DNA of 64,000 nt from an uncultured Gemmatimonadales bacterium. GTDB taxonomy: Bacteria; Gemmatimonadota; Gemmatimonadetes; Gemmatimonadales; Gemmatimonadaceae. The notes beneath the pieces are model-generated. The model was not told the origin of the DNA. It was given only the letters and a program-made list of their open reading frames with translations, and did no database searches. The stretch lies in NCBI GenBank assembly GCA_963793305.1, contig CAWBZV010000005.1, positions 512,001-576,000 on the forward strand, given 5' to 3'. Below are positions 1 to 64,000 of this stretch, one piece after another. The position numbers and the translations under genes are program-made. Position 1 is the stretch's first letter. Each line of letters begins with the position of its first letter.

Positions 1-82
1 TCGAACTTTGCGCCTTGATGGGTGCCAATGCCACGAGTGACACCGCGAGCCCGACGAGCGAGATGCCATCGCTCCGAATCAT
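1..82 (-). CDS. 5' end of a secreted protein (runs off the window)
   Basis: ATG at 82 with GGAGG upstream; reads MIRSDGISLVGLAVSLVALAPIKAQSS, a signal-peptide-like N-terminus. Confidence 0.65.
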   Translation of the reverse strand, partial: MIRSDGISLVGLAVSLVALAPIKAQSS

Positions 83-134
83 AGTTGCCTCCATCCATAG
101 GCATGTGCGGTCCAGCTGTCTGAGGCAACGCTCT

Positions 135-238
135 CGCGGCGAGTGACGCGATATCCGCGACCAACGGTACGCGTGCCGCCGGTGATTCCACGCGATTTCG
201 CCTGACCGCTCACCGCGCGGAACGCACCGCTTGTCGCG
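135..238. promoter_or_regulatory. Putative LytTR-type direct repeats (21-bp period), one pair on each strand
   Basis: + strand ACCGCTCACCGCG (205-217) and ACCGCTTGTCGCG (226-238); - strand ACCGTTGGTCGCG (168-156) and GTCACTCGCCGCG (147-135); a LytS/LytTR pair lies 1.2 kb away. Confidence 0.55.
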
Positions 239-278
239 ATGTTGTTGCCTGCGCTCCGGGAATCGCCAATCGTCGCCA

Positions 279-1382
279 ATGCCACTCTTGCCCCTGGTTC
301 TCGCAATCGCGGTCCAAGACTCCGTGGGCACGACTTGGACATATGACACGCCAGACGGGCGCGTGCGCATCGAAGTCGTGGCGACTGGCCTCGCGGCGCC
401 GGTCAGCCTCTCGTTTCTTCCCGACGGACGGCTCTTGATCGCCGACCGTCCGGTCGGCGTGCTCAGCGTGCTCGATCTGGCGACGCGGACGCGCATTCCG
501 ATCGACGGCGTGCCGCCGGTGCACGGCAAAGTCGACGGGGGATTGCTGGAGGTGCTCGTATCGCCGGACTACGCGCGCACCGGTTGGGTCTACTTCGCGT
601 CCGCGATCGAAGTGCCTGGCGGCAACACGACGGTGGTCGACCGCGCACATCTCATCGACGGTCACCTCGTCGGCCGCGAACGGTTGTTCATGGCGCAGCC
701 CATGATACCGAACAGCAACGAGTTCGGGGCGCGTCTGGTGTTCGACCATGGATTCTTGTACGTGTCGCTGGGCCAGCGCAACCTGCCCGAGCATGCACAG
801 AACCTGGGCTCCGATCTCGGCAAAATCATTCGGCTCTTGGACGACGGCCGCGTTCCGCGATCGAATCCGTTCGCTCGCACGCGTGGCGCCCTGCCGGAGA
901 TCTGGAGCTACGGCCACCGAAATCCCGTTGGTCTGGCGTTCGACCCGGCGACCGGCACGCTGTGGGAGCACGAGCACGGCCCGCAAGGGGGCGACGAGAT
1001 CAACATCGTCCGGCGTGGCCGCAACTACGGTTGGCCAGTGATCACGTACGGCGTCGAATACGGCGGCAAGCCGGTCGGCCAGGGTCTGACGCATCACGCG
1101 GGGATGGAACAGCCCGTGTTCTACTTCAATCCCGACATTGCACCGAGCGGCCTAATGTTCTATACGGGCGACCGGTTTCCGCACTGGAAGGGGAGCATGT
1201 TCATCGGCGCTCTCGTTGGCCGATGCCTCGATCGGCTGGTCGTCGAGAACGGGCGCGTGATGCACGAGGAGCGACTGTTCGAGGATCGTCACTGGAAGGT
1301 CCGCGCGGTGCAGCAGGGGCCGGACGGGGCCATCTACGTGGGCGTGGACGGCGGCATGGTCCTTCGCCTCACGCCCGATTGA
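279..1382 (+). CDS. PQQ-dependent sugar dehydrogenase (soluble aldose dehydrogenase, YliI/GSDH family)
   Basis: Motifs EIWSYGHRNPVG, EHGPQGGDEINI, NYGWP, IAPSGL; signal peptide. Confidence 0.9.
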   Translation: MPLLPLVLAIAVQDSVGTTWTYDTPDGRVRIEVVATGLAAPVSLSFLPDGRLLIADRPVGVLSVLDLATRTRIPIDGVPPVHGKVDGGLLEVLVSPDYARTGWVYFASAIEVPGGNTTVVDRAHLIDGHLVGRERLFMAQPMIPNSNEFGARLVFDHGFLYVSLGQRNLPEHAQNLGSDLGKIIRLLDDGRVPRSNPFARTRGALPEIWSYGHRNPVGLAFDPATGTLWEHEHGPQGGDEINIVRRGRNYGWPVITYGVEYGGKPVGQGLTHHAGMEQPVFYFNPDIAPSGLMFYTGDRFPHWKGSMFIGALVGRCLDRLVVENGRVMHEERLFEDRHWKVRAVQQGPDGAIYVGVDGGMVLRLTPD

Positions 1383-1438
1383 TGGTGAACCGCCCAAGGG
1401 GCTTGCGCGGCGCGAGGCGATGCCACATGGTCTCGCGC

Positions 1439-2314
1439 ATGAAGGCGTACGGGAAAGGGTTCTGGCTTTTCCAGGCCGCCGGATGGACGGCGTTCGCCGG
1501 TGCCTTGCTGCTGCCGTGGCTGGGATCGTATCCCATTGGTCCGATGCTCGCCCGCAAGATTCCCATCGCGTGTGTCGGGCTATTGACGACGCTCGGTCTT
1601 CGAGGGTTGTACGGGGCTGTGAGACGCCGAAGTAAGCCGGCCTGGGTCGTGGGCGCGGCAGCGATCGCCGGGTCGGCCGCCGGCGCGTGGGTCTGGGCGG
1701 CTGTCGTTGAGCGCCTCGAGCCGGAGACCTTGATTCGTGCATCGCTCGATCGCGTTCCGGGAACCGCATACTATGCGTTCGTGCTCGCCGGGTGGAGTGC
1801 GCTGTACTTCGGCCTCATGCACGTGCGCGCGCTCGCCGTCGAGCGCGCACGCAGCCTGCATGCCGAGGCGATGGCGAGCCGCGCGCGACTGCAGGCGCTT
1901 CGCTATCAGCTCGACCCGCACTTCCTGTTCAATACCCTGAACGCGATCTCGACGCTGGTCGTCGAGCAACGCACGGAGGAGGCGGAGCGGATGATCGCCC
2001 GTCTCGGGGAGTTCCTGCGCCTCACCCTCGAGGGCGGCCAGGCCGACGAGATTCCGCTTGGCGAGGAGCTGGAGTTCGTCAGGCGCTACCTCGAAATAGA
2101 GACGGTGCGATTCTCGGATCGGCTCGCGGTCGAGATTGACGTCGAGCCAGCGGCGCTCGGCGCCCGGGTGCCGGCGATGATTTTGCAGCCGATCGTCGAG
2201 AATGCACTCCAGCACGCGGACGGGCGCATCACCGTCACGGCGCGGCGTCAGGACCGTATGCTGCAGGTGTCGGTTACGGATAACGGGCCGGGATCCGCGC
2301 GCGACTGGCGTTGA
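1439..2314 (+). pseudogene. LytS/YehU-family sensor histidine kinase, C-terminus truncated after DNGPG
   Basis: LRYQLDPHFLFNTLN, EELEFVRRYLEIE and LQPIVENA motifs; ends 6 aa after DNGPG with no GxGLxN box. Confidence 0.8.
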
Positions 2315-2946
2315 TGGCGGACGTGTCGGTCGTTGGCGAATGTGAAGACGGACGACAGGCGGTCGATGCCATTCGACGACTGGAGCCGGCGCTCGTGTTC
2401 CTCGACGTGCGGATGCCGGACATGAGTGGCTTCGACGTCATTGAGCGTGTCGGCGCGGGGCGAATGCCGGTGGTGATCTTCGTCACGGCCTACGATGTCC
2501 ATGCGATTCGGGCGTTCGAGGTCGAGGCGCTCGATTACGTGCTCAAGCCGATCGACAGCGGGCGTCTGGCGCACGCCGTCGCGCGTGCCCGGCGCCGCCT
2601 CGGGAGTGACCGCCAGGCGCGGCTCGCGGTTCGTGATCGCGGGCGGATGGTGCTGCTGGACCCGAACGACGTGACGCGCCTCGAGGCGGATGGCGACTAC
2701 GTCCGCGTCTATGCGGAGGGGGCGACCTACCTCGTGCGGGAGACCCTCACGGGGATGGAAGCGCGGCTCGATGGGGCGCGGTTCGTGCGTGTGCACCGCT
2801 CCACGATCGTACAGTTGCGGTACGTGAGACAGTTGCGGCGGCAGCATGATGCTCGGTTCGTCGTGACGCTCGCCGACGGTACGCGCGTCAGAACGAGTCG
2901 GCGGTACCGCCATCGCCTGCAGGCCCTCATCGAATCGCTCGCCTGA
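2284..2946 (+). pseudogene. LytTR-family response regulator lacking its N-terminal acidic (DDE) segment
   Basis: Frame reads RAGIRARLALMADVSVVGEC...FLDVRMP...FVTAYD...LDYVLKP...FVRVHRS; in-frame stop at 2281-2283. Confidence 0.8.
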
Positions 2947-2989
2947 CGATGATCGCCGAATAGACCCCCGGAGCCGCGACAGCGCGTGA

Positions 2990-4085
2990 TCACCGCAAGC
3001 TGATCTCTTGGTAGACGAGGCCAACCAGCGCTTCCGCCATATTGTCAAATTCCTTCGAGAGATCCTTGTCATTTCCGGCAAATCGTTGCCGGAACGGCGT
3101 GAGATCCACGCTTCCCTTGACCTCGTCGAAGTTGGCGAACTTGCCGTGGCCGGATTTCCCTAGCGCGTCGTTCATTTGATCCACCGCGCTCTTCATGAAA
3201 TCTCTGATCAGGTAGATGTGCGTCCTGTCGTGCAGCACCGGTCCGTGACCCGGCACGAACGCGGTCGCATCCAGCTGGGCGAGCTTGTCGAGCGTTTGGA
3301 TCCACTCGCCGGGATAGCCGTCGTACATGGAGGTCAGCGGATACCCCACGAGATCGCCCGTCATCACGATGCGTTCTTTGGGGAGATAGGCCACGGCGTC
3401 ACCCGCCGTGTTGCCGCGTCCCAGGAACTTGACCTGGACCTCTCGATTGCCCAAGTCAATGCTGAAATCGTGATCAAAGGCGAGCGTGGCGCTCTGGAAC
3501 CGGGTCTTCGCGATCTCCGCCATAATCGGTACGCGTTGGGCGAGATAATTCTTGATCTCTGTCTTCCGGGCGTCCGTCAAGGGCTTGCCGTCGAAACCCT
3601 TTCCGCTGTCCAGCCGTTGTTGATACTCGGCGTTGGACTGTTTCTCACGCAACTCCGACGTCGGCCCGTAGCGGTCCATGTCTTTCTTCGCTTCCACCGT
3701 GGCGATGAAGGTCGTCGCGGGAAAGGCATCCATGTAAGCGCGGTTCGCGAAGTTGTGGTCGTTGTGGAAGTGCGTCGTCAGCACGAAGCTGACCGGCTTG
3801 TCCGTCCACTGGCGGATTTGGGCGATGTCTTCCCGGGCATCCGAGGGCATAAATCCGGCATCGACCACGAAGACCTGCCGGTCGCCGATGATCACCGTCG
3901 TGTTACTGCTCCCGACGCCAAGCTGCTCGATCTTTGTGCTGGATCTCATAGACGCCGTCGGCGAGCTTCGTCACTTTCCGTTCCGCTTGGCCGGACAGCG
4001 GCTGCGCCGCCGCGCCGAGTCCGAGCGCCATCATACACAGGTATGGGCGGAGCGAATTGCCGAGCGAATTGCCGCGAAACGCCAT
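2990..4085 (-). CDS. Secreted MBL-fold metallo-hydrolase (cyclase-like); +1 frameshift at ~3929
   Basis: THFHNDH, GRGNTAGD and VPGHG motifs; the paralog at 58.5-59 kb lacks the extra G and is in frame at that site. Confidence 0.85.
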
Positions 4086-4165
4086 TGGGTCTCCGGAAGC
4101 GGATGGCAGGGTGTGGAGCGGTTGAGCCCACTGCAGTAGCTACGCTAGGGGGGGCGAGCGTCCGT

Positions 4166-4183
4166 GTATTGAACGATCCCAAT
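4166..4183 (-). promoter_or_regulatory. 18-bp repeated promoter motif, copy 1 (ATTGGGATCGTTCAATAC)
   Basis: 18-bp spacer then TAGCGT; points at the MBL gene. Confidence 0.65.
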
Positions 4184-4259
4184 GCGATGGTCGAACGAAC
4201 CGGCACGAAATAGTCGGTCCGTGCACAGACAGTCGTGGCCGGCCGAAGCCGGAGAACAG

Positions 4260-4277
4260 GTTGCATTCATCCAAGAC
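4260..4277 (+). promoter_or_regulatory. Motif copy 2 (GTTGCATTCATCCAAGAC)
   Basis: 19-bp spacer then CAACGT, followed by GGAG and a small ORF. Confidence 0.6.
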
Positions 4278-4314
4278 GGCTTGGTTTGTGGAAGTCCAAC
4301 GTGGAGATGACCAC

Positions 4315-4449
4315 GTGTCGGCCCATCGTGGTACCAGCCTAACCACACGAGCCATCGGCTCAGGACATTGCGCCCGCTGCGGCCGCCCGCCGGGCGGGAA
4401 GCCAAGATGCCAGTACCGCAACGGACGTTGCGGCCTTGGTGGCGCCTGA
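4315..4449 (+). CDS. Putative 44-aa Cys-rich small protein
   Basis: GGAG RBS, GTG start, CARC-x10-C-x6-C; lies directly behind motif copy 2. Confidence 0.3.
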   Translation: MSAHRGTSLTTRAIGSGHCARCGRPPGGKPRCQYRNGRCGLGGA

Positions 4450-4500
4450 GTGGCCCTACGGTTGCTTCGGCCAGTGTGAACACGAGGTGTCCGGCGGCGT

Positions 4501-4518
4501 GCCTTGAACGATCCGCAC
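4501..4518 (-). promoter_or_regulatory. Motif copy 3, degenerate (GTGCGGATCGTTCAAGGC)
   Basis: Core CGTTCAAG present; no clear -10 or target gene. Confidence 0.35.
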
Positions 4519-4772
4519 ATTGCGCCGTGTTCGCGGCTGGTCTGCGGCCATTGATCGTTTGCGATGGGCTGATCACCAATCGTGAGACGTACACTACCGT
4601 CCCCGGTCCGACGCACACCCCGATCCATCCATGGTCTCGCTGCGTGGGGGAGTGACGCGGATTGCAACCTGAAGTAGCGCCTCGTCGGCGTCGCACGCCT
4701 CGGGGCGCAGGCTCCAACGCGCCCTGGCCGTCGTGAGAAACCAAGCGGAGGGGGCGTGTTGTCCTACGATGC

Positions 4773-5778
4773 GTGACGCGTATACTCGCACTCGTCGTGC
4801 TCGCGTGCCCGGCCTTCGCCCAGGCGCCGGCATCGACTCATGATCCGAATGCCGCCCGGTTCATATCGGGGGACATCGCCCGCTTCTGGCACGTCTTCGA
4901 TGGCGTGCCACACGACAGCGCTTCGCTCGCCAAGTCCGGGGCCGTCTTCCAGCGCGACTACATCGACAGCGGAAGCAGTGGCGTCCACGACTTCGTCGAT
5001 CGAACGTCTCAGGAGTGGCGATCACTTGGCGGGCGTGGTGGCGGCGCACGCCCGATATTACGCGGCGATTCGGCGGAATACGCTGGCGGTCGACACGGCC
5101 ACGAGGGTCAAGGAGACGATTCGCCGAAGTTTCCGCCGATTGGCCGCACTCTGTCCCGAGGCCGTATTCCCGGACGTTTACTTCCTGATCGGGGCAATGA
5201 GTTCGGCCGGCACCGTGTCACCGCACGGTCTGCTCATCGGTGTCGAGATGAATGCGCGCGACAATGCGACGCCGATCGAGGAGCTGGACGCGTGGCATCG
5301 CGCGGTCATTGGCCGGATCGCGGATCTGCCATCGATCGTCGCCCACGAGCTGATTCACATCGAGCAGCCGCCGATGGACTCGGAGCCGACGGTCCTCGAC
5401 GTAGCGCTCCACGAGGGCGGCGCGGACTTCGTCGGCGAGCTTATCTCTGGTGGGTTGATCAATCGCGTCCAGCACGCGTACGGGGATGCCCACGCAGCCG
5501 AACTGTGGGCGGAGTTCAGTCGGGCGCGTGATACGCAGCAGCTGGCCGATTGGTTCTATCAGGGCGACAAGGCGAAGGATCGTCCGGCCGATCTCGGGTA
5601 CTATGAGGGATACAAGATCGCGGAGGCGTTCTATCGCCGAGCGCCGGATAAGGCGGTGGCGGTCTGTCGGATCATGCGCGGGACAAACGCGCGCGAGCTG
5701 CTCCGCCAGAGCGGCTATAGCGTGCCGCCGCGCTCACACGCAACCGATCCTGGGGGCGGTGTGTCTCACGAGCCGTGA
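4773..5778 (+). CDS. Secreted DUF2268-like putative Zn-dependent protease; +1 frameshift at ~4998
   Basis: Signal peptide; AHELIH, EGGADF and DLGYYEGY motifs. Confidence 0.75.
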
Positions 5779-5875
5779 CCGAGACTCGCACCGCGCAGGC
5801 TGCGGCCGACCGGGAGGTTGATCTCGTCACGGACTCTATCTGCCGCTCGTTTGGATGACCGGCTTCGGATCGCGG

Positions 5876-8266
5876 TCACTCCTCCCGCATCGTGCGCGCT
5901 GGGTCTATCCGGGTCGCGCGGCGGATCGGTGTCAGCGAGGCCACGCCGGCCACCGCGACGACCACGCTCGCGGCGATCCCGAATGCGAGCGGGTCGCGCG
6001 GATCTACGCCGGTCGCGAGATGCGCGACGAACCGCGATAGTGTGAGTGCGGCCGGCAAGCCGATCGCCAGGCCGAGGCCGGTGAGCACGCCGCCGTGGCC
6101 GGCGATCAGGCGACGGATGTCGCGTCGCGTAGCGCCGAGGGCGATGCGCACGCCGATCTCGCGCGTGCGCTGGCCGACCATGAAGCTGACGACGCCATAG
6201 AGGCCGATGCCGCAGAGGGCCAACGCGACCACCCCGAAACCCACGAACAGCATCGTCGTGATCCGCGACGTGACGGTGTGCTGTTCGACGAGGGTGGCGA
6301 CCGTCGTGATCTGCGCCAGCGGCACGAGCGGGTCGACACCCGTCACCGCCGTGCGAACTGTCGGCAGGACCGCCAGTGGGTTGCCTCGGGTTCGGACGAG
6401 GAGCCACTTTGGTTCACCCGACGACGAGGCATCATACATCTGCTCAGGGAATCGCACGCCGGCCTCCGGCAGTGCGACATCCGCGGTGACACCGACGATC
6501 GTCCACCACGGGCCGATGCTCGCCATGCGCAGGCGGTGTCCGAGCGCGCTCTCCTGTGGCCAATACCGGTGCGCCATGCGGGCGTTGATCACGATCTCGT
6601 TGTTCGACGATGCCGTGTACGTCCGTCCTTCGAGGATCGGTAACTCGAGGACCGCGAAAATGCTGGGATCGGCGCTCATCTTCGACATGAATGGCGGCTG
6701 CTCGTTGGGCGCGAGTGACCGTCCGTCGATGGTGAGCGCGCCAAGGATTGCACCCGTGGTTGGTGGCGCCACCTCGGCGATGGCGGCGGCGGTGACCCGC
6801 GGGGAGCGGCGGATCACCTGCACCATCCGGGTCATCGCATCCGTGCGATCGACCGGATTCGCGTAGCGCGCGCCGGCGAATACGAGGCGCACGGCGAGAA
6901 TGTCGCGCGGTTCGTAGCCGAGGCGTTCACGGCTCAGGTGGATGACATGTCGGACGAGCACGCCGGCAGAGATGAGCAGCGTAACCGACATCGCGATCTG
7001 ACTCACGACGAGCGCGTCGCGCAGCAGTCCGCTCCGGCGGCGCCCCGGCGTGATGCCACCGCCTGATCGGAGCGTTCCGGCCACGGCATGCGTCGTCGAT
7101 CGCAACGCGGGCAGCAATCCACTGAGCAGGCCAGTCAGGAGCGAGATCCCAATGCTGAAGGACAGCAGCCAGGCGTTCGGGGAGAGCGGGCCCAGGAACG
7201 AACGCAGGTTGACGTCGCCGGGCGCCGTCGTCCAGCTGATGGTCACGAGCTCGATGATCCAGGCTGCGATGGCGATGCCGAGCACGCCGCCGGTCACGGC
7301 CAGGAGGCCGCTCTCGACGAGGTGCTGCTGTATGAGTCGGCGACGGCTGGCACCCAGTGCGCTGCGCAGTGCGATCTCCCTCCGCCGCTCGATGCCGCGG
7401 GCGAGCAGCAGGTTGGCCACGTTGGCGCAAGCGATCAATAGAACGAGGCCCACCGCGGCGGCGCACACGAACAGGGTGTCGCCGGCGTACAGCCGGACGA
7501 ACTCCGCGGGACGTTGCAGCAACGGCACCATGGTACCGAGTGACACGCGCACCGCCGACTGGGGCGTTGCCGCCGCCAGATCAGAGGTCGCGGCCTTGAG
7601 CGTGACGCCGCGACGCAGCCGTCCAATCGCGGCCGCCATCTCGACGGTGTCACGCACCGATGCCGGCAGATACACGCTCCATCCTCCGATGGTCGCGTGC
7701 GCGATATCGAGCTCGGGCGGCGCCACCCCGATCACCGTCCGGCTCGATCCGTCGAGCGTGAGGCTTTTGCCGATCGCCGAACGAGGCTCGCCGAAGTGAT
7801 TGATCGCGAAGGTCGAGCTCACGATCGCCACCGGGCCGGCGCCGGCGGCGGCGTCCGCATCGGTGAAGCTCCGCCCCAGCGTGGGCGGCGTGCGGAGCAC
7901 CGCAAACAGGCCGGGCGTGATGCGTATGCCCGGAATCACTTCGGGCGTGCCGGCCCCCGTCAGCGTCAACTCCTGTTCCCGATACGCCTCCAACGCCTCG
8001 AACGTGCGCGCCGAGCGGCGCCAGGCATCGAGCGTGGCATTGGACGCCGACAGTTGGAAGGTATGGGTGTCATTGGTCATCGACACGAACACGAGGCCAC
8101 GGGTGTCGAACGGCACCGGATGCACGAGCGTCTGCTCCAGCAGCGAGAAGATCGCGGTGTTGGCTCCGATGCCGAGCGCCAGCGTGAGGATCGCGGTGGC
8201 CGCGAAGATGGGTCGCGCGCGCAGCGCCCGTACGGCGTATTGGATATCCAGGCCGAGCTGAGACAT
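5876..8266 (-). CDS. ADOP-family duplicated ABC permease (MacB/FtsX-type)
   Basis: TLALGIGANTAIFS, LLIACANVANLLL and REIGVRIALGA motifs. Confidence 0.92.
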   Translation of the reverse strand: MSQLGLDIQYAVRALRARPIFAATAILTLALGIGANTAIFSLLEQTLVHPVPFDTRGLVFVSMTNDTHTFQLSASNATLDAWRRSARTFEALEAYREQELTLTGAGTPEVIPGIRITPGLFAVLRTPPTLGRSFTDADAAAGAGPVAIVSSTFAINHFGEPRSAIGKSLTLDGSSRTVIGVAPPELDIAHATIGGWSVYLPASVRDTVEMAAAIGRLRRGVTLKAATSDLAAATPQSAVRVSLGTMVPLLQRPAEFVRLYAGDTLFVCAAAVGLVLLIACANVANLLLARGIERRREIALRSALGASRRRLIQQHLVESGLLAVTGGVLGIAIAAWIIELVTISWTTAPGDVNLRSFLGPLSPNAWLLSFSIGISLLTGLLSGLLPALRSTTHAVAGTLRSGGGITPGRRRSGLLRDALVVSQIAMSVTLLISAGVLVRHVIHLSRERLGYEPRDILAVRLVFAGARYANPVDRTDAMTRMVQVIRRSPRVTAAAIAEVAPPTTGAILGALTIDGRSLAPNEQPPFMSKMSADPSIFAVLELPILEGRTYTASSNNEIVINARMAHRYWPQESALGHRLRMASIGPWWTIVGVTADVALPEAGVRFPEQMYDASSSGEPKWLLVRTRGNPLAVLPTVRTAVTGVDPLVPLAQITTVATLVEQHTVTSRITTMLFVGFGVVALALCGIGLYGVVSFMVGQRTREIGVRIALGATRRDIRRLIAGHGGVLTGLGLAIGLPAALTLSRFVAHLATGVDPRDPLAFGIAASVVVAVAGVASLTPIRRATRIDPARTMREE

Positions 8267-8417
8267 GGCCTGTTCGATGGTAAGATCCATACCAGCGATC
8301 GGCCCATGTCAACTACGTGGTGCATCGGCGCTTTCGTCTGGTGCGAGGCGGTCGTGGTGTTCGCCGGCGGGACCGCCTGCTCGATTACGAGACCAGTGGA
8401 TCGCGTGAAGAGGCAGT

Positions 8418-8435
8418 GTCTTGAACGAATGCAAC
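8418..8435 (-). promoter_or_regulatory. Motif copy 4 (GTTGCATTCGTTCAAGAC)
   Basis: Consensus match; intergenic; points toward the ADOP gene. Confidence 0.7.
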
Positions 8436-8532
8436 GCGTCCTTGGTGACGCGGGTGACGATCACTCCCTCTACACCCATCCGGCCGGCCTTGGTGGCGCG
8501 TGACCATCTGGCGGTGGATTCCGTCGCCGCGT

Positions 8533-8955
8533 TCATACCGTGCCCAGGGCTTGCACGCGGGAGTGATCCCCTGTCGGCACAATGCCGGCGGTTTCGATCA
8601 TGAGGATCACCGAGCGTTCTGGCGCTCGGGTGCGGTGGCGGATGCCTTTCGGCACCACGAACCCCTCGCGTGGGCGCAGCGACACGACACGGCCGGGCGT
8701 GGTGCCGTCGGCCTGCGGTTCGAGATCGATCAGGAAGAGACCCTCGAGGACGAAGAAGAACTCGTCGTCCTGGGCGTGCTCGTGCCAGTGGTACTCGCCC
8801 TGCATGACGCCGAGTCGGACGACGGACTCGTTGACGCGGGCCAGGGTTTGATTGTACCAGGCGTCGCGGACCGACGCGACGAGCGGGTCGAGGGCGATCG
8901 TCTCCAGGGGATTGAAGAGGACGTTGAGATGCGTCGCGTAGGGGAACTCTGGCAC
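8533..8955 (-). CDS. Cupin domain protein
   Basis: GEYHWHEHAQDDEFFFVLEG and FVVPKGIRHRTRA. Confidence 0.9.
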   Translation of the reverse strand: MPEFPYATHLNVLFNPLETIALDPLVASVRDAWYNQTLARVNESVVRLGVMQGEYHWHEHAQDDEFFFVLEGLFLIDLEPQADGTTPGRVVSLRPREGFVVPKGIRHRTRAPERSVILMIETAGIVPTGDHSRVQALGTV

Positions 8956-8958
8956 GCG

Positions 8959-10314
8959 TTACCTCCGGGCGATGCGGAGCATGGCGGCGATCGATTGCTC
9001 GACGTCGGCATCGGTCGTGGCCCAACAAATCACACTGACGCGCATGGCGGTTTTGCCTTGCCACACCGTCGGGCCGCACCAGCAGGTCCCGTCGGCTTGA
9101 ATGGCCGAGACGATCTCGCGCGTGCGCTGGGCGTCCCCGAACGACACGAGGACTTGGTTGAGCACGACCTCGTTCAACACCTCGAAGCCAGCGGCGCTGA
9201 AGGCGTCGGCGAAACGCCTCGCCTGCCGGCAGTGTCGCTCGACCATCTCGGCGAGGCCGGAGCGACCGAGCGTGCGCAGCGCGGCCCAGGCATCGACACC
9301 GCGGGGCCGTCGTGAGACTTCGGGCGTGTACTCTGATGGGTTGGCGTCGTCGCTCGGGAGATAGTCGGCACGGATCGTCATCGACCGACGCAGCGCGTCG
9401 CCATCTCGCACGATCACCACACCGCAATCGTATGGCACGTTGAGCCACTTGTGCGCGTCGGTTGCCCCACGAGTCGGCGAGCTCGACGCCATCGGCCAGG
9501 TGTGCGCGCGCTGGCGCGACGCGAGCCCAGATGCCGAAAGCGCTGTCGACGTGGATCCATACCGGGACGTTCGAACCCACGGACGTGGTCGGCGATGTTC
9601 CGAAACGGATCGAACGCGCCGGTGTTCACGTTTCCGGCTTGCACGCATACGATCGTGGGCGTGGTGAGGCGGGGAATGGCCTCGGCTCGCATGCGGCCCT
9701 GCGCGTCCACGGGAACTGTGCTGACGCGCGTGCGGCCCAGGCCGACGACGCCGAGCGCCTTGAACAGGGTGGAGTGGGCTTCGCCGCCCACGACGACCGT
9801 CAGCGGTGGGGCGCCGAATAATCCATCGGCGCGCGCGTTCCAGCCTACCTGTTGGAGCAGCGTGTCGCGGGCGGTGGCGAGGGACGTGATGTGGCCGGCG
9901 GTGGTCCCGGTGACGAACGAGCCGCCGGAGGTTGGGGGGAGTCCCAGCAGGGCGATTGTCCAACGCAAGGCGATCTGCTCGAGGCGTGTGCTGCCCGGCG
10001 AGCCGACTTGGAAGGCACCGTGCTGTTCCCACACGGTCGATAGCCAATTTGTGGCAAGGGCTGCCGGAAGCGCGCCGCCGTTGACGAAACCGAAGTAGCG
10101 AGGTCCGGCGATCGCCACCGTTGCGGGAGAGGCATAACGATCGAGCTCTTCGACGATTGATTCGGGGGATCGGGGCTCATCCTGGAGCGGGACGTTCGAG
10201 CGCATCCAAGCCCGCGAGCGCCTCCGGCGTGGGTGCCACGGCGCGCTCGCCGAGCATTCCGAGGAAGCGCCGGGAGCGCTCCGCCACGTCGGCCAGTACG
10301 TGCCAGTTCGTCAT
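8959..10314 (-). CDS. PLP-dependent (group II) amino-acid decarboxylase; three +1 frameshifts (~10196, ~9576, ~9465)
   Basis: GPRYFGFV, QAGNVNTGAFDP, WIHVDSAFG and DSWATDAHKWLNVPYDCG when the frames are joined. Confidence 0.85.
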
Positions 10315-10478
10315 GCGGTATTATGGAGCGGCACGAGCGTGAATGGCGAGTGAATTTCGGGCCATGTGCGCCATGCGATGCGGTCTATAGGATGCGACAT
10401 GCGCCACAGGGTCGGGGCCCACGACCGTTACTCCGAACGCATGGCTCAGGTTCCGTTCCGGATCAGCGCCATCCTCGG

Positions 10479-11412
10479 CTATCCGGTGTTCGAGGCGCTC
10501 GGCCGCCTCGCCATGGCGTACACGGCGCGACCGTTCCCGATGAGGATGCCATCGACGAAGTACGCGGTACAGTCGCCATAGGACATGAGCGTGCTGGGAC
10601 CCCGATCCGGGTACACGCGCAGCACGTTGTTGTGATCCAGCCGTACCTGCACTCCGGGGATGCCTCGGAACAACTGCGGGGTGTCGCTGTCGTGCCGGTT
10701 CGCGATGTCGTCGGCGGTCATGAAGTGCCCGTGCCCGATCTCCTTGCGTGTGGTGAAGCCGATGGCGTTATACACGGGCGCCATGCGGATGCGATCGGCG
10801 ACGACATTCACCGCGGGCAGCGTCGTGGGTGCACGCTGCATCGTCACGTTCAGCGAACGCGGCTCCTTCGCCGAGAGGTCGACGGGAATAACGGCCGCGC
10901 CGAGTCCGATGCGGCGAACCACGAGCACTTGCGTGCCGGCAGGGGCGCGGAGGCCGAAGCTGCCGTCACTCGACGTCGGAATCTCCAGGTGGCCGCCGAG
11001 GATCGTCACCGTCGCGCTGCCGACCGGCGTGCCCGCATCCGATACGACGCGGCCCGTAACGGTCGCGCTGCCAGTGTCGCCCTCGACAGCGTAGACGCAG
11101 ATCGGCCAGCGTGCTGTCGGCGCTCGGCGTCACGATCGAGAGATAGGCAGTCGTCGCTCCCCGCACCGCTTCGAGCAGTGCGGATGAGGCGCGTTTGAGG
11201 CAGAGCCGGTAGTGTCCGGTCGAATCGCTCGTGATGTGGCTCGTGGTCTGGACTCGGTCTTGGTGCATCGCGGACCAGGCAGCCGAGATCGCGGCGCCAG
11301 CGACCGGTTGATTGGACGCGGCATTGACGACACGTCCCGTGACGCAGACCTGGCCCCAGCCGAGGCTGGGAATCACGATGAGCTCAACGGTTAACGCGCG
11401 AGTCCATTTCAT
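10479..11412 (-). CDS. Carboxypeptidase regulatory-like domain protein with plug-like region; +1 frameshift at ~11091; possibly C-terminally truncated
   Basis: Signal peptide, two GRVV...GA prealbumin-like repeats, VRRIG, G-H-F-MT-ADDI and RGIPGV. Confidence 0.6.
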
Positions 11413-11507
11413 ACCGGAACGCTAGGAAGAAGAAGTCTCCGGGCGTGGTCGAGCGGCGTCGCGCTCGTGACCGCACGATCTCAATCTGATGGCCCCAGCG
11501 ATCGTCA

Positions 11508-11525
11508 GTCTAGAACACACGCAAC
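11508..11525 (-). promoter_or_regulatory. Motif copy 5 (GTTGCGTGTGTTCTAGAC)
   Basis: 19-bp spacer then CAGATT; points at the 11412 gene. Confidence 0.7.
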
Positions 11526-11546
11526 GTTCTCGTGGCGCAGGGCCAG

Positions 11547-11564
11547 GTTGGGTTCCTTCAAGAC
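11547..11564 (+). promoter_or_regulatory. Motif copy 6 (GTTGGGTTCCTTCAAGAC), orphan
   Basis: Back-to-back with copy 5; no + strand gene downstream. Confidence 0.55.
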
Positions 11565-11632
11565 GGCGTGGTGAATGAGCGCGGCGCGGCTCGATGGGCA
11601 CTTCGTGGGTCGCGCGCACTGAGAATCGCTGA

Positions 11633-14209
11633 CTAATTCGTTTGAAGCGCCAGCCTCGGATCGACGGTCGTGGCGCGTCGCACGGGGAAGTACGCCGCGG
11701 CGGTGGCGACGAGCAACATGAACAGTACGGCGCCGGCGAGCACCCATGGATCGAGCGGGCTCGTGCCGAAGAGCAGCGACGCAATGAGGCGCGACAGCGT
11801 GATCGCGCCGAGCAAGCCGAATGCGATACCGATCGCGGTCACCGCGAGGCCGTGGCGGAGCACCAAGGCGCGAATCGACCCGCGATCGGCGCCCAGCGCG
11901 ATGCGGATGCCGATCTCTTTCCGTCGCAGGGTGACGACGTACGACAGGATGCCGAAGAGGCCGACGGCCGCCAGCGCCAGTGCGACCGCGGCGAACGCCG
12001 TGAGGAGGCGCATGATGAACACGCGTTGCGCCGTGCCGCGTCCGATCGCATCGTCGAGCGCCATCGGTTGGTCGACGACGAGTCGCGGGTCGAGCGCGGC
12101 CAACGTGCGCCGAGCCTGGGGGAGGAAGTCGAGTGGTGGACCGTCCGTGAGCACCACCTGTGTCAGCTCCCAGTTCCACGAGGCGAACTGGCGGTGCGGG
12201 TGGTAGATGTACGCGTCCGCGTGCCCGGTGGCATCGACTGCAACGTCGCCAACGACCCCGATGACGACGAGCGGGGGCCCTCCGCTCGATAGGCGTTGGC
12301 CAATGGGGACGATGCCGCGAAAGAACCGTTGCGCGGCGCTCTGGCTGATCACGACATGGCGGGGCGCGCCGGAGTCGGTGAGCGGTTGTTCGCGGTCGTC
12401 AAACGTCCGGCCAGCGATGAGCGGGATGTGCGTGGCGGCGAAGTAGTTGCCCGACACGACGCGGTTTTGCGCCATGTAGTGATAGTTGCTGTCGGCCCCG
12501 CGCGGTCCGCTCAGGATCCGCACGCCCCACGAGTTGAAGTCGCCCGTGGCCGGCAGCTTGGTGACGCCGCCCGCGGCGCGCACGCCGGATTGTTCGGCGA
12601 GCCGGTGCGCGAGCGCCTCGTAGAACTTGGCGCGCGCGGTCGAATCGTACATTGCCTCGGGGAGCGCGACGCGGAACGTGAGCACGTGATCGCCGCGGAC
12701 ACCGAGAGGCAGGTCCCGAAGCCGGGCGAGGCTCGCCAACAACAGGCCAGCGCCGACGAGGAGCACGAACGCGAGCGCGACTTGGATGACGACCAGTCCA
12801 GCCCTCAGCGTACCTTGCCCGGCGCTTGCCGTGCCCGCTGCGCCGCGCGTCTGGTTACCGATCCGCGCCGCGCGCAGCGCGGGCGCGAGGCCGAACATGA
12901 TGGCGCTGAGCGAGGAGATCGCGAGGCAGAACAGCAGCATGCGCGGATCGAGCGTCAGCTGATCGAGTCGCGGAATCGACTCCGCGCCCAGCCAAACGAG
13001 GCCGCGCATGACGACCCACGCGACGCCCAAGCCGGCGATGCCGCCCCCCAGGGCAAGCGTAGCGCTCTCCGTCAATAGCTGCCGCACGATGCGGCTTCGG
13101 CGTGCGCCGAGCGCGGCGCGCAGCGCCAATTCGGGTCTCCGCTCCGACGCCCGGACGAGCAGCAGGTTCGCGACATTCACGCAGACGAGCAAGAGCACCA
13201 GTCCGACGGCGCCGAACACAAGTTTAAGGGCCGAGCCAGCGGATCCGACAACGTCGGCCTTGAGCGGATCCAGCAGCGCCTTGGCGTTCTTCGTCCGCGG
13301 CTCCTGAACGGCCAGCGACTGTTGGAGCGCACTGATCTCCGCCTGCGCCCGCACGAGCGACGTGCCCGGTTGCAATCGCGCGAGCATCGTGAGCCAGAAG
13401 TTGCCCGGATTGTCGGGCTGCGAGAGGTCGATCGGCACCCACGCGTCGACATCGCCCATGATCGGGTCACGCAGGCCATCGGGGCCGACACCGATCACCG
13501 TGTACGGGGCGCCGTTGAGTGTCAAGGAGCGGCCGAGGACCTTGCGATCACCACCGAAACGGCGCTCCCAAATGTGATGGCTCAGCACGACCACGTGCGC
13601 CCCGTTCTCTTCGTTCTCCGCGAACGGTCGCCCGAGCGGCGGCAGCGCGCGCAACATCGCAAAATACCCGCTGCTCACGGGCAGCAATCGAATCCGCTCG
13701 GCTCCAGCGCCCAGGTCAACGTCCGCGCCGACCAGATCGTACGTAAAGAGCGCGGCGACCGACTGGAACAACGTCATGTGGTCATGGTACGCTTTGAAGT
13801 GGAACGTGCTCACGAACGTGCGCTCGGCCGGACTGCCATACGATGTATAGACTCGGACCAGTTGCGCGGGCTCGGCGTACGGCAATGGCTTGAGCAGCAC
13901 GGCGTCAACCACGCTGAACACGGCGGTGGTGCCCCCAACGCCTATCGCGAGTGTCGCGATGGCGAGCAAGGCGAATTGGGGTCGCTTGCCGAGGGTTCTC
14001 AACGACCAGGCGACATCGGCGACGGTCTCCTCGATCACCCGCGTGCCGCGCGCATCGCGCACGTCCTCCTTGTAGCGCTCGATGTCGCCGAACGCCTTCC
14101 GCCCCGCCATCTCCAGGTGGAATCGCATCTCCTCGGCCATGTCCCGCTCTTCCTGGCCGCGAAACACGAGCGCGTGGAGCCGCTCCCGGAGATCTGACCA
14201 GAGGCTCAC
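11633..14209 (-). CDS. ADOP-family duplicated ABC permease
   Basis: EEMRFHLEM N-terminus, LAIGVGGTTAVFS, CVNVANLLL, KEIGIRIALGA. Confidence 0.92.
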   Translation of the reverse strand: MSLWSDLRERLHALVFRGQEERDMAEEMRFHLEMAGRKAFGDIERYKEDVRDARGTRVIEETVADVAWSLRTLGKRPQFALLAIATLAIGVGGTTAVFSVVDAVLLKPLPYAEPAQLVRVYTSYGSPAERTFVSTFHFKAYHDHMTLFQSVAALFTYDLVGADVDLGAGAERIRLLPVSSGYFAMLRALPPLGRPFAENEENGAHVVVLSHHIWERRFGGDRKVLGRSLTLNGAPYTVIGVGPDGLRDPIMGDVDAWVPIDLSQPDNPGNFWLTMLARLQPGTSLVRAQAEISALQQSLAVQEPRTKNAKALLDPLKADVVGSAGSALKLVFGAVGLVLLLVCVNVANLLLVRASERRPELALRAALGARRSRIVRQLLTESATLALGGGIAGLGVAWVVMRGLVWLGAESIPRLDQLTLDPRMLLFCLAISSLSAIMFGLAPALRAARIGNQTRGAAGTASAGQGTLRAGLVVIQVALAFVLLVGAGLLLASLARLRDLPLGVRGDHVLTFRVALPEAMYDSTARAKFYEALAHRLAEQSGVRAAGGVTKLPATGDFNSWGVRILSGPRGADSNYHYMAQNRVVSGNYFAATHIPLIAGRTFDDREQPLTDSGAPRHVVISQSAAQRFFRGIVPIGQRLSSGGPPLVVIGVVGDVAVDATGHADAYIYHPHRQFASWNWELTQVVLTDGPPLDFLPQARRTLAALDPRLVVDQPMALDDAIGRGTAQRVFIMRLLTAFAAVALALAAVGLFGILSYVVTLRRKEIGIRIALGADRGSIRALVLRHGLAVTAIGIAFGLLGAITLSRLIASLLFGTSPLDPWVLAGAVLFMLLVATAAAYFPVRRATTVDPRLALQTN

Positions 14210-14303
14210 GCCACCAGCCAGTTGACGGCGGTCGACGTGCGCCGCTTCATGCGTCGACGAGCGTGCACAGGACGAGCATCTCGAGCGTGTCTGGAAGGAT
14301 CAT
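14206..14303 (-). pseudogene. PadR-family regulator remnant (internal deletion)
   Basis: N-terminus MILPDTLEMLVLCTL and C-terminus KRRTSTAVNWLVA* in under 100 bp; stop overlaps the ADOP start (GTGA). Confidence 0.65.
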
Positions 14304-14306
14304 GCT

Positions 14307-14340
14307 CCTGTAGATTGTCTACAGGTAGCAGCGCTGTCAA
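14307..14340 (-). promoter_or_regulatory. Palindromic operator CCTGTAGA-ttg-TCTACAGG overlapping a TTGACA-17-CAATCT promoter
   Basis: Perfect 8-3-8 inverted repeat at 14307-14325, immediately upstream of the PadR remnant. Confidence 0.7.
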
Positions 14341-14398
14341 GCGATTTGAGCGAGCGACCGTGTCAGGACACCGCGGCCGTAGTCGTTCACAGCGGCAG

Positions 14399-14416
14399 GT
14401 TGGATTCATGCAAGAC
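14399..14416 (+). promoter_or_regulatory. Motif copy 7 (GTTGGATTCATGCAAGAC)
   Basis: 18-bp spacer then CAACTT. Confidence 0.65.
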
Positions 14417-14599
14417 GGCGTGGTTGCGGAAGTGCAACTTCGGCCGCGTTGGATGTGCCCCACGTGGAGGTGGCCACGTGTTGCTCTGTCGCGTGGGGTG
14501 ACGTCGCGCGCGCGGCCGCTACGCTTTTTCGCGTACAGGGTCCTAGGTCACGGCCGGTGTCAGCACCAGATAGCCGCGGACCGCAATGGAGCCTGTGTG

Positions 14600-16582
14600 A
14601 TGGACGGGACAGACCATGATGCTCCGGTGCCTGACTCGTCCTTGAGCGCGGAGGAGCGCGACCTGGGGATGGGCGCCGACATCACGCGGCGCGATTTTCT
14701 CAATGCGGTCGTGCTGGGAACGGGTGCCGCGCTGCTCGGGGCTCCGGGGCCTCGGGCGGATGCGCCGCCTGATCCGTGGCATCCGTGGACGGGATATGGC
14801 GGTGTCGGAGACTACGCGAGCTCAAACGGCAACACCTGGGATGTCGTCACCGCCGGACACGGCATACGCGACGATCTCTACGAGCGTCGCATCGGCGCGG
14901 CGCCGTCGACCGGCGAGCAGTACGATCTCGTGATCGTCGGTGGTGGATTCGCTGGTGTTATGGCGGCGTACACGTTCCTTCGGGCGACGCATCGACAGCG
15001 GTCCGTTCTCATTCTCGACAACCATCCGGTTATCGGGGGCGAAGCCAAGCGCAACGAGTTTCTGGTGCGCGGCCAACGGCTGGTGGGACCGCAAGGCTCG
15101 AATCAGATGGCGTTGTTCGCGGCCGACGGCGGCACGACGTGGTGGAAAGACGTCGGGCTTCCCACCGCGTTCGAGTTCGGCACGATGCCGTCTGGTCGCC
15201 GGTCCATGGAATTCCCGTTGGACAATTATCTGTATCAGCTGTGGGCCGATGAGTTCGAGCAGCATGGGTACTTCTTCGAGACGTCCACGCCGCAGTGGGT
15301 GACGAATCCCTGGGGGCACGATCTCGAGGGGACGCCGTGGCCGGCCGAGGTGAAGCGAGACCTCCTGCGCTGGCGGAGGGAATCGGCGCAGCCGTTTCAG
15401 GGCGACGAGACGCGTCTCAGGGAATGGCTGGACGGCATGACGTACGATCAGTACTTGACGAACGTCCGTGGCTTTCATCCGGAGGTCGCGCGCTTCGTGG
15501 ACCCGATCGTGGCATCGGCGTTCGGTCTGGGGAGTGATGCCATCTCCGCGTGGCTCGCGTCGTTCGATTTTCCGGGATTTCATGGGCTCTCCGCGAGCCG
15601 CGATGCGGCAGGCCTCGACACGCCGGGCAATCGGCTTTCCGCCAACGTCACGGGGCGTCGAGAGATCTTTTCCTTTCCGGGTGGGAACGACGCGGTGATG
15701 CGCGCGCTCGTCAAGGCGATCAATCCCGACGCGATCGAGGGTAGCGCTGCGTTTGCCGATGTGCACAACGGTCGCATTCGCTTCGAGGCGCTGGACCGTC
15801 CGAACATCCCGTGCCGGATGCGCGCAGGCGCCACGGTCGTGCGCCTCGTACACGATCCCGACCACCCAAGCGCGGGCGCGACTATTACGTACGCGCGTGG
15901 CGGGACACTCCAGTCCATCGCGGCGCGCACGGTCATCTGGGCGGCGGCGAGCTGGAGCGGAAAGCACGCCGTGGAGCGACTGCCGGAGGACTATCGCGCG
16001 GCGATGGACCGCTTCCCGCGCTCGCCGATGCTGGTCGTCAATGTGGCGCTGGATAACTGGCGCGCGCTGTACCGGCTGGGATATACGGCGTGCTCGTGGC
16101 GGGGCGGATTTGGATACACGGGGAACCTGCGGGCGCCGATGTACGTCGGCGACTATCGCCCGCCGCTCGACCCGGATCAGCCGACGTTGTTCACGCTGTA
16201 CGTGCCGTTCAATCAGTATGGACTGGCGCTCGTGGAGCAGGGGAAAGCGGGTCGGGCGAAACTGTACGCGACGACGTATCGAGACTACGAGGCGCAGATT
16301 CGTCGCCAACTCACGGCGATGTTCGGTGGCGCGGGATTCGATCCGGCGCGGGACATCGCGGGCGTCGTGCTCAATCGGTGGGGACACGCCTATGTGAACG
16401 CGGGACCGGGCTTCTTCACGAATCGGGACGGGCAGTCCTCGCCAGGGGATGTGCTGCGACGGCCGCTCGGGAACCTGACGTTCGCGCACTCCGAGCTCGG
16501 TGGTGCGCAGACGGCGCCGGCGGCTTGGGCTGAAGGTCGGCGGGCGGCGCAGCAAGTCGTGGACTTGCTGGCGAGCGCGTGA
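14600..16582 (+). CDS. Tat-exported FAD-dependent oxidoreductase, spermidine dehydrogenase-like
   Basis: ITRRDFLN Tat motif, DLVIVGGGFAG, ILDNHPVIGGEAKRNEF, FPGGN, NRWGHAY. Confidence 0.8.
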   Translation: MDGTDHDAPVPDSSLSAEERDLGMGADITRRDFLNAVVLGTGAALLGAPGPRADAPPDPWHPWTGYGGVGDYASSNGNTWDVVTAGHGIRDDLYERRIGAAPSTGEQYDLVIVGGGFAGVMAAYTFLRATHRQRSVLILDNHPVIGGEAKRNEFLVRGQRLVGPQGSNQMALFAADGGTTWWKDVGLPTAFEFGTMPSGRRSMEFPLDNYLYQLWADEFEQHGYFFETSTPQWVTNPWGHDLEGTPWPAEVKRDLLRWRRESAQPFQGDETRLREWLDGMTYDQYLTNVRGFHPEVARFVDPIVASAFGLGSDAISAWLASFDFPGFHGLSASRDAAGLDTPGNRLSANVTGRREIFSFPGGNDAVMRALVKAINPDAIEGSAAFADVHNGRIRFEALDRPNIPCRMRAGATVVRLVHDPDHPSAGATITYARGGTLQSIAARTVIWAAASWSGKHAVERLPEDYRAAMDRFPRSPMLVVNVALDNWRALYRLGYTACSWRGGFGYTGNLRAPMYVGDYRPPLDPDQPTLFTLYVPFNQYGLALVEQGKAGRAKLYATTYRDYEAQIRRQLTAMFGGAGFDPARDIAGVVLNRWGHAYVNAGPGFFTNRDGQSSPGDVLRRPLGNLTFAHSELGGAQTAPAAWAEGRRAAQQVVDLLASA

Positions 16583-17179
16583 CCTGGTCTGTGGCATCGC
16601 CGCATCCGGCACCTGACAACGGGCGAGCTCCCGAGCCGATTCTGGTGGCGCGCATTCGCGCTGGGGACGTGCGTGCGTTCGAAACGTTGTTCCGCACCCA
16701 CTTCGCATCGCTCTGTTCGCTGGCGTTTTCGTTCGTGCGCGCTCCGGACGCGGCGGAGGATGTGGTGCAGAACGTGTTCCGGGTCGTGTGGATGCGCCGC
16801 CGCCTGTGGCATGTGCATGGCGCCGTGGGCGCGTATCTGCGCCAGGCCGTGCGACACGAGGCGTTGAACGCGCTGCGGGGCGCGCGTCGGGAACGCGACG
16901 CGGTGCTGCGCGCGAGCCGGGATGCGAGTGTCACGGATGTCGAGCGCGATGCCGGCGTCGAGGACATGGTGGCCGCCGCGGAGTTGGCGCAAACCGTCGT
17001 GGAGGCGGCCTACGGCCTGCCCCCACGATGCCGCGCGGTGTTTCTGCTCAAATGGGAGCGGGGCCTGACGTACCGGGAGATCGCGGATCGGCTCAACCTG
17101 TCGATCAAGACGGTCGAGATGCAGAATGACGCGTGCACTCAAGTCGATTCGCGCGCGCGTCGGCGATCCGCGATGGTAA
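16579..17179 (+). CDS. ECF (FecI-like) RNA polymerase sigma-70 factor; +1 frameshift at ~17125
   Basis: AEDVVQNVF, LPPRCRAVFLL, LTYREIADRLNLSIKTVEMQ(MTRALKSIR). Confidence 0.85.
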
Positions 17180-17271
17180 CATGGGTTGGGGGGCGGCGCC
17201 GGCGGATCGCCGATACAGGGTGCTTGGCTCGTCCCGGTGTCTTACTGGCGCATGCGTCACGACGCCGCTCG

Positions 17272-17925
17272 ATGCTGACCGATGCCGATTGGACGCGCCT
17301 CACGCGCTATGTCGTTGGCGAATGTGCGCCCGCCATCGGCGATCGGGATCGGGCGTGGATCGACGCCGATCCCGATCGGCGCGCCATTGCCGACGCGTTA
17401 CTCGAAGTGCGCTCGGCATCGCCAGGCCCCGCGCCGGAGTGGAACGCGCATCGAGTTTGGGCGCGGTTGTGTGACTCCGTCGGCGTCGGCGCTGGCGGAG
17501 TCCGATCCGTTCGGTCCATCCGGCGCACCTACCCGTTGGTCTTTCCGAGCCGGGAGCGCACGTGGCGCCGCTGGTGGGTGAGCCGGGTCGCGGCCGTGAT
17601 GCTGGTCCTGGCTGGCGGCGTCGCCGTGTATCGGGTCAGTCGTGGGACGCGGGCTCCGGTGACGCGGCAGCTCGTGACGACGCGCCCTCACCGATTCCGA
17701 TCGTGTGTTGATCATCCCGGTGCGTGCGGAGGTGCGGCGCTGCGGCCGCTACCGGCGACTCAGGAGAGCAGCGAGGAGGATTGCGCGATCACCATTCGCA
17801 TGTATGGCCTCCCGGATGCGCCGGACACGACGTGGGCGATCGCCGATTTGCGGATGACCCTCTTCACGTTGCCGAGGATCGAGTTGACCGGTCGCATGGG
17901 CAGCCTGATACCGGTCTGCCAATGA
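17272..17925 (+). pseudogene. FecR-like anti-sigma N-terminus (to ~17688) fused to unrelated sequence
   Basis: DWTRLTRYVVGEC...AWIDADP, a TM helix, then stops at RQLVTTRP where the FecR domain should begin; follows the ECF sigma gene. Confidence 0.65.
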
Positions 17926-18572
17926 ACGGGCGACGCGTCGGTCTCGTCGTCGGAGTACTCAGTATCGTCTTTCTGTTTGCCGTGATGGCTCGGTGGACGG
18001 GAGATGTGCTCTTTGGCCCGATAGGCGTAGTGGTCGCCGCCATCACCGCGTGGTCTGTGGCTGGGCCTGGGACGGCGGGACTCCTTCGCTTAGGCCTTGG
18101 ACGCCCGCGATCGTGGGCGATGACTCTCATCTCAGCCGTGATCACGGCCGTCGTCGGTCAACTGGCCGTGAGTCTGTGCACGCCGCTCGTGATTGGACTG
18201 TGGGGCGCACCGAACTTCTCGGCGCTCGGCGCGATCAAGGGACATCCGTGGGCGCTGGCCAAATTCCTGGTAATCATTTGGACGAGCGCGGCGTTCGGAG
18301 AAGAGATCGTCTTTCGCGGTTTTCTCATTCCGCAGATCGCGCAGGCGTACGGGGACACGCGGCTGGCGAAGCTGGGGGCGATCGTCGTGGCGGCGATCTT
18401 CTTTGGCGCCGCTCACGCGTATCAGGGACCATCAGGAGCGGTGCTCACGGGCGTGATTGCGCTGGTGTACGGCACGGCGTTTGTTGCCGGCCGCGGCAAT
18501 CTGTGGCGGACGATCCTGGCGCACGGTCTCTACGATTCCACCGCATTCATTCTCCTCTATTTCGCCAAATGA
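17922..18572 (+). CDS. CPBP/Abi (CAAX-type) intramembrane metalloprotease
   Basis: GEEIVFRG, FFGAAHAYQG, AHGLYD. Confidence 0.9.
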   Translation: MNGRRVGLVVGVLSIVFLFAVMARWTGDVLFGPIGVVVAAITAWSVAGPGTAGLLRLGLGRPRSWAMTLISAVITAVVGQLAVSLCTPLVIGLWGAPNFSALGAIKGHPWALAKFLVIIWTSAAFGEEIVFRGFLIPQIAQAYGDTRLAKLGAIVVAAIFFGAAHAYQGPSGAVLTGVIALVYGTAFVAGRGNLWRTILAHGLYDSTAFILLYFAK

Positions 18573-19522
18573 GGCGTGCACTCTCGATTCTCGGCCTGCT
18601 GGCGCTGTCGCAGCTCGCCGCCCGGCAGCCGACTCAGGGGTACTTGTCCGGTGCCGATGGGGTGCGGTTGTATTTTCGCCAGGTGGGTTCTGGCCCCGAC
18701 ACGGCCGTCCTGCTCCACGGGGGCCCGGGGCTCAGCATCGGCGTGTCGTGGCCCGATCTGGCGCCGTTGGCCGAGCACGCGGTCGTACTACTATATGATC
18801 AGCGGGGCGCGGGGCGTTCCGAGATCATCAAGGACTCGGCGCGACTGCGGGCGTCCGACCATGTGCGCGATCTGGAGGCGCTGCGCCAGCACTTTGGTTT
18901 GGCGCAGATGACGCTGATCGGGCAGTCGTGGGGCGGCGGACTGGCGATCCTCTATGCGGCTGAGCATCCCGGAGCGCGTCAAGCGCGTCCTGTTGGTCGG
19001 GCCGATGCCGCCGACGGCGGCGCTGTATGCGCTCCGTCAGAAGAAAATCACGGCGAAGGATTCGGCGTCGGGCGCGACGGTTGCGCGGCTGATCGCGGCC
19101 ATTCCGACGGCGGCCGACCCGGCGCCGGTGTGCCGCCAGCTGTTCGCTACGTATTTCACGAGCTATTTCGCCGATCGGGCGTCGGCGGTGCACCTGAAAG
19201 CGGATCCGTGCGACGTGCCGCCTCAAGGGATCCGCAACTTCCCGCTCGTGTCGAATGCGACGATGCAATCGCTCGGGGCGTGGGATTTCACTCCGCTGCT
19301 CGCGCGCCTGACGATGCAGGTGCTCGTCGTCGATGGCGCGCTCAGTGTCGCGACGGTCGATGGCATGCATGCGTTGGCCGTGGGTTGCCGAACGGGCGAC
19401 TGTTGCTGATCCCGGGCGCGGGTCATTATCCGCAAATCGAGCAGCCCGATCGATTCTTTCCGCCGGTTGCGGTGTTTCTGCACGGTGCGTGGCCGGCGGA
19501 CGCGACGACCGAGCATCGGTAG
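18569..19522 (+). CDS. Secreted alpha/beta hydrolase (proline iminopeptidase-like); frameshifts at ~18969 (+1) and ~19382 (-1)
   Basis: LHGGPG, YDQRGAGRS, GQSWGG, GAGHYPQIEQP. Confidence 0.85.
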   Translation: MRRALSILGLLALSQLAARQPTQGYLSGADGVRLYFRQVGSGPDTAVLLHGGPGLSIGVSWPDLAPLAEHAVVLLYDQRGAGRSEIIKDSARLRASDHVRDLEALRQHFGLAQMTLIGQSWGGGLAILYAAEHPGARQARPVGRADAADGGAVCAPSEENHGEGFGVGRDGCAADRGHSDGGRPGAGVPPAVRYVFHELFRRSGVGGAPESGSVRRAASRDPQLPARVECDDAIARGVGFHSAARAPDDAGARRRWRAQCRDGRWHACVGRGLPNGRLLLIPGAGHYPQIEQPDRFFPPVAVFLHGAWPADATTEHR

Positions 19523-19538
19523 AGGCGAAGGCGTCATC

Positions 19539-20654
19539 GTGGATCTGTCGCGCAGGCAGCTACTGCACGTCGCGAATGCCGTCGCCGGTGCGGCGCTGCT
19601 TGGGGATCAGGCGGCGGCTGGCGCGCGACTCAACCTGTTCGATTTCGAGCCGGCGGCGCGAACGCGACTGAGCCCGGATGTGTACGCCTTCATCGCGGGC
19701 GGTGCCGGTGACGAGCTGACCACGCGGTGGAATCGAGAGTCGCTGGATCGCATTCGGCTGTGTCCGCGCAACCTGGAGGATGTGTCGGATGTCGACCTGT
19801 CCGTCAGTCAACCGGGGCTCGATCTCCCGCATCCGATCCTGCTCGCTCCCATTGGGTTTCAGCGTCTCATGCACGTCGAGGGAGAGACTGGGACGGTGCG
19901 TGGCGCGAGCGCGGCCGGTGCGACGACGGTCGTGAGCATGGGGACGACGACGCCGACGGAAGCCCTCGTGCACGCGGCCACGCGACCGATTTGGTCGCAG
20001 ATGTACATGCTCTATAGTCGCGTGTTCGTGCAGGAGTTCGTGGAGCGCGTCCACGCGGCGGGCACGCAGGCCATCGTCGTGACGATCGATACGGCGTCGA
20101 ATGGCCCGCGGAACCGCCAGGAGCGGGCGAAGTTCGGCGTTCCCGCCGATCTGGTGCTCCCGCACATGACGCCCGGCGTGGGCGAAGCGGCCGATCCGAA
20201 GTTCGTGGAGCGCGTGACGTGGACGGATCTCGAGTGGCTGCGGTCCATCGTGCGCCTGCCGTTGTGGGTCAAAGGCATCCTCAATCCGAAGGAAGCGGAT
20301 CGGGCGATCGGATTGGGTGTCTCCGGGCTCATCGTCTCGAACCACGGTGGCCGCAATCTCGATGGGAATCCGGCGACGATCGATGCGCTGCCGTGGGTGA
20401 TCGAAACGGTCGCCGGCCGGGTGCCGGTGCTCATGGATGGTGGGATTCGCCGGGGCACCGACGTGCTCAAAGCGCTGGCGTTGGGTGCCAACGCCGTGCT
20501 GATCGGACGTCCCTACGTATACGGACTCGCGGTCGCGGGGGCGGCCGGGGTGAGCGCCGTGCTCGAGATCCTCAAGACGGAGCTTCGCATGGCTATGATG
20601 CTCACGGGACGTCCGACGGTGGCGTCCATCGATCGGTCCGTCCTGTGGCAATGA
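19539..20654 (+). CDS. FMN-dependent alpha-hydroxy-acid oxidase/dehydrogenase with Tat-like leader
   Basis: SNHGGRNLD, DGGIRRGTDVLKALALGA, IGRP; N-terminal LSRRQLL. Confidence 0.9.
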   Translation: MDLSRRQLLHVANAVAGAALLGDQAAAGARLNLFDFEPAARTRLSPDVYAFIAGGAGDELTTRWNRESLDRIRLCPRNLEDVSDVDLSVSQPGLDLPHPILLAPIGFQRLMHVEGETGTVRGASAAGATTVVSMGTTTPTEALVHAATRPIWSQMYMLYSRVFVQEFVERVHAAGTQAIVVTIDTASNGPRNRQERAKFGVPADLVLPHMTPGVGEAADPKFVERVTWTDLEWLRSIVRLPLWVKGILNPKEADRAIGLGVSGLIVSNHGGRNLDGNPATIDALPWVIETVAGRVPVLMDGGIRRGTDVLKALALGANAVLIGRPYVYGLAVAGAAGVSAVLEILKTELRMAMMLTGRPTVASIDRSVLWQ

Positions 20655-22912
20655 ACCGGACAGTCGGCGTGTTCTTCGGTGCACTCGTGCTGCTGGCCGC
20701 GAGAACGACGGATCCGCGGCCCTTGGTGGGGTACTCGTCGTCGGCCGCGGGTGTCGAGCGAGACTGGGAGTTTCGCTTCCAGGCGTTGCCATTGCCAGAT
20801 CGGTTGCGCGATGCCATGCGGCGGCTCAGCGCTCGCCCGCATCATGTGGGATCGCCGTATGATCGCGACAATGCGGAGTGGTTGCAGGCGCAGTTTCGAT
20901 CATTCGGGTGGGACGCGCACATCGAGACGTTCACGGTGCTGTACCCGACTCCGAAAGAGCGCGTGGTCGAGCTGGTGGCGCCGACCCACTTCGTGGCGGC
21001 TCTCCGGGAGTCACCCATCGCCGGCGATCCGACGAGCGTGCAGGCGAGCGAGCAACTGCCGACGTACAACGCGTATGCCGCCGATGGCGACGTGACGGCA
21101 CCGCTCGTCTACGTGAACTACGGCATGCCGGCTGATTATGAGGAGCTGGCCCGACACGGGGTGTCGGTCAAAGGGGCGATCGTGATCGCGCGGTACTGGG
21201 GCGGGTGGCGCGGGACGAAACCCAAGGTCGCGGCGCAGCACGGGGCCCTGGGGTGCTTGATCTACTCGGATCCGGCCGATGACGGCTACGCGACGGGCGT
21301 CGTGTACCCGGCGGGGCCGAAGCGTCCGCGCGATGCGGTGCAGCGGGGCAGTGTGATCGATCTGGCAGTCGAGCCGGGGGATCCGTTGACGCCCGACGTT
21401 GGCGCCACGGCCGACGCGAAGCGGCTGCCTATCTCCGAAGCGAAGACGATCATGCCGATTCCCGTCTTGCCGCTTTCGTCCGCCGATGCGGAGCCGCTCT
21501 TGGCCGCGCTCGGCGGCAGCGTCGCGCCAGACGGTTGGCGGGGTGCCCTGCCCATCACGTATCGCATTGGGCCGGGGTCGGCGCGGGTGCACTTCCGCTT
21601 GCGATCGAACTGGACGATGACGCCGATCTACGACGTTGTCGCGCGGCTCGAGGGATCGACGGCGAGCGACGAGTGGGTGATTCGGGGCAACCACCATGAT
21701 GCGTGGGTGAACGGGGCGGGTGATCCGATCTCGGGTCTGGTCGCCGAGCTCGAGGAAGCGCGGGCGCTCGGGTTGCTCGTGGCCCAGGGTTGGAAGCCGC
21801 GCCGCACACTCATTTATTGCGCGTGGGACGGAGAGGAAGCGGGGTTGTTCGGGTCGACGGAGTGGGTCGAGGCCCATGCCGATGAGCTGCGAGCGCACGC
21901 GGTGGCGTATCTCAACTCCGACAACACCGACGTTGGGTATTTGTCGCTCTTGGGGTCTCCCGTGCTCGGGGCTTTGCTCGACGACGTGGCGCGTGAGATC
22001 ACCGACCCGGAGACGCACGGGACGCTGTGGCGGCGGATGCAGGCGCTCGTTGTGCGCACGGGCACGCCGGAGCAGCGGGCCGACGCGCGGACCCGCGGCC
22101 AGCTGCGCATGGACGCGCCGGGCTCGGGGTCGGATTTTTCCCCCTTCGTGCATCATCTGGGGATTCCGGCTGCGCATATCGCGTTTGGGGGGGAAGGGGA
22201 CATCTTTGGGGTCTATCACTCGATCTACGATGATTTCGCGTTCTATACGCGATTCGACGATACGAGCTTCGCCTATGGGCGGGCGTTGGCGCAGACGATC
22301 GGCACGGCGAGTATGCGGCTCGCGGACGCGGAGCTCATTCCGTACGATTTCAGCGGTCTCGCGGAGACCAGCCAGCATTGGGTCAACGAGCTTACTGGGC
22401 TGGCAGAGGCGGAGGCGGGCTCGATCGCTGAGCAGAATCGGGAGATTCGGGATAGTGTGTTCGTGTTGACGGCGGATCCGCGGGAGACGTTCGTGCCGCC
22501 GGACACGGTGGCCGCGCCGCCGCATTTGAGCTTCGCGCCGCTCGAGAACAGCGCGGACGCGCTGACGCGCGCGGCTACGGCGTACGATTCGGTGCGCGCG
22601 TCGCTGGCTCAAGGCGACGGGAGCCGGCTCGACTCACCGGGCGTCAAGGCGGTGAACGCGATCATCATTCAGAGCGAGCGGGCGCTGACGTTGCCGGACG
22701 GGCTGCGCGGGCGGCCGTGGTACAAGCATCTCTTGTACGCTCCCGGTTTATACACGGGATATGCAGTGAAGACGGTGCCCGGCGTCCGGGAGGCGATCGA
22801 GCAGAAGCAGTGGACGGAGGCGGACGCCGAGATTGTTCGGGTTGCGGCGGCGCTCGATGCGGAGGCCACACTAATACGCCGGGCGACGGCGGAGTTGGCG
22901 GCGGTGCGGTGA
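20651..22912 (+). CDS. M28 glutamate carboxypeptidase II-like peptidase (PA and TfR-dimer domains)
   Basis: GNHHDAWV, WDGEEAGLFGSTEW, GSGSDF, YHSIYD, RPWYKHLLYAPG. Confidence 0.92.
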   Translation: MNRTVGVFFGALVLLAARTTDPRPLVGYSSSAAGVERDWEFRFQALPLPDRLRDAMRRLSARPHHVGSPYDRDNAEWLQAQFRSFGWDAHIETFTVLYPTPKERVVELVAPTHFVAALRESPIAGDPTSVQASEQLPTYNAYAADGDVTAPLVYVNYGMPADYEELARHGVSVKGAIVIARYWGGWRGTKPKVAAQHGALGCLIYSDPADDGYATGVVYPAGPKRPRDAVQRGSVIDLAVEPGDPLTPDVGATADAKRLPISEAKTIMPIPVLPLSSADAEPLLAALGGSVAPDGWRGALPITYRIGPGSARVHFRLRSNWTMTPIYDVVARLEGSTASDEWVIRGNHHDAWVNGAGDPISGLVAELEEARALGLLVAQGWKPRRTLIYCAWDGEEAGLFGSTEWVEAHADELRAHAVAYLNSDNTDVGYLSLLGSPVLGALLDDVAREITDPETHGTLWRRMQALVVRTGTPEQRADARTRGQLRMDAPGSGSDFSPFVHHLGIPAAHIAFGGEGDIFGVYHSIYDDFAFYTRFDDTSFAYGRALAQTIGTASMRLADAELIPYDFSGLAETSQHWVNELTGLAEAEAGSIAEQNREIRDSVFVLTADPRETFVPPDTVAAPPHLSFAPLENSADALTRAATAYDSVRASLAQGDGSRLDSPGVKAVNAIIIQSERALTLPDGLRGRPWYKHLLYAPGLYTGYAVKTVPGVREAIEQKQWTEADAEIVRVAAALDAEATLIRRATAELAAVR

Positions 22913-22967
22913 CGGGTGCATAGGGGTCGAGTCGGCGGTCGTCGGATCCCGTTTTGCGAGAGTCTGC

Positions 22968-22985
22968 GTTGCGTCTGTTCAAGAC
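22968..22985 (+). promoter_or_regulatory. Motif copy 8 (GTTGCGTCTGTTCAAGAC)
   Basis: ATG of a BlaI remnant 31 bp downstream. Confidence 0.7.
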
Positions 22986-23016
22986 ATTGGCGGCTCCTCG
23001 ACGACCTTACGGTCGT

Positions 23017-23157
23017 ATGCCGCAATTGCGCGCGCGCGCGGGCACCGTCCTTCGCCTGCCGACGGCAGCTGAGCACCATGTGCTCCGGGTCTTGTGGACG
23101 TACGGTCTCCGCACGCCGTCCACGGTACCGTCAACCCCCACGTATACTGGGACATGA
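23017..23157 (+). pseudogene. BlaI/MecI/CopY repressor N-terminal remnant
   Basis: RLPTAAEHHVLRVLWTY matches RLPTAAELAILRGLWTF of the intact gene at 54751-55194. Confidence 0.65.
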
Positions 23158-24008
23158 TTGCACTCCATCTCTTAATGATCTTGGCCCAGGCCCAGGCGCC
23201 AGACTCGCTCCTCACGACCGTGCGCGGGCTCAGTCGCGTTATCCCTGGCGAATTGCCGACCGCGGTGAGTTACCTGAGCGCCTACGAAGACTCCCTGGTC
23301 ATCGGGAGTGCGGTCGACGGCGCGGGATCATCCAATGTCTTCATGGTCACGGGCGTCTTCCAAGTGCGATTCAAGCACGGCTGGATCATGGTCGACGCCG
23401 CCATGGACTCATCGACCCAACATCAGATCCGCTCGTTCAAGGCCGACAACTTCGCGAGGATCGAGACGGCGCTCGAGAAGGCGAACTTGATCGTCATCAC
23501 GCACGAGCACGCGGACCATGTTCAGCCGTTGGTCAAGTCGCCGATCGCTGACCAAGTCGCGCCGCATACATTGCTCACCAGGGAGCAAGTCCAGACTCTG
23601 GTCACGAAGCCCGAAGTCGCGTTCACCTCAATGGACTCATCGCAGGTGGGCCGGTACATTGTCGTCGCTTACGACCGGGCGCTGCCGATCGCGCCCGGGG
23701 TTGTGCTGATCAAGGCGGCCGGGCACACACCGGGATCGCAGATGGTCTATGTGAAGCTCGCGTCGGGGCGAGAAATGATCCTCGCTGGCGACGTCGCGTG
23801 GTTCGTGCTCGGCATCGATACGCAACGCCAGAAGCCCGACTCGACGAGCCGGTTCATGGGCGAGGATCGTACGGCCCTCGGCAAGGAACTCGCCTGGCTC
23901 AAGGACGTGCGAGCGCAAGGGGTCACGGTCGTGGTGAGTCACGACGGGAGCCAGCTCAAGTCGCTCGCCAAGAAGGGTGTGCTCAGCGAGGGACTGGTAG
24001 TCCAGTAA
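23154..24008 (+). CDS. Secreted MBL-fold metallo-hydrolase
   Basis: THEHADH, GHTPGSQ, LAGD, SHD; TATACT 5 bp upstream of the ATG. Confidence 0.85.
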   Translation: MIALHLLMILAQAQAPDSLLTTVRGLSRVIPGELPTAVSYLSAYEDSLVIGSAVDGAGSSNVFMVTGVFQVRFKHGWIMVDAAMDSSTQHQIRSFKADNFARIETALEKANLIVITHEHADHVQPLVKSPIADQVAPHTLLTREQVQTLVTKPEVAFTSMDSSQVGRYIVVAYDRALPIAPGVVLIKAAGHTPGSQMVYVKLASGREMILAGDVAWFVLGIDTQRQKPDSTSRFMGEDRTALGKELAWLKDVRAQGVTVVVSHDGSQLKSLAKKGVLSEGLVVQ

Positions 24009-24260
24009 GGCGGATCGCGGAACCGACGCTTTTACCGCCGCGGAACGCGAGGTAGGCTCAGAGCACGTCGTGATTGGCAACGGTCACGGTCGTGCCGCTC
24101 CGGCGAGGCAGATGGGGGCAGGGGTGGCGCTCCCCGGCGAATGGGGGTCGAGGTTCGGGTCTGGATCCGAGCGGTCGCATACTCCTGTTTTCCCGTACAA
24201 TTGGGGCCAGTTTGTTCGGAATTGGCAGCGGGAGCTCAGGCTCGACGACATGTTCGGACT

Positions 24261-25469
24261 ATGACACATCACCATTGGCCAACCCGGCTCGCGGCGGCTT
24301 TACTGTGCGTTGGCTGCAACCAGGCCGCCTATCCACTCACGCAGGATGTCACGATCCCGATTGAGCTGGCGAACAACAACGTGTATCTCAAAGTGCGCGT
24401 CGACGACTCGCCACCGGTGTGGTTTCTGCTCGATACTGGTGACAAGTACGCTCTCGTCGACCTGGCCATGGCGCAATCACTCGGCGTGGCGCTCACGGGC
24501 GACATCGATATCCACGGCGGAAGCGGCGGCAGCGTACCCGGCCGGTTCGTCGGCGGTAGCCGGTTCTCGCTGGTCGGATTGGACGGATTTTCTCAGCCGC
24601 TCTTTCTCGCCCTGCCGCTCGGGGACCTCGCCAAAGCCACCGGACACGAACTCGATGGCATTCTCGGATACAATTTCTTGAGTCAATTCATCGTCGAGGT
24701 CGACTACGTCGCCCGCACCGTGACACTGCACGACCGCAATCGGTTTCAGTACCATGGCTCTGGCGAGATCATCCCGATCACATTCGACGCGTCCGACAAT
24801 CCGCGCGTGCACGCTCGCGTCACGATCGCCGGGCATGAGCCGATCAATGGAACGTTCTTCCTTGACATGGGTGCCTCCGACGCCTTGCTGTTGGATGCGC
24901 CGTTGCTGGATCGGGCGCGCCTGTTGCCGCTCGCGACGCCGAGCATCTCGCGGCCCCGCCCGACGAGCGTTGGTGGTGCCGTCGGCGCGTTCGCGATCGG
25001 GCGCATCGAGGCGCTCACGCTTGGGACGAGCGTCATCCAGAGACCCGTCGTGGCGTTCGCGGAGACAACCGGTGGGCACCCTCCGTCGCATGGGGCCAAT
25101 GGAACGATCGGCGGTGAGGTGCTCCGACGATTTCACGTGTTCCTCGATTACGGCCGCAAGCGACTGATCCTCGAGCCCAATGTGCGCCTGGGCGATCCCA
25201 TCGAGCTCGGCATGAGCGGGCTGCAGCTGACCGCTCTGGGGCACGACTATCGAACGTTGACCGTCGATACGGTTTTTGCGCGCTCACCCGCCTCCGAGGC
25301 CGACATCCAAAAGGGGGATTCGGTCATTGCCATCGATGGCCGTGGCGCCGGTGAGTACACGCTCTCGGAGATTCGCGATCTCTTCCGGCGCGAAGGGTCA
25401 CACAATATGACCCTCGCCCGTGGCCAGAGACGACTTACCGTCACGCTTGCGTTGCGTCGGCTCATTTAA
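24261..25469 (+). CDS. Lipoprotein aspartyl protease (two retropepsin-like domains plus PDZ)
   Basis: LLDTG and FLDMG, DGILGYNFL, C-terminal SPASEADIQKGD; lipobox-like CVGC. Confidence 0.85.
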   Translation: MTHHHWPTRLAAALLCVGCNQAAYPLTQDVTIPIELANNNVYLKVRVDDSPPVWFLLDTGDKYALVDLAMAQSLGVALTGDIDIHGGSGGSVPGRFVGGSRFSLVGLDGFSQPLFLALPLGDLAKATGHELDGILGYNFLSQFIVEVDYVARTVTLHDRNRFQYHGSGEIIPITFDASDNPRVHARVTIAGHEPINGTFFLDMGASDALLLDAPLLDRARLLPLATPSISRPRPTSVGGAVGAFAIGRIEALTLGTSVIQRPVVAFAETTGGHPPSHGANGTIGGEVLRRFHVFLDYGRKRLILEPNVRLGDPIELGMSGLQLTALGHDYRTLTVDTVFARSPASEADIQKGDSVIAIDGRGAGEYTLSEIRDLFRREGSHNMTLARGQRRLTVTLALRRLI

Positions 25470-25479
25470 ATGTCGTCGG

Positions 25480-25560
25480 CGCAGAGGAGCCGTCGGCGCG
25501 CACGATGAAGAGGTCTCGTGTGGAGCCCGCTTTGCTCGTGAAGACGAGCTGGGAATCGTC
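25480..25560. repeat. 81-bp direct repeat, copy 1 (TolB/PD40 gene fragment)
   Basis: 4 mismatches and 1 indel versus 26500-26581; - strand reads DDSQLVFTSKAGSTRDLFIVRADGSS. Confidence 0.85.
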
Positions 25561-25607
25561 AGGCAGGCGCACACCGGGGTGACCGAGAGGGCGGAGTCTA
25601 GGGGTTC

Positions 25608-26249
25608 CTAAGGGTTCTTCTTGATCCCGAGGATTATGCCGTTAAGTGCCTGAGCATATATGCTGACATTGTCGTTGCCCGGGAACGTGACTTCCGTAAC
25701 CACCATGAACGTTCGGAGCTCGCAGAAGCCGCCGGCGGTCCAGGCCGGGACGGTTGTGTAGCGCAGCGTTGGTGAGTTGGTGCACTGACGGGGGATGGAG
25801 TTCGCTTCGAAGTAATCAGCCGAGTCGGTTGCGAGCAACGTAGCTGTGGTATCGTAGAGACGCTCCCTCAGGCCTGGACTCACGAGTATCCCCGAACTCA
25901 CATTCGAATCACTGAACGTCATCAACGTGAACGATCGGGCCGTGATGGCGCCCTGTGCATCCAACGAATCGATCTCGAGAATGAATCCTTGCGACGTATC
26001 CACTCGCATGCCGTCTTGGATCGCCAAGGGAGAGGGTGCGGCGCCAAACGCCGGCGGGAGTGCGAAGTTCGTCAGAAACGTGCATCGCGCTGCTTGGTTG
26101 CTGTTGTTACATGCTGATCCCAGGAGCTGGTCGAAGTGGACGGCTTCGAGGGCGAGTGTAGCCTTGGGTTCAGAAATCCCGGTATCGCTGCCGCAGGCGA
26201 TTGCGGCGGCAACCAGTGACACCCAGGCGGCGATACGAGCACCGTTCAT
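25608..26249 (-). CDS. Hypothetical lipoprotein
   Basis: GGGGAGG RBS, lipobox AAIAC, visibly lower GC than its flanks. Confidence 0.75.
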   Translation of the reverse strand: MNGARIAAWVSLVAAAIACGSDTGISEPKATLALEAVHFDQLLGSACNNSNQAARCTFLTNFALPPAFGAAPSPLAIQDGMRVDTSQGFILEIDSLDAQGAITARSFTLMTFSDSNVSSGILVSPGLRERLYDTTATLLATDSADYFEANSIPRQCTNSPTLRYTTVPAWTAGGFCELRTFMVVTEVTFPGNDNVSIYAQALNGIILGIKKNP

Positions 26250-26356
26250 AACACCGAACCTCCCCTAGGGGAACGGTTCTTTAACTCAGGTCGTTCGGTC
26301 GCGGTTCAACTGTCCCGACGATACCCCATCATATGGTATGGCGTGGAAGTATTGCC

Positions 26357-26374
26357 GTCTTGAACGAACGCAAC
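26357..26374 (-). promoter_or_regulatory. Motif copy 9 (GTTGCGTTCGTTCAAGAC)
   Basis: 18-bp spacer then TACCAT. Confidence 0.75.
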
Positions 26375-26479
26375 TCGGCGCGTGGTTAACCGACCTTGGG
26401 CACGGTGGGTTGCCTCTCTTCGCTGACCGGCAACTTCAAGTCGCGTCCGAGCGCCTCGTCGGGGCCCAGGGAGTTTCAT

Positions 26480-26722
26480 GAGTGCGAACCGATGCGATGC
26501 GCGGAGGAGCCGTCGGCGCGCACGATGAAGGAGGTCTCGTGTGGCGCCCGCTTTGCTCGTCAAGACGAGCTGAGAATCGTCCGGAGTCCACGCCGGAAGG
26601 CCCATGCTCTCCTTGGTGTGCGTCAATTGCACCGGGTTCGTGCCGTCGGCCCCCCATAATATAAATGTCCGATCCGAGGCGAACGCGATTGTTTTGTTGT
26701 CATGGAACCAGGCCGGCGTATG
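26480..26722 (-). pseudogene. TolB/PD40-repeat protein fragment (includes repeat copy 2, 26500-26581)
   Basis: PAWFHDNKTIAFASDR...ADGTNPVQLT...PAWTPDDSQLVLTS; no start codon. Confidence 0.7.
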
Positions 26723-26738
26723 AGATCGCCGCCGCGGC

Positions 26739-28241
26739 CTATGGGGCGGCCGCGATCCGGGCGTTGATCTCGTCGGACACTTTCTTCCAGTCGGTCGGCG
26801 GGAGGTGGCTGCCGACAATGGTGTCGACGGTGAGGCCGTTCTGCGCGATCAGGGCGGCGAGCTCGCTTTCGCCCTGCGTGGCAAAATTGACTTCACCACC
26901 GGGTGAGTAGAGATCGCTTACCCAGAGCACATGTCGATCGGGGAGGTAGGAGACGACTATACGGCGACCGTAGTCGGCCCCAGGGACGTTGACCGGGTAC
27001 AACTCGATGCGATTGGGTCCGTCGCCGAGCGTGAGCTTGGAAGCGACCGGGTGGAGCACCAGGCGCCGGCCGCTCTTGGCGAGCGAATCGGGGTGCGAAA
27101 TGTGCCGGGCACTCGTGACCGCGCGCAGGATGCGCTCGTTGCGGGCGTTGGCATAGACGGGTATCCCGCGGCCGACGTATTCGCGGACGCCGCCGAAGTG
27201 CGCCCACATGAAATCCGTCACCACCAGCGACTTGACGGACACGTCCGGGTACCGTCGTTTGATCTCGTCGAGAACGCAGGCGCTGTACGCGCTGGCGTAG
27301 GGACTGTCGATCACGACCACGCCGGTAGGCTGGCGGACGATCATGGTCGACCATCGTCCTGGGACCCAGGTGACGCCATCCGCCAAATCGATCGGCTTGC
27401 CGCGTCCGTTGCCCAGGATCATGGGCGGTGACGCGACGAACTTGGCGCGCACGGAATCGGGAATGGCGAACGAGTCGGCGGGGGCGGCGGGATGGAGATC
27501 GATGCGGAAGATGCTCACGCGTTGGGTGGGCACCCCGTTGCGATCAGTGGTCCAGGTGCGCGGATACCGGACGCCGCCGGGCTCGCGCGACCACGACGAG
27601 TACCAGGTACGGGTGTGCACGTCTCCCCACTGGGCCCAATCCGGGTCAGCATCGTCCTCCCCGAACGTATCGACGAGCGTGGGGAGGTGGGTCACCGCGC
27701 TCAGATACACGCGCGTCGCGCCACCCTGGATGGCGACCACGTGTTGCGGCACGTCTTGAATGGTCGTGTCTCCCGCCGCCGTGAGGTCGGGCGCGTCGGC
27801 CAGCGTCAACAGGAGGCGCTCGATCCCGTGACGGAGATCATCACGGCGCTGTCGCACGTAGAAGTCTGGCGCGGGGCCCAGGGGCGCGGTGTTGTTGCCT
27901 CTGCTGAACGCGATCGCCCCGACGGAATCCGTCATGATGTAAGTGATCGCGAAAGGGTCATTGGACAAGGGCGCCGCCTCCAAGAATGTTCGGCGCTCGC
28001 GAAGACCCACCAGATCGCGGAGGTCATCGAAGGTCTGCAAGTCCAGCCGTGGGTGGTCGATGTCGGGTGAGAATCCGATGCCGAATGTCTCGGTGGCCCC
28101 GCGGATCCGAACGACGGAGAGTCCGCGTAGGGCGGCTTCGCCGCCGGATGCCGCGATGGCGTCGGCCACCCACAGGCGCGCGTCCGCGGACGGTGTCGGC
28201 GCGGAGGCGACTGTCAGCGCGGCAAGGAGTATGGCGATCAT
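26739..28241 (-). CDS. Secreted protein with C-terminal degenerate MBL-like fold
   Basis: Signal peptide; WGDV..RTWYSSW; GVVVIDSP; VVTDFMWAHFGGVREYV; paralog at 45093-46533. Confidence 0.7.
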   Translation of the reverse strand: MIAILLAALTVASAPTPSADARLWVADAIAASGGEAALRGLSVVRIRGATETFGIGFSPDIDHPRLDLQTFDDLRDLVGLRERRTFLEAAPLSNDPFAITYIMTDSVGAIAFSRGNNTAPLGPAPDFYVRQRRDDLRHGIERLLLTLADAPDLTAAGDTTIQDVPQHVVAIQGGATRVYLSAVTHLPTLVDTFGEDDADPDWAQWGDVHTRTWYSSWSREPGGVRYPRTWTTDRNGVPTQRVSIFRIDLHPAAPADSFAIPDSVRAKFVASPPMILGNGRGKPIDLADGVTWVPGRWSTMIVRQPTGVVVIDSPYASAYSACVLDEIKRRYPDVSVKSLVVTDFMWAHFGGVREYVGRGIPVYANARNERILRAVTSARHISHPDSLAKSGRRLVLHPVASKLTLGDGPNRIELYPVNVPGADYGRRIVVSYLPDRHVLWVSDLYSPGGEVNFATQGESELAALIAQNGLTVDTIVGSHLPPTDWKKVSDEINARIAAAP

Positions 28242-28282
28242 GGGACCACGATGCGCAGCTGCGCCCATCGCCGCTCGTCCGG

Positions 28283-28336
28283 TGCGGGGAACGACCAATC
28301 GGGGTCGCGAACGGCCGCGCGCTCGCGGCCAGTGGC
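28283..28336 (-). promoter_or_regulatory. Putative LytTR direct repeats (20-21-bp period)
   Basis: GCCACTGG / GCCGTTCG / GTCGTTCC between the LytTR stop and the next start. Confidence 0.45.
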
Positions 28337-28339
28337 TGG

Positions 28340-29080
28340 TTAGAGTGGCTGGCCCAGCGCGCGCTCGAACTCGTCGCGGCGGCCGCGGGCGAGGACGACC
28401 TTCGACCCGCCGGTCAACAGCAAGATGTGGCGGCCGTGAAAGTACGACTGCACTTCGACCACCCGGGCGATATTGACGATCGCCGAGCGGTGGACTCGGA
28501 CGAATTGGGTGGCATCGAGTCGTTGCTCGAGGGAGGCGAGGGGCTCGCGTATCCGGAGTCGTTCCTCGCGCACGTGGAGGAGGGACTCGTAGTCGTCGGC
28601 CTCGACCCAGTCGATCGTGTCTACGGCGACAATACGCAGTCCGCGTTCCGTCCGGACGCCGATACGTTTGGCGAGTGGCCGGACGGGGTCGCCGTGTCCG
28701 GCGCGGAGCGCCAATTGTTGTTTGGCCCGGGCCACGCTGTCGAACAGGCGCGCGTCGCTGAACGGTTTGACGAGGTAGTCGACCGCCCGCGCCTCGAACG
28801 CGTCAATGGCGTACTGTGGGTGAGCGCTCACGACCACTGTCACCGGGGAGCAGTCGGAGGGGACGGTCGAGAGGCAGGAGAGCCCGTCCAGGAACGGCAT
28901 CTGGACGTCGAGAAACACGAGGTCCGGTGCATCGAGACGCAGTCGGTCGATCGTTTCCCGGCCGTTCCGGCATTCGCCGACGACGCGGATATCCGGGTCG
29001 GCTTCGATCAGCCGTCGCAGGCCGCGGCGCGCGATGGGCTCGTCGTCGGCGATCAGGGTTCGCCAGGGGCCGTGTCTCAT
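28340..29080 (-). CDS. LytTR-family response regulator
   Basis: IADDEPIARR, FLDVQMP, DYLVKP, FVRVHRSAIVN. Confidence 0.93.
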   Translation of the reverse strand: MRHGPWRTLIADDEPIARRGLRRLIEADPDIRVVGECRNGRETIDRLRLDAPDLVFLDVQMPFLDGLSCLSTVPSDCSPVTVVVSAHPQYAIDAFEARAVDYLVKPFSDARLFDSVARAKQQLALRAGHGDPVRPLAKRIGVRTERGLRIVAVDTIDWVEADDYESLLHVREERLRIREPLASLEQRLDATQFVRVHRSAIVNIARVVEVQSYFHGRHILLLTGGSKVVLARGRRDEFERALGQPL

Positions 29081-30183
29081 GGGCGCGGGCTCGCCGACTG
29101 ATAGGGGAGGTCGAGACGCACGCGTGTCCCCCGGACGGCGAGGGCGGCGATCTCGAGCCGATGATCGTTGGGGTACAGTCCCGCCAATCGCGCGCGCGTG
29201 TTCGTGAGGCCGACGCCTCCGGACGTGTCGGCGCGATCGCTGTCGTATCCTGGCCCATCGTCGACGATATCGATCGTGAGCCGATCCGCCTGGCGGTGGG
29301 CCGACACGCGTACACGGCCACGCCCGTCGGGGTCGCTCATCCCGTGACGCAACGCGTTCTCGACCAGTGGTTGGAGCAGCAACGGTGGCACGGCGGCGTC
29401 GAGTGCGTTGGCATCGGCGTCGATCGTGATCGCCACGGCGTCGTCGAACCGTGTGCGCTCGATGCCGACGTAGCGCTCGAGGAACGAGAGCTCGCGCTCG
29501 AGCGGGATGTGCTCGGTGTCCGTATCATCGACGACGCGGTGCAGGAGCTCGCTCAGGTCCAATACGACGCGGAGGGCCTCGTCGTTGTCGTGCCCGCGAA
29601 TCAGCATGGCGACGGTGTGCAGGGTGTTGAACAGAAAGTGCGGTTGGAGTTGGGCGCGGAGCGCGGCGAGCCTGGCCGAGAGGAGGTGGGTTTCGAGTCG
29701 GGCGGTCCGCTGTTGGTGGTCGACCGCGGAGCCGATCGCGATCACGCTCAGGTAGATGAAGAACTGGAACACCGTTCGCTCGAGCGACCAACCGATGAAG
29801 GAGGCGGCCGTGTCTCGGGTCACCCAACCGATCAGGATATTCTCGCCAAATCGCAGCACATTGAACGCGACCGTGAGCGCGAGCCCGATGGCGATGTGGA
29901 GGCCGAGCGTGCGGCGCCACTGGGGTCCAATGATCGGGAAGCGACGGACGAGGCGGAGCAGGACGGGCGTGAGCGCGACCCAGAACCCCCACGTGGCGAG
30001 CTCGCGCAGCAGGAAGCGAGGCCACCAGGCGAGGTCGTGGTGACCGGCCATGACGAGGTATACGGACGTGAAGAGCGTCGAGGCGCCGGCGACGACGGCC
30101 CAGACGACACCGATGACGAGCCACGAGTGGGGCGTTGCGCGCTCAGTCGCGGTGTATTCACCACGTGTTGACGCTACCGACAT
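29077..30183 (-). CDS. LytS/YehU-family sensor histidine kinase
   Basis: LRAQLQPHFLFNTLH, LQPLVENALRHG, DDGPG, GVGLTNTRARL. Confidence 0.92.
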   Translation of the reverse strand: MSVASTRGEYTATERATPHSWLVIGVVWAVVAGASTLFTSVYLVMAGHHDLAWWPRFLLRELATWGFWVALTPVLLRLVRRFPIIGPQWRRTLGLHIAIGLALTVAFNVLRFGENILIGWVTRDTAASFIGWSLERTVFQFFIYLSVIAIGSAVDHQQRTARLETHLLSARLAALRAQLQPHFLFNTLHTVAMLIRGHDNDEALRVVLDLSELLHRVVDDTDTEHIPLERELSFLERYVGIERTRFDDAVAITIDADANALDAAVPPLLLQPLVENALRHGMSDPDGRGRVRVSAHRQADRLTIDIVDDGPGYDSDRADTSGGVGLTNTRARLAGLYPNDHRLEIAALAVRGTRVRLDLPYQSASPRP

Positions 30184-30270
30184 AGTGCGCGGTCCAGAGG
30201 CATGGGTGCTAATATGCGTTGGCACCAGTCAGCCCGCGTCGTCTCCAGGTGAGCAGGCCGCCTGGCGCAC

Positions 30271-30288
30271 GTTGCGTCCGTTCAAGAC
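30271..30288 (+). promoter_or_regulatory. Motif copy 10 (GTTGCGTCCGTTCAAGAC)
   Basis: 19-bp spacer then AATACT. Confidence 0.75.
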
Positions 30289-30464
30289 TGGCCGAACATA
30301 CGTCGCCAATACTCAACTATACCGAAAACAGGGTCAAGCGCCGCGGTTGCGGTGACAGGCGACCTGCCGGGCGGGACGGCCACAACCATGGATAGGATGA
30401 GATCCTCACGCACTACGCGAAAGCGATCGTGCGCTCGTGTGACACCCTGGAGGAGGATGGTGCC

Positions 30465-31016
30465 ATGCTTTGTCTGACGATGGCCGTATTGCTGACGGTG
30501 AGACCGTCACCGCTACCCGAGCCGCTACCCGAACTGGCGGCGATCGACCTGACAACCGAGGTGGCCGCGCCTGTGGACTCGGTCTGGAGCGCGTGGACGA
30601 CGCAGGCTGGAGTCACATCGTTCTTCGCGCCCGCGGCGCATGTGGAGCTCCGGATGGGTGGGTCCTACGACATCTACTTTCATCCTGAGGCGGCGGCTGG
30701 CCAGCGTGGCGGCGAGGGACTCCGGGTTCTGAGCTACCTACCGCGTCACATGATGTCGTTCGAGTGGATGGCCCCGCCGGAGTTCACGCGGGTGAACGAG
30801 CACCGCACCTTCGTGGTCGTGACGATGGACTCGATCGGACCCCGACGCACCCGCGTGACGCTCTCACACCGCGGATGGTATTGGGATGACGCGGACTGGC
30901 GACAGGTGCACGGGTTCTTCGAACAGGCGTGGCCAATGGTGCTGCGCAATCTTCGTCACCGGTTCGAGGTAGGGCCCATCGACTGGAAGGACCCGAACTT
31001 CAACTACGGCGGGTAG
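30465..31016 (+). CDS. SRPBCC/AHSA1-domain protein with signal peptide
   Basis: GGAGGAGG RBS; APVDSVWSAWTT, GGSYDIYF, SFEWMAPP, TRVTLSHRGW. Confidence 0.85.
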   Translation: MLCLTMAVLLTVRPSPLPEPLPELAAIDLTTEVAAPVDSVWSAWTTQAGVTSFFAPAAHVELRMGGSYDIYFHPEAAAGQRGGEGLRVLSYLPRHMMSFEWMAPPEFTRVNEHRTFVVVTMDSIGPRRTRVTLSHRGWYWDDADWRQVHGFFEQAWPMVLRNLRHRFEVGPIDWKDPNFNYGG

Positions 31017-31056
31017 CGTCTCGGCAATGTCCGTCTAGGTCGTGCCTGCCGGTGCC

Positions 31057-31106
31057 AAAAAACACGACGCGGACCACCTGGAGAGGATAGGTGGCCCGCG
31101 CCGCGT
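31057..31106 (-). terminator. Rho-independent terminator
   Basis: 18-bp stem fully paired only on the - strand (3 G.U pairs), followed by a U-run. Confidence 0.8.
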
Positions 31107-31128
31107 CCTATGCAGCATTCGTGCAGAC
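31057..31128 (-). ncRNA. Candidate small RNA (~70 nt)
   Basis: Motif copy 11, 18 bp, TATTCT upstream; ends in an 18-bp stem with AUCCUCUCC loop and U-tract. Confidence 0.5.
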
Positions 31129-31158
31129 GGCTGTAGAATAGTGCCAGTCACCATGCCG

Positions 31159-31176
31159 ATATTGAATGAACCCAAC
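31159..31176 (-). promoter_or_regulatory. Motif copy 11 (GTTGGGTTCATTCAATAT)
   Basis: 18-bp spacer then TATTCT. Confidence 0.65.
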
Positions 31177-31188
31177 ATCGATCTACCT

Positions 31189-31206
31189 GTTTCGTTCATT
31201 CAAGAA
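31189..31206 (+). promoter_or_regulatory. Motif copy 12 (GTTTCGTTCATTCAAGAA)
   Basis: 18-bp spacer, TATGGT, 6 bp, then ATG. Confidence 0.65.
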
Positions 31207-31236
31207 CCGTTGGCCGTCCCGCAATATGGTGCTCGG

Positions 31237-32037
31237 ATGATGAAGAACGTGTTGCTGGCGGTACTGGCCGTTCTGTGCGGGCGCCCAGCGGCTGCGCAGA
31301 CGGGGTTTCTGGATCGTACGATCACCCTGGGTGGGGAGTCGTATCGCTACCAGGTGTATGTGCCGGCCGAGTATTCGCGGAGCACGACCTGGCCGCTGAT
31401 CGTCTCGCTGCATGGTGGCGGGCGGCAGGGGACTGACGGTCTCCAACCTACGCAGATAGCGTTCGCCAGTCGGATCCGTGACAACCGGGCGGCGTTTCCG
31501 GCGATCGTGGTGTTTCCGCAGGCGCGACCGAATACGCGGTTCATGTATCCGGAGATGCAGAATCTGGTGATGGCGGAGATGCGCCGGACGATCCAGGAGT
31601 ATCGCATCGACACACTGCGCGTGTACCTGAACGCGCATTCGATGGGGGCGGAAGGAGCGTATCGCATCGCCTATCGGTGGCCGGGGACGTTCGCGGCGCT
31701 GGCGCTGTCAGCCGGGCAAGTCGAGATCCCGAATCCTCCGTACCCGCAGTCTGACATCGACATCGACCATAAAGCGAACGCGTTCACGACGGCGAGCGAT
31801 CCGTTCGCCGCGCTGGCGGAACGGGTCAAGCGGATCCCGATCTGGCTCTTTCACAGTGACTCGGATGAGGCGATGCCGGTCGAGCAGTCGCGGCAGTTGG
31901 TGGCGGCGCTCAAGAAGGTTGGGGCCAACGTGCACTACACGGAGTATCAGGGGATCAAGCACGACGAGGCGGCGCGACGGGCGTGGGGCGACAGCACGGT
32001 TCTCGCATGGCTCTTCGCGCAACGGCGGCAGAAGTGA
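31237..32037 (+). CDS. Secreted alpha/beta hydrolase (predicted peptidase/esterase)
   Basis: QTGFLDRT, LHGGG, FPAIVVFPQ, AHSMG, PIWLFH..SD. Confidence 0.85.
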   Translation: MMKNVLLAVLAVLCGRPAAAQTGFLDRTITLGGESYRYQVYVPAEYSRSTTWPLIVSLHGGGRQGTDGLQPTQIAFASRIRDNRAAFPAIVVFPQARPNTRFMYPEMQNLVMAEMRRTIQEYRIDTLRVYLNAHSMGAEGAYRIAYRWPGTFAALALSAGQVEIPNPPYPQSDIDIDHKANAFTTASDPFAALAERVKRIPIWLFHSDSDEAMPVEQSRQLVAALKKVGANVHYTEYQGIKHDEAARRAWGDSTVLAWLFAQRRQK

Positions 32038-32071
32038 GTGCGTGAATTGGACGTGCGGTACGTTCGCCGCA

Positions 32072-33248
32072 TTAGTCTGGTGTCGGCCCGACATAGGATT
32101 CGGCGAGGCTCGTGAGCGCCGCCTCGGATCGAGTCACGTAGTCGAGCTCCGCGAGCTGCCGGCGATAGTCGAACGCATTGCCGTCTGGGTTGCGGTGTAG
32201 CATCGCCGTCATCCAGTATGCGAAGCGCTGCGCCGCCCAGACGCGCGCCAGGCAGGTGTCCGAGTAGGCGTCGAGCAAGTCCTCACGGCCGCGGCGATAG
32301 TAGGCCGCCAATGCTCGCGCGAGCGTACGGAACGTCGGCGAGCGCGAGATTCAAGCCCTTTGCTCCAGTCGGAGGCACGATGTGCGCTGCGTCGCCGGCC
32401 AAGAAGAGGTGATTGAAGCGCATCGGCTCTATCACGAAGCTGCGCATTCCCGTAATGCCCTTCTGGAGAATCTCACCGTGGTTCGGGCGCCATCCGTCGG
32501 CACACGCGAACCGTGTGTCGAGCTCCTCCCAGATCCGCTCATCGGTCCATGGGGCGAGCGGCTCGTCGGCGTCGCATTGGAGGTAGAGGCGGGTCACGGT
32601 CGAGGAGCGCATGCTGAAAAGGGCGAACCCGCGCTCGTGCAATGCATAGACGAGCTCACTGGAGCTCGGCGCGGCCTGGGCGAGGATGCCGAGCCAGCCG
32701 AAAGGGTAGGTGCGGTCGTAGGCGACGTAGGCTGCCGGGGGCACCGATGCGCGTGAGATGCCATGGAATCCGTCGCATCCGGCGAGGAAATCGCAGGTGA
32801 TGTTTTGTTCTTCGCCCGCGATCCGGCAGCGGATCCGGGGGGTCGGTGTGTCGAGGGCGGCGATGGAGACGGATTCGACCTCGAAGTACAACGGACGCCC
32901 GGTGGCGCGGCGGGACGCGATGAGATCTTTGACGACCTCGTTCTGTCCGTAGATCGTGATGGACCGTCCGTTGGTCAGCGCTTCGAAATCAACGTGGTGT
33001 CGGCGCCCGCCAAAGCAGAGCCACATGCCGCTGTGTCGCATGCCCTCGCGCAGTAGCCGTTCGCCGACGCCGGCGGCCTCCAGGAGGCGGACGGACCCGT
33101 GCTCCAGGACACCGGCCCGAACCCGATCGACCACGTAATCGCTCGATTTGTTCTCGACGATGACCGAGTCGATCCCTTCCAGGTGGAGGAGGTGGCCGAG
33201 CATGAGGCCGGCCGGTCCCGCGCCAATGATCCCGACTTGTGTTCGCAC
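32072..33248 (-). CDS. pobA: 4-hydroxybenzoate 3-monooxygenase; +1 frameshift at ~32330
   Basis: MRTQVGIIGAGPAGL, RAGVLE, GCDGFHG, YPFGWLGIL, GDAAHIVPPTGAKGLNLA. Confidence 0.93.
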
Positions 33249-33303
33249 GTGGTGACGAGACGGAAGTGTTGATTTCGACCGCTACTGGTGACACGATAAC
33301 GTC

Positions 33304-34011
33304 GTGGCTCCGACAACGTATCCGCGACCCGAGCCGGACGACCAGCCGCCCGTCATGTATCCGCCGTATCGCGCCACGGTGCGCCGGGCGCCGGCCGAGC
33401 CGATGATCCGCATCCCCCATACCTTGTCGGAGTTGACGGGACCGTGGTATGGCGACTTACCGCTGGGCGAGACCGACAACGATCTTACGCGACAGCACAC
33501 GGGCGAACCACTCGGCGAGCGGATCATCGTCACGGGACGGGTCCTCGATGAGGATGGCCGGCCGATCCCACGGGCGCTGGTGGAGGTGTGGCAGTGCAAT
33601 GCGGGGGGCCGGTATCGGCACGGGCGCGACAACCATCCTGCCCCCCTGGATCCGAACTTCACGGGGGCTGGTCGAACGATCACCGACGATCAAGGGCGCT
33701 ATCGGTTCGTGACGATCAAGCCCGGCGCGTACCCGTGGCAGAATCACGCCAACGCGTGGCGCCCGGCGCACATTCATTTCTCGCTCTTCGGCTCCTGCTT
33801 CATCACGCGGATGGTCACCCAGATGTATTTCCCGGGTGACCCGCTGCTCGCTGGCGATCCGATCTATCAGTCCGTGGGGACCGAGCGTGGGCGGCGACGA
33901 CTCGTCGCGACGTACGACCCGGCGCTGTCCGAGCCGGAATGGGCGCTCGGCTACCAGTTCGATTTTGTGTTGCGCGGACGCAATGCAACGCCGTTCGAGG
34001 GGACGCCGTGA
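33304..34011 (+). CDS. pcaH: Protocatechuate 3,4-dioxygenase beta subunit
   Basis: DNDLT, GERIIVTGRVLD, WQCNAGGRYRH, LDPNF, WRPAHIHFS, TQMYFPGDPL. Confidence 0.95.
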   Translation: MAPTTYPRPEPDDQPPVMYPPYRATVRRAPAEPMIRIPHTLSELTGPWYGDLPLGETDNDLTRQHTGEPLGERIIVTGRVLDEDGRPIPRALVEVWQCNAGGRYRHGRDNHPAPLDPNFTGAGRTITDDQGRYRFVTIKPGAYPWQNHANAWRPAHIHFSLFGSCFITRMVTQMYFPGDPLLAGDPIYQSVGTERGRRRLVATYDPALSEPEWALGYQFDFVLRGRNATPFEGTP

Positions 34012-34577
34012 CGGACTGCGTGCCGTCGCAGACTGTTGGCCCATTCTTTCACCTGGGGCTCTGCGCCGATGAACGGTGGGGTCGCATCGCGAGTCCGGGC
34101 GCTGCTGGCGACCACGTGCAGCTGCGGATCGCGGTCCTGGACGGTGACGGGGCGCCGGTAACGGATGCGCTGATCGAACTGTGGCAGGCCGATGCGAAAG
34201 GACGGTACCATCATCCGCGCGACCCAGGCGCGTCCAGTGTCGATCCGGCGTTCGGGGGGTTCGGGCGATTGCCCACCGACGCCGAGGGTGAGTGCGTCTT
34301 CGAGACCATACGGCCTGGGGGCGTGAGTGACGCTCGGGGCGGTCGGCAGGCCTCGCACGTGAACGTCTCGGTGTTCGCGCGTGGTCTTCTCCGACGGCTC
34401 GTCACGCGGGTGTATTTTGCTGACGATCCTGGTCTCGACACGGACGCCGTCCTGTTGCTCGTTCCGGCGAGCCGTCGACGCACGTTGATCGCGACCCCCG
34501 TTGCTGGACCGCTTGGCGGATGGCGTCACGTGATCCGGTTGCAAGGCGAGGGCGAAACCGTGTTCTTCGACCTGTAG
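34008..34577 (+). CDS. pcaG: Protocatechuate 3,4-dioxygenase alpha subunit
   Basis: PSQTVGPFFHLGL, WQADA, FARGLL, IRLQGEGETVFFD. Confidence 0.95.
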   Translation: MTDCVPSQTVGPFFHLGLCADERWGRIASPGAAGDHVQLRIAVLDGDGAPVTDALIELWQADAKGRYHHPRDPGASSVDPAFGGFGRLPTDAEGECVFETIRPGGVSDARGGRQASHVNVSVFARGLLRRLVTRVYFADDPGLDTDAVLLLVPASRRRTLIATPVAGPLGGWRHVIRLQGEGETVFFDL

Positions 34578-34585
34578 GCGTGGGC

Positions 34586-35725
34586 ATGCCCGTTCGCTTG
34601 ATCGAGTGTCTGGTGTCGACCGATGAGATGGCGGACCTCTTCTCGGATCGCGCGGTCCTCGAAGCCATGCTGCGCTTCGAGGTGGGGCTGGCGCGGGCCC
34701 AAGCCCGATTGGGTCTCATCCCCGCTCGCGCGGCGGAGTCGATTGCTCGGGCGGCGGACCCGGACCAGTTCGACACCGCGGTGTTGGCGCGGGACGCGCG
34801 GCGATCGGCGACGCCGGTCGTTCCGCTCGTGGATGCACTGACCGAGCGGGTTCGGGCGATCGAGCCGACGGACGCGGCGTTCGTGCACTTGGGAACGACG
34901 AGTCAGGATGTGGCCGACACCGCGCTCGTGCTGATGCTACGGCGCGCAGAGGGTGTGCTCACTGGCGATCACGAGCGGCTCACGCGTGCGCTGCGCGAGC
35001 TGTCCGGGCGCCACGCGGCGACGGTCATGGTTGCTCGGACGCTCCTGCAGCCGGCGCAGGCAACGACATTCGGGTATAAGGTCGCGCTTTCCCTGGCGTC
35101 GATTCAGCGGAGCTGGCGCGACCTGCGTGGTGCGCTCGCCGGTGCGATCCAACTCCAGTTCGGCGGGGCAGCGGGCACGCTCGCAGCGTACGCGGACGCC
35201 CACGCGCTCGCAGCCGAACTCGGTCGGGAGCTCGAGCTCCCGGTACCATTGGCGCCATGGCATACGCATCGCGACCGACTCGCGAGCGCAGTCGCCAGCT
35301 TGGGCATCTACGGCGCGAGCCTGGCGAAGCTGGCGCGCGATCTGACGCTCCTCATGCAAGTCGAGGTGGGCGAGGTGTCGGAGCCGGGCGGACGGTCGTC
35401 ATCCATGCCGCACAAGCGGAACCCGGCGGGGTCGGTCGTGGCACTCGCTTCCTTCGCGAGAATTCCGGGGCTCGTCGGCACATACTTGAGTCTCATGGTC
35501 CAGGAGCACGAGCGCGCGGCAGGTCACTGGCAGGCGGAGTGGCGGACGGTTGCCGACGTCGTGACGGGCACGGCGAGCGCGTTGGCGGCGGTCGCCGACG
35601 CCGTCGAACATCTCGAGGTGCGGCAGGATCGCATGCGGGCCAACGTGGAGTCCACGGTGCACGATGCGAATGTGGGCGCGGCCGAGGCATTGCGCCGGCG
35701 ACTGCTCGACGAGGCGGCGGAGTAA
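34586..35725 (+). CDS. pcaB: 3-carboxy-cis,cis-muconate cycloisomerase
   Basis: HLGTTSQD, QFGGAAGTL, SSSMPHKRNP, QEHERAAG; operon context. Confidence 0.9.
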   Translation: MPVRLIECLVSTDEMADLFSDRAVLEAMLRFEVGLARAQARLGLIPARAAESIARAADPDQFDTAVLARDARRSATPVVPLVDALTERVRAIEPTDAAFVHLGTTSQDVADTALVLMLRRAEGVLTGDHERLTRALRELSGRHAATVMVARTLLQPAQATTFGYKVALSLASIQRSWRDLRGALAGAIQLQFGGAAGTLAAYADAHALAAELGRELELPVPLAPWHTHRDRLASAVASLGIYGASLAKLARDLTLLMQVEVGEVSEPGGRSSSMPHKRNPAGSVVALASFARIPGLVGTYLSLMVQEHERAAGHWQAEWRTVADVVTGTASALAAVADAVEHLEVRQDRMRANVESTVHDANVGAAEALRRRLLDEAAE

Positions 35726-35729
35726 CGCC

Positions 35730-36981
35730 GTGCCGTTCGCGACCGTTGGGGGACTTCGGCACTACTATAGAATCGACGGCGCCGACGACCGACCGACACT
35801 CGTTCTGGCGCACGCGCTGGGGTGCGATCACACCCTGTGGGAGGCCCAGGCGACCGCGTTGGCGGCGCGCTTTCGGGTGGTTCGTTACGACGTGCGCGGG
35901 CACGGCGCGACGGAGGCGACCACTGGCGACTATAGCATTGAGATGCTCGCGCGGGACGCGTTGGGGCTGGCCGACGAGTTGGGCATTCGAGCGATTCGCG
36001 TTCTGCGGGCTGTCGCTCGGGGGCATGATCGGTCAGTGGTTGGCGGCGCGGGCGCCAGAACGCGTGACGGCCCTCATCCTGGCCAACACCACGGCGCGCC
36101 TGATCGATCCCAGCGTCATGGACGATCGGCGCCGGACGGTCCTGGAGCAGGGGATCGCCGCGGTCGCCGACGAGGTGCTGTCGCGGTTCTTCATGCCTCA
36201 GACGTTGAGATCGTCTTCCGCCGTGGTGGCGAATGTGCACCGAGTGCTTGGCGCGACGAACCCGGTAGGGTATGGCGGTTGCTGCGCGGCGATCCGGGAC
36301 ATGGATCAGACCGAGATGGTGAGCGGGATTCGGGTGCCGACGCTCATCATCGTCGGTGACCACGACACCTCAGCGCCGTGGCTGGGGCACCGTGACGTGC
36401 TCGCGTCGCGCATACCGGATGCGCGGGTGGTGCGGCTTCCGGCCGCCCACTTGTCCAACCTCGAGCGGCCGCGGTCGTTCACCGCGGCGCTGTGGCGGTT
36501 TCTGGTGCCGGAGTCGGAAGATGCGCTCGAAGCCGGCGCGGCGAAGCGACGCGAGATCTTGGGCGACGCGCATGTGGACCGGGCCGATGCGGCGACGACG
36601 GATTTCACGCGGGCGTTCCAGCAACTCATCACGCGGTACGCGTGGGGCACGATCTGGCAACGGCCTGATCTCGATGATCGCACGCGCCGCGTGCTCGTGT
36701 TGGTGATCACGGCTGCGCTCGGGCGCTGGGAGGAGTTTCGGATGCACGTGCGCGCTGGGCTGGCGCACGGGCTGGAGCCGTGCGACGTCGAGGAGGCGCT
36801 GCTCCAGGTGGCGGTCTACGCCGGTCTACCGGCGGCAAACACGGGATTTCAGATCGCTTCAGAACGAGATGCACGCGTAGCACGCGACGTGGCGAGTGTT
36901 GTTACTTCCGGGAACTCGTCCGACTCTCGGGCAGTAGGCTGGATTCGAACAAGGCGACCGAGCCATCGGGCAAGGTGGTGA
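35730..36981 (+). CDS. pcaD: Fused 3-oxoadipate enol-lactonase / 4-carboxymuconolactone decarboxylase (PcaL-type); +1 frameshift at ~35987; C-terminus probably run-on
   Basis: YDVRGHG, GLSLGG, AAHLSNLE, then RREILGDAHVDR, FQQLITRYAWGTIW, LLQVAVYAGLPAAN. Confidence 0.88.
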
Positions 36982-37171
36982 CGACGCGCGGCAAATACGG
37001 CGGATCATCGGTGATCCAGATCTTGGTGTGCACGGGTGCATCATCGGCATTCTCTACGATCCACGCAGGCGATGGGCCGTTCTCACGACCCGTGATCCGG
37101 TATATCTCCCACTGCGTGACCTGGTGGCCCGGCGTGAAGGAGAATGTCGGCACACGCCATGACTGGCCCGG
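36902..37171 (-). pseudogene. C-terminal fragment of an unknown protein
   Basis: WRVPTFSFTPG...KIWITDDPPYLPRVV; its upstream sequence is an inverted kinase fragment. Confidence 0.45.
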
Positions 37172-37688
37172 CTGCGCGATCATCGCCACTTCCTCCGCGA
37201 GTGGACGCTCCCGGCCGGGTGTGTCCAGCGTCTGGCGCAGCAGATCGGCAAATCCGGTGACCAACTCGCGCGCCCGCCGCGGATCCTCCAGAATGACCGC
37301 CCGGATCGAACCAAGGTACCTGGCGCTCGAGTGCGAGCGGTTCGGCGACGCGATCGATGTCGCGATCGAGATCGACGAGGAGGCGGGTCGGCGACTCGTA
37401 CCGGTGTTCGTGCTGTGTCCATTGGTGGAAAACGCCGTTACTCACGGCCGGCATACGAGTCCGCCACCGCTCCGCGTGCGCCTGCGGGCCCAGGCGAGTC
37501 CGGAGCGACTGCGTGTGGAGATTGCGAACACGGGCCGTCTGGACGTCGGTGATGGGCATCGGCCTACGGGGGTGGCCAGCGTTCGCGACCGGCTGGCGCT
37601 CGTGTACCGGGACCGCCAACGGTTTTCGCTCGGCGAGGCGGAGGGTTGGGTGCGCGCTACCATAGAGATCGACACCCCGCGCCGATGA
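37172..37688 (+). pseudogene. LytS-family kinase remnant; 37172-37315 inverted, N-terminus missing
   Basis: - strand LGSIRAVILEDPRRARELVTGFADLLRQTL..PLAEEVAMIAQ; continuation YLALECERFGD..PLVENAVTHG on the + strand from 37317. Confidence 0.8.
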
Positions 37689-38383
37689 CCCTGCGCGCGC
37701 TGGTGATCGATGATGAGCGGCACGCTCGGGCCGATCTCCGCACGTTGTTGGCGGCCCATCCGTCCGTGGAGGTGGTCGCCGAGGCGGAGGACTTCGATGT
37801 GGCGCGGTCGACCCTGGCGGTCTGTCGGCCGGACCTCGTGTTCCTCGACATCGCGCTCGGGCAGCGATCCGGGTTTGATCTCCTGGACGCGATCGACGGC
37901 CGTTGTCGCGTCATCTTCGTCACCGCGTACGATCGGTATGCCGTGCGGGCGTTCGAGGTGCGCGCGCTCGATTACTTGCTCAAGCCCGTTCATCCCGATC
38001 GATTGGCGGCTGCGTTGGCGCGCGTGGAGTACCACGAACCGGTGCTGTTCTTCAAGTCGGGTGACTCGGGGGCATTCGTGCGAGCGAGCGAGATCGCGTG
38101 CGTGCTGGCGGAAGGCGATTACTCGCGCGTCGTGACCACGAGCGGGAGAGAGCACGTCCTGCTTCGCTCGTTGTCGAACTGGGAGCGACGTTTGTCGGGT
38201 GGGGGCTTCGCGCGCATCCACCGGTCCGCGATTGCGAATTTGAAGGCGGTGTCGAGAGTTTCGCGCGGACGCGATGGGCGGTGGCGTTTGTACGTTACTC
38301 CGCTCGAGCGACCTCTCATTGTGAGCCGGCGCGTCGCCAACCGGATGTCTCTTCTCAGGGTTCCAACATCAGGCGGAACGTGA
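37685..38383 (+). CDS. LytTR-family response regulator
   Basis: VIDDERHAR, FLDI, FVTAYD, DYLLKP, FARIHRSAIAN. Confidence 0.92.
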   Translation: MTLRALVIDDERHARADLRTLLAAHPSVEVVAEAEDFDVARSTLAVCRPDLVFLDIALGQRSGFDLLDAIDGRCRVIFVTAYDRYAVRAFEVRALDYLLKPVHPDRLAAALARVEYHEPVLFFKSGDSGAFVRASEIACVLAEGDYSRVVTTSGREHVLLRSLSNWERRLSGGGFARIHRSAIANLKAVSRVSRGRDGRWRLYVTPLERPLIVSRRVANRMSLLRVPTSGGT

Positions 38384-39236
38384 ACGGCTTCCAGCGCCCG
38401 TTGCGAACCGCAATGGCAATCAGTATGAGAGCGGCGGTGAAGCACACCGCAACGGCGACGAGTGAGGCTTCGGGCCCAAAGGCCCCTCCGGTCAGCAGGA
38501 CGTTCCCCGACAGCGGAACCTTGAAGATGCCGTGAAAGGCTTTCCCGGAGACGATCGCCCCGAACACGCCGCCTTCCGTAAAGTTCCAGGCGAAATGCAG
38601 ACCTATGGGAAACCAGAGATTGCGGCTGACCATGTAGGCCGCGGCGAGCAATACCCCCGCCTCGAGCGCGATGGCGATCGTGCTCACCGCGGTGGCGCCT
38701 GGATTTCCAATGTGGTAGTACGCGAAGAGCGCAGCGGAGAGGATGATCGCCCCCAGGGTGCCGACGCTCTCCTCGAGTATGCGAAAGAAGCCGCCGCGGT
38801 ACGCCAACTCCTCGCCGATGCCGGAGATGATCGCAATGATCAGCATGATCAGGGCGCCGCCAAATCCCGCTCGGCCTTCCCAATGCGCGACGCCGAGGAG
38901 GAACAGTACGCTGTAGATGAGGCAGAAGAGCACAACACCGAGCAGTGCCCCCAATGCGGCGAGGCGTCCGCCCCCTCCCCGAAACCTCAGCTCAGTCGCC
39001 GGGCGACGTTCGAATAACCGCACGAGCAGCACGTATGCGCCGAGCATGACGAGGCTGAAGAAGGCCGTCGCGACGAGCATAGCCGGTGGCAGGAAGGCGT
39101 CCGGCAGCTTGTTCGAGATCCACTCGAGCGGATACTGCACGCCCTGGTACACCGCGTGAAGCACGACGAAGAAGACGAGGAGCCGGATGATGGCAACGCG
39201 TGAGAGCGTGTGCCACCAACCCGCCTTGGCCAACAC
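38355..39236 (-). CDS. CPBP/Abi intramembrane metalloprotease
   Basis: GEELAYRG, FAYYHIGN, LWFPIGLHFAWN, GGAFGPEAS. Confidence 0.9.
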   Translation of the reverse strand: MLAKAGWWHTLSRVAIIRLLVFFVVLHAVYQGVQYPLEWISNKLPDAFLPPAMLVATAFFSLVMLGAYVLLVRLFERRPATELRFRGGGGRLAALGALLGVVLFCLIYSVLFLLGVAHWEGRAGFGGALIMLIIAIISGIGEELAYRGGFFRILEESVGTLGAIILSAALFAYYHIGNPGATAVSTIAIALEAGVLLAAAYMVSRNLWFPIGLHFAWNFTEGGVFGAIVSGKAFHGIFKVPLSGNVLLTGGAFGPEASLVAVAVCFTAALILIAIAVRNGRWKPFTFRLMLEP

Positions 39237-39281
39237 AACCTCTGTCGTCAGACGAGAGCGATAGCTTGCGGCGTGCAAGAA

Positions 39282-39299
39282 TGCTTGCACGAAAGCAAC
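39282..39299 (-). promoter_or_regulatory. Motif copy 13 (GTTGCTTTCGTGCAAGCA)
   Basis: Intergenic; points at the CPBP gene; TATCGC at 18 bp. Confidence 0.55.
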
Positions 39300-39329
39300 A
39301 TCCACGGCGCCCGACGCGTCCGTCGGGTT

Positions 39330-40973
39330 TCAGGGTGCGTTGGAACGGTAGTCTGCAAGAAGAATGAGGCCATCCGCAAGCGTCTCCCGCCAGCTCACGT
39401 AGTCGTGGCCCCCGATGAACTCCTGGTAGAAGACCTTATAGCCCTTGGCGCGCAGTACATCCCGGAGGTGGCGGTTCGGTACGAGGATCGAGCCGCCCTT
39501 GCCGGTCACGTCGAGCTCCATCGACCCTGCGTCGAGGTAGAACCGGATCGGCAGCTTGGGGCTCGTGACGAATAGCCGCGCGACGTAACTCGGGTCAGCA
39601 TCCGGGTCGAATGACCCTGGCTTCGAAGGGTCTTGCGGTGGTATCCACCAATACGATCCGGATTGGGAGAGCACGTTGCCGAACGTCTCCGGATGCCGGA
39701 ACGCGGCGTACGTTGCGGCCAAGCCCCCGTAACTCGATCCGCCAATCGTCACCCAGCGCGGATTCGTCGTGACGTGGTAATGCTGCCGCACCCACGGTAC
39801 GAGCTCGTGGCTCAGGAAGTCCGCGAACGTGGGGTTGCACGGCAGTTCGGTCGCGCGGGCGACGTTCGAGATCATCACCGCCACGACCGGTGGGATACGT
39901 TTCGCGGCGATCAGATTGTCCAGAATGACGGGAGTCGGGACGACCTGAAGGTAGGTGTCGCCGTCGAACACGAGGAGGAGACCGTACGGCTTCGCGCTCG
40001 TCGAATAGCCCGGTGGCGTGTACACGGTGATCTTGCGCGAGTTCTTCAAGAGCGCGCTCTCGATGCGCGTCGTGTCGAGCTTCCCGGTGGCGACGTCGGA
40101 TCGCTTCTCGATCCATGGCTGCGGCGGAGCGTCCGGCATCTCGAGGATCGACGCGCCGCGATGCAGTGCCGCGTCGGGATCGTGGGGATCCTGGAACATG
40201 GCGCGGGGATTCAACGGGTCGCGCTGGGAGACCGCGGCGATCACGTTCTGAATGGCGGAGTCGCCAAACGTCTGCTTCGTGAAGTGCGGTGGATCTGGTG
40301 CCAGGGTGTAGTACGTGCGCGCGCGGTGGTCGACGCGAAAGGACTTGTACCAGACGTTGGTTCCGGCGATGCGCGTCATGAGGCAGTTCTCCGGGTTGTC
40401 CCGAAGGCATGGGGCGTACACGACGAGCACGCCGCTCGTTTCATCCCCGCCGCGCCAGAGGAATGTCACCAAGGTGTTCTCGATCAGGGGGCTTCCTTGG
40501 GGACCGATCTGTTGCCAGAATGCCGCGGCGTCGGCCGGGGTCTTGATCTGCGCGATGCGTGGACTCTGGTTCGTATCCGGCGGCGGCGTCACGACGGGCG
40601 GTCCGGATATGCCGAGCAGGGTAATGGAATAGGTCGCCGGGACGTTCTTCTCGCGCGCAGAGACGGTGAGCTGCCACGGTCCGGCCTGGGCGGCGAAAAA
40701 TCGCGCCGGCCTGCCTTTGAGGAGCGTCGAGGAAAATGCTCGTTCGAGCATACCGCTTGGGTCAGAGACGGAAAGGATCACGTCCTGGCCTTTATCGGAG
40801 AGCTGCAGCGCGACCAGGTTGCCCGCGCGCAGGTCGAGCGTGTATCGGTCGATCGCGCCTGCCTCAACGACGTGCGTGATCGGCTTGCCGGCCTCGAGCT
40901 GAGGCACGGGGGCGGTCTGCGCATTGAGAAGGGACGACGCGAGAGAGACGAGCAGGCAGTGCACGATGCGCAC
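39330..40973 (-). CDS. Secreted enterochelin esterase (Fes)-like alpha/beta hydrolase
   Basis: LVTFLWRG, RDPLNP, YTPPGY, VFDG, GGSSYGGL, VLSQSGSYWW, GGHDY. Confidence 0.85.
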   Translation of the reverse strand: MRIVHCLLVSLASSLLNAQTAPVPQLEAGKPITHVVEAGAIDRYTLDLRAGNLVALQLSDKGQDVILSVSDPSGMLERAFSSTLLKGRPARFFAAQAGPWQLTVSAREKNVPATYSITLLGISGPPVVTPPPDTNQSPRIAQIKTPADAAAFWQQIGPQGSPLIENTLVTFLWRGGDETSGVLVVYAPCLRDNPENCLMTRIAGTNVWYKSFRVDHRARTYYTLAPDPPHFTKQTFGDSAIQNVIAAVSQRDPLNPRAMFQDPHDPDAALHRGASILEMPDAPPQPWIEKRSDVATGKLDTTRIESALLKNSRKITVYTPPGYSTSAKPYGLLLVFDGDTYLQVVPTPVILDNLIAAKRIPPVVAVMISNVARATELPCNPTFADFLSHELVPWVRQHYHVTTNPRWVTIGGSSYGGLAATYAAFRHPETFGNVLSQSGSYWWIPPQDPSKPGSFDPDADPSYVARLFVTSPKLPIRFYLDAGSMELDVTGKGGSILVPNRHLRDVLRAKGYKVFYQEFIGGHDYVSWRETLADGLILLADYRSNAP

Positions 40974-41038
40974 GGATTGCTCCGAAATGAGGTTGAGTCC
41001 GCGGGTGAAGTGAACTTGGACTCGCGGCGTGGCCCACG

Positions 41039-41497
41039 CTACATCACCCTTACGCCTTCGGCCTCGAGCAGTCGCTTGAGGCGTTCGAGGTCTCGGCGGT
41101 TGTCGCGTCGTATCGCTCTTGCCATGAGGGGCGCGATAACTCGAAGCAGCCCGGCCGGGCCTCCTCGATTTCGCAACGTCATTCTTGTCCCGCCGGCGGC
41201 CGTGTCCTCCCACGCATAGGTCGTTTCCATCGGAAACGGCCCGGCTATTCCTCGCATTACCAATCGTTGTCGTGGCGTCAGGTCGAGGACTTCGTACGTG
41301 TAGTTGAGCTTCTGCCCCAGGAAACGCGCGGTGAACGTGATGCGCGAGCCGAGGCGCAACGGACGTGGCGTAAGCCAGTGAGCGGACTTGATGTTCTCAT
41401 ACCACTCCGGCGCATTGTCTGGATTGGCCGCGTACGCGGCGACCACGCTTCGGGCGCAGTCGATCTCGATGTGCGTGACGACGTTGATGTGTGCCAT
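41039..41497 (-). CDS. SRPBCC (polyketide cyclase-like) protein
   Basis: ANPDNAPEWYENIKS, GPFPMETTYAW, TRMTLRNRG. Confidence 0.88.
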   Translation of the reverse strand: MAHINVVTHIEIDCARSVVAAYAANPDNAPEWYENIKSAHWLTPRPLRLGSRITFTARFLGQKLNYTYEVLDLTPRQRLVMRGIAGPFPMETTYAWEDTAAGGTRMTLRNRGGPAGLLRVIAPLMARAIRRDNRRDLERLKRLLEAEGVRVM

Positions 41498-41638
41498 CTG
41501 GGCTGCGCTGGATTGCCCTGAACCAGGGGGAACGAGACGGCGGCGAGCACCGCCGTGACTTCCGCGATCCGCACGCGTGCTGACGCACCCGGCCGCGCGG
41601 GGCGGACGGATCGAGGCCCGTCTGACGCGCCGATGCCC

Positions 41639-43744
41639 TCAATACTGAAGATCGTGCTGTGAGACCTGCTTGTTCTGCAGGTACTTGTCGAACCAGCCGA
41701 GGATGTGCTGGAGGCGTTCGATACGGTGCTGCGGCTTCCCGGATCGCGACAGCTCGTGGGTCTCGCCGGGAAATGACACCATGACGGTCGTTTTGTGGAG
41801 CGCCTTGAGCGCGCGGAACATTGTCATGCCACCCGATCCCGATGGTGCTCTCGTGTCCAATTCACCTTCCACCAGCATGAGTGGTGTGGTGACGCGCTCG
41901 ATGTAGGTAATCGGCGACCGCCGTGCGTAGTCCTGTGGATCCTTGAAGGGCGGCTCCCGGAACCAGTTGGGCGTGAATAACGTGAAGTCCGCCGTATACC
42001 ACCAGGCCGACCAGTCCGCGATCGAGCGCTGCGAGACCGCCGCCGCAAATCGGTTCGTCTGGGTGATGATCCAATTCGTCAACAACCCACCTCCGCTTCC
42101 TCCGGTCACTCCCAACCGTTTCTCGTCGATGTACCCGCGCTTGATCAGCGTATCGACTCCGATCATGAGGTCTTTGAAGTCGTCGCCGGGGTAGTGATAC
42201 TGAATGACGTTGCCGAACGCTTCTCCATAGCTGGTGCTGCCACGGGGGTTCGGCGCCAGTACGACATACCCCCGTGCCGCCATGACCTGAAACTCATGGA
42301 AGAACGACTCGCCATAGGCGGTATGCGGGCCGCCATGGATGTTCAAGATGAGCGGATATTTCTTACTCGGCGAGAAATCCGGTGGCTTGACGATCCAGGC
42401 CTCGATGGGCGTGCCATCAAAGCTCTTGTAGATGATCCGCTCCGGAGTCGACAACGTGAGCTGCGTCCACAGTGAGTCGTTCACGTGCGTCAGCTGCGTC
42501 AATGCCTTGGTCGCTGGATCGAGCGCATACAGCTCCGTGAGATGCGTGCCGTCGCTGATCGTGAGCGCGAACTTGCCCGCACCTGGCGTCGCGGTGTACG
42601 CGACAATATCGTGCGCGCCCGTCGTCACCGGGTCGATCGCCTTGGTGGCCACGTCGATCCGCACGATGTTCGATCGTCCATGCTCGGTCATCGCGATGAA
42701 CACGTTCTTTCCGTCCGCCGACCACACGAGCGGGTCCCCACCACCCCCTCGCGGCGGATGTTGATCTCCGAGCACAAAGCTGCCGACATCCGCGTCGCCA
42801 CCCTTGGTCAATCGCACCACTGGCCCGCGCGCACCCTCCTCTCCGAGGAACACCGCCTCCTGCGTCCACGACTGCGCATGGGCAGGATTGATCGCGCCAG
42901 TGAACGCGAACGTTTTCCCGTCTGGCGCCGACGCGACCCGCTCGATGGTCCCGTCGATGTCGAGGATCTTGGTCATCGCCCCACCGGCTGCCGGTACGGC
43001 GAAGGCGTCATCGTCGGGGTTATCATAGTACGGCTCTTCAACCCGGTCCGACGTGAACACGATGCGCGAGCCGTCCACGCTCCACGTCGGACCGTTTTCA
43101 TCATAAGGGCCGAACGTGATCTGCCGCGCCTTCGCCGGCGCGTCGGCGGCCGGATCGACGGGCACGACCCAGATGTGATCGTGCCGCATCGGATCGAGCC
43201 AGCCCTTGTCATTGTCGCGGTATTCCGCCCGCGTGATCACCCGCACGTCGCTCTTCGGCTTTGACGGCGCGCTATCCTCGCTGAGCGTCGAGCTCGTGAA
43301 GGCGATCATACGGCCATCCGGCGACCACTGCTCGGACGACGCACCTTTCGCCAGGTCCGTGAGCTGCCGCGGCTCTCCGCCCGCTAGCGACAGCAGATAC
43401 AACTGAGGCGACCCCGTGTCAGTCGCCGTCCGCACGAACGCGATCGCGCGACCGTCAGGCGACCACCGCGCGGCCTTGTCCCGCGGCCCAGCCGTGAGTC
43501 GTCTCGGAACGCCCCGCCCATCCGTCGCGACAACCCAGACGCTCGTCTCGTACTTGTCCCCCTGCTCGCTGACGGTCACCAGCGTGTACGCCGCGAGCGC
43601 GCCATCCGGCGAGATGCGCGGATCGGCGACCCACCGGAATTGCAACAAGTCGCGCTCGGTAATCGGTCGTGGCGCTGGTGTCGTGACCGGCGCCATGATG
43701 ATCGACCCAACCATACTCAACGTCAGGGGCAACAGATGACGCAC
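41639..43744 (-). CDS. S9 family (prolyl oligopeptidase/acylaminoacyl) peptidase
   Basis: PD40 propeller repeats, IHGGPH, NPRGS, GGSGGG, ETHELSRSG. Confidence 0.93.
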   Translation of the reverse strand: MRHLLPLTLSMVGSIIMAPVTTPAPRPITERDLLQFRWVADPRISPDGALAAYTLVTVSEQGDKYETSVWVVATDGRGVPRRLTAGPRDKAARWSPDGRAIAFVRTATDTGSPQLYLLSLAGGEPRQLTDLAKGASSEQWSPDGRMIAFTSSTLSEDSAPSKPKSDVRVITRAEYRDNDKGWLDPMRHDHIWVVPVDPAADAPAKARQITFGPYDENGPTWSVDGSRIVFTSDRVEEPYYDNPDDDAFAVPAAGGAMTKILDIDGTIERVASAPDGKTFAFTGAINPAHAQSWTQEAVFLGEEGARGPVVRLTKGGDADVGSFVLGDQHPPRGGGGDPLVWSADGKNVFIAMTEHGRSNIVRIDVATKAIDPVTTGAHDIVAYTATPGAGKFALTISDGTHLTELYALDPATKALTQLTHVNDSLWTQLTLSTPERIIYKSFDGTPIEAWIVKPPDFSPSKKYPLILNIHGGPHTAYGESFFHEFQVMAARGYVVLAPNPRGSTSYGEAFGNVIQYHYPGDDFKDLMIGVDTLIKRGYIDEKRLGVTGGSGGGLLTNWIITQTNRFAAAVSQRSIADWSAWWYTADFTLFTPNWFREPPFKDPQDYARRSPITYIERVTTPLMLVEGELDTRAPSGSGGMTMFRALKALHKTTVMVSFPGETHELSRSGKPQHRIERLQHILGWFDKYLQNKQVSQHDLQY

Positions 43745-43820
43745 CGAAACGCCTCGCGAGTCAGAAGCCGGGTGGCATGTGGATAGTTCGCCCATAGCAC
43801 TATTCAATGCATCGGGCAAT

Positions 43821-43838
43821 TTCTAGAACAAACGCAAC
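43821..43838 (-). promoter_or_regulatory. Motif copy 14 (GTTGCGTTTGTTCTAGAA)
   Basis: Intergenic; points at the S9 peptidase. Confidence 0.7.
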
Positions 43839-43918
43839 ACGGTGGCGCGGATGCACGCGGTCTACCGCGACGCCGGCTCGTTCGTTATCGTTGCGATCCG
43901 AACGCAACGGGGTCCGCC

Positions 43919-45022
43919 ATGGACCGTCGAGCTTTTCTCAAGCGATCGTTGATCGCGTCGGCCGTGACGCTCGGTCCCGTGGGCGCCTCGGTTGAGTCGC
44001 TGGTTGGTGCCGCGCCGAAGCGCATCCTGGTTCTCGGCGGCACTCTGTTCCTTGGTCCTGCGCTCGTTCAGGCTGCCGTCGCCGCCGGTCACACGGTGAC
44101 GCTCTTCAATCGTGGGATTACGAATCCCGAGCTGTTCCCACACCTGGAGAAGCTTCGTGGGTTTCGGAGTGCCGACTCGAGTGATCAGGATCTCTCGACG
44201 CTGAGTCGACGCCATTTCGATGCCATTGTGGACGTTTGGCCCAATGATCCGACCGTGGTGGCGTCGGCCGCCGAGTTCCTCAAGGATCATTCGGGGCACT
44301 ACCTGTATGTCTCGTCGGTGGCGGCGTACGACGGCGACGCCATGATAAAGCCGGGACTCGATGAATCGAGCCCTATGAACGCGTGGGATGGTCCGAGTCC
44401 GCAATACAACCGGGGCAAAGCCGAAAGTGAACGTCGTTTGCACGCGATCTTCGGCGATCGGATCACCATCGTGCGACCAGGTCCCATCAAAGGGGAGCGC
44501 GACGATAGCTCGGATCTCTATACCTGGCTCGTCCGGGCTCAAGCGGGAGGCCGGCATATTGCTCCGGGCGATGGGAACGACCCGGTGGAACTGGTCGACG
44601 TCAAAGATGTCGCGCGGTTCCTGATCATGGCTATCAATCAGACCCTCTTCGGGACGTTCAATCTGGCGGGTCGATCAATGCGCTTTGTCGAATTTCTGGG
44701 GGCTTGCCAGGGCGCGATGCGGTCCGATCCGGAATGGATCTGGATTCCCAAGAGCTTTCTCGACCATCATGGCCTCGAAACTGCGCACACATCCCTCGGC
44801 GACTTCCCGTTTTGGCGATCGCCGGGCGACTATCAGGGTATCTATCAAGCCAGGAGTGACAAGGCCTTCGCCGCGGGCTGGGCCACTCGTCCGTTCGAAG
44901 AGACCGCCTGGGATTGCCTCAGCACATTTCGGTCGCTGGGCGAGACTGGTACGTGGAGCGACGTGCTTCCGCCCGCAAAGGAGCGGGAGGTTCTCGACGC
45001 GTGGATGCATCGCGCCAAATAG
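43919..45022 (+). CDS. Tat-exported NAD-dependent epimerase/dehydratase (isoflavone reductase-like)
   Basis: MDRRAFLK, ILVLGGTLFLG, TLFNRG, YNRGKA, VRPG. Confidence 0.88.
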   Translation: MDRRAFLKRSLIASAVTLGPVGASVESLVGAAPKRILVLGGTLFLGPALVQAAVAAGHTVTLFNRGITNPELFPHLEKLRGFRSADSSDQDLSTLSRRHFDAIVDVWPNDPTVVASAAEFLKDHSGHYLYVSSVAAYDGDAMIKPGLDESSPMNAWDGPSPQYNRGKAESERRLHAIFGDRITIVRPGPIKGERDDSSDLYTWLVRAQAGGRHIAPGDGNDPVELVDVKDVARFLIMAINQTLFGTFNLAGRSMRFVEFLGACQGAMRSDPEWIWIPKSFLDHHGLETAHTSLGDFPFWRSPGDYQGIYQARSDKAFAAGWATRPFEETAWDCLSTFRSLGETGTWSDVLPPAKEREVLDAWMHRAK

Positions 45023-45092
45023 CCCTCGTGCGCCTCAAGTTGCATCGGCAGATGGCACCGAGTCCCGACGTTCGGTCCGATCGCATGGTGTG

Positions 45093-46533
45093 TCACGGCC
45101 GATTGCACGACACGGGATAGTCAGCGATTGGTTGACGATGCACGACGTCGGCCAATGCTGACCAGTCCGCGAGCGGCTGGTGCTGGGCGACGACGCGAGA
45201 CGGACTGAGCCCGTAACGGCATGCGGCCGCATAGACCTCAGTCGCATACAGCGACGGAGCGCTCAGTGTCTGCACGTAGTCGCTAGCCCACAGGACGCCG
45301 TCTCGGGAGAGATACACCATGAGCGCGCCTTCGCTCCCGATCCCATCGATCGCATAGTACCCGATATCACGCCCGTTGCGTGTCTCGCCCACGCCACGGA
45401 AGTGCATCCGCGGACGTGGGTGCATCGATTCGAGTTTGTCCGGATGCCATTGCCAGCGGCGAGCCACAACGGAGTCCAGGAAGGCGCGCGACATATCGCG
45501 CGAGATGACCGTCGCGCCACTGGCGACCCAAAAACGGACGCCGGAGACATGCGGCCAGGCAAGATCGGTGACGACGACCGCGACCGGGTGCCGCCCCGGA
45601 AAGAGATGGCTGATCCACTGGGAATCGGCCCGCGCGCGAGTCTCGCCTTGCGTGGCATTCGAGCACGTACACCGTATCGTGGAGCAACGACGCGATCTCG
45701 TTGTAGCCGCGATTGGCGAGAATGAACGTCGTCGGACCGAGACGCACCGTGTCGAGCGGCGCGGCCTGGAGGAACCGCGGCGTTTCCACTGTGGAGACCC
45801 GACCGGAGTCCGGCATGGTCAGGGGTGGAGCCGAGTCTCTAGCGACGCGCGCGACACTGATGAGGCTCCGCACGATCTCATTCTGACCGTCGACCACGCG
45901 GGCCACGGTCGTCGGCATGAGCAAGCCGCCAAACGCCTCAGCTGACGGATACAGGAGCCACGTCGTGTACACGTATTCGACATGGACTTCGCCCCACAGA
46001 TACTGAGGCTCCATCCGGTCGAGCTTCGTCACGAAGCCAGTCTTCGGATCAACAAAGAGCCGTTCCGGTCCATAGAGGCCCGCGCGCTCGAGTACGATGC
46101 GGGGGTAATCCCGAAACAGACAACGGCCTTCCGTCCGGACACCCGGCGCGGAGGACCAGGCATGAACGACCAGCCGAGGATCGAGCGCGCGCGTGCCTTC
46201 CACAGAGGGCCACGAGGCAAAGCGCCCGACCACCCCGTGATCGTCCGAGAGTATGGTGGTGCGCTGATCGAACGCGCCCGTCATCGAGTCGCGCTCGACG
46301 CCGGTCGACGGGTCGACCCAGCTGAAATGATCGTCGACGAACGTCAGATACGGCGGGTACATCCGATCCGATTCGTACGCATGCGAGATGGCATTGCGGG
46401 TGACCATCCTGATGACCGGCGCACCCGGTGCATCGAGATCGAGCACGTGTCTGGCGCGACGCAAGACATCCGCTGGCACATCGGCTGACGCGACCAGCGC
46501 GCAAGCGCTGGCGAGCAACGGCATGGTGAGCAT
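45093..46533 (-). CDS. Secreted protein with degenerate MBL-like fold; +1 frameshift at ~45660
   Basis: LWGEVHVEYVYTTW, VVVTDLAWPHVSGVRFWV, LWASDY; paralog of 26739-28241. Confidence 0.7.
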
Positions 46534-46743
46534 GCGGGCAAAGTACCGATGTGGATGTGTGACGTGCCTCCGAGCGATGCGAATGGGAGAACGAGCACGG
46601 CGAACAGCATAAGGGTGGAGTGGACGGCGCCACAGCACCAGGTGGGATGGCCGTCCCGAGTGGGCGTGGTTCTCGTGCCGTACGCTTCGAATGGGTCTGC
46701 ACACGCGTGCGTTCCACCGCGCGGCCGCCTGATGTCGTGCCGG

Positions 46744-46761
46744 GTCTAAAACAAACGCAAC
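46744..46761 (-). promoter_or_regulatory. Motif copy 15 (GTTGCGTTTGTTTTAGAC)
   Basis: Back-to-back with copy 16; no clear -10. Confidence 0.55.
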
Positions 46762-46807
46762 GTCGTCAGCAATTGAACGGCTGGGGGTCTTTGGAGTCGG
46801 TGGCGCA

Positions 46808-46825
46808 GTTGCTTTTGTTCAATAC
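46808..46825 (+). promoter_or_regulatory. Motif copy 16 (GTTGCTTTTGTTCAATAC)
   Basis: 19-bp spacer then TAAATT. Confidence 0.7.
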
Positions 46826-46928
46826 GGTGCGGCGTGCGCAATTCTAAATTGTGGGAGAGCAGCGCACTGACGCGCGGGGTGATCGGTCTCGCGCGATTGC
46901 GCACGTCGCCCGGTTGCGAGGAGCTACA

Positions 46929-48866
46929 ATGGTCTCACGACGCACTGCCTGCGTGCTCGCGATGGCGATCGTTGCGCAGTCGGCCCAGTCCCAGGACGCG
47001 AAACCCGCGGAACCGACTGTGGCGGCCGCGAATCGAGCTGTCCAATGGCGCTTGCCGTTTGGCGACCGGCAGGATTTCGAGGACGCGACACGAGGATTCA
47101 TCGCGACGACTCCCGATACCAGCGATCCCGATGGCTACGCGTTTCTCGCGCATGAAGCGCCACCGACTGTGAATCCGAGTCTCTGGCGTCAGGCGCAGCT
47201 GGACACCATTCACGGCTTGTTCAAGGTCGCCGACGGTGTCTATCAGGTTCGCGGTTTCTCGAGCGCGAACCTGACGATCGTGGAAGGGCGGACGGGGCTC
47301 ATCGTGATCGACGCGCTGTCCACACCCGGAGCCGCAAGAGAAGCCCTCGACCTCTATTTTGCGCACCGCCCTCGCACGCCGGTCGTGGCGCTGCTCTACA
47401 GCCACAGTCATTCCGACCACTTCGGCGGCGCCAGCGGCGTGGTCTCGCCGGCTGACGTGGCTGCCGGAAAGACGCAGGTCATTGCACCAGCGGGTTTCAT
47501 GGACGCCATCATCGTGGAATCCGCGGTGGCTGAGAACCTCAAATCCCGACGCGCCCAGTTTCAGTTTGGTGGGCTGCTGCCGCGTGGAGAACGCGGGAGC
47601 GTTGACTATGGCATTGGTAAGATCGAGTCGCGCGGGGCGGACGGTGGCGGACCGCTCATCGCGCCCACGGTTACGATCGAGCAGTCGATGGACAGCCGTA
47701 CGATCGACGGCGTGCCGTTCGTCTTTGAACTCGCTCCGGAATCGGAAGCGCCATCCGAGATGTTGATTTATCTGCCGCAGTCGCACGTGCTCGATGCGAC
47801 CGAGGATGCGACGCATGCGCTCCACAACCTCCTCCCGTTTCGCGGCTCAGTCGTGCGCGACGCGAATCGGTGGTCGCGCTATCTCAATACCGCGCTCGAT
47901 CGCTTCGGAGGCGACGCGCGGGTGCTCATCGCCCAGCACCAATGGCCGGTCTGGGGGAACGAGCGCGTGCGCGCCCGATTGGCGAATCAGCGTGATCTCT
48001 ACAAGTATGTGCATGATCAGACCATTCGCCTCATGAATCAGGGCTTGGGGCCGACGGAGATCGCCGCGGCCTTGACGCTGCCACCTGGCCTCGAGAACGA
48101 CTGGTCGACGCACGAGTATTACGGTACGATCTCGCACGATTCGAAGGCGGTCTATCAACGCTACGTCGGCTGGTACGACGGCAATCCGGCGACGCTCAAC
48201 CGTCTGCCGCGCGTCGAAGAAGCGAAGAAGTACGTCGAGTATATGGGCGGATCGGCCGCCGTGATCGCGCGGGCGCGACAGGACTTCCAGGCGGGCCAGT
48301 ACCGCTGGGTTGCCGAGATCATGGATCAGGTCGTATTCGCGGAGCCTTCCAACGAGGACGCGCGCCGTCTCGCGGCGGATGCACTTGAACAGCTGGGATA
48401 CCTGGCGGAATCCGGTGCTTGGCGAAACTCGTACCTGCTCGCCGCACAGGAGCTCCGCGGCGCGGCCCCCAGCCGTGCATCATCCAATTCGGGCATCAGG
48501 GCAGTGATCCTGCACGCGATGCCGATCGGGCTCGTGTTCGATTATCTGGGTACGCGCGTCGACGGGCCTCGTGCCGGAACACGGCAGATCGTCATCGGCT
48601 GGCGATTCACCGATACGCGCGAGGCCCTTACCTCGACGCTCGCGCACGGCGCGTTGACCTGGATCGATGGCAAGGCTGACCCGAATGCCATGACGACGGT
48701 GACGACCACGCGAGCCGTGTTCGACAGTGTCATGCTGGGGCAACGGCCACTGGCCGATGCACTGGAGCGTCGCGCCATCACGACGACCGGCGATGCGCAG
48801 GCCGTAACGGACTTCCGGGGGCTGCTCGTCGACTTCCGGCCCGGCATGCCCATCGTCGAGCCTTGA
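46929..48866 (+). CDS. Alkyl sulfatase (SdsA1/BDS1 family)
   Basis: DFEDATRGFIA, VNPSLWRQAQL, YSHSHSDHFGG, YVGWYDGNPA, C-terminal SCP2-like region. Confidence 0.92.
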   Translation: MVSRRTACVLAMAIVAQSAQSQDAKPAEPTVAAANRAVQWRLPFGDRQDFEDATRGFIATTPDTSDPDGYAFLAHEAPPTVNPSLWRQAQLDTIHGLFKVADGVYQVRGFSSANLTIVEGRTGLIVIDALSTPGAAREALDLYFAHRPRTPVVALLYSHSHSDHFGGASGVVSPADVAAGKTQVIAPAGFMDAIIVESAVAENLKSRRAQFQFGGLLPRGERGSVDYGIGKIESRGADGGGPLIAPTVTIEQSMDSRTIDGVPFVFELAPESEAPSEMLIYLPQSHVLDATEDATHALHNLLPFRGSVVRDANRWSRYLNTALDRFGGDARVLIAQHQWPVWGNERVRARLANQRDLYKYVHDQTIRLMNQGLGPTEIAAALTLPPGLENDWSTHEYYGTISHDSKAVYQRYVGWYDGNPATLNRLPRVEEAKKYVEYMGGSAAVIARARQDFQAGQYRWVAEIMDQVVFAEPSNEDARRLAADALEQLGYLAESGAWRNSYLLAAQELRGAAPSRASSNSGIRAVILHAMPIGLVFDYLGTRVDGPRAGTRQIVIGWRFTDTREALTSTLAHGALTWIDGKADPNAMTTVTTTRAVFDSVMLGQRPLADALERRAITTTGDAQAVTDFRGLLVDFRPGMPIVEP

Positions 48867-48877
48867 AGCGAGACAAC

Positions 48878-49721
48878 ATGATCGTATTCCTGAACGGCGC
48901 GTTCGTGGCCGAAGCGGACGCCATGGTGTCGATTCGCGACCGCGCATTCCTCTTCGGCGACGCCGTGTATGAAGCGCTGCGCGCCCGCGCGGGTCGCTAC
49001 TTCGAGCCCGACCGGCACATGCATCGACTGCGCTACGGACTCAATCAACTGCGTATCACGATGTCCGACGTCGAGCTCGCGCGCCTGCTGCCAACGGGCG
49101 AGGCGCTGCTGCGCCTCAACGATCTGCTGTTGGCGGACGCGCTGCTCTACATGCAGGTGAGCCGCGGCGTGGCCGCGCGCCGGCATGCGTTCCCCGAATC
49201 CCCCTGTCTCTCCGACGGTGCTCCTCACGACGACACCGTTGAACGCCCATCGGCGCCTCACGGACGAAGGCGCGACCGCCGTCACATGCGAGGACCTCCG
49301 GTGGTCCCGGTGCGATATCAAGACCGTGAACCTCTTGGGCAACGTCGTAGCAAACCAGCAGGCCGTGGAGCGCGGCGCGTATGAGGCGATACTCGTGCGG
49401 GATGGGTGCGTCACCGAGGCCAGCCACAGCAATGTCTTCGCGGTGATCGGCGGGACGATCCGGACGCACCCGGCTGACCGGCGCATCCTGCGCGGCGTGA
49501 CGCGCGAGGTGGTCATCGCGTGTGCGGTCGCGCGCGGATGGACGGTCCAGGAAACGCCGTTTACCACTCGGGAGTTGCTGGCGGCGCCGGAGGTGTTCCT
49601 GACCGGCACGACCACCGACGTGATGCCGATCGTGGCCATCGACAACGCGCGGATCGGCGATGGTCGGCCCGGGCCGGTCACGCGTGCGCTGGCCGATGAT
49701 CTCTCGAGATGCCTCCGATAG
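48878..49721 (+). CDS. Class IV aminotransferase (D-amino-acid transaminase-like); +1 frameshift at ~49193
   Basis: DRAFLFGDAVYE, RWSRCDIKTVNLL, TEASHSNVF, ILRGVTR, GDGRPGPVT. Confidence 0.88.
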
Positions 49722-49745
49722 CGTTTCCCACGCGCTACGCGGGCG

Positions 49746-50691
49746 CTACTCGCTCAAGAATCGCTCGACGGCCGGAAAGAACACATCCGGCCGGTCCACG
49801 AAGGAGTAGTGGCTCGCGCGGTCGATCACGAGTAGGCGCGCTCGGGGAAACGCGGCCGCCCACGCCTCGGAGCCGGTGAGCGGCATGAAATCGTTTCGCC
49901 CGTGCACCACCAGCACCGGTACATTTACCCGGTGCACCAACGTATCCCACACCCACTCGCCCCATGCGCCGGATGCGTTGCGGCCCACGCGCGCGCCCCG
50001 GGCGATGTTGTCCGCGGTATCCGCGCACTCCGTAGTAATCGTGCGTCGCATGGCAGTCGTGTCGAAGAAGTAGTTGCGGAGATACAGCGCATAGAACGCG
50101 CGGCAGAGCAACGGCTTGTCATGCGCCGTGTCGCTCAGGGCAGCGTGCATAAGGATGTCGATGCGGGCGCGGGTGGCGCTGTCGAATCCTGCCAAACGCG
50201 CGTGGTTCGCGTCCATGGCGAACGGATGGAATCGTGGCGGGACCGCGTCGACGAGGATGAGTTTCGCCACGGACTGCGGATGGGCCGCGGCATAGAGCGC
50301 TGCGAGCCCACCGCCCCACGAGTGTCCAAGAAGTGTCATCCGCGCGATCCCGAAGTGCTGACGAATGGCTTCAAGGTCGGCAAGGTGGTCCGCATTACGC
50401 AGGTGTGTGGAGTCCGCGACGAACGACGACCGACCGTTGCCGCGCTGATCGTAGAGCAAGAGCGCGTGATGACGCGCCAGCGGGATCAAGGCCGGATCAA
50501 ACTCGGAGATCGTCCCGCCGGGTCCGCCGTGGAGCGCGACGATCGTGTCGCGTCCGCGACCGATGAGACGGTAGTAGAGGCGCACCTGGTCGGGCCCCGT
50601 CACGAAACCCTCGGATCGCGCGAGCGCATCCGGACGGCAGGCGGAGATCCAGGCCGCACACGAGTACCGCGAGCGAACGCGTTGTCGTCAT
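49746..50691 (-). CDS. Lipoprotein alpha/beta hydrolase (proline iminopeptidase-like); +1 frameshift at ~50650
   Basis: Corrected N-terminus ...VCGLISAC; LHGGPG, YDQRGNGRS, GHSWGG. Confidence 0.85.
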
Positions 50692-50794
50692 GCAGCCTTG
50701 GACGCCACCGGTGGTCTCATGGTTGCGTTGGTCGCGTGAACGCGAGACTCGAAGCGCGAGCTTCCTGGTGGTGAGCGTTGGGCAGCACGACGAC

Positions 50795-50812
50795 GTTGCA
50801 CTCGTTCAAGAC
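50795..50812 (+). promoter_or_regulatory. Motif copy 17 (GTTGCACTCGTTCAAGAC)
   Basis: Consensus match upstream of a + strand gene. Confidence 0.7.
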
Positions 50813-50851
50813 CTTTGCCGACTGACGCGCTCCTTTCCAGGCGGTAGGCTG

Positions 50852-52699
50852 ATGCAGGCCCATCCCCTCCGGCGACAGAGCGGCGTCATCACTCTCGTGC
50901 ATTACGACTCTCGGGCCTGCACCGCCCAGGCCGTCGTTGCGGCTGCGCTGATCCTGACATGGGGTGCGACGGCGGTTCGAGCGCAAACTGTGAACGGCAT
51001 GCTGCGGTCGGCCGTGAACGACCAGCTGATGCCATACGGGACCATCTCCGTGGGAGACGACGCGCGTGAGTGGTTCACCGACGCTGCCGGGCGATTCGTT
51101 CTCGCACGGACTAACGATGAGACGTATCGGCTGCGCGCACGGCAGATCGGATTCGCGCCCCTCGATACGACCGTGCATGTCGGCGGCGATTCGCCCCAAA
51201 TCGTGATACGGTTGCGGCCCCTGGTTATTGATCTCGAGTCGCGGCGTAACACAACGAACGAACGGTCGTGCGACGCCGCCGGCATCCGGACGAGTGCGAA
51301 TCCATCAGCGTTGGCGTCGGCCCTCGACCTGTTGCGCGAGAACGGCGATCGCTATGAGGTCCTCCTCGCTCGCTATCCGTTCCAGCATCGCTGGCAAGAG
51401 CGCAGGTACGTTCAAGTCAAGAGGGGGACGGATCTCGATGACAGCGCGCTCGTGGCCGACACCGTGGTCTATGATAGCCGCGCGCGCCACGGGTATCGGA
51501 TCGGGTCGACGCTCTACCAGGTTCGCTCGGCGGGTCGCGAAACGGAGCTGACCATATTCCTGCCTACGCCACGCGATTTCACCGACTCGCTGTTTCAACG
51601 CGAGCACTGTTTTACCTATCGGGGGACATCGCATCACGAGATTCGGATCGACTTTCGCCCCGCCCATCGGATCACCGTGCCCGACGTCGCCGGGTCCATC
51701 TACCTCGACCAGGCGCGCTACGTTGTGCGCCGCGCGGTATTCGAGCTCACTCACCCTGAGGCCATGGATCCGCCGATCGAACGTTTCACCGTGCAGGCGA
51801 CGTTCGACGAGATCGTTCCATTGGTGCCCGTCCTCACCAGCCTACATGGGGAACAGCGGCTTGCGACGGCGTGGCGCTTCGAGGGTGCGGCGGGCGGGGA
51901 GGGCGTTGAACGAACGGCGATCGACGACAAGCGCATGATCGGTCGCGTGTTTCTTGGCGCGATTGGCGGGCAAAGCGCGCCGATCACATCGTGGTCGCTC
52001 CCGCTGGCGTTGCTGCCGGCAACGGTCGCGTGCGGGCTCCCGTCATCGAACGTGATGACCGACGTCCTGATCTACGGAACGCTCGACGGTCCGGGGGCTG
52101 CCGATGATGCCGTGTACCAGGTGATCGACAGCATCCAAGCGCGCTTTCGTCTCCCAGAGACCCTCACGCTCCCGGTCTACGGATACAGGACAGGGACGCT
52201 CGTGGCTCCCACTCTTGGTGGACAAGTGACTTTCACCATGGATCCGAGCGGTCACGCCACACGTATTGCCGTGAGCGCGACGTTGCTCTCACCTACGGTC
52301 GATAGCAGTCTCGCGGCTGCCGTGCTCACGTCCGGCTCAGCGCGGGTGCTCCGGCCACTCCGAGCCGGGCGCTACACACTGTCGCTGTCCGCGCTGCCGC
52401 CCGCGTCGGGCGCAGCGTCGATAGGCTTCGTACGGCTCAAGGCGGAGGCATTTCATCTCGATCATGGCGCGGCGCTGGAGCCCGACTCGACCCAACCACC
52501 GTTTCCCACTGACCGTCCGTTCGATTTTGTTGTGGACGAATATGGTCGCGCTATTTTAGCCACGGCGCACATGGCGAAGCCGTCGCCGGAGACGGTCTCC
52601 GAAGCAGTCGCTCACGCATTGCCGAGGCTTCGATTCCGTCCCGCTGTCATTGGGGGATGCCGGGTGAAGCAGCAGGTCGTTCTGCCCAGCGGCCATTGA
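50852..52699 (+). CDS. Carboxypeptidase regulatory-like domain protein with TonB-C-like C-terminus (start uncertain)
   Basis: RLRARQIGFAPLDT, HCFTYRG, PDVAGSIYLD, FVVDEYGR...RFRPAVIGGCRVKQ. Confidence 0.6.
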   Translation: MQAHPLRRQSGVITLVHYDSRACTAQAVVAAALILTWGATAVRAQTVNGMLRSAVNDQLMPYGTISVGDDAREWFTDAAGRFVLARTNDETYRLRARQIGFAPLDTTVHVGGDSPQIVIRLRPLVIDLESRRNTTNERSCDAAGIRTSANPSALASALDLLRENGDRYEVLLARYPFQHRWQERRYVQVKRGTDLDDSALVADTVVYDSRARHGYRIGSTLYQVRSAGRETELTIFLPTPRDFTDSLFQREHCFTYRGTSHHEIRIDFRPAHRITVPDVAGSIYLDQARYVVRRAVFELTHPEAMDPPIERFTVQATFDEIVPLVPVLTSLHGEQRLATAWRFEGAAGGEGVERTAIDDKRMIGRVFLGAIGGQSAPITSWSLPLALLPATVACGLPSSNVMTDVLIYGTLDGPGAADDAVYQVIDSIQARFRLPETLTLPVYGYRTGTLVAPTLGGQVTFTMDPSGHATRIAVSATLLSPTVDSSLAAAVLTSGSARVLRPLRAGRYTLSLSALPPASGAASIGFVRLKAEAFHLDHGAALEPDSTQPPFPTDRPFDFVVDEYGRAILATAHMAKPSPETVSEAVAHALPRLRFRPAVIGGCRVKQQVVLPSGH

Positions 52700-52833
52700 C
52701 CCCGCGTGGAATCATCTGGCGAATGTGCTCTCGCATCCGCTGAACATGAGTGCAAACCAAGCCCTGACCACGGATGTCCCATGGGAATCGCGCTGGCCCT
52801 CAACTTTCACTCGGCGGCCCTGCCGCTCCATTG

Positions 52834-54625
52834 ATGCCTCGCCTCGCACTCCTGCTCGCCACGCTCCCCACGATCGCGCTGGCGCAGTCCGCGCCCATCA
52901 GCGACGTGCACTATGACGTGACGGTCGACTCGACGACGGTCACGCACCGGGATATCGACGTTCTCGATGCAGTTCCGTGTTGGCGGCGACGCGCCGGTCG
53001 TGTTGTCGCTGCCCGCGTGGAGCCCGGGGCACTACGTGTTGCTCTGGTTCGCCCGCCGCGTATCGCACTTCACACCGACCGCCGATGGGAAGCCGCTCCA
53101 CTGGCGGATGGTCGACTATCAGACGTGGCGGTTGACCGGCGCTCACGCTGGCCAGCACGTCACCGTCCGCTTCTCGTATCTCGCCGACACGATCGACCGT
53201 GCAGTCGCCTGGACGAAGCCCGATTTTGCGTTCTTCAACGGCACGAATCTGTTCCTGTATCCTGTGGGTCAGGGGTTCAACTGGCCGGCGACAGTCACCG
53301 TTCACACGAGCCCCGGTTGGGGCATTGCAACAGGAATGGACGCGGCTCCGGCGCCGCCAACGTATGGCGCCGCGAACTATCACGATCTGACCGACTCGCC
53401 CTTCTTCGTCGGTCACTTCGACATCGACAGCATAGTGGCGGCGCCAGGGCACTACGTCCGGTTCGTCAACTATCCCGCCGGCGTCGTTGATCAGGCGCAC
53501 TCCGCGCGCATCCTCGGCTGGCTGGCGAAGCTCGCGCCGGTCGAAGGCGCGGTGTTCCACGAGATCCCGTGGCGGACCTACACGGTGCTCGAGATCGCCG
53601 ACCCACATCCGAATGACGGGGGGCTCGAACACCATGATTCGCAACTCGACGAGATCCAGGCCGCCTATCTCGACTTGCCGTTCCTGCCCGGGCTCTACTC
53701 CCACGAGATGTTCCACTCGTGGAACGTGAAGCGTTTGCGGCCCGCCGACCTGGTGCCGTACCGGTACACCGACGCGCAGATCACGCAATGGCTGTGGATG
53801 TCCGAGGGGGTCACGGACTACTACTCCTACCTGGCGAACATGCGGAGCGGGATCTCCGACTCGGCCGCCTTTCTCGACCACATCGCGGGCAATATCGTGG
53901 GCGTCGGCAGCACGCCGCCGACCGCGTTGGCGGATGCCTCGATGCAACCGTGGATCAATCCGACCGACGGCTCGGGCGGCATCTATTACCCGAAGGGGGC
54001 GCTCGCCGGGTTCATGCTCGATCTCATGATTCGCGATGCCAGCAACAACACGCGCTCGCTCGACGATGTGATGCGCACGCTGTACGAGACGACATACAAG
54101 AAAGGCCTCGGGTTCACACCGGTCGAGTGGTGGGGGACGATCAGCCGGTATGCGGGTGGCAAGTCGTTCGACGCCGTCAATCGCCGCTTCATTGAAGGAC
54201 GGGATCCGTACCCCTGGGACTCGGTGCTGGCATGCGCCGGGCTGCGCATCACAACGGATACGGTGCGCGATGTCGCGTTCGGGCTCCTTCCCTCCATCGA
54301 CTCGGAGGGCGTCCACACCCTGTTCGTCATCCCGGGTGGAGCCGCGGAGCGCGCGGGCATCAAGGTGGGCGATATCATCGTGTCACTCGGCGACGTCGCC
54401 TTGGGGAAATACCAGTCGTTCGATGACGCGCTCGACGCGCTCCGCACGGGCCTCCAGGACAAAGCACAGGCGCCGTACTTCGTGCGACGTGGTTCCGAAA
54501 CCGTGAACGGGTCGTTCCCGGTCGAATTCCATACCCATGCGCGGACGCGGATCGCGCCCGACCCCAACGCGTCCGAGAGGGCGCAACGGATCCGCCACGG
54601 CCTCGTCCACGGGAGCACGTCGTAG
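52834..54625 (+). CDS. M61 metallopeptidase (glycyl aminopeptidase-like) with PDZ; +1 frameshift at ~52966
   Basis: LPAWSPGHY, GGLEH, SHEMFHSWNVKRLRP, WMSEGVTDYY, YYPKGAL. Confidence 0.9.
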
Positions 54626-54750
54626 GGCCGCGCATTGAGTGAGCGCAGCGGGCCACGGGCACGCGATCATCCGCGCGGCACGCGGCGGGATCGCGAGGCT
54701 ACGGTCCATTTGCACGGGTGGACGATCGCCCTCAGGGCGACCCTGGCGGG

Positions 54751-55194
54751 CTAGCGCCTGTTCGAGGCTGCGGGTCGAGTCGTGGTCGCGTGGCGCGCCA
54801 AGCGGGTGCGACGCTCTTTGTCGCGTATCACGTCTTTGAGTGACGCCAAGCTTGCCCGGTCCGGAAGCGTGTCGCTCAACGCGCAGAGCGCGAGCGTCAT
54901 TCCCGAACGCTCGAACAGGGTATCGCGGACGTGTCTGGCGACCGCGGTGAGTACGATCCACTTCTCGACCTTTGCCCGGTAGACGTGTGCACGTCCGTCG
55001 AAGAAGCGTTCGGCGAGTCGCTTCTTGTACAGGTTGCTCAGGTGCGTGAGCGTCGTGGTGTAGCACTCCTTCCCGAGGGCGCGATGGAGGTCGCGCGCGG
55101 TCACCGCCTCGAACGTCCATAGCCCGCGGAGGATCGCCAGCTCGGCCGCCGTCGGCAACCGGAATCGGTGGTTTGTCGCCGGGACTTGCACCAT
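54751..55194 (-). CDS. BlaI/MecI/CopY-family repressor
   Basis: PTAAELAILRGLW, YTTTLTHLSNLYKK, RAHVYRA. Confidence 0.8.
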   Translation of the reverse strand: MVQVPATNHRFRLPTAAELAILRGLWTFEAVTARDLHRALGKECYTTTLTHLSNLYKKRLAERFFDGRAHVYRAKVEKWIVLTAVARHVRDTLFERSGMTLALCALSDTLPDRASLASLKDVIRDKERRTRLARHATTTRPAASNRR

Positions 55195-55221
55195 GAGAAA
55201 CTGTCCCGCTAGCGGACACCC

Positions 55222-55239
55222 GTCTTGAACGGCTGCAAC
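55222..55239 (-). promoter_or_regulatory. Motif copy 18 (GTTGCAGCCGTTCAAGAC)
   Basis: 18-bp spacer then CAGTTT, then the BlaI start. Confidence 0.75.
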
Positions 55240-55251
55240 ATATCTCCCGGT

Positions 55252-55767
55252 TCAACGCGATTGGTCGATTAGGTGCCTCACTTGTTGCAGGTGATTGATG
55301 TCATGGCCAGCCATCATTCGAATGAGTTGCGAGACGGATTCCTCGCCTCGCTCCTCGTGCTCGATCCAGCCAGCGTTTTCGGCGGGCGATAAGTCGTAGA
55401 GCAGCGCGAGTGTCCACCGGCGAATGGCGGCGAATGTCGCCAGGCTCAGGCCAATGTCGAGGGATCGATACTTGTTGGTTTCGGCCCATTGGTCTTGGTC
55501 GAACCCCATGACCATCTGACCGGGTTGGGCGGCCGCCCATCGCAGGCGGGCGGTCATGATGATTTCGGCGTCCGCCAAGTGGGCGACTTGCTCCCGAATG
55601 CTCCATTGCCCCGGCTCGGGGCGAAAATCGAGGGTCGATCGAGGAAGCTTGCCGATCAGACCTTCGAGGTTGCGCGGCGTGGCCTCGATGATAACGATCG
55701 GGTCTTGATCACCAACATATCCGTACAGGCGGGCCACGTATTGTTCGGAGGTTTCTTGTGGGCGCAT
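55252..55767 (-). CDS. DinB family protein
   Basis: PEPGQWSIREQVAHLADAE, FDQDQWA, AGHDINHLQQ. Confidence 0.88.
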   Translation of the reverse strand: MRPQETSEQYVARLYGYVGDQDPIVIIEATPRNLEGLIGKLPRSTLDFRPEPGQWSIREQVAHLADAEIIMTARLRWAAAQPGQMVMGFDQDQWAETNKYRSLDIGLSLATFAAIRRWTLALLYDLSPAENAGWIEHEERGEESVSQLIRMMAGHDINHLQQVRHLIDQSR

Positions 55768-55799
55768 GTGGGGATAACGTGGCTCGTCGAGTAGGCGGA

Positions 55800-55817
55800 G
55801 TCTTGAACGACCGCAAC
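55800..55817 (-). promoter_or_regulatory. Motif copy 19 (GTTGCGGTCGTTCAAGAC)
   Basis: 18-bp spacer, CACGTT, 8 bp, then ATG. Confidence 0.75.
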
Positions 55818-55943
55818 TTTGTCGTTGCATCCGGGCGACATCTGGGGCGCAGCCTTTGGCGCCATCACTGGCGTCAGACGCGAGTGATGGCCGGGCACGT
55901 GTCTCACATGTTTTACGGGACCGACCTACGGTGACGGACCTGG

Positions 55944-58373
55944 TCACTCCGCGCGCAGTGCGTCGTTCGGCGCGGCGCGCATCGCACTCCGCGCGGGCAC
56001 GTAGACAGCCGCGGCCGCAATCGCCGCCATGAGCACCGGGATCACGCTGAACGTCACGGCGTCGGTCGCACTCACGCCGAACAAGAGGCCGGACATGAGC
56101 CGCGTCAGCGCGAACGCGCCGGCGAGTCCGGCCGCCACGCCGATGCCGACGGTGAGGCCGAACTCGCGGGCGATGAGGCCCAAGATGCGCGCGCGATCGG
56201 CGCCCAGCGCCATGCGGATGCCGATCTCGCGGCGGCGCTGCCCCACCCAGTAGGCGATCGTGCCGTACACGCCGACGGCCGCGAGGATGAGCGCGGCGAT
56301 GGCGAACGTCGAGAGCAGCAACATCGAGAGGCGCCGCCGCGCGAACGAGTCGGCGAGCCGCTGCTCCATGGTGCTCACGTCGTACGCGGGCAGCTCCGCA
56401 TCCAGCGTATGCACTTCGCCCAGCACGGCGCTCGTGAGCCGCGACACGTCGTGGAGCGCGGTGTGCGTGCGCACGACGACGAACCGGCTCGCGATCGGGT
56501 ACTGCTCGACCGGGAAATAGGCCGTGATCGGCGGTGCAACCTCGGTCTGGTACTCGCGCTTGTCGCGCACGATGCCGACCACGGTGCGCCACGGCCCGTC
56601 GGCTCCTTGGCGTAGGCGCTTGCCGATCGCGCCGTCCGGCCAGAATCGCGCCGCCAGTGCCTCGTCGACGATGACGACCGGCGGCGACTGTTGGTTGTCG
56701 TGCACGTCGAAGAACCGCCCCTGGACGAGCGGCATGCCCATCGCCCGGAAATAGTCGGGGCTCACGTACCCGCTGCTGGTAACGATGATGTCGCCGCCGG
56801 CGGCCTTGGGCACGTACCCTTCGATGCGGATCGGTTCCCAGGCGAGCGACACGGAGCTCAACGGCAACTGGTAGTTGCTACCGACGAACTCGACGCCGGG
56901 AAGCGCGGTCAACTTGAGGTCCAGCGCTCGATAGAAATTCGTCACCGACTCCGGCGTCTGGTATCGCGATCCCGGCAGTGAGAGCCGAAGCGACAACGTG
57001 TTCCGCGGGTCGAACCCGGGATCGGCGCGCAGCACACGCGCATAGCTCCGGACCAGGAGCCCCGCGCCGACCAGTAGGACGAGCGAGAGTGCGACTTCGG
57101 CGGTGATGAGCGCGCCGCGCGTGCGCGACCGGTCGACAGTCGACCCGCGAGCGCCTTCCTTGAGTACGCTGGTCGCATCGACTCGAGAGGCGCGGAGGGC
57201 AGGTGCGAGACCAAAGAGGAGCGTGCTGGCCAACGAGACCGCGAACGTGAACGCGAGCACCGTGATATCGATGTGGATCGCGTCGAGGCGCGGAATGCCG
57301 GCGGGACCGGCGTGGCGCAGAAGCCAGACGCTCGCGAGGGCCATCCCAAACCCGAGCACGCCGCTGGCGAGCGCGAGGGTCAGATTCTCGCCGGCCAGTT
57401 GCCGGATGAGGCGCCGCCGGTCCGCACCGATCGCCGCCCGGAGGGCGAGCTCTTTCTCCCGTACGACCGCGCGCGAAACGAGGAGGCCGGCGACGTTGCT
57501 GCACGCGATCGTGAGCAGCACCGCGACGGCGCCCAGGAGAACGTAGAGCGCGAGGCGCGTATCGCCGACCACTTGGTCGATGAGCGGCACGACGCTGATC
57601 GTGAGGCCGCTGTTCGCCGGATAGAACGCCGGATACTCTTGCTTCATCCGCGCGGCGATCGTCTCCATCTCGGCCTGCGCCGACGCCTCGGAAACACCGG
57701 GCTTGAGCGAGGCAAAGACGTTAAAGTCTTCGCCATCGCGGTTGGTCCGCGCGCTCGCCGGCACCGGCAGCGGGAGGATGAGCTCAATGTGCTGCACGCT
57801 GTTGACCGCCGGCATCACGTCCTTGTCGAACACGAAATCCGGCGACAGAACGCCCACGATCGCGACGCTATTCCCGCTCAGCGTCAACGTCTTGTCAATG
57901 ACCCCAGGGTCGCCCCCGAAGCGCCGTTGCCAGAATCCGTACGTCAACACGACCCCGAGCGGCCGGCCCGGCTCGTCGTCTTGGGCCGTGAACAGGTGAC
58001 CGAGCACCGCGTGCGCGCCGAGCATGGACAGGAGCGCGGACGACATGCGGACGCCGTCGATGCGCTCCGGCGCGCCGCTGCCGGTCATGTTGAAGCTCGC
58101 GCCGATCGCGGCCGCGACGCGGTCGAAGGCCGTGTTCTCGGTCTTGATATCGAGATATTGCCCGAGCGAGAGCCAGTCGCGCGGGACGCCGAGGCCAGGC
58201 GACCGCTGCCACAGCATCGCCAGACGCTCGGCGTGCGGATATGGCAGCGGACGGAGCAGGAGCGCGTTCGCGACGCCGAAGATCGCGCTGGTGGCCCCGA
58301 TGCCGATCGTCAGCGACAGCAGCGCCGCGATCGTGAACCCCGGGGCTTTGACAAGGGTGCGGATGCTGTTCAC
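55944..58373 (-). CDS. ADOP-family duplicated ABC permease
   Basis: SLTIGIGATSAIFG, IACSNVAGLL, REIGIRMALGA. Confidence 0.92.
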   Translation of the reverse strand: MNSIRTLVKAPGFTIAALLSLTIGIGATSAIFGVANALLLRPLPYPHAERLAMLWQRSPGLGVPRDWLSLGQYLDIKTENTAFDRVAAAIGASFNMTGSGAPERIDGVRMSSALLSMLGAHAVLGHLFTAQDDEPGRPLGVVLTYGFWQRRFGGDPGVIDKTLTLSGNSVAIVGVLSPDFVFDKDVMPAVNSVQHIELILPLPVPASARTNRDGEDFNVFASLKPGVSEASAQAEMETIAARMKQEYPAFYPANSGLTISVVPLIDQVVGDTRLALYVLLGAVAVLLTIACSNVAGLLVSRAVVREKELALRAAIGADRRRLIRQLAGENLTLALASGVLGFGMALASVWLLRHAGPAGIPRLDAIHIDITVLAFTFAVSLASTLLFGLAPALRASRVDATSVLKEGARGSTVDRSRTRGALITAEVALSLVLLVGAGLLVRSYARVLRADPGFDPRNTLSLRLSLPGSRYQTPESVTNFYRALDLKLTALPGVEFVGSNYQLPLSSVSLAWEPIRIEGYVPKAAGGDIIVTSSGYVSPDYFRAMGMPLVQGRFFDVHDNQQSPPVVIVDEALAARFWPDGAIGKRLRQGADGPWRTVVGIVRDKREYQTEVAPPITAYFPVEQYPIASRFVVVRTHTALHDVSRLTSAVLGEVHTLDAELPAYDVSTMEQRLADSFARRRLSMLLLSTFAIAALILAAVGVYGTIAYWVGQRRREIGIRMALGADRARILGLIAREFGLTVGIGVAAGLAGAFALTRLMSGLLFGVSATDAVTFSVIPVLMAAIAAAAVYVPARSAMRAAPNDALRAE

Positions 58374-58518
58374 AGGCCGAACATAATCACTGGGTGGGCC
58401 ACCCGCGCTCCCTCGGCGACAGTTCTACACACTGCTTTCCATGGCGGCGGCAAAAGGTTCCTCACTTGTGTCAGCGCATGCCGCCGCGGCCGTGGATCAG
58501 CGCGCGGACGCAGGCGGA

Positions 58519-58979
58519 TCACCGCAAGCTTATCTCCTGATAGACGAGCTCAGTAAGCGCCTCTGCCTCATTGTTAAATTGTTTCGAGAGATCCTGGTCA
58601 TTTCCGGCAAATCGTTGCCGGAACGGCGTGAGATCCACGCTTCCCTTGACCTCGTCGAAGCTGGCGAACTTGCCGTGGCCGGGAAGCTGACCGGCTTGTC
58701 CGTCCACTGGCGGATTTGGGCGATGTCTTCCCGGGCATCCGAGGGCATAAATCCGGCATCGACCACGAAGACCTGCCGGTCGCCGATGATCACCGTCGTG
58801 TTACTGCTCCCGACGCCAAGCTGCTCATCTTTGTGCTGGATCTCATAGACGCCGTCGGCGAGCTTCGTCACTTTCCGTTCCGTCTGGCCCGACAGCGGCT
58901 GTGCCGCCGCGAGTCCGAGCGCCATCATACACAGGTATGGCCGGAGCGAATCGCCGAGTGAGCGACTGCGAAACGTCAT
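58519..58979 (-). pseudogene. Second copy of the MBL gene at 2990-4085 with a ~630-bp internal deletion
   Basis: Highly similar DNA at both ends; junction at 58682/58683 removes the equivalent of 3154-3784, including THFHNDH. Confidence 0.9.
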
Positions 58980-59044
58980 TGGGGATCTCCTGAAGTGGTG
59001 CAGCCATGGCGGGAGCCGAAACTAAGGGTGGCGCCAGCGTCGGC

Positions 59045-59062
59045 GTCTTGCACGAAGACAAC
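59045..59062 (-). promoter_or_regulatory. Motif copy 20 (GTTGTCTTCGTGCAAGAC)
   Basis: Equivalent position to copy 1; TAGTTT at 20 bp. Confidence 0.6.
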
Positions 59063-59078
59063 ACGATGGTCGGATCGG

Positions 59079-60263
59079 CTAGTGCGCCTGGGTGGGCGTC
59101 ACGTACGCCCCGAGATCACTATTGTCGCTCTCGATGTCGGTGAACCGGAACGGGATGCTTCGGGCAGCCAACGGATCCGGCCCATCACTGATCTGAAAGT
59201 GGAGGTGGACGAGCGGGCTGTCCCCGGTATCGCCCACCTCTCCGATCTGGTGCCCGCGGGTGACCGATGTGCCCGGCGTGACGGTCACACTGCCCGACTT
59301 GAGATGACCATAGGCCGAGTACTCGCCATTGGCATGTTGGATCACGACGTAGTTGCCGATCACGCCGCGATGGGGATCACTGATCATGAGGCCCATGTTG
59401 TACTGCGTGACCCGCTGGCGATACGTATCCTCCGATTCGCCCGGGCGCTGGCGGCGGGTCGCATAATCCTGCGTGGCGCCGTTTTCGGCGGCGACCACCT
59501 TCCCATCGGCGGCGGCCAACACGGGTTGGCCATAACCGTAGTAATCCGTCGGCGCATCGCCGCCGCCGCGCGACGGCGAGCCCAACGTGTCGAGCTTCCA
59601 GAAATCCAACGCGAATTCGGTCTGTGCGTTCCACCGATGGTGGCTGGTGATATTCGGGATCGAGCGCGCGAACCACACGCCGCGCAGTGGCATCGTATAC
59701 GAGTTGTGGTATTGCGGCATGATCGCGGGTACCGTCGTCGCGACCTCACGGGTCGTGCCGTTGGCATCGATGATCGAGGCGTGCAGGCGCACGATCGTCG
59801 GCTGGCCGCGCACCGCCAGATAGATGTTCGAGGCGAGGAGCGCTCCATGCGGCGGCGTGGTGCGCTCGGCGACAAAGTGATTGCCGGAGCCCAGAACGGT
59901 GCCCGGAATCGACATCTCGGCAAGCGCCGCCATGCCTTGCGCGCGCATCTCGACCTGTTCCTGCGTGGCGCTCTGGATGGCGTCGAAGGGTATCGTCACC
60001 GTGGCGAGCGTCCCATTGCGATCGGCCGCGTCGATGCGGAGATGCGTCAGACGCACCGGCTTCGCGGTCGTATTCACGAACGCGACCTCGTGGACAACGA
60101 GATCCACATACCCGCGGTCGGGCGAGGCCGGGTAGAGGTAGACCGAGCCGGCCGGGTAGATCTGAATCGTCTGGGCAGGCGCCAGCGCCGGGACGATCAG
60201 GGGCGCAATGCGCAGGACGCGTGCGAAGGTGCAGATCAAGACAACTCCGGTTGAAATGGGCAC
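59079..60263 (-). CDS. M23 family metallopeptidase (start uncertain)
   Basis: EFALDF, PVLAAADGKVV, GNYVVIQH, YGHL, GDS..HLHF. Confidence 0.88.
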   Translation of the reverse strand: MPISTGVVLICTFARVLRIAPLIVPALAPAQTIQIYPAGSVYLYPASPDRGYVDLVVHEVAFVNTTAKPVRLTHLRIDAADRNGTLATVTIPFDAIQSATQEQVEMRAQGMAALAEMSIPGTVLGSGNHFVAERTTPPHGALLASNIYLAVRGQPTIVRLHASIIDANGTTREVATTVPAIMPQYHNSYTMPLRGVWFARSIPNITSHHRWNAQTEFALDFWKLDTLGSPSRGGGDAPTDYYGYGQPVLAAADGKVVAAENGATQDYATRRQRPGESEDTYRQRVTQYNMGLMISDPHRGVIGNYVVIQHANGEYSAYGHLKSGSVTVTPGTSVTRGHQIGEVGDTGDSPLVHLHFQISDGPDPLAARSIPFRFTDIESDNSDLGAYVTPTQAH

Positions 60264-60330
60264 AACGGCACACGGGCGCCCACGGCGCCCGCCGAGACGA
60301 GTTTCGCCCCTGCCACCCTATTCGGGCAAG

Positions 60331-60348
60331 GTTGCAATCGTTCTAGAC
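60331..60348 (+). promoter_or_regulatory. Motif copy 21 (GTTGCAATCGTTCTAGAC)
   Basis: 18-bp spacer then CACCAT. Confidence 0.75.
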
Positions 60349-60466
60349 AACATCGGCGCGGCTCGCCACCATCGATCCCGCGCGTCCGTCCTGGAATGTG
60401 GCGTGTGCGAACCGGACCATCCCACACGAATATCGAGTGCACGAGCCTATGCCTAGTTTGCGGGCC

Positions 60467-61505
60467 ATGCCCACCTCGCCGGTGTCGCGAGCATTGCTTC
60501 GGTTCCTGGGCGTGGTGCTGTTCGCTGGGCACAGCGCCTACGGCCAAAGCCCGTCCGAGCTCGCCCGCATGCGCTACGACGCGGACCCGCAGCATTCCAG
60601 CGTGGCCTTCACTGTTCGACTCTTCGGGGTCGCCAAGGTGCATGGTCGCTTCAAAGACTATGGGGCGACCGTCATCTGATGATCCGGATCATATCGAGCG
60701 CTCGTCGGTGACCGCCATAATCGGGACCTCGAGCATTGACACGGACATGGACTTCCGTGACAAACATCTCCGGAGTCCGGATTTCTTCGACGTGGACAAG
60801 TATCCGGTCATCACATTTCAAAGTGACCGCGTCGAGCGTACGGCGGCCGGCTGTCAGGCCATCGGTCGCTTCACCATGCACGGCGTGACCCGGGTCATCA
60901 CACTTCCCATCGCCATCGTGCTCCAGCCGCGCAGTACGGGTAAGTCTGGCACGACGAACGTGGCGTTCTCCGCGGCGACCCGGCTCAGTCGCCAGGACTT
61001 CGGCATTGCCGGAACGAACAAATTCAATCCGTCGTTCGATCCGGTGACCTCAATGGTTTCCGACAGCGTCGACATCGAGCTGGACATTATGGCGAATCGG
61101 CCAGGATACCTCACCTGGACTTTCACGGGACAAACGCCGCCTTCGATCGCTGACACGGTCGGACGCGTTGTTGCGGCACATGGGGTCGACGATGCGCTGC
61201 GGCTCTATCAGCGAATGCATGCGGAGCAGCCCAAAGCCTACAATTTTTCGCCGGGCCAATTGGACCACTTGGGTCATCAACTCCTGCAACGCGGCGCGGT
61301 GAACGACGCCGTTGCGATTTTGCGGTTCAACGCACAACAATTTCCGACCATCGCCGGCGTCATCCAGTCGCTCGCGGACGCGTACCTGTGGGCCGGTGAC
61401 AGCAGCCGGGCGGTCGCAACCTACCGTCAAGCGCTCGCGGTGGATTCACTGAATCCCACCGCGATCGAAACATTGCGTCGCCTGGCGGCGAGGGGCGGGG
61501 CATAG
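60467..61505 (+). CDS. YceI family protein with C-terminal TPR; +1 frameshift at ~60678
   Basis: DPQHSSVAFTV, VHGRF, RDKHLRSPDFFDV, TMHGVT, SRQDFGI; TPR-like tail. Confidence 0.88.
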
Positions 61506-61534
61506 GTACGCGCGGCTGTGTCGCTTGCCGTGAT

Positions 61535-61552
61535 GTTGGATTTGTTCTAGAC
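61535..61552 (+). promoter_or_regulatory. Motif copy 22 (GTTGGATTTGTTCTAGAC)
   Basis: Intergenic, ~260 bp upstream of the AraC gene; no clear -10. Confidence 0.6.
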
Positions 61553-61809
61553 AACGCGCCGACAATGTGGTTCTCGAGCCTGCGTCACTATGGGTATCGT
61601 CTCACCACTGCGATTTCTCGGTTGGTGGCCCGCGACCATCGGCGTGTGATTGTGGCACTGCTCATCCCAACTTCGGGACTACCCGGGGTGCATTGCCGGC
61701 GTACTGGCCGAATATCGCCACTCGACGGTGGCCCGGCGCCGGCACGGGCCTTTCTCTATCTCGTCCTCATGGACTTACAAACGCTGCAGGTCGCGCCGAC
61801 CGAGTGACG

Positions 61810-62734
61810 ATGGCGCGACACGAGAGGCGGCCGCAACTGGCGCGCGGTGAGTACTACGGCCGTGTCGTGACGCATCGCGATACGGCGGGGCTGCGGTTGA
61901 CCGATCTGCATCACGCGCGGGGCGTGTTCTTGCCGGAACACACGCACGAGTGCGCGTATTTTTGGCTCCTGCTGTCTGGCGCGTATCGAGAGCACATCGG
62001 GTCGAGGGAGTACCCGCATTGGCCGTTCTCGTTCGGATACTGTCCGATCGGGCTCGAGCATCGGGATGAGGTGGGTCGGTGTGGCGCCCGGTTCTTCGCG
62101 ATCGAGCTCGACGCGCACGGTGCGCAGATGATCGCGGACCTGAACCGTCCGATGAGCACGGCACCGTTCGAGGTGCACGACACGTTGGCGTTCAGCGCGC
62201 TCCTCCAGCTCCACACGGAGTTCTTGCGCGCCCGCGACGGTGGGTATGAGGTGGAGTGCCTCACCGCGGAAACGCTGACGGCCGAGTTCATCGGCTTCGC
62301 GTTCGAGCCCCGGGCCCGGCCCGCGCACCGCCAACCGCGCTGGCTCGCTCCGGTGATCGAGTATCTCGACGCGCACTATGCCCATGTCATCCGCATTAGC
62401 ACGTTGGCGGCCAGTGCGGGAGTGCATCAGGTACACCTGGCGCGCGTGTTTCGCGAGGTCCACCGCTGCAGCATTGCGCAGTATCTGACGACGTTGCGCG
62501 TGCGGCGCGCCTGTTCGTTGCTCGAACGTCGGAGAGCTGACGCTGAGCCAGATTGCGCTACTGACGGGATTCTCGGATCAGAGTCATTTCACGCGCGCCT
62601 TTACGGCCACGGTCGGCTGTTCGCCTGGGGCCTTCCGGCGGGCCGTGTTCCCGCGCGTGCGGTTGGTGCCGGATGCAGCGACACACGCCGCACCGTGTTA
62701 TTCCGAGGGGATTCGTTCGAGTCAGTCGGCGTGA
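61810..62734 (+). CDS. AraC/XylS-family transcriptional regulator; +1 frameshift at ~62533
   Basis: Cupin part LPEHTHECAYFWLLLSGAYRE; PRWL; GVHQVHLARVFR; corrected tail LSQIALLTGFSDQSHFTRAF..GCSPGAFRR. Confidence 0.9.
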
Positions 62735-62771
62735 GGGTCCCCGGCGCGTCAGCGCCACGGAGTGCGTCGGC

Positions 62772-62790
62772 ATTGCGCGGCGTTCAAACC
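62772..62790 (+). promoter_or_regulatory. Motif variant (ATTGCGCGGCGTTCAAACC, one extra base)
   Basis: Between the AraC stop and the CPBP start (28 bp upstream of the ATG). Confidence 0.4.
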
Positions 62791-62818
62791 AAAATGGACT
62801 GGTGTTGTCTCACCGATC

Positions 62819-63679
62819 ATGAGTCGCATCCTTCGGTTCATCGGTCTCATCGCGCTCCTGAGCACGCCGCTGTACATCCTGCACGCCTACAGCCATACAC
62901 CGGGCGCCGGCGCCTACATTCGGCTCCTCATGTGGTGTCCGGCGGCCGCGGCACTCCTCACCCTGCGATCCACCGGCGGGGACCTCGCCAGCATCGGCTG
63001 GCGCTGGCCCTCGGCGCAGTGGGTGGCGTTGAGCTGCCTCATTCCCGTGCTGTACCTCACGGCCACGTATGCGGTTGGGTGGATGATGGGTGGTGGCACA
63101 TTCTTCAATGAAGCATTCGTCCGCACCACGCGGACGAGCTTTGCGTGGCAACGGCTCCCGGTGTGGTCCGTGGCTCCGCTCTTCGTCATCGTCGCCGGAT
63201 CGTCGCGTCTTGTCGCGGACGCCGCACCACTGGGTGAAGAGATCGGCTGGCGCGGCTTTCTTGTACCAGCGCTCGTTGAGCGGCACGGTTTCGTGGTGAC
63301 ATCACTCGTCTCGGGGTTACTCTGGGGGCTCTGGCACTTCCCCTTGATGTTCATCAATCAACCCATGGACTCGTCCGCGCTGATTGGTGCTGCGTGCTTT
63401 CTGGCCACGTTGACTGGGTTATCGTTCCCGATGACCTGGCTTCGGCTCCGCAGTGGCAGCGTCTGGAGTGCGGCATTGTTCCACGTCTCGCACAATACGT
63501 TCAATTCCATCGCGCTGGCACTTCTCACGCCGACCGCGCGGACGCCGATCCTCATGGACGAAACGGGCGTCGTGATGGCAGCGGTCGGATGCCTGATGGC
63601 CGCGATCTTTTGGGCGGTCGCTCGCCGCACGGGGGGAATGGGCACGCCGCGCGTCGCGCCGAGCAGTCCGATGCGTTAG
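62819..63679 (+). CDS. CPBP/Abi intramembrane metalloprotease
   Basis: LGEEIGWRGFL, WGLWHFP, SGSVWSAALFHVSHN. Confidence 0.9.
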   Translation: MSRILRFIGLIALLSTPLYILHAYSHTPGAGAYIRLLMWCPAAAALLTLRSTGGDLASIGWRWPSAQWVALSCLIPVLYLTATYAVGWMMGGGTFFNEAFVRTTRTSFAWQRLPVWSVAPLFVIVAGSSRLVADAAPLGEEIGWRGFLVPALVERHGFVVTSLVSGLLWGLWHFPLMFINQPMDSSALIGAACFLATLTGLSFPMTWLRLRSGSVWSAALFHVSHNTFNSIALALLTPTARTPILMDETGVVMAAVGCLMAAIFWAVARRTGGMGTPRVAPSSPMR

Positions 63680-63770
63680 TAGACCATCCTCGTGAAGCGG
63701 ATCCGGCGCGTTCGCATTGCGCACTACCTGACCACGGGAGTGCGTCGGCGTCTCGCCGACGAGTCAAGTC

Positions 63771-63788
63771 GTTGCATTTGTTCAATAC
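63771..63788 (+). promoter_or_regulatory. Motif copy 23 (GTTGCATTTGTTCAATAC)
   Basis: 18-bp spacer then TATCGA; start codon 31-34 bp downstream. Confidence 0.7.
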
Positions 63789-63822
63789 GACGCGTCCGCC
63801 CCGCACTATCGATCGATCATTG

Positions 63823-64000
63823 ATGCGTGCCACCGAAATCCGGACGCTCCTGGTCGATCCAGATCAGATGGCCCGGCGGGACCTGACCGCGGCGCTGCGG
63901 CGCCACGGTGATGTCCGGCTCATCTCCCGCTGTGGGACGGCGAAGGTGGGGGCCATCGCGATCAGAGCGCACCAACCGGATCTCGTCTTGCTCGACATAC
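63823..64000 (+). CDS. Response regulator receiver domain, 5' part (runs off the window)
   Basis: IRTLLVDPDQMARRDL...QPDLVLLDI. Confidence 0.75.
   Translation, partial: MRATEIRTLLVDPDQMARRDLTAALRRHGDVRLISRCGTAKVGAIAIRAHQPDLVLLDI

Follow-up and report, generated by a model that had tools for sequence, protein, structure and literature searches.

Among AraC-family regulators, ToxT, Rns, HilD and ExsA are island-encoded masters, each of which drives a handful of operons for one apparatus, and RhaS combines a cupin-type sensor with a domain of the helix-turn-helix (HTH) type. According to the available sections of one study (PMC9429829), RhaS and RhaR act at PrhaBAD and PrhaSR through two half-sites, with a 4-bp overlap of the -35 box. 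MarA, SoxS, Rob and RamA recognize the marbox, for which the accessible part of PMC12052159 gives the consensus gcannwwntgnnaaa. As repeated promoter elements, the PeSL of T4-like phages are strong and sigma70-like, carry a terminator stem-loop and mediate recombination (excerpt of PMC2839356), and putative mobile promoters are groups of highly similar promoters (excerpt of PMC3575422). Our verdict on the motif described here is that it is a new AraC box, one of a known kind, whose regulon is unusually large, clustered and lineage-specific. Judged from sequence, the motif is quite probably the binding site of a regional cupin-HTH AraC protein, which is predicted to activate about 60 weak sigma70-type promoters in class II fashion and whose regulon would have grown from a small AraC unit.

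The window, the whole stretch of 64,000 nucleotides that was analysed, had been predicted to hold 23 copies of an 18-base motif, and the motif was present at all 23 positions on the expected strand (Table 1). The consensus of the original prediction matched literally in 12 of the 23 copies, but the other 11 are variants, with 4501 the weakest, and a better form is (A)(T/C)GTTG(C/G)(G/A)TT(C/T)GTTC(A/T)AGAC. With a matrix built from the same 23 copies, they score 14.3-32.6 bits; an order-4 Markov control gave 7 matches of at least 14 bits in 1.5 Mb, or about 0.3 per 64 kb. The copies stand on both strands (12-13 minus, 10-11 plus) at gene 5' ends, and independent gene calls placed all 23 in intergenic DNA, as had been claimed. 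No Rfam match was found in the window, in keeping with a motif that is not a known repeat or RNA. The predicted xAnnnT hexamer was recovered in exactly 12 copies, at a gap of 18 in eight and of 19 in four. A start codon some 27-34 bp after the motif had been proposed for five copies; ATG occurs there in 8/23, but only four are called-gene starts (31189, 55222, 55800 and 63771).

Table 1. Motif sites and candidate regulator gene in the window (window coordinates)
Feature	Position	Strand	Remarks
Motif site	4166..4183	-	TAGCGT at gap 18; precedes metallo-beta-lactamase (MBL)-fold gene
Motif site	4260..4277	+	Back-to-back with 4166; nAnnnT at gap 19
Weak motif site	4501..4518	-	14.3 bits; no -10 match
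Motif site	8418..8435	-	Precedes ADOP permease 5876-8290
Motif site	11508..11525	-	Precedes carboxypeptidase-regulatory-like gene; 83% homologue in G001 without site
Motif site, possible orphan	11547..11564	+	Faces 3' end of ADOP permease 11633-14209
Motif site	14399..14416	+	CAACTT at gap 18; precedes FAD oxidoreductase / ECF sigma genes
Motif site	22968..22985	+	Precedes MBL-fold gene 23154-24008; 79-82% homologues elsewhere without site
Consensus motif site	26357..26374	-	TACCAT at gap 18
Motif site	30271..30288	+	Precedes AHSA1-domain gene
Motif site	31159..31176	-	TATTCT at gap 18; faces convergent gene end
Motif site	31189..31206	+	TATGGT at gap 18; esterase start 31 nt downstream, predicted leaderless
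Motif site	39282..39299	-	Precedes CAAX-type protease
Motif site	43821..43838	-	Precedes S9 peptidase; promoter, RBS and first codons common to unrelated M16 peptidase at C5:594554
Motif site	46744..46761	-	Back-to-back with 46808
Motif site	46808..46825	+	Precedes alkyl sulfatase; decayed copy kept at 85% homologue in G105
Motif site	50795..50812	+	Precedes carboxypeptidase-regulatory-domain gene
Motif site	55222..55239	-	BlaI/CopY-type repressor start 28 nt downstream
Motif site	55800..55817	-	Gene start 33 nt downstream
Motif site	59045..59062	-	Precedes partial duplicate of MBL-fold gene 2990-4085
Motif site	60331..60348	+	Precedes YceI-domain gene; order in G243 and G063 is AraC - site - YceI gene
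Motif site	61535..61552	+	257 nt upstream of in-window AraC gene; no -10 match
AraC/XylS-family regulator, candidate binder	61810..62734	+	72% identity to intact paralogue C5:586758-587684
Motif site	63771..63788	+	LytTR response regulator start 35 nt downstream

The cluster extends beyond the window: 60 sites of at least 16.5 bits lie at C5:435375-609649, one per 2.9 kb over 175 kb, and one further site at C5:439183 is masked by an assembly insertion, giving about 61 strong sites, all confined to G000:C5:435-610 kb. The right junction of the region lies near C5:611-618 kb. A close congener lacks this region at the same locus; the 175-180-kb region is strain-variable, and the cluster belongs to that one region rather than to the whole genome. 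Although the region is 84% coding, only 3/60 sites fall inside called genes, and 51/60 face a same-strand gene, in line with the claim that most copies point at a downstream gene; the remaining 9/60 face the tail of a convergent gene. Back-to-back pairs stand 5-76 nt apart. A site is present at only 36 of the 90 putative transcription-unit heads in the region, which counts against the preferred reading. The regional targets include peptidases, esterases, beta-lactamase-fold and MBL-fold hydrolases, TonB/SusD uptake pairs, ADOP permeases, CAAX proteases and LytTR regulators, suggesting a scavenging or detoxifying envelope response; by a crude N-terminal hydrophobicity rule, 16/38 targets are flagged versus 19% genome-wide, which is suggestive only. 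Related genomes hold no similarly dense cluster: in 400 sampled genomes of the phylum and 400 of the family (overlapping samples) the pattern occurs 0-2 times per genome versus 21 here, and a looser pattern 0-2 times versus 26. A GTDB scan, whose pattern recovers only 5/60 regional sites and whose genome set may be short of very close relatives, gave 15 single matches and no cluster, and viral sequences gave 55 singleton matches, none with an AraC gene nearby. No description of the motif-AraC pairing was found in the literature among the matches listed; a prediction tabulated in RegPrecise, CollecTF or supplements may exist.

The promoter geometry is that of a class II activator. A -10-like nAnnnT occurs at gap 18 in 29/60 regional sites versus a 3.6% background (p 5e-26) and at gap 19 in 7/60; the 24/60 sites without it at either gap are counted against the preferred reading. 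Because this element stands at a fixed 18-nt gap, the site overlaps the -35 box, by 4-5 bp as inferred from a gap of 19 or 18. As in class II promoters, the site is oriented and non-palindromic, lies over -35 and keeps a fixed distance to -10, and the same spacing is found in 30/37 outside sites. Both core boxes are poor among the 29 gap-18 sites, mostly 2-3/6 against TTGACA for -35 and 2-3/6 against TATAAT for -10. ATG at gap 28-35 was seen 17 times at the regional sites versus 6.1 expected, with a peak at 30-31, which fits leaderless starts. Within 100 nt upstream, no second half-site at a recurring spacing was found in either orientation, and the architecture is one monomer-sized site, not the two half-sites of the RhaS type. 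The class II marbox promoters are alike in their single, non-palindromic, oriented site, which in its forward orientation lies over -35, and in a large regulon with envelope functions, as described in the excerpted text (PMC12052159). The marbox itself differs, giving no match in a by-eye comparison with the motif matrix, and the mar regulon of the same excerpt is conserved and chromosome-wide, whereas that found here is lineage-specific and packed in 175 kb (PMC12052159).

An intact AraC paralogue lies at C5:586758-587684, 11 kb beyond the window. The in-window AraC gene carries a one-base frameshift near 62525, its HTH being matched in two frames; this is probably an assembly error, resembling others in the assembly. 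Since the site at 61535 has no -10 match, it argues only weakly for autoregulation of this gene. An intact relative of the in-window copy, P0003, has 92% identity to it. That each site brought an AraC gene of its own is rejected, as just three copies of the subfamily turned up when the region was searched with a profile. In the candidate regulator, the C-terminal double HTH matches PF12833 (HTH_18) at 81.3 bits versus a cut-off of 33.6, and the structural model (pLDDT 95) has a beta-barrel at residues 18-100 plus the HTH domain. Its best fold matches are ToxT, Rns, CsvR and CuxR, and the barrel also matches cupins; a Pfam search of the N-terminal part gave no match at 1e-5. H44 and H46 are nearly invariant among homologues, and the intact paralogue has Q at the third cupin His position of most homologues; judged from sequence, both regional copies could be inactive. 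All 23 NCBIfam matches to named AraC equivalogs (AraC, RhaS, RhaR, MelR, RamA, Rob, SoxS, GbdR, FtrA, RclR) fall below cut-off, the best at 56 bits versus 208 for AraC. By sequence, the HTH part finds its best PDB matches in RamA and Rob, but the candidate differs from MarA, SoxS, Rob and RamA in having its own cupin domain and lies far below the RamA and Rob cut-offs. RhaS and RhaR are alike in the cupin-type sensor with HTH and in the -35 overlap, 4 bp in the available sections of PMC9429829 versus 4-5 bp here; unlike theirs, the sites here have no second half-site, the targets form no sugar pathway, and NCBIfam RhaS scores 26 bits versus a cut-off of 288. An AraC protein from an accessory region that controls the genes of that region, as predicted here, recalls ToxT, Rns, HilD and ExsA, which differ in that the promoters here, about 60 separate ones, stand before hydrolase and transport genes unrelated to one another, and identity is 11-13%. 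The subfamily comprises over 1,000 homologues at E<=1e-20, those named coming from Gemmatimonadota and Acidobacteriota.

The link between motif and regulator recurs in other genomes. A site was found in 37/107 outside loci with a homologue of C5:586758-587684, at the divergent 5' end or just past the 3' end, with 38 sites in 44,715 near positions versus 8 in 1,093,843 far positions, a 116-fold enrichment. TAnnnT stands at gap 18 or 19 in 26 of these 37 loci. The 70/107 loci without a site at the 15-bit threshold, some of them short or with variant boxes, count against the preferred reading. The outside-site matrix, at 20 bits, finds 42 sites in the region versus 1 in the remaining 5.5 Mb; it is not fully independent, because its sites were picked with the window's matrix. 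A matrix-free 8-mer test is independent, and revealed GTTCAAGA in 29/107 outside AraC homologue loci versus 0.65 expected and TTCAAGAC in 31/107, the same 8-mers being also top words of the region's intergenic DNA. The class II AraC/XylS reading, originally offered as an analogy, thus gains support from phylogenetic footprinting, with the same -10 spacing beside homologues of the regional AraC, but without its RhaS-type half-sites. A congener with a 68% AraC orthologue has one site, directly behind that gene. Other genomes likewise show targets of the DJ-1, DinB and YceI types linked to a site; among 49 outside targets, a match in this genome exists for 19 and 6 have their best match in the region, these 6 representing three gene families in three genomes only. 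We infer that unrelated genes may stand under one shared switch.

Mechanistically, the two HTH units of one protomer would read GTTG and TTCAAGAC as two sub-boxes separated by about one turn of the helix, occupying roughly -48 to -31, and the N-terminal cupin would sense a small ligand. The activator may compensate for the poor -35 and -10 boxes, and about ten targets are predicted to be leaderless. It is improbable that the same promoters follow another logic, in which AraC represses by covering -35 or the binder is a DUF6597-type AraC encoded elsewhere. A site over -35 could block polymerase, but weak core promoters fit activation. Three DUF6597 AraC genes on C2 adjoin related boxes (GTCGCGTTTTTCCAATAC at 63685, GTCCGATTCATTCAATAC at 758879), so that cross-talk is possible; these boxes are distinct, however, with C at motif position 3, which is T in 60/60 regional and 27/27 outside subfamily sites, and the region has no DUF6597 match above cut-off, leading us to reject such a protein as main regulator.

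Regarding the origin of the regulon, it probably expanded from an AraC unit of the usual size, one to three genes, through ordinary rearrangement and selection; the locus is hypervariable, and these processes would have put incoming gene copies behind site-bearing promoter-RBS segments. Homologues of the targets elsewhere, even at 90% identity, are mostly without a site, and the genes were therefore likely recruited to these promoters. For the TonB-SusD pair at C5:476980-481376, the same genome has another copy at about 91% identity, whose flanks are common to G001, G004 and G005 and hold no site; with this counterpart the regional copy has only the stretch from RBS to stop in common. One promoter-RBS-first-codons segment stands upstream of two unrelated peptidases (S9 at 43821, M16 at C5:594554), and where gene copies outside the region can be aligned, the homology sets in about 70-145 nt past the motif, at the RBS or start codon. 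Quite improbable is the possibility that the sites are for the most part passive relics that came along with their genes, the region being a decaying gene sink with no working regulon. Orphan sites, gene fragments and partial duplicates, the DJ-1, DinB and YceI-type targets linked to sites elsewhere, and the decayed site before the 85% homologue in G105 would fit it. Against it, most sites are near consensus while spacers are unrelated, and many apparent frameshifts are assembly errors. Moreover, 55 alignments covering 28 sites gave 4 homologues with a forward score of at least 8 versus 2 on the reverse-strand control, and sites of at least 15 occurred in 0/48 homologue loci; therefore, the majority of the genes came in without one.

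Recent copying of a single promoter is rejected, with 5 pairs at 19/36 or more identical versus 3.0 expected and clearly homologous pairs only 2/1770, the latter counted against the preferred reading as well. Putative mobile promoters are alike in the reuse of a promoter before an unrelated gene, with one clear case here, but the excerpt of PMC3575422 describes highly similar promoters, while here only operator and -10 are common and spacers are unrelated in nearly all pairs. It is very improbable that the site-bearing promoters double as recombination modules that shuffle or capture genes like PeSL cassettes. The presence of dozens of copies where the DNA is hypervariable, a promoter module that stands before two unrelated genes, and regional copies sharing only RBS to stop with syntenic counterparts would agree with such modules, and the many promoter-element copies among non-essential genes resemble PeSL (excerpt of PMC2839356). 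However, homology starts ~70-145 nt past the motif rather than at it, the sites occur on either strand, and among the read-contig joints listed none with good support fell at a site; unlike the PeSL of that excerpt, the boxes here are weak and activator-linked, and breakpoints are not at the motif (PMC2839356). Ends within 30 nt of a gene boundary are no commoner in the region (10/36) than among other paralogue pairs (46/86), and dedicated gene-precise capture is rejected. A bolder reading, which we regard as unlikely, is that the region is a self-growing regulon, in which AraC-dependent promoter-RBS modules multiply in a hot spot and repeatedly capture accessory gene copies, converting them within about 10% divergence to one inducible secretome, which would be the chromosomal equivalent of PeSL shuffling in phages.

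An assembly chimera or artefact is hardly credible: the long-read MAG has 5% contamination and single-base insertion errors, and part of the region has a GC skew of about +0.06 versus about -0.03 in the flanks, but short-read contigs of run X1, possibly the source sample, agree at about 99% with multi-kb pieces that each take in several sites, one X1 contig bridges the left junction with a depth of about 9 on either side, and short near-identical pieces occur in runs of two further studies. A chromosome-domain motif of the matS/parS kind is rejected on the grounds that the site has an orientation, lies between genes and is coupled to -10. An integron cassette array, which would have co-oriented cassettes with attC sites at gene 3' ends, is rejected by sites on both strands at 5' ends, with no Rfam match in the window, and a tRNA-integrated island by tRNA-Pro end repeats and integrase/relaxase remnants found only at C5:~618-629.5 kb, outside of which the site-bearing DNA lies.

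Pairing of a box with an unnamed AraC subfamily would allow target prediction across uncultured soil bacteria. How genes acquired horizontally come under a common switch is a long-standing question, and the present locus may offer a natural snapshot of regulon expansion, with one to three sites per regulator in relatives and about 60 in one lineage and one region. For at least one gene pair, the ancestral site-free context survives in the same genome, and the case could be tested in a laboratory host using one small protein together with synthetic promoters.

The 23 copies of the 18-bp motif listed for the window in the original prediction are all correct in coordinate and strand; the consensus written there is exact in 12 of them, and the remaining copies are variants. 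They score 14.3-32.6 bits with a matrix built from the same 23, and the control for this matrix, simulated DNA of the genome's composition, gave 7 matches at 14 bits in 1.5 Mb. Judged by the names of homologous proteins, the genome probably belongs to the Gemmatimonadaceae. Within the 5.7-Mb assembly (GCA_963793305.1), all 60 strong sites (≥16.5 bits) lie in a variable region at 435375-609649 of CAWBZV010000005.1 (C5; the window is C5:512001-576000), and a further site at C5:439183 (L002:19183-19201) is interrupted by one extra base missing from short-read contigs. Only 3/60 sites fall in called genes although 84% of the region is coding; 51 sites point towards a same-strand gene and nine towards a convergent gene's tail. 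Sites occur at 36 of 90 putative unit heads, all by the report's own simple gene caller. An isolated GTTAA-type variant lies outside the region at C5:221842, 163 nt ahead of a pilin-like gene run.

The cluster is very unlikely to be an assembly artefact. Short-read contigs from run X1, which may be the source sample, match multi-kb pieces of the region at about 99% across several sites, and one spans the left junction with a depth of about 9 on either side; short near-identical pieces also occur in runs X3 and X5, which belong to two separate studies. Comparison with the short-read contigs also revealed spurious single-base insertions in the assembly, several at GAYG/CRTC words, resulting in false frameshifts. 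In the close congener G001, both flanks of the region occur on a single contig 18 kb apart, versus 203 kb here, and the locus holds about 6 kb of other, site-free DNA versus about 186 kb. On one side, this variable DNA abuts the end of a LysR gene (C5:432106), and on the other a repeat of the tRNA-Pro end near 618.0 kb. As relaxase and integrase remnants are located past this repeat, the sites belong to a hypervariable locus adjoining a mobile element rather than to a bounded island. The tandem mobilisable-element remnants (NikA/MobC, relaxase, integrase fragment) have repeated tRNA-Pro ends, and a shorter version is present in G001. GC skew is about +0.06 to +0.07 across C5:450000-550000 versus about -0.03 in the flanks. 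A tRNA-Ile-like gene at the left edge, with a UAU anticodon as read in the assembly, is 92% like a GAU copy on contig C2, with paired stem changes; UAU tRNA-Ile is uncommon in bacteria.

Features of the region and related loci
Feature	Position	Remark
Intact AraC gene	C5:586758-587684	Divergent site at 5' end
AraC paralogue, 72%	Window 61810-62734	One-base frameshift
AraC remnant	C5:444102	Surroundings match AraC-site-TonB receptor unit of congener G005
Extra single bases absent from short-read contigs	Window 3929, 5003, 9465, 9570, 10195, 11090, 17125, 18971	
DUF6597 AraC genes	C2:63685, 758879, ~867520	Positions of their related boxes
Aromatic-degradation genes	Window 32283-36981	
84-nt stretch	Window 14260-14341	Upstream of ADOP permease
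tRNA-Ile-like gene	L002:12842-12915 (C5:432842-432915)	Minus strand
Mobilisable-element remnants	L009:1-14600 (C5:615-629.6 kb)	

The site matrix is highly informative across 20 positions, (A)(T/C)GTTG(C/G)(G/A)TT(C/T)GTTC(A/T)AGAC, flat in the spacer, and informative again at the A and T of an nAnnnT hexamer 18 nt past the motif. This hexamer follows at that distance in 29/60 sites versus 3.6% in intergenic DNA (p 5e-26) and at 19 nt in seven additional sites; the 12 hexamers proposed for the window divide into eight at 18 nt and four at 19 nt. For a 17-nt spacer, the -35 hexamer comprises the last five motif bases plus one. In the 29 sites with 18-nt gaps, the -35 mostly matches TTGACA, and the -10 TATAAT, at only 2-3 of 6 positions, so the promoters are predicted to be weak. 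ATG occurs 28-35 nt after the motif 17 times (6.1 expected), peaking at 30-31, a pattern expected if transcription from the predicted start yields leaderless mRNAs. Within 100 nt upstream of the sites, in either orientation, there is no recurrent second half-site at a constant spacing. Class II marbox promoters are likewise defined by a forward site overlapping -35 (PMC12052159), but the box sequence differs here; RhaS sites overlap -35 similarly (PMC9429829), but the present sites lack a second half-site. On these differences, and with the candidate regulator scoring below the model cut-offs, identity with either system was rejected. Literature searches, confined to the papers themselves, turned up no description of this box.

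The predicted class II AraC-family reading gains support from this geometry and from linkage to an AraC subfamily, of which the region holds three copies. The subfamily became the candidate because lone motif matches in other phylum genomes adjoined its homologues: in G243, G063 and G105 (3/13 loci fetched), the motif lies directly after, or divergently before, the gene. Among 107 outside homologue loci (80 metagenomic, 27 genomic, leaving aside two loci of this genome and an unpublished one), a site adjoins the 5' or 3' end of the gene in 37, which is 116 times the rate in the remainder of these loci, with TAnnnT 18 or 19 nt past 26 of the 37; the other 70 have no site at threshold. In a matrix-free count, GTTCAAGA (29/107 loci, 0.65 expected) and TTCAAGAC (31/107) rank first among the 8-mers flanking these genes, and they are also the top 8-mers of the region's intergenic DNA. 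A matrix from the outside sites, themselves chosen with the window's matrix, finds 42 sites at 20 bits in the region and one elsewhere in the genome. The candidate exceeds the Pfam HTH_18 cut-off and passes no named NCBIfam AraC model; its confident structure model has a cupin barrel and a double HTH and most resembles ToxT, Rns and CuxR (11-13% identity). The in-window paralogue is likely intact, because its frameshift lies in a GAACGTC context, as in two read-corrected errors, and a full-length relative is 92% identical across the first 239 residues. The boxes of three DUF6597 AraC genes on C2, one encoded within the regulator's last codons, have C at position 3 versus T in regional and outside subfamily sites. 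In L017 and L018 (genomes G381 and G378), the end of an agmatinase-like gene carries a strong site together with a -10-like hexamer, and no AraC homologue lies nearer than 3 kb.

Such density is rare. Exact-pattern copies number 21 here versus 0-2 per genome in 400 phylum and 400 family genomes (overlapping samples, many genomes incomplete), and looser-pattern copies 26 versus 0-2; rows for unpublished genomes are included in the tallies, and no claim is based on them. A GTDB genome scan, whose pattern catches only 5/60 regional sites, gave 15 single matches, four adjoining an AraC homologue, and no clusters. G005 has one site and a 68% AraC orthologue; G105 is a small version: its AraC is surrounded by three sites, and the genome has regions rich in homologues of the same gene families.

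The target genes encode peptidases (M1, M13, M16, S9, S41), esterases, beta-lactamase- and MBL-fold hydrolases, an alkyl sulfatase, CAAX proteases, TonB receptors with SusD-like partners, ADOP permeases and LytTR regulators; many of them match a paralogue at another place in the genome at 75-91%. No site precedes the aromatic-degradation genes (FAD monooxygenase, protocatechuate 3,4-dioxygenase, lyase, carboxymuconolactone decarboxylase). The 84-nt stretch, which has no Rfam match, shows 86-88% conservation across four further copies of the permease gene, against 77% for the gene itself. At 15 bits, 0/48 homologue loci of targets have a site; a second set has 4/52, namely the AraC-linked site of G005 and three weak, unplaced ones, and homologues reach a forward score of ≥8 in 4 of 55 alignments (28 sites), three of these in G105. 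For at least one target the site-bearing context is derived: a TonB-SusD pair in the region, lying after a site, is about 91% identical to an outside copy, with only RBS to stop in common. Because the flanks of the outside copy, not those of the regional one, are shared with G001, G004 and G005, the site-free context is the ancestral one.

PeSL cassettes (PMC2839356) and promoter reuse (PMC3575422) resemble the cluster in dense repetition within variable DNA, but the breakpoints here are not at the motif. One promoter, from motif to first codons, heads an S9 peptidase as well as an M16 peptidase. Clearly related promoter pairs nevertheless number only 2/1770, and homology stops precisely at gene boundaries no more often inside the region (10/36 ends) than outside (46/86), so a dedicated capture mechanism is unsupported. 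The cluster probably grew by ordinary shuffling and selection, which would be enough to account for it. The AraC subfamily is a testable candidate regulator, which would bind and activate these promoters in response to an inducer and thereby co-express the target genes.

Follow-up and report, generated by a model that had tools for sequence, protein, structure and literature searches.

Anatomy of the Intergenic Element

The window analyzed here, a 64,000-nt stretch of contig C5, includes a 220-nt intergenic region bounded by an SRPBCC/AHSA1-domain gene and an alpha/beta-hydrolase gene (hereafter the esterase), both on the plus strand as the initial annotation had described. On the minus strand this region contains a box standing at the -35 position, a -10 hexamer, a single hairpin, and a terminal run of U residues (Table 1). 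The predicted RNA is convergent with the SRPBCC gene, whose stop codon lies 40 nt from the RNA 3' end. The earlier description gave the same order of box, 18 bp, TATTCT, hairpin, and U tract, with ~25 nt between hexamer and stem; that gap is 28 nt, reaching to position 31107, and the stem begins 29 nt past the -10. The box, previously numbered copy 11, is copy 10 of the 22 in our list for the window, the two numberings being different. No ribosome-binding site or gene fragment was found between the promoter and the hairpin, nor 3' of the hairpin.

Table 1. Features of the locus and related elements of the island (window positions unless prefixed C5 or L134).
Feature	Position	Strand	Remarks
Box ahead of SRPBCC gene	30271..30288	+	30.0 bits; kept in relative L058
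Candidate target, SRPBCC ribosome-binding and start region	30436..30469	+	as many as 27 pairs predicted with the 31-nt hairpin core
SRPBCC/AHSA1-domain gene	30465..31016	+	PF08327; 183 aa; hydrophobic N-terminus
Predicted ~72-nt RNA	31057..31128	-	start G31128, inferred from -10 spacing
U tract of predicted intrinsic terminator	31057..31062	-	six U, the first of which closes the stem
Stem 3' arm	31062..31079	-	carries the U of all three G·U pairs
Loop AUCCUCUCC	31080..31088	-	9 nt; anti-Shine-Dalgarno-like
Stem 5' arm	31089..31106	-	18 bp
-10 hexamer TATTCT	31135..31140	-	+19..+24 after the box; 18-nt spacer between
Box GTTGGGTTCATTCAATAT	31159..31176	-	18 bp, at -35 position; consensus GTTGSRTTYRTTCAAGAC; 28.0 bits
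Partner box, divergent, esterase promoter	31189..31206	+	24.1 bits
Alpha/beta-hydrolase gene (esterase/peptidase-like)	31237..32037	+	266 aa; start 31 nt past box
Frameshifted AraC/XylS paralog of probable activator	61810..62734	+	intact copy outside the window, C5:586758-587684
Paralogous hairpin	C5:476925-476959 (L134:1502-1536)	+	leader of SusC-like TonB-dependent receptor gene C5:476991

All 18 pairs of the stem form on the minus strand, exactly three of them G·U in a base-by-base check; on the plus strand these three become A·C mismatches, which bears out the claim that the stem pairs fully on one strand only. The minus-strand fold reaches -36.4 kcal/mol (z -6.9; none of 200 shuffles is as stable), and the loop is fully open, at a computed opening cost of 0.005 kcal/mol. 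The plus-strand fold (-24.7 kcal/mol, z -4.4) contains bulges and has no U tract 3' of the hairpin. Across the 5.7-Mb genome, the hairpin ranks first among 1112 hairpins preceding a T5 run and first among 66 strict terminator-like elements, and at 31057-31106 it is the sole strict terminator-like element within the C5:430-612 kb island discussed below. None of 1500 random 100-nt windows of contig C5 folds at or below -30 kcal/mol, the best reaching -25.1. Rfam at gathering score returned no match in the window; the best sub-threshold match (16.5 bits versus a gathering score of 104) is to a generic miRNA hairpin. A generic promoter/terminator scan left the site at 31057-31176 unlisted because the box stands in for the -35 element and the 9-nt loop exceeds the 8-nt limit of that scan. 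The element is real, non-random, and uncatalogued. It is probably transcribed, as a small RNA whose kind of mechanism is already known.

The plus-strand hairpin lies at a normal distance from the SRPBCC stop and, given its fold energy, could serve as a terminator or pause site for that gene; alternatively, the region could be a tiny coding unit, comprising a 27-codon minus-strand ORF at 31118 or a 16-codon plus-strand ORF behind GGAGAGGA. We consider both highly improbable. The A·C mismatches and missing U tract argue against the former, while the minus-strand ORF lacks a Shine-Dalgarno sequence and runs through the terminator, and a coding role for the element was rejected. Moreover, neither leaves an explanation for a minus-strand promoter that is in register with others of its kind.

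The Box and Its Island

Near-exact matches to the box number 23 genome-wide, 12 of which fall in ~3% of the genome. With a matrix trained on island copies and a site threshold of 20 bits, 58 sites were found in C5:435-610 kb and 5 elsewhere in the genome. In any other genome searched there are at most 6 copies, and no multi-copy box was found among 300 family genomes. The island spans ~180 kb, has the GC content of the genome average, and is bounded by two tRNA genes, with integrase- and mobilisation-like fragments recognized by eye at its right end. Its genes mostly encode secreted peptidases, hydrolases, ABC permeases, and SusC/D pairs. Genes for 4-hydroxybenzoate/protocatechuate catabolism also occur in the island (window 32283-36981), with no box ahead of them, as do near-identical duplicates (86-100%) of a metallo-beta-lactamase-fold gene with its promoter at window 2990-4266 and 58517-59072, the second of which appears fragmented.

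Of the 58 island boxes, 35 are followed by A at +20 and 36 by T at +24, the mark of a -10 hexamer, and the TATTCT of the RNA (+19..+24) is in register with it. Many island genes begin ~31 nt (28-35 nt) past a box, and this spacing places the transcription start site, from which a start at G31128 and a length of ~72 nt are inferred for the RNA. Many island mRNAs are therefore probably leaderless, including that of the esterase (window 31189-31237), in which the start codon is 31 nt past the box. Because the RNA and the SRPBCC gene each stand behind a box, the two are predicted to be co-activated.

Box-driven leaders contain a hairpin of -20 kcal/mol or below in 3 of 58 cases versus 0.5% of random windows. 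Several other island boxes have no clear downstream gene, and head-to-head pairs of boxes mostly have one gene per side. Long leader hairpins follow the boxes at C5:503296 (-), 444307 (+), and 593327 (-), two of which stand ahead of SusC-like genes; the hairpin past C5:503296 carries its 9-nt pyrimidine loop on a stem of 12 bp.

Probable Regulator of the Box

Two LytS/LytTR pairs in the window made LytTR the first guess for the regulator of the box; 5 of the 25 LytTR domains in the genome are in the island. Scanning genome contigs for the box plus a -10 yielded 42 stretches, many of them probably due to chance, and following 10 of these, picked by taxon, gave 13 foreign loci with 22 flanking ORFs scanned. 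AraC/XylS genes adjoin the box in 5 of the 13, and no LytTR gene was found among the 22 ORFs. For four of the five AraC proteins, the best matches in this genome include C5:586758-587684 (first in all four) and window 61810-62734; the fifth has no match here. When foreign homologs of the island AraC were examined instead (n = 11), the two closest loci had a strong box and two more a moderate box beside the gene, two others had a weak or distant box, and five had none.

Because AraC genes adjoin foreign boxes and boxes adjoin foreign AraC homologs, the likeliest role of the box is that of an AraC/XylS site in the -35 position, read by an island-encoded activator, and LytTR was set aside as the less likely regulator on the basis of this linkage. 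The copy of the probable activator within the window is 72% identical to the intact one over 239 aa, is frameshifted within its helix-turn-helix region, and has its own upstream box at 61535. No close relative of the activator was found among solved structures. Foreign loci combining a box and an AraC gene (L101, L102, L105, L110, L112, L115, and L116) share the -10 spacing of the island and carry Acidobacteria, Gemmatimonadales, Planctomycetota, and Myxococcota labels, together with other relatives. The box is thereby a site of an AraC subfamily that crosses phyla, and no published description of it was found in open-access text. For an AraC box found in several phyla and expanded to 58 copies in a single island, these assignments name a probable regulator and its site.

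Strain Variation and Searches for Homologs

Four of 11 DNA runs were examined for strain variation, two of which (X3 and X8) had no coverage of the hairpin. Strain X1 is represented by one contig at a depth of 10.5. Of the changes that it carries in the intergenic region, 12 substitutions and one 4-nt deletion, none touches the 52-nt stretch of hairpin and U tract, the -10, or either of the boxes. The probability that these changes miss the 52-nt hairpin by chance is 0.027, or 0.061 when the cluster near the esterase start is left out. In strain X6 the hairpin is also unchanged, at a depth of 3. Support for selection on the hairpin is modest and comes essentially from one strain. The ~70-nt RNA first proposed becomes a predicted discrete, box-driven transcript of ~72 nt, supported well by its anatomy and modestly by strain variation. 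Strain X1 contains a dense cluster of 12 substitutions at 31216-31252, around the -10 and start of the esterase, which suggests a recombination patch.

BLAST against 60 relatives found no homolog of the element beyond this genome and near strains. A first covariance model found none in 4 congeners and 149 family genomes, where the matches, which were inspected, were at chance level; a second, run on 4 chosen and 149 family genomes, gave 12 matches at E <= 0.1 (about the number expected by chance), none with an upstream box. No box occurs at the esterase homolog loci found in 26 foreign genomes of 300, and no comparable downstream hairpin was seen on inspection of the SRPBCC homolog loci found in 8 of 400. 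Two viral pattern searches returned 0 and 0 matches, and a plasmid search returned chance matches only. The unpublished genomes G012, G334, G335, and G402 are counted in negative tallies only. With no homolog in the other genomes searched, the element may be strain-level.

A metagenome scan identified a single locus, L058, on a contig that ends inside a gene. In this relative (2640-2745), all that is left of LytS ahead of the SRPBCC promoter is the first ~75 nt of the gene, and other genes have taken its place, a pattern that reads as cassette turnover around a kept promoter.

A Paralogous Hairpin in a SusC-Like Leader

A single-sequence covariance model yielded a weak second match in the island (E 0.088), 67 nt past another box and part of a ~70-nt rod. 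Among 11.4 million positions, no other ungapped match to the 35-nt core of the hairpin is as good (27 of 35 identities versus 25 for the next); the 35-nt window was fixed after the match had been seen, so the tail estimate of ~0.05 is generous. The case for paralogy is strengthened by the position behind a box and by the retention of pairing: 11 of 12 pairs are kept, and the changes comprise one on both sides of a pair (U-A to C-G) and three on one side only. The paralog loop is CUCCUCUCC, and both hairpins share UCCUCUCC, the last 8 nt of AUCCUCUCC. Covariation, which had been put forward as a check on the RNA, comes down to this one paralog and its single two-sided change; the pattern fits a kept loop on a covarying stem, but with two sequences it is descriptive only (249 of 500 shuffles reach the same level). 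No third copy of the hairpin was found in this genome or in 149 family genomes.

The leader is particular to the island gene. A core-genome SusC copy (C3:222133), 94% identical, has a different promoter and an unrelated leader, the orthologs in two congeners also have an unrelated leader, and the leaders of 32 other SusC-like genes lack the hairpin by motif scan and by eye (one of them, L176, is cut at the contig start and is uninformative). As the leaders outside the island are unrelated, box and hairpin appear to travel together within it. The paralog lacks a U tract and has a different outer stem; these features are not common to the leader copy, which suggests that they were gained in the free RNA.

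The paralog, which the initial annotation had not noted, also raises the possibility that the element is an orphaned promoter and leader whose gene has been lost. The short RNA would then be functionless, and the hairpin would be kept only as a terminator that prevents antisense transcription of the SRPBCC gene. Consistent with this are the role of the homologous hairpin as a 5' leader element, the excess of stable hairpins in other box-driven leaders, the gene-less boxes elsewhere against a background of head-to-head pairs that mostly serve a gene on each side, and the gene loss seen in L058. This is the main rival to the mechanism proposed below, but we regard it as rather unlikely, since no remnant of a ribosome-binding site or gene is found within or past the unit, the outer stem and U tract were probably gained rather than inherited, and the kept loop would be unexplained. 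In addition, strain X1 shows no change in the box or the -10, although their loss would be the simplest means of silencing; the numbers here are small.

Alternatively, the free RNA, driven by a promoter like that of the SusC-like gene, could be a decoy that titrates a putative factor reading the UCCUCUCC hairpin in the SusC-like leader, following the logic of CsrB but with one site. A loop and inner stem common to a leader and a free RNA of one regulon would fit such a role, as would the restriction of the leader to the island copy of SusC. We judge this quite improbable: there are only two copies of the hairpin in the genome, and Hfq, CsrA, and ProQ have no match in the genome, which is 92% complete. 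No candidate factor emerged. A decoy of the CsrB/RsmZ type was rejected, as the transcribed strand shows UCC rather than repeated GGA loops and CsrA is among the proteins unmatched.

Predicted Targets

Genes were called with a crude gene model (5689 genes), and start regions above a score cut were ranked by their predicted pairing with the hairpin. For duplex energy against the hairpin core, the SRPBCC start region stands 9th of 5076 overall and 3rd of the 266 starts that contain GGAGG. When the opening of the hairpin is charged, it ranks 10 of 5037 overall, 8 of 266 among GGAGG starts, and 1 of 142 among island genes, a better placement than the initial annotation had claimed for this neighbor. 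Adding the opening of the target lowers it to rank 37 of the best 250 (net -8.3 kcal/mol), and allowing the 5' single strand of the RNA to pair lowers it to 455 of 5074. Stem-shuffled hairpins that retain the loop match the SRPBCC start equally well in 39 of 2000 cases, and the paralog does worse against it (rank 379 of 5074). Relative L058 retains most of the site (-34.3 kcal/mol), which would be expected of any ribosome-binding site.

The top matches of the loop are Shine-Dalgarno sites, and the loop fits many such sites; island genes account for 10 of the 251 top targets versus 7.1 expected, so there is no enrichment. The neighboring SRPBCC mRNA is a good candidate target, but not a unique one. 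The proposal that the RNA provides a post-transcriptional arm of the regulon gains from the high placement of the 30465 start and is left unproven by the drop in rank on target opening, the unselective loop, and the unenriched island genes. The next island candidates are C5:453723 and C5:576579. Feedback on the activator was rejected (its start region ranks 1244 of 5037). The start regions of the esterase and of SusC rank poorly as well, and pairing with them was likewise rejected.

The RNA lies on the strand opposite the SRPBCC gene, 40 nt beyond its stop, and is driven, as that gene is, by a copy of the box; it could also be a cis-antisense RNA or insulator that pairs perfectly with the SRPBCC 3' end or with esterase read-through, leading to cleavage or uncoupling, with the loop incidental. 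Since a U tract is missing from the plus strand, the SRPBCC mRNA may continue through the hairpin. We hold it to be improbable, as it depends on a putative 3' end for the SRPBCC mRNA and requires neither the loop nor the paralog. The two neighbors, an SRPBCC protein of 183 aa and a hydrolase of 266 aa, offer no small hydrophobic toxin ORF of the sort expected beside a type I antitoxin.

Proposed Mechanism

We tentatively propose, at somewhat short of an even chance, that the element is a ~72-nt RepG/CyaR-like RNA whose terminator loop would pair with Shine-Dalgarno sites. The features of that kind visible in the DNA are its own promoter, an intrinsic terminator, and an accessible loop complementary to ribosome-binding sites. 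From the anatomy, promoter register, rarity, and paralogy described above, we infer transcription, activator binding, pairing, and repression as follows.

The island AraC/XylS activator would bind the 18-bp box and drive transcription from ~31128, and termination at the U tract would release a stable single-hairpin RNA; both steps are well supported. In addition to the RNA, the activator is expected to turn on ~50 genes, most of which encode secreted hydrolases, peptidases, and transporters. Less surely, the loop AUCCUCUCC would nucleate on GGAG-rich ribosome-binding sites and one stem arm would extend the pairing, blocking translation, probably without Hfq. Against this step, full pairing requires that the -36 kcal/mol stem be opened. 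The best candidate is the co-activated SRPBCC mRNA, in which case the RNA and the SRPBCC gene would form an incoherent feed-forward loop limiting one output of the regulon.

The RNA may have originated from a box and leader-hairpin module such as that at C5:476991, later acquiring a longer stem and the U tract. It is also conceivable, if somewhat unlikely, that we see a small RNA at birth: a copied promoter-leader module to which a terminator was added, with its inner stem fitted to the ribosome-binding site of the neighbor, or else a decoy for a SusC-leader factor. If so, the newborn RNA would be a chaperone-independent regulator that still shares an island with both its parent leader and its target.

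A single genome, a single informative strain, and a single paralog carry the case for function, and the pairing of a loop with Shine-Dalgarno sequences is not a new mechanism. If real, the RNA would bring riboregulation through a loop, apparently free of Hfq, to a little-studied group that is probably the Gemmatimonadota, and would offer a testable origin of a small RNA, with a parent-like leader, the free RNA, and a candidate target all within ~70 kb.

Comparison with Known RNAs

No published description of this RNA, or of any small RNA study of the phylum, was found in open-access text. Among known systems, GadY is a precedent for cis-antisense action, CsrB for decoy logic, and AgrA/RNAIII is an analogue within a LytTR regulon. 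CyaR and RsaE both have several elements and a separate terminator, and CyaR requires Hfq, unlike the RNA proposed here, whose genome shows no Hfq match at 92% completeness.

RepG of Helicobacter pylori uses a C/U-rich terminator loop to pair with a G-rich 5' leader, and its loop hairpin suffices for repression; RepG is conserved, while its partner is a variable G-repeat (PMC8295292). The element resembles it as a small intergenic RNA whose terminator loop is the proposed pairing site, and differs in that there is no sequence match and the predicted RNA is under an island activator box. In CyaR, an exposed C-rich loop on Shine-Dalgarno sites blocks initiation (PMC8862304). RsaE pairs with Shine-Dalgarno sequences through a C-rich motif, and the Rsa RNAs are expressed independently of Hfq (PMC2790875); the unpaired UCCC motif of RsaE/RoxS is absent here, where the loop has UCC twice.

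The Cuckoo/CcsR RNAs of Alphaproteobacteria have 2-4 hairpins, each with CCUCCUCCC, in which a 9-nt anti-Shine-Dalgarno-like pyrimidine loop is carried on a variable stem (PMC4615179). A hairpin with such a loop is common to both, whereas the RNA here has one stable hairpin that is also the predicted terminator and has different loops in the element and its paralog; membership in Cuckoo/CcsR was rejected because there is a single hairpin and the CCUCCUCCC motif is absent.

InvR, encoded in Salmonella SPI-1, offers the closest likeness in circuit logic, its sequence having been compared through Rfam only. There, island AraC-like activators induce an island small RNA and its target, the small RNA covers the ribosome-binding site of the target, and InvR feeds back on the regulator hilA (PMC11925239). 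The circuit predicted here differs in its target: the activator start is a poor match, and the best candidate is an output gene.
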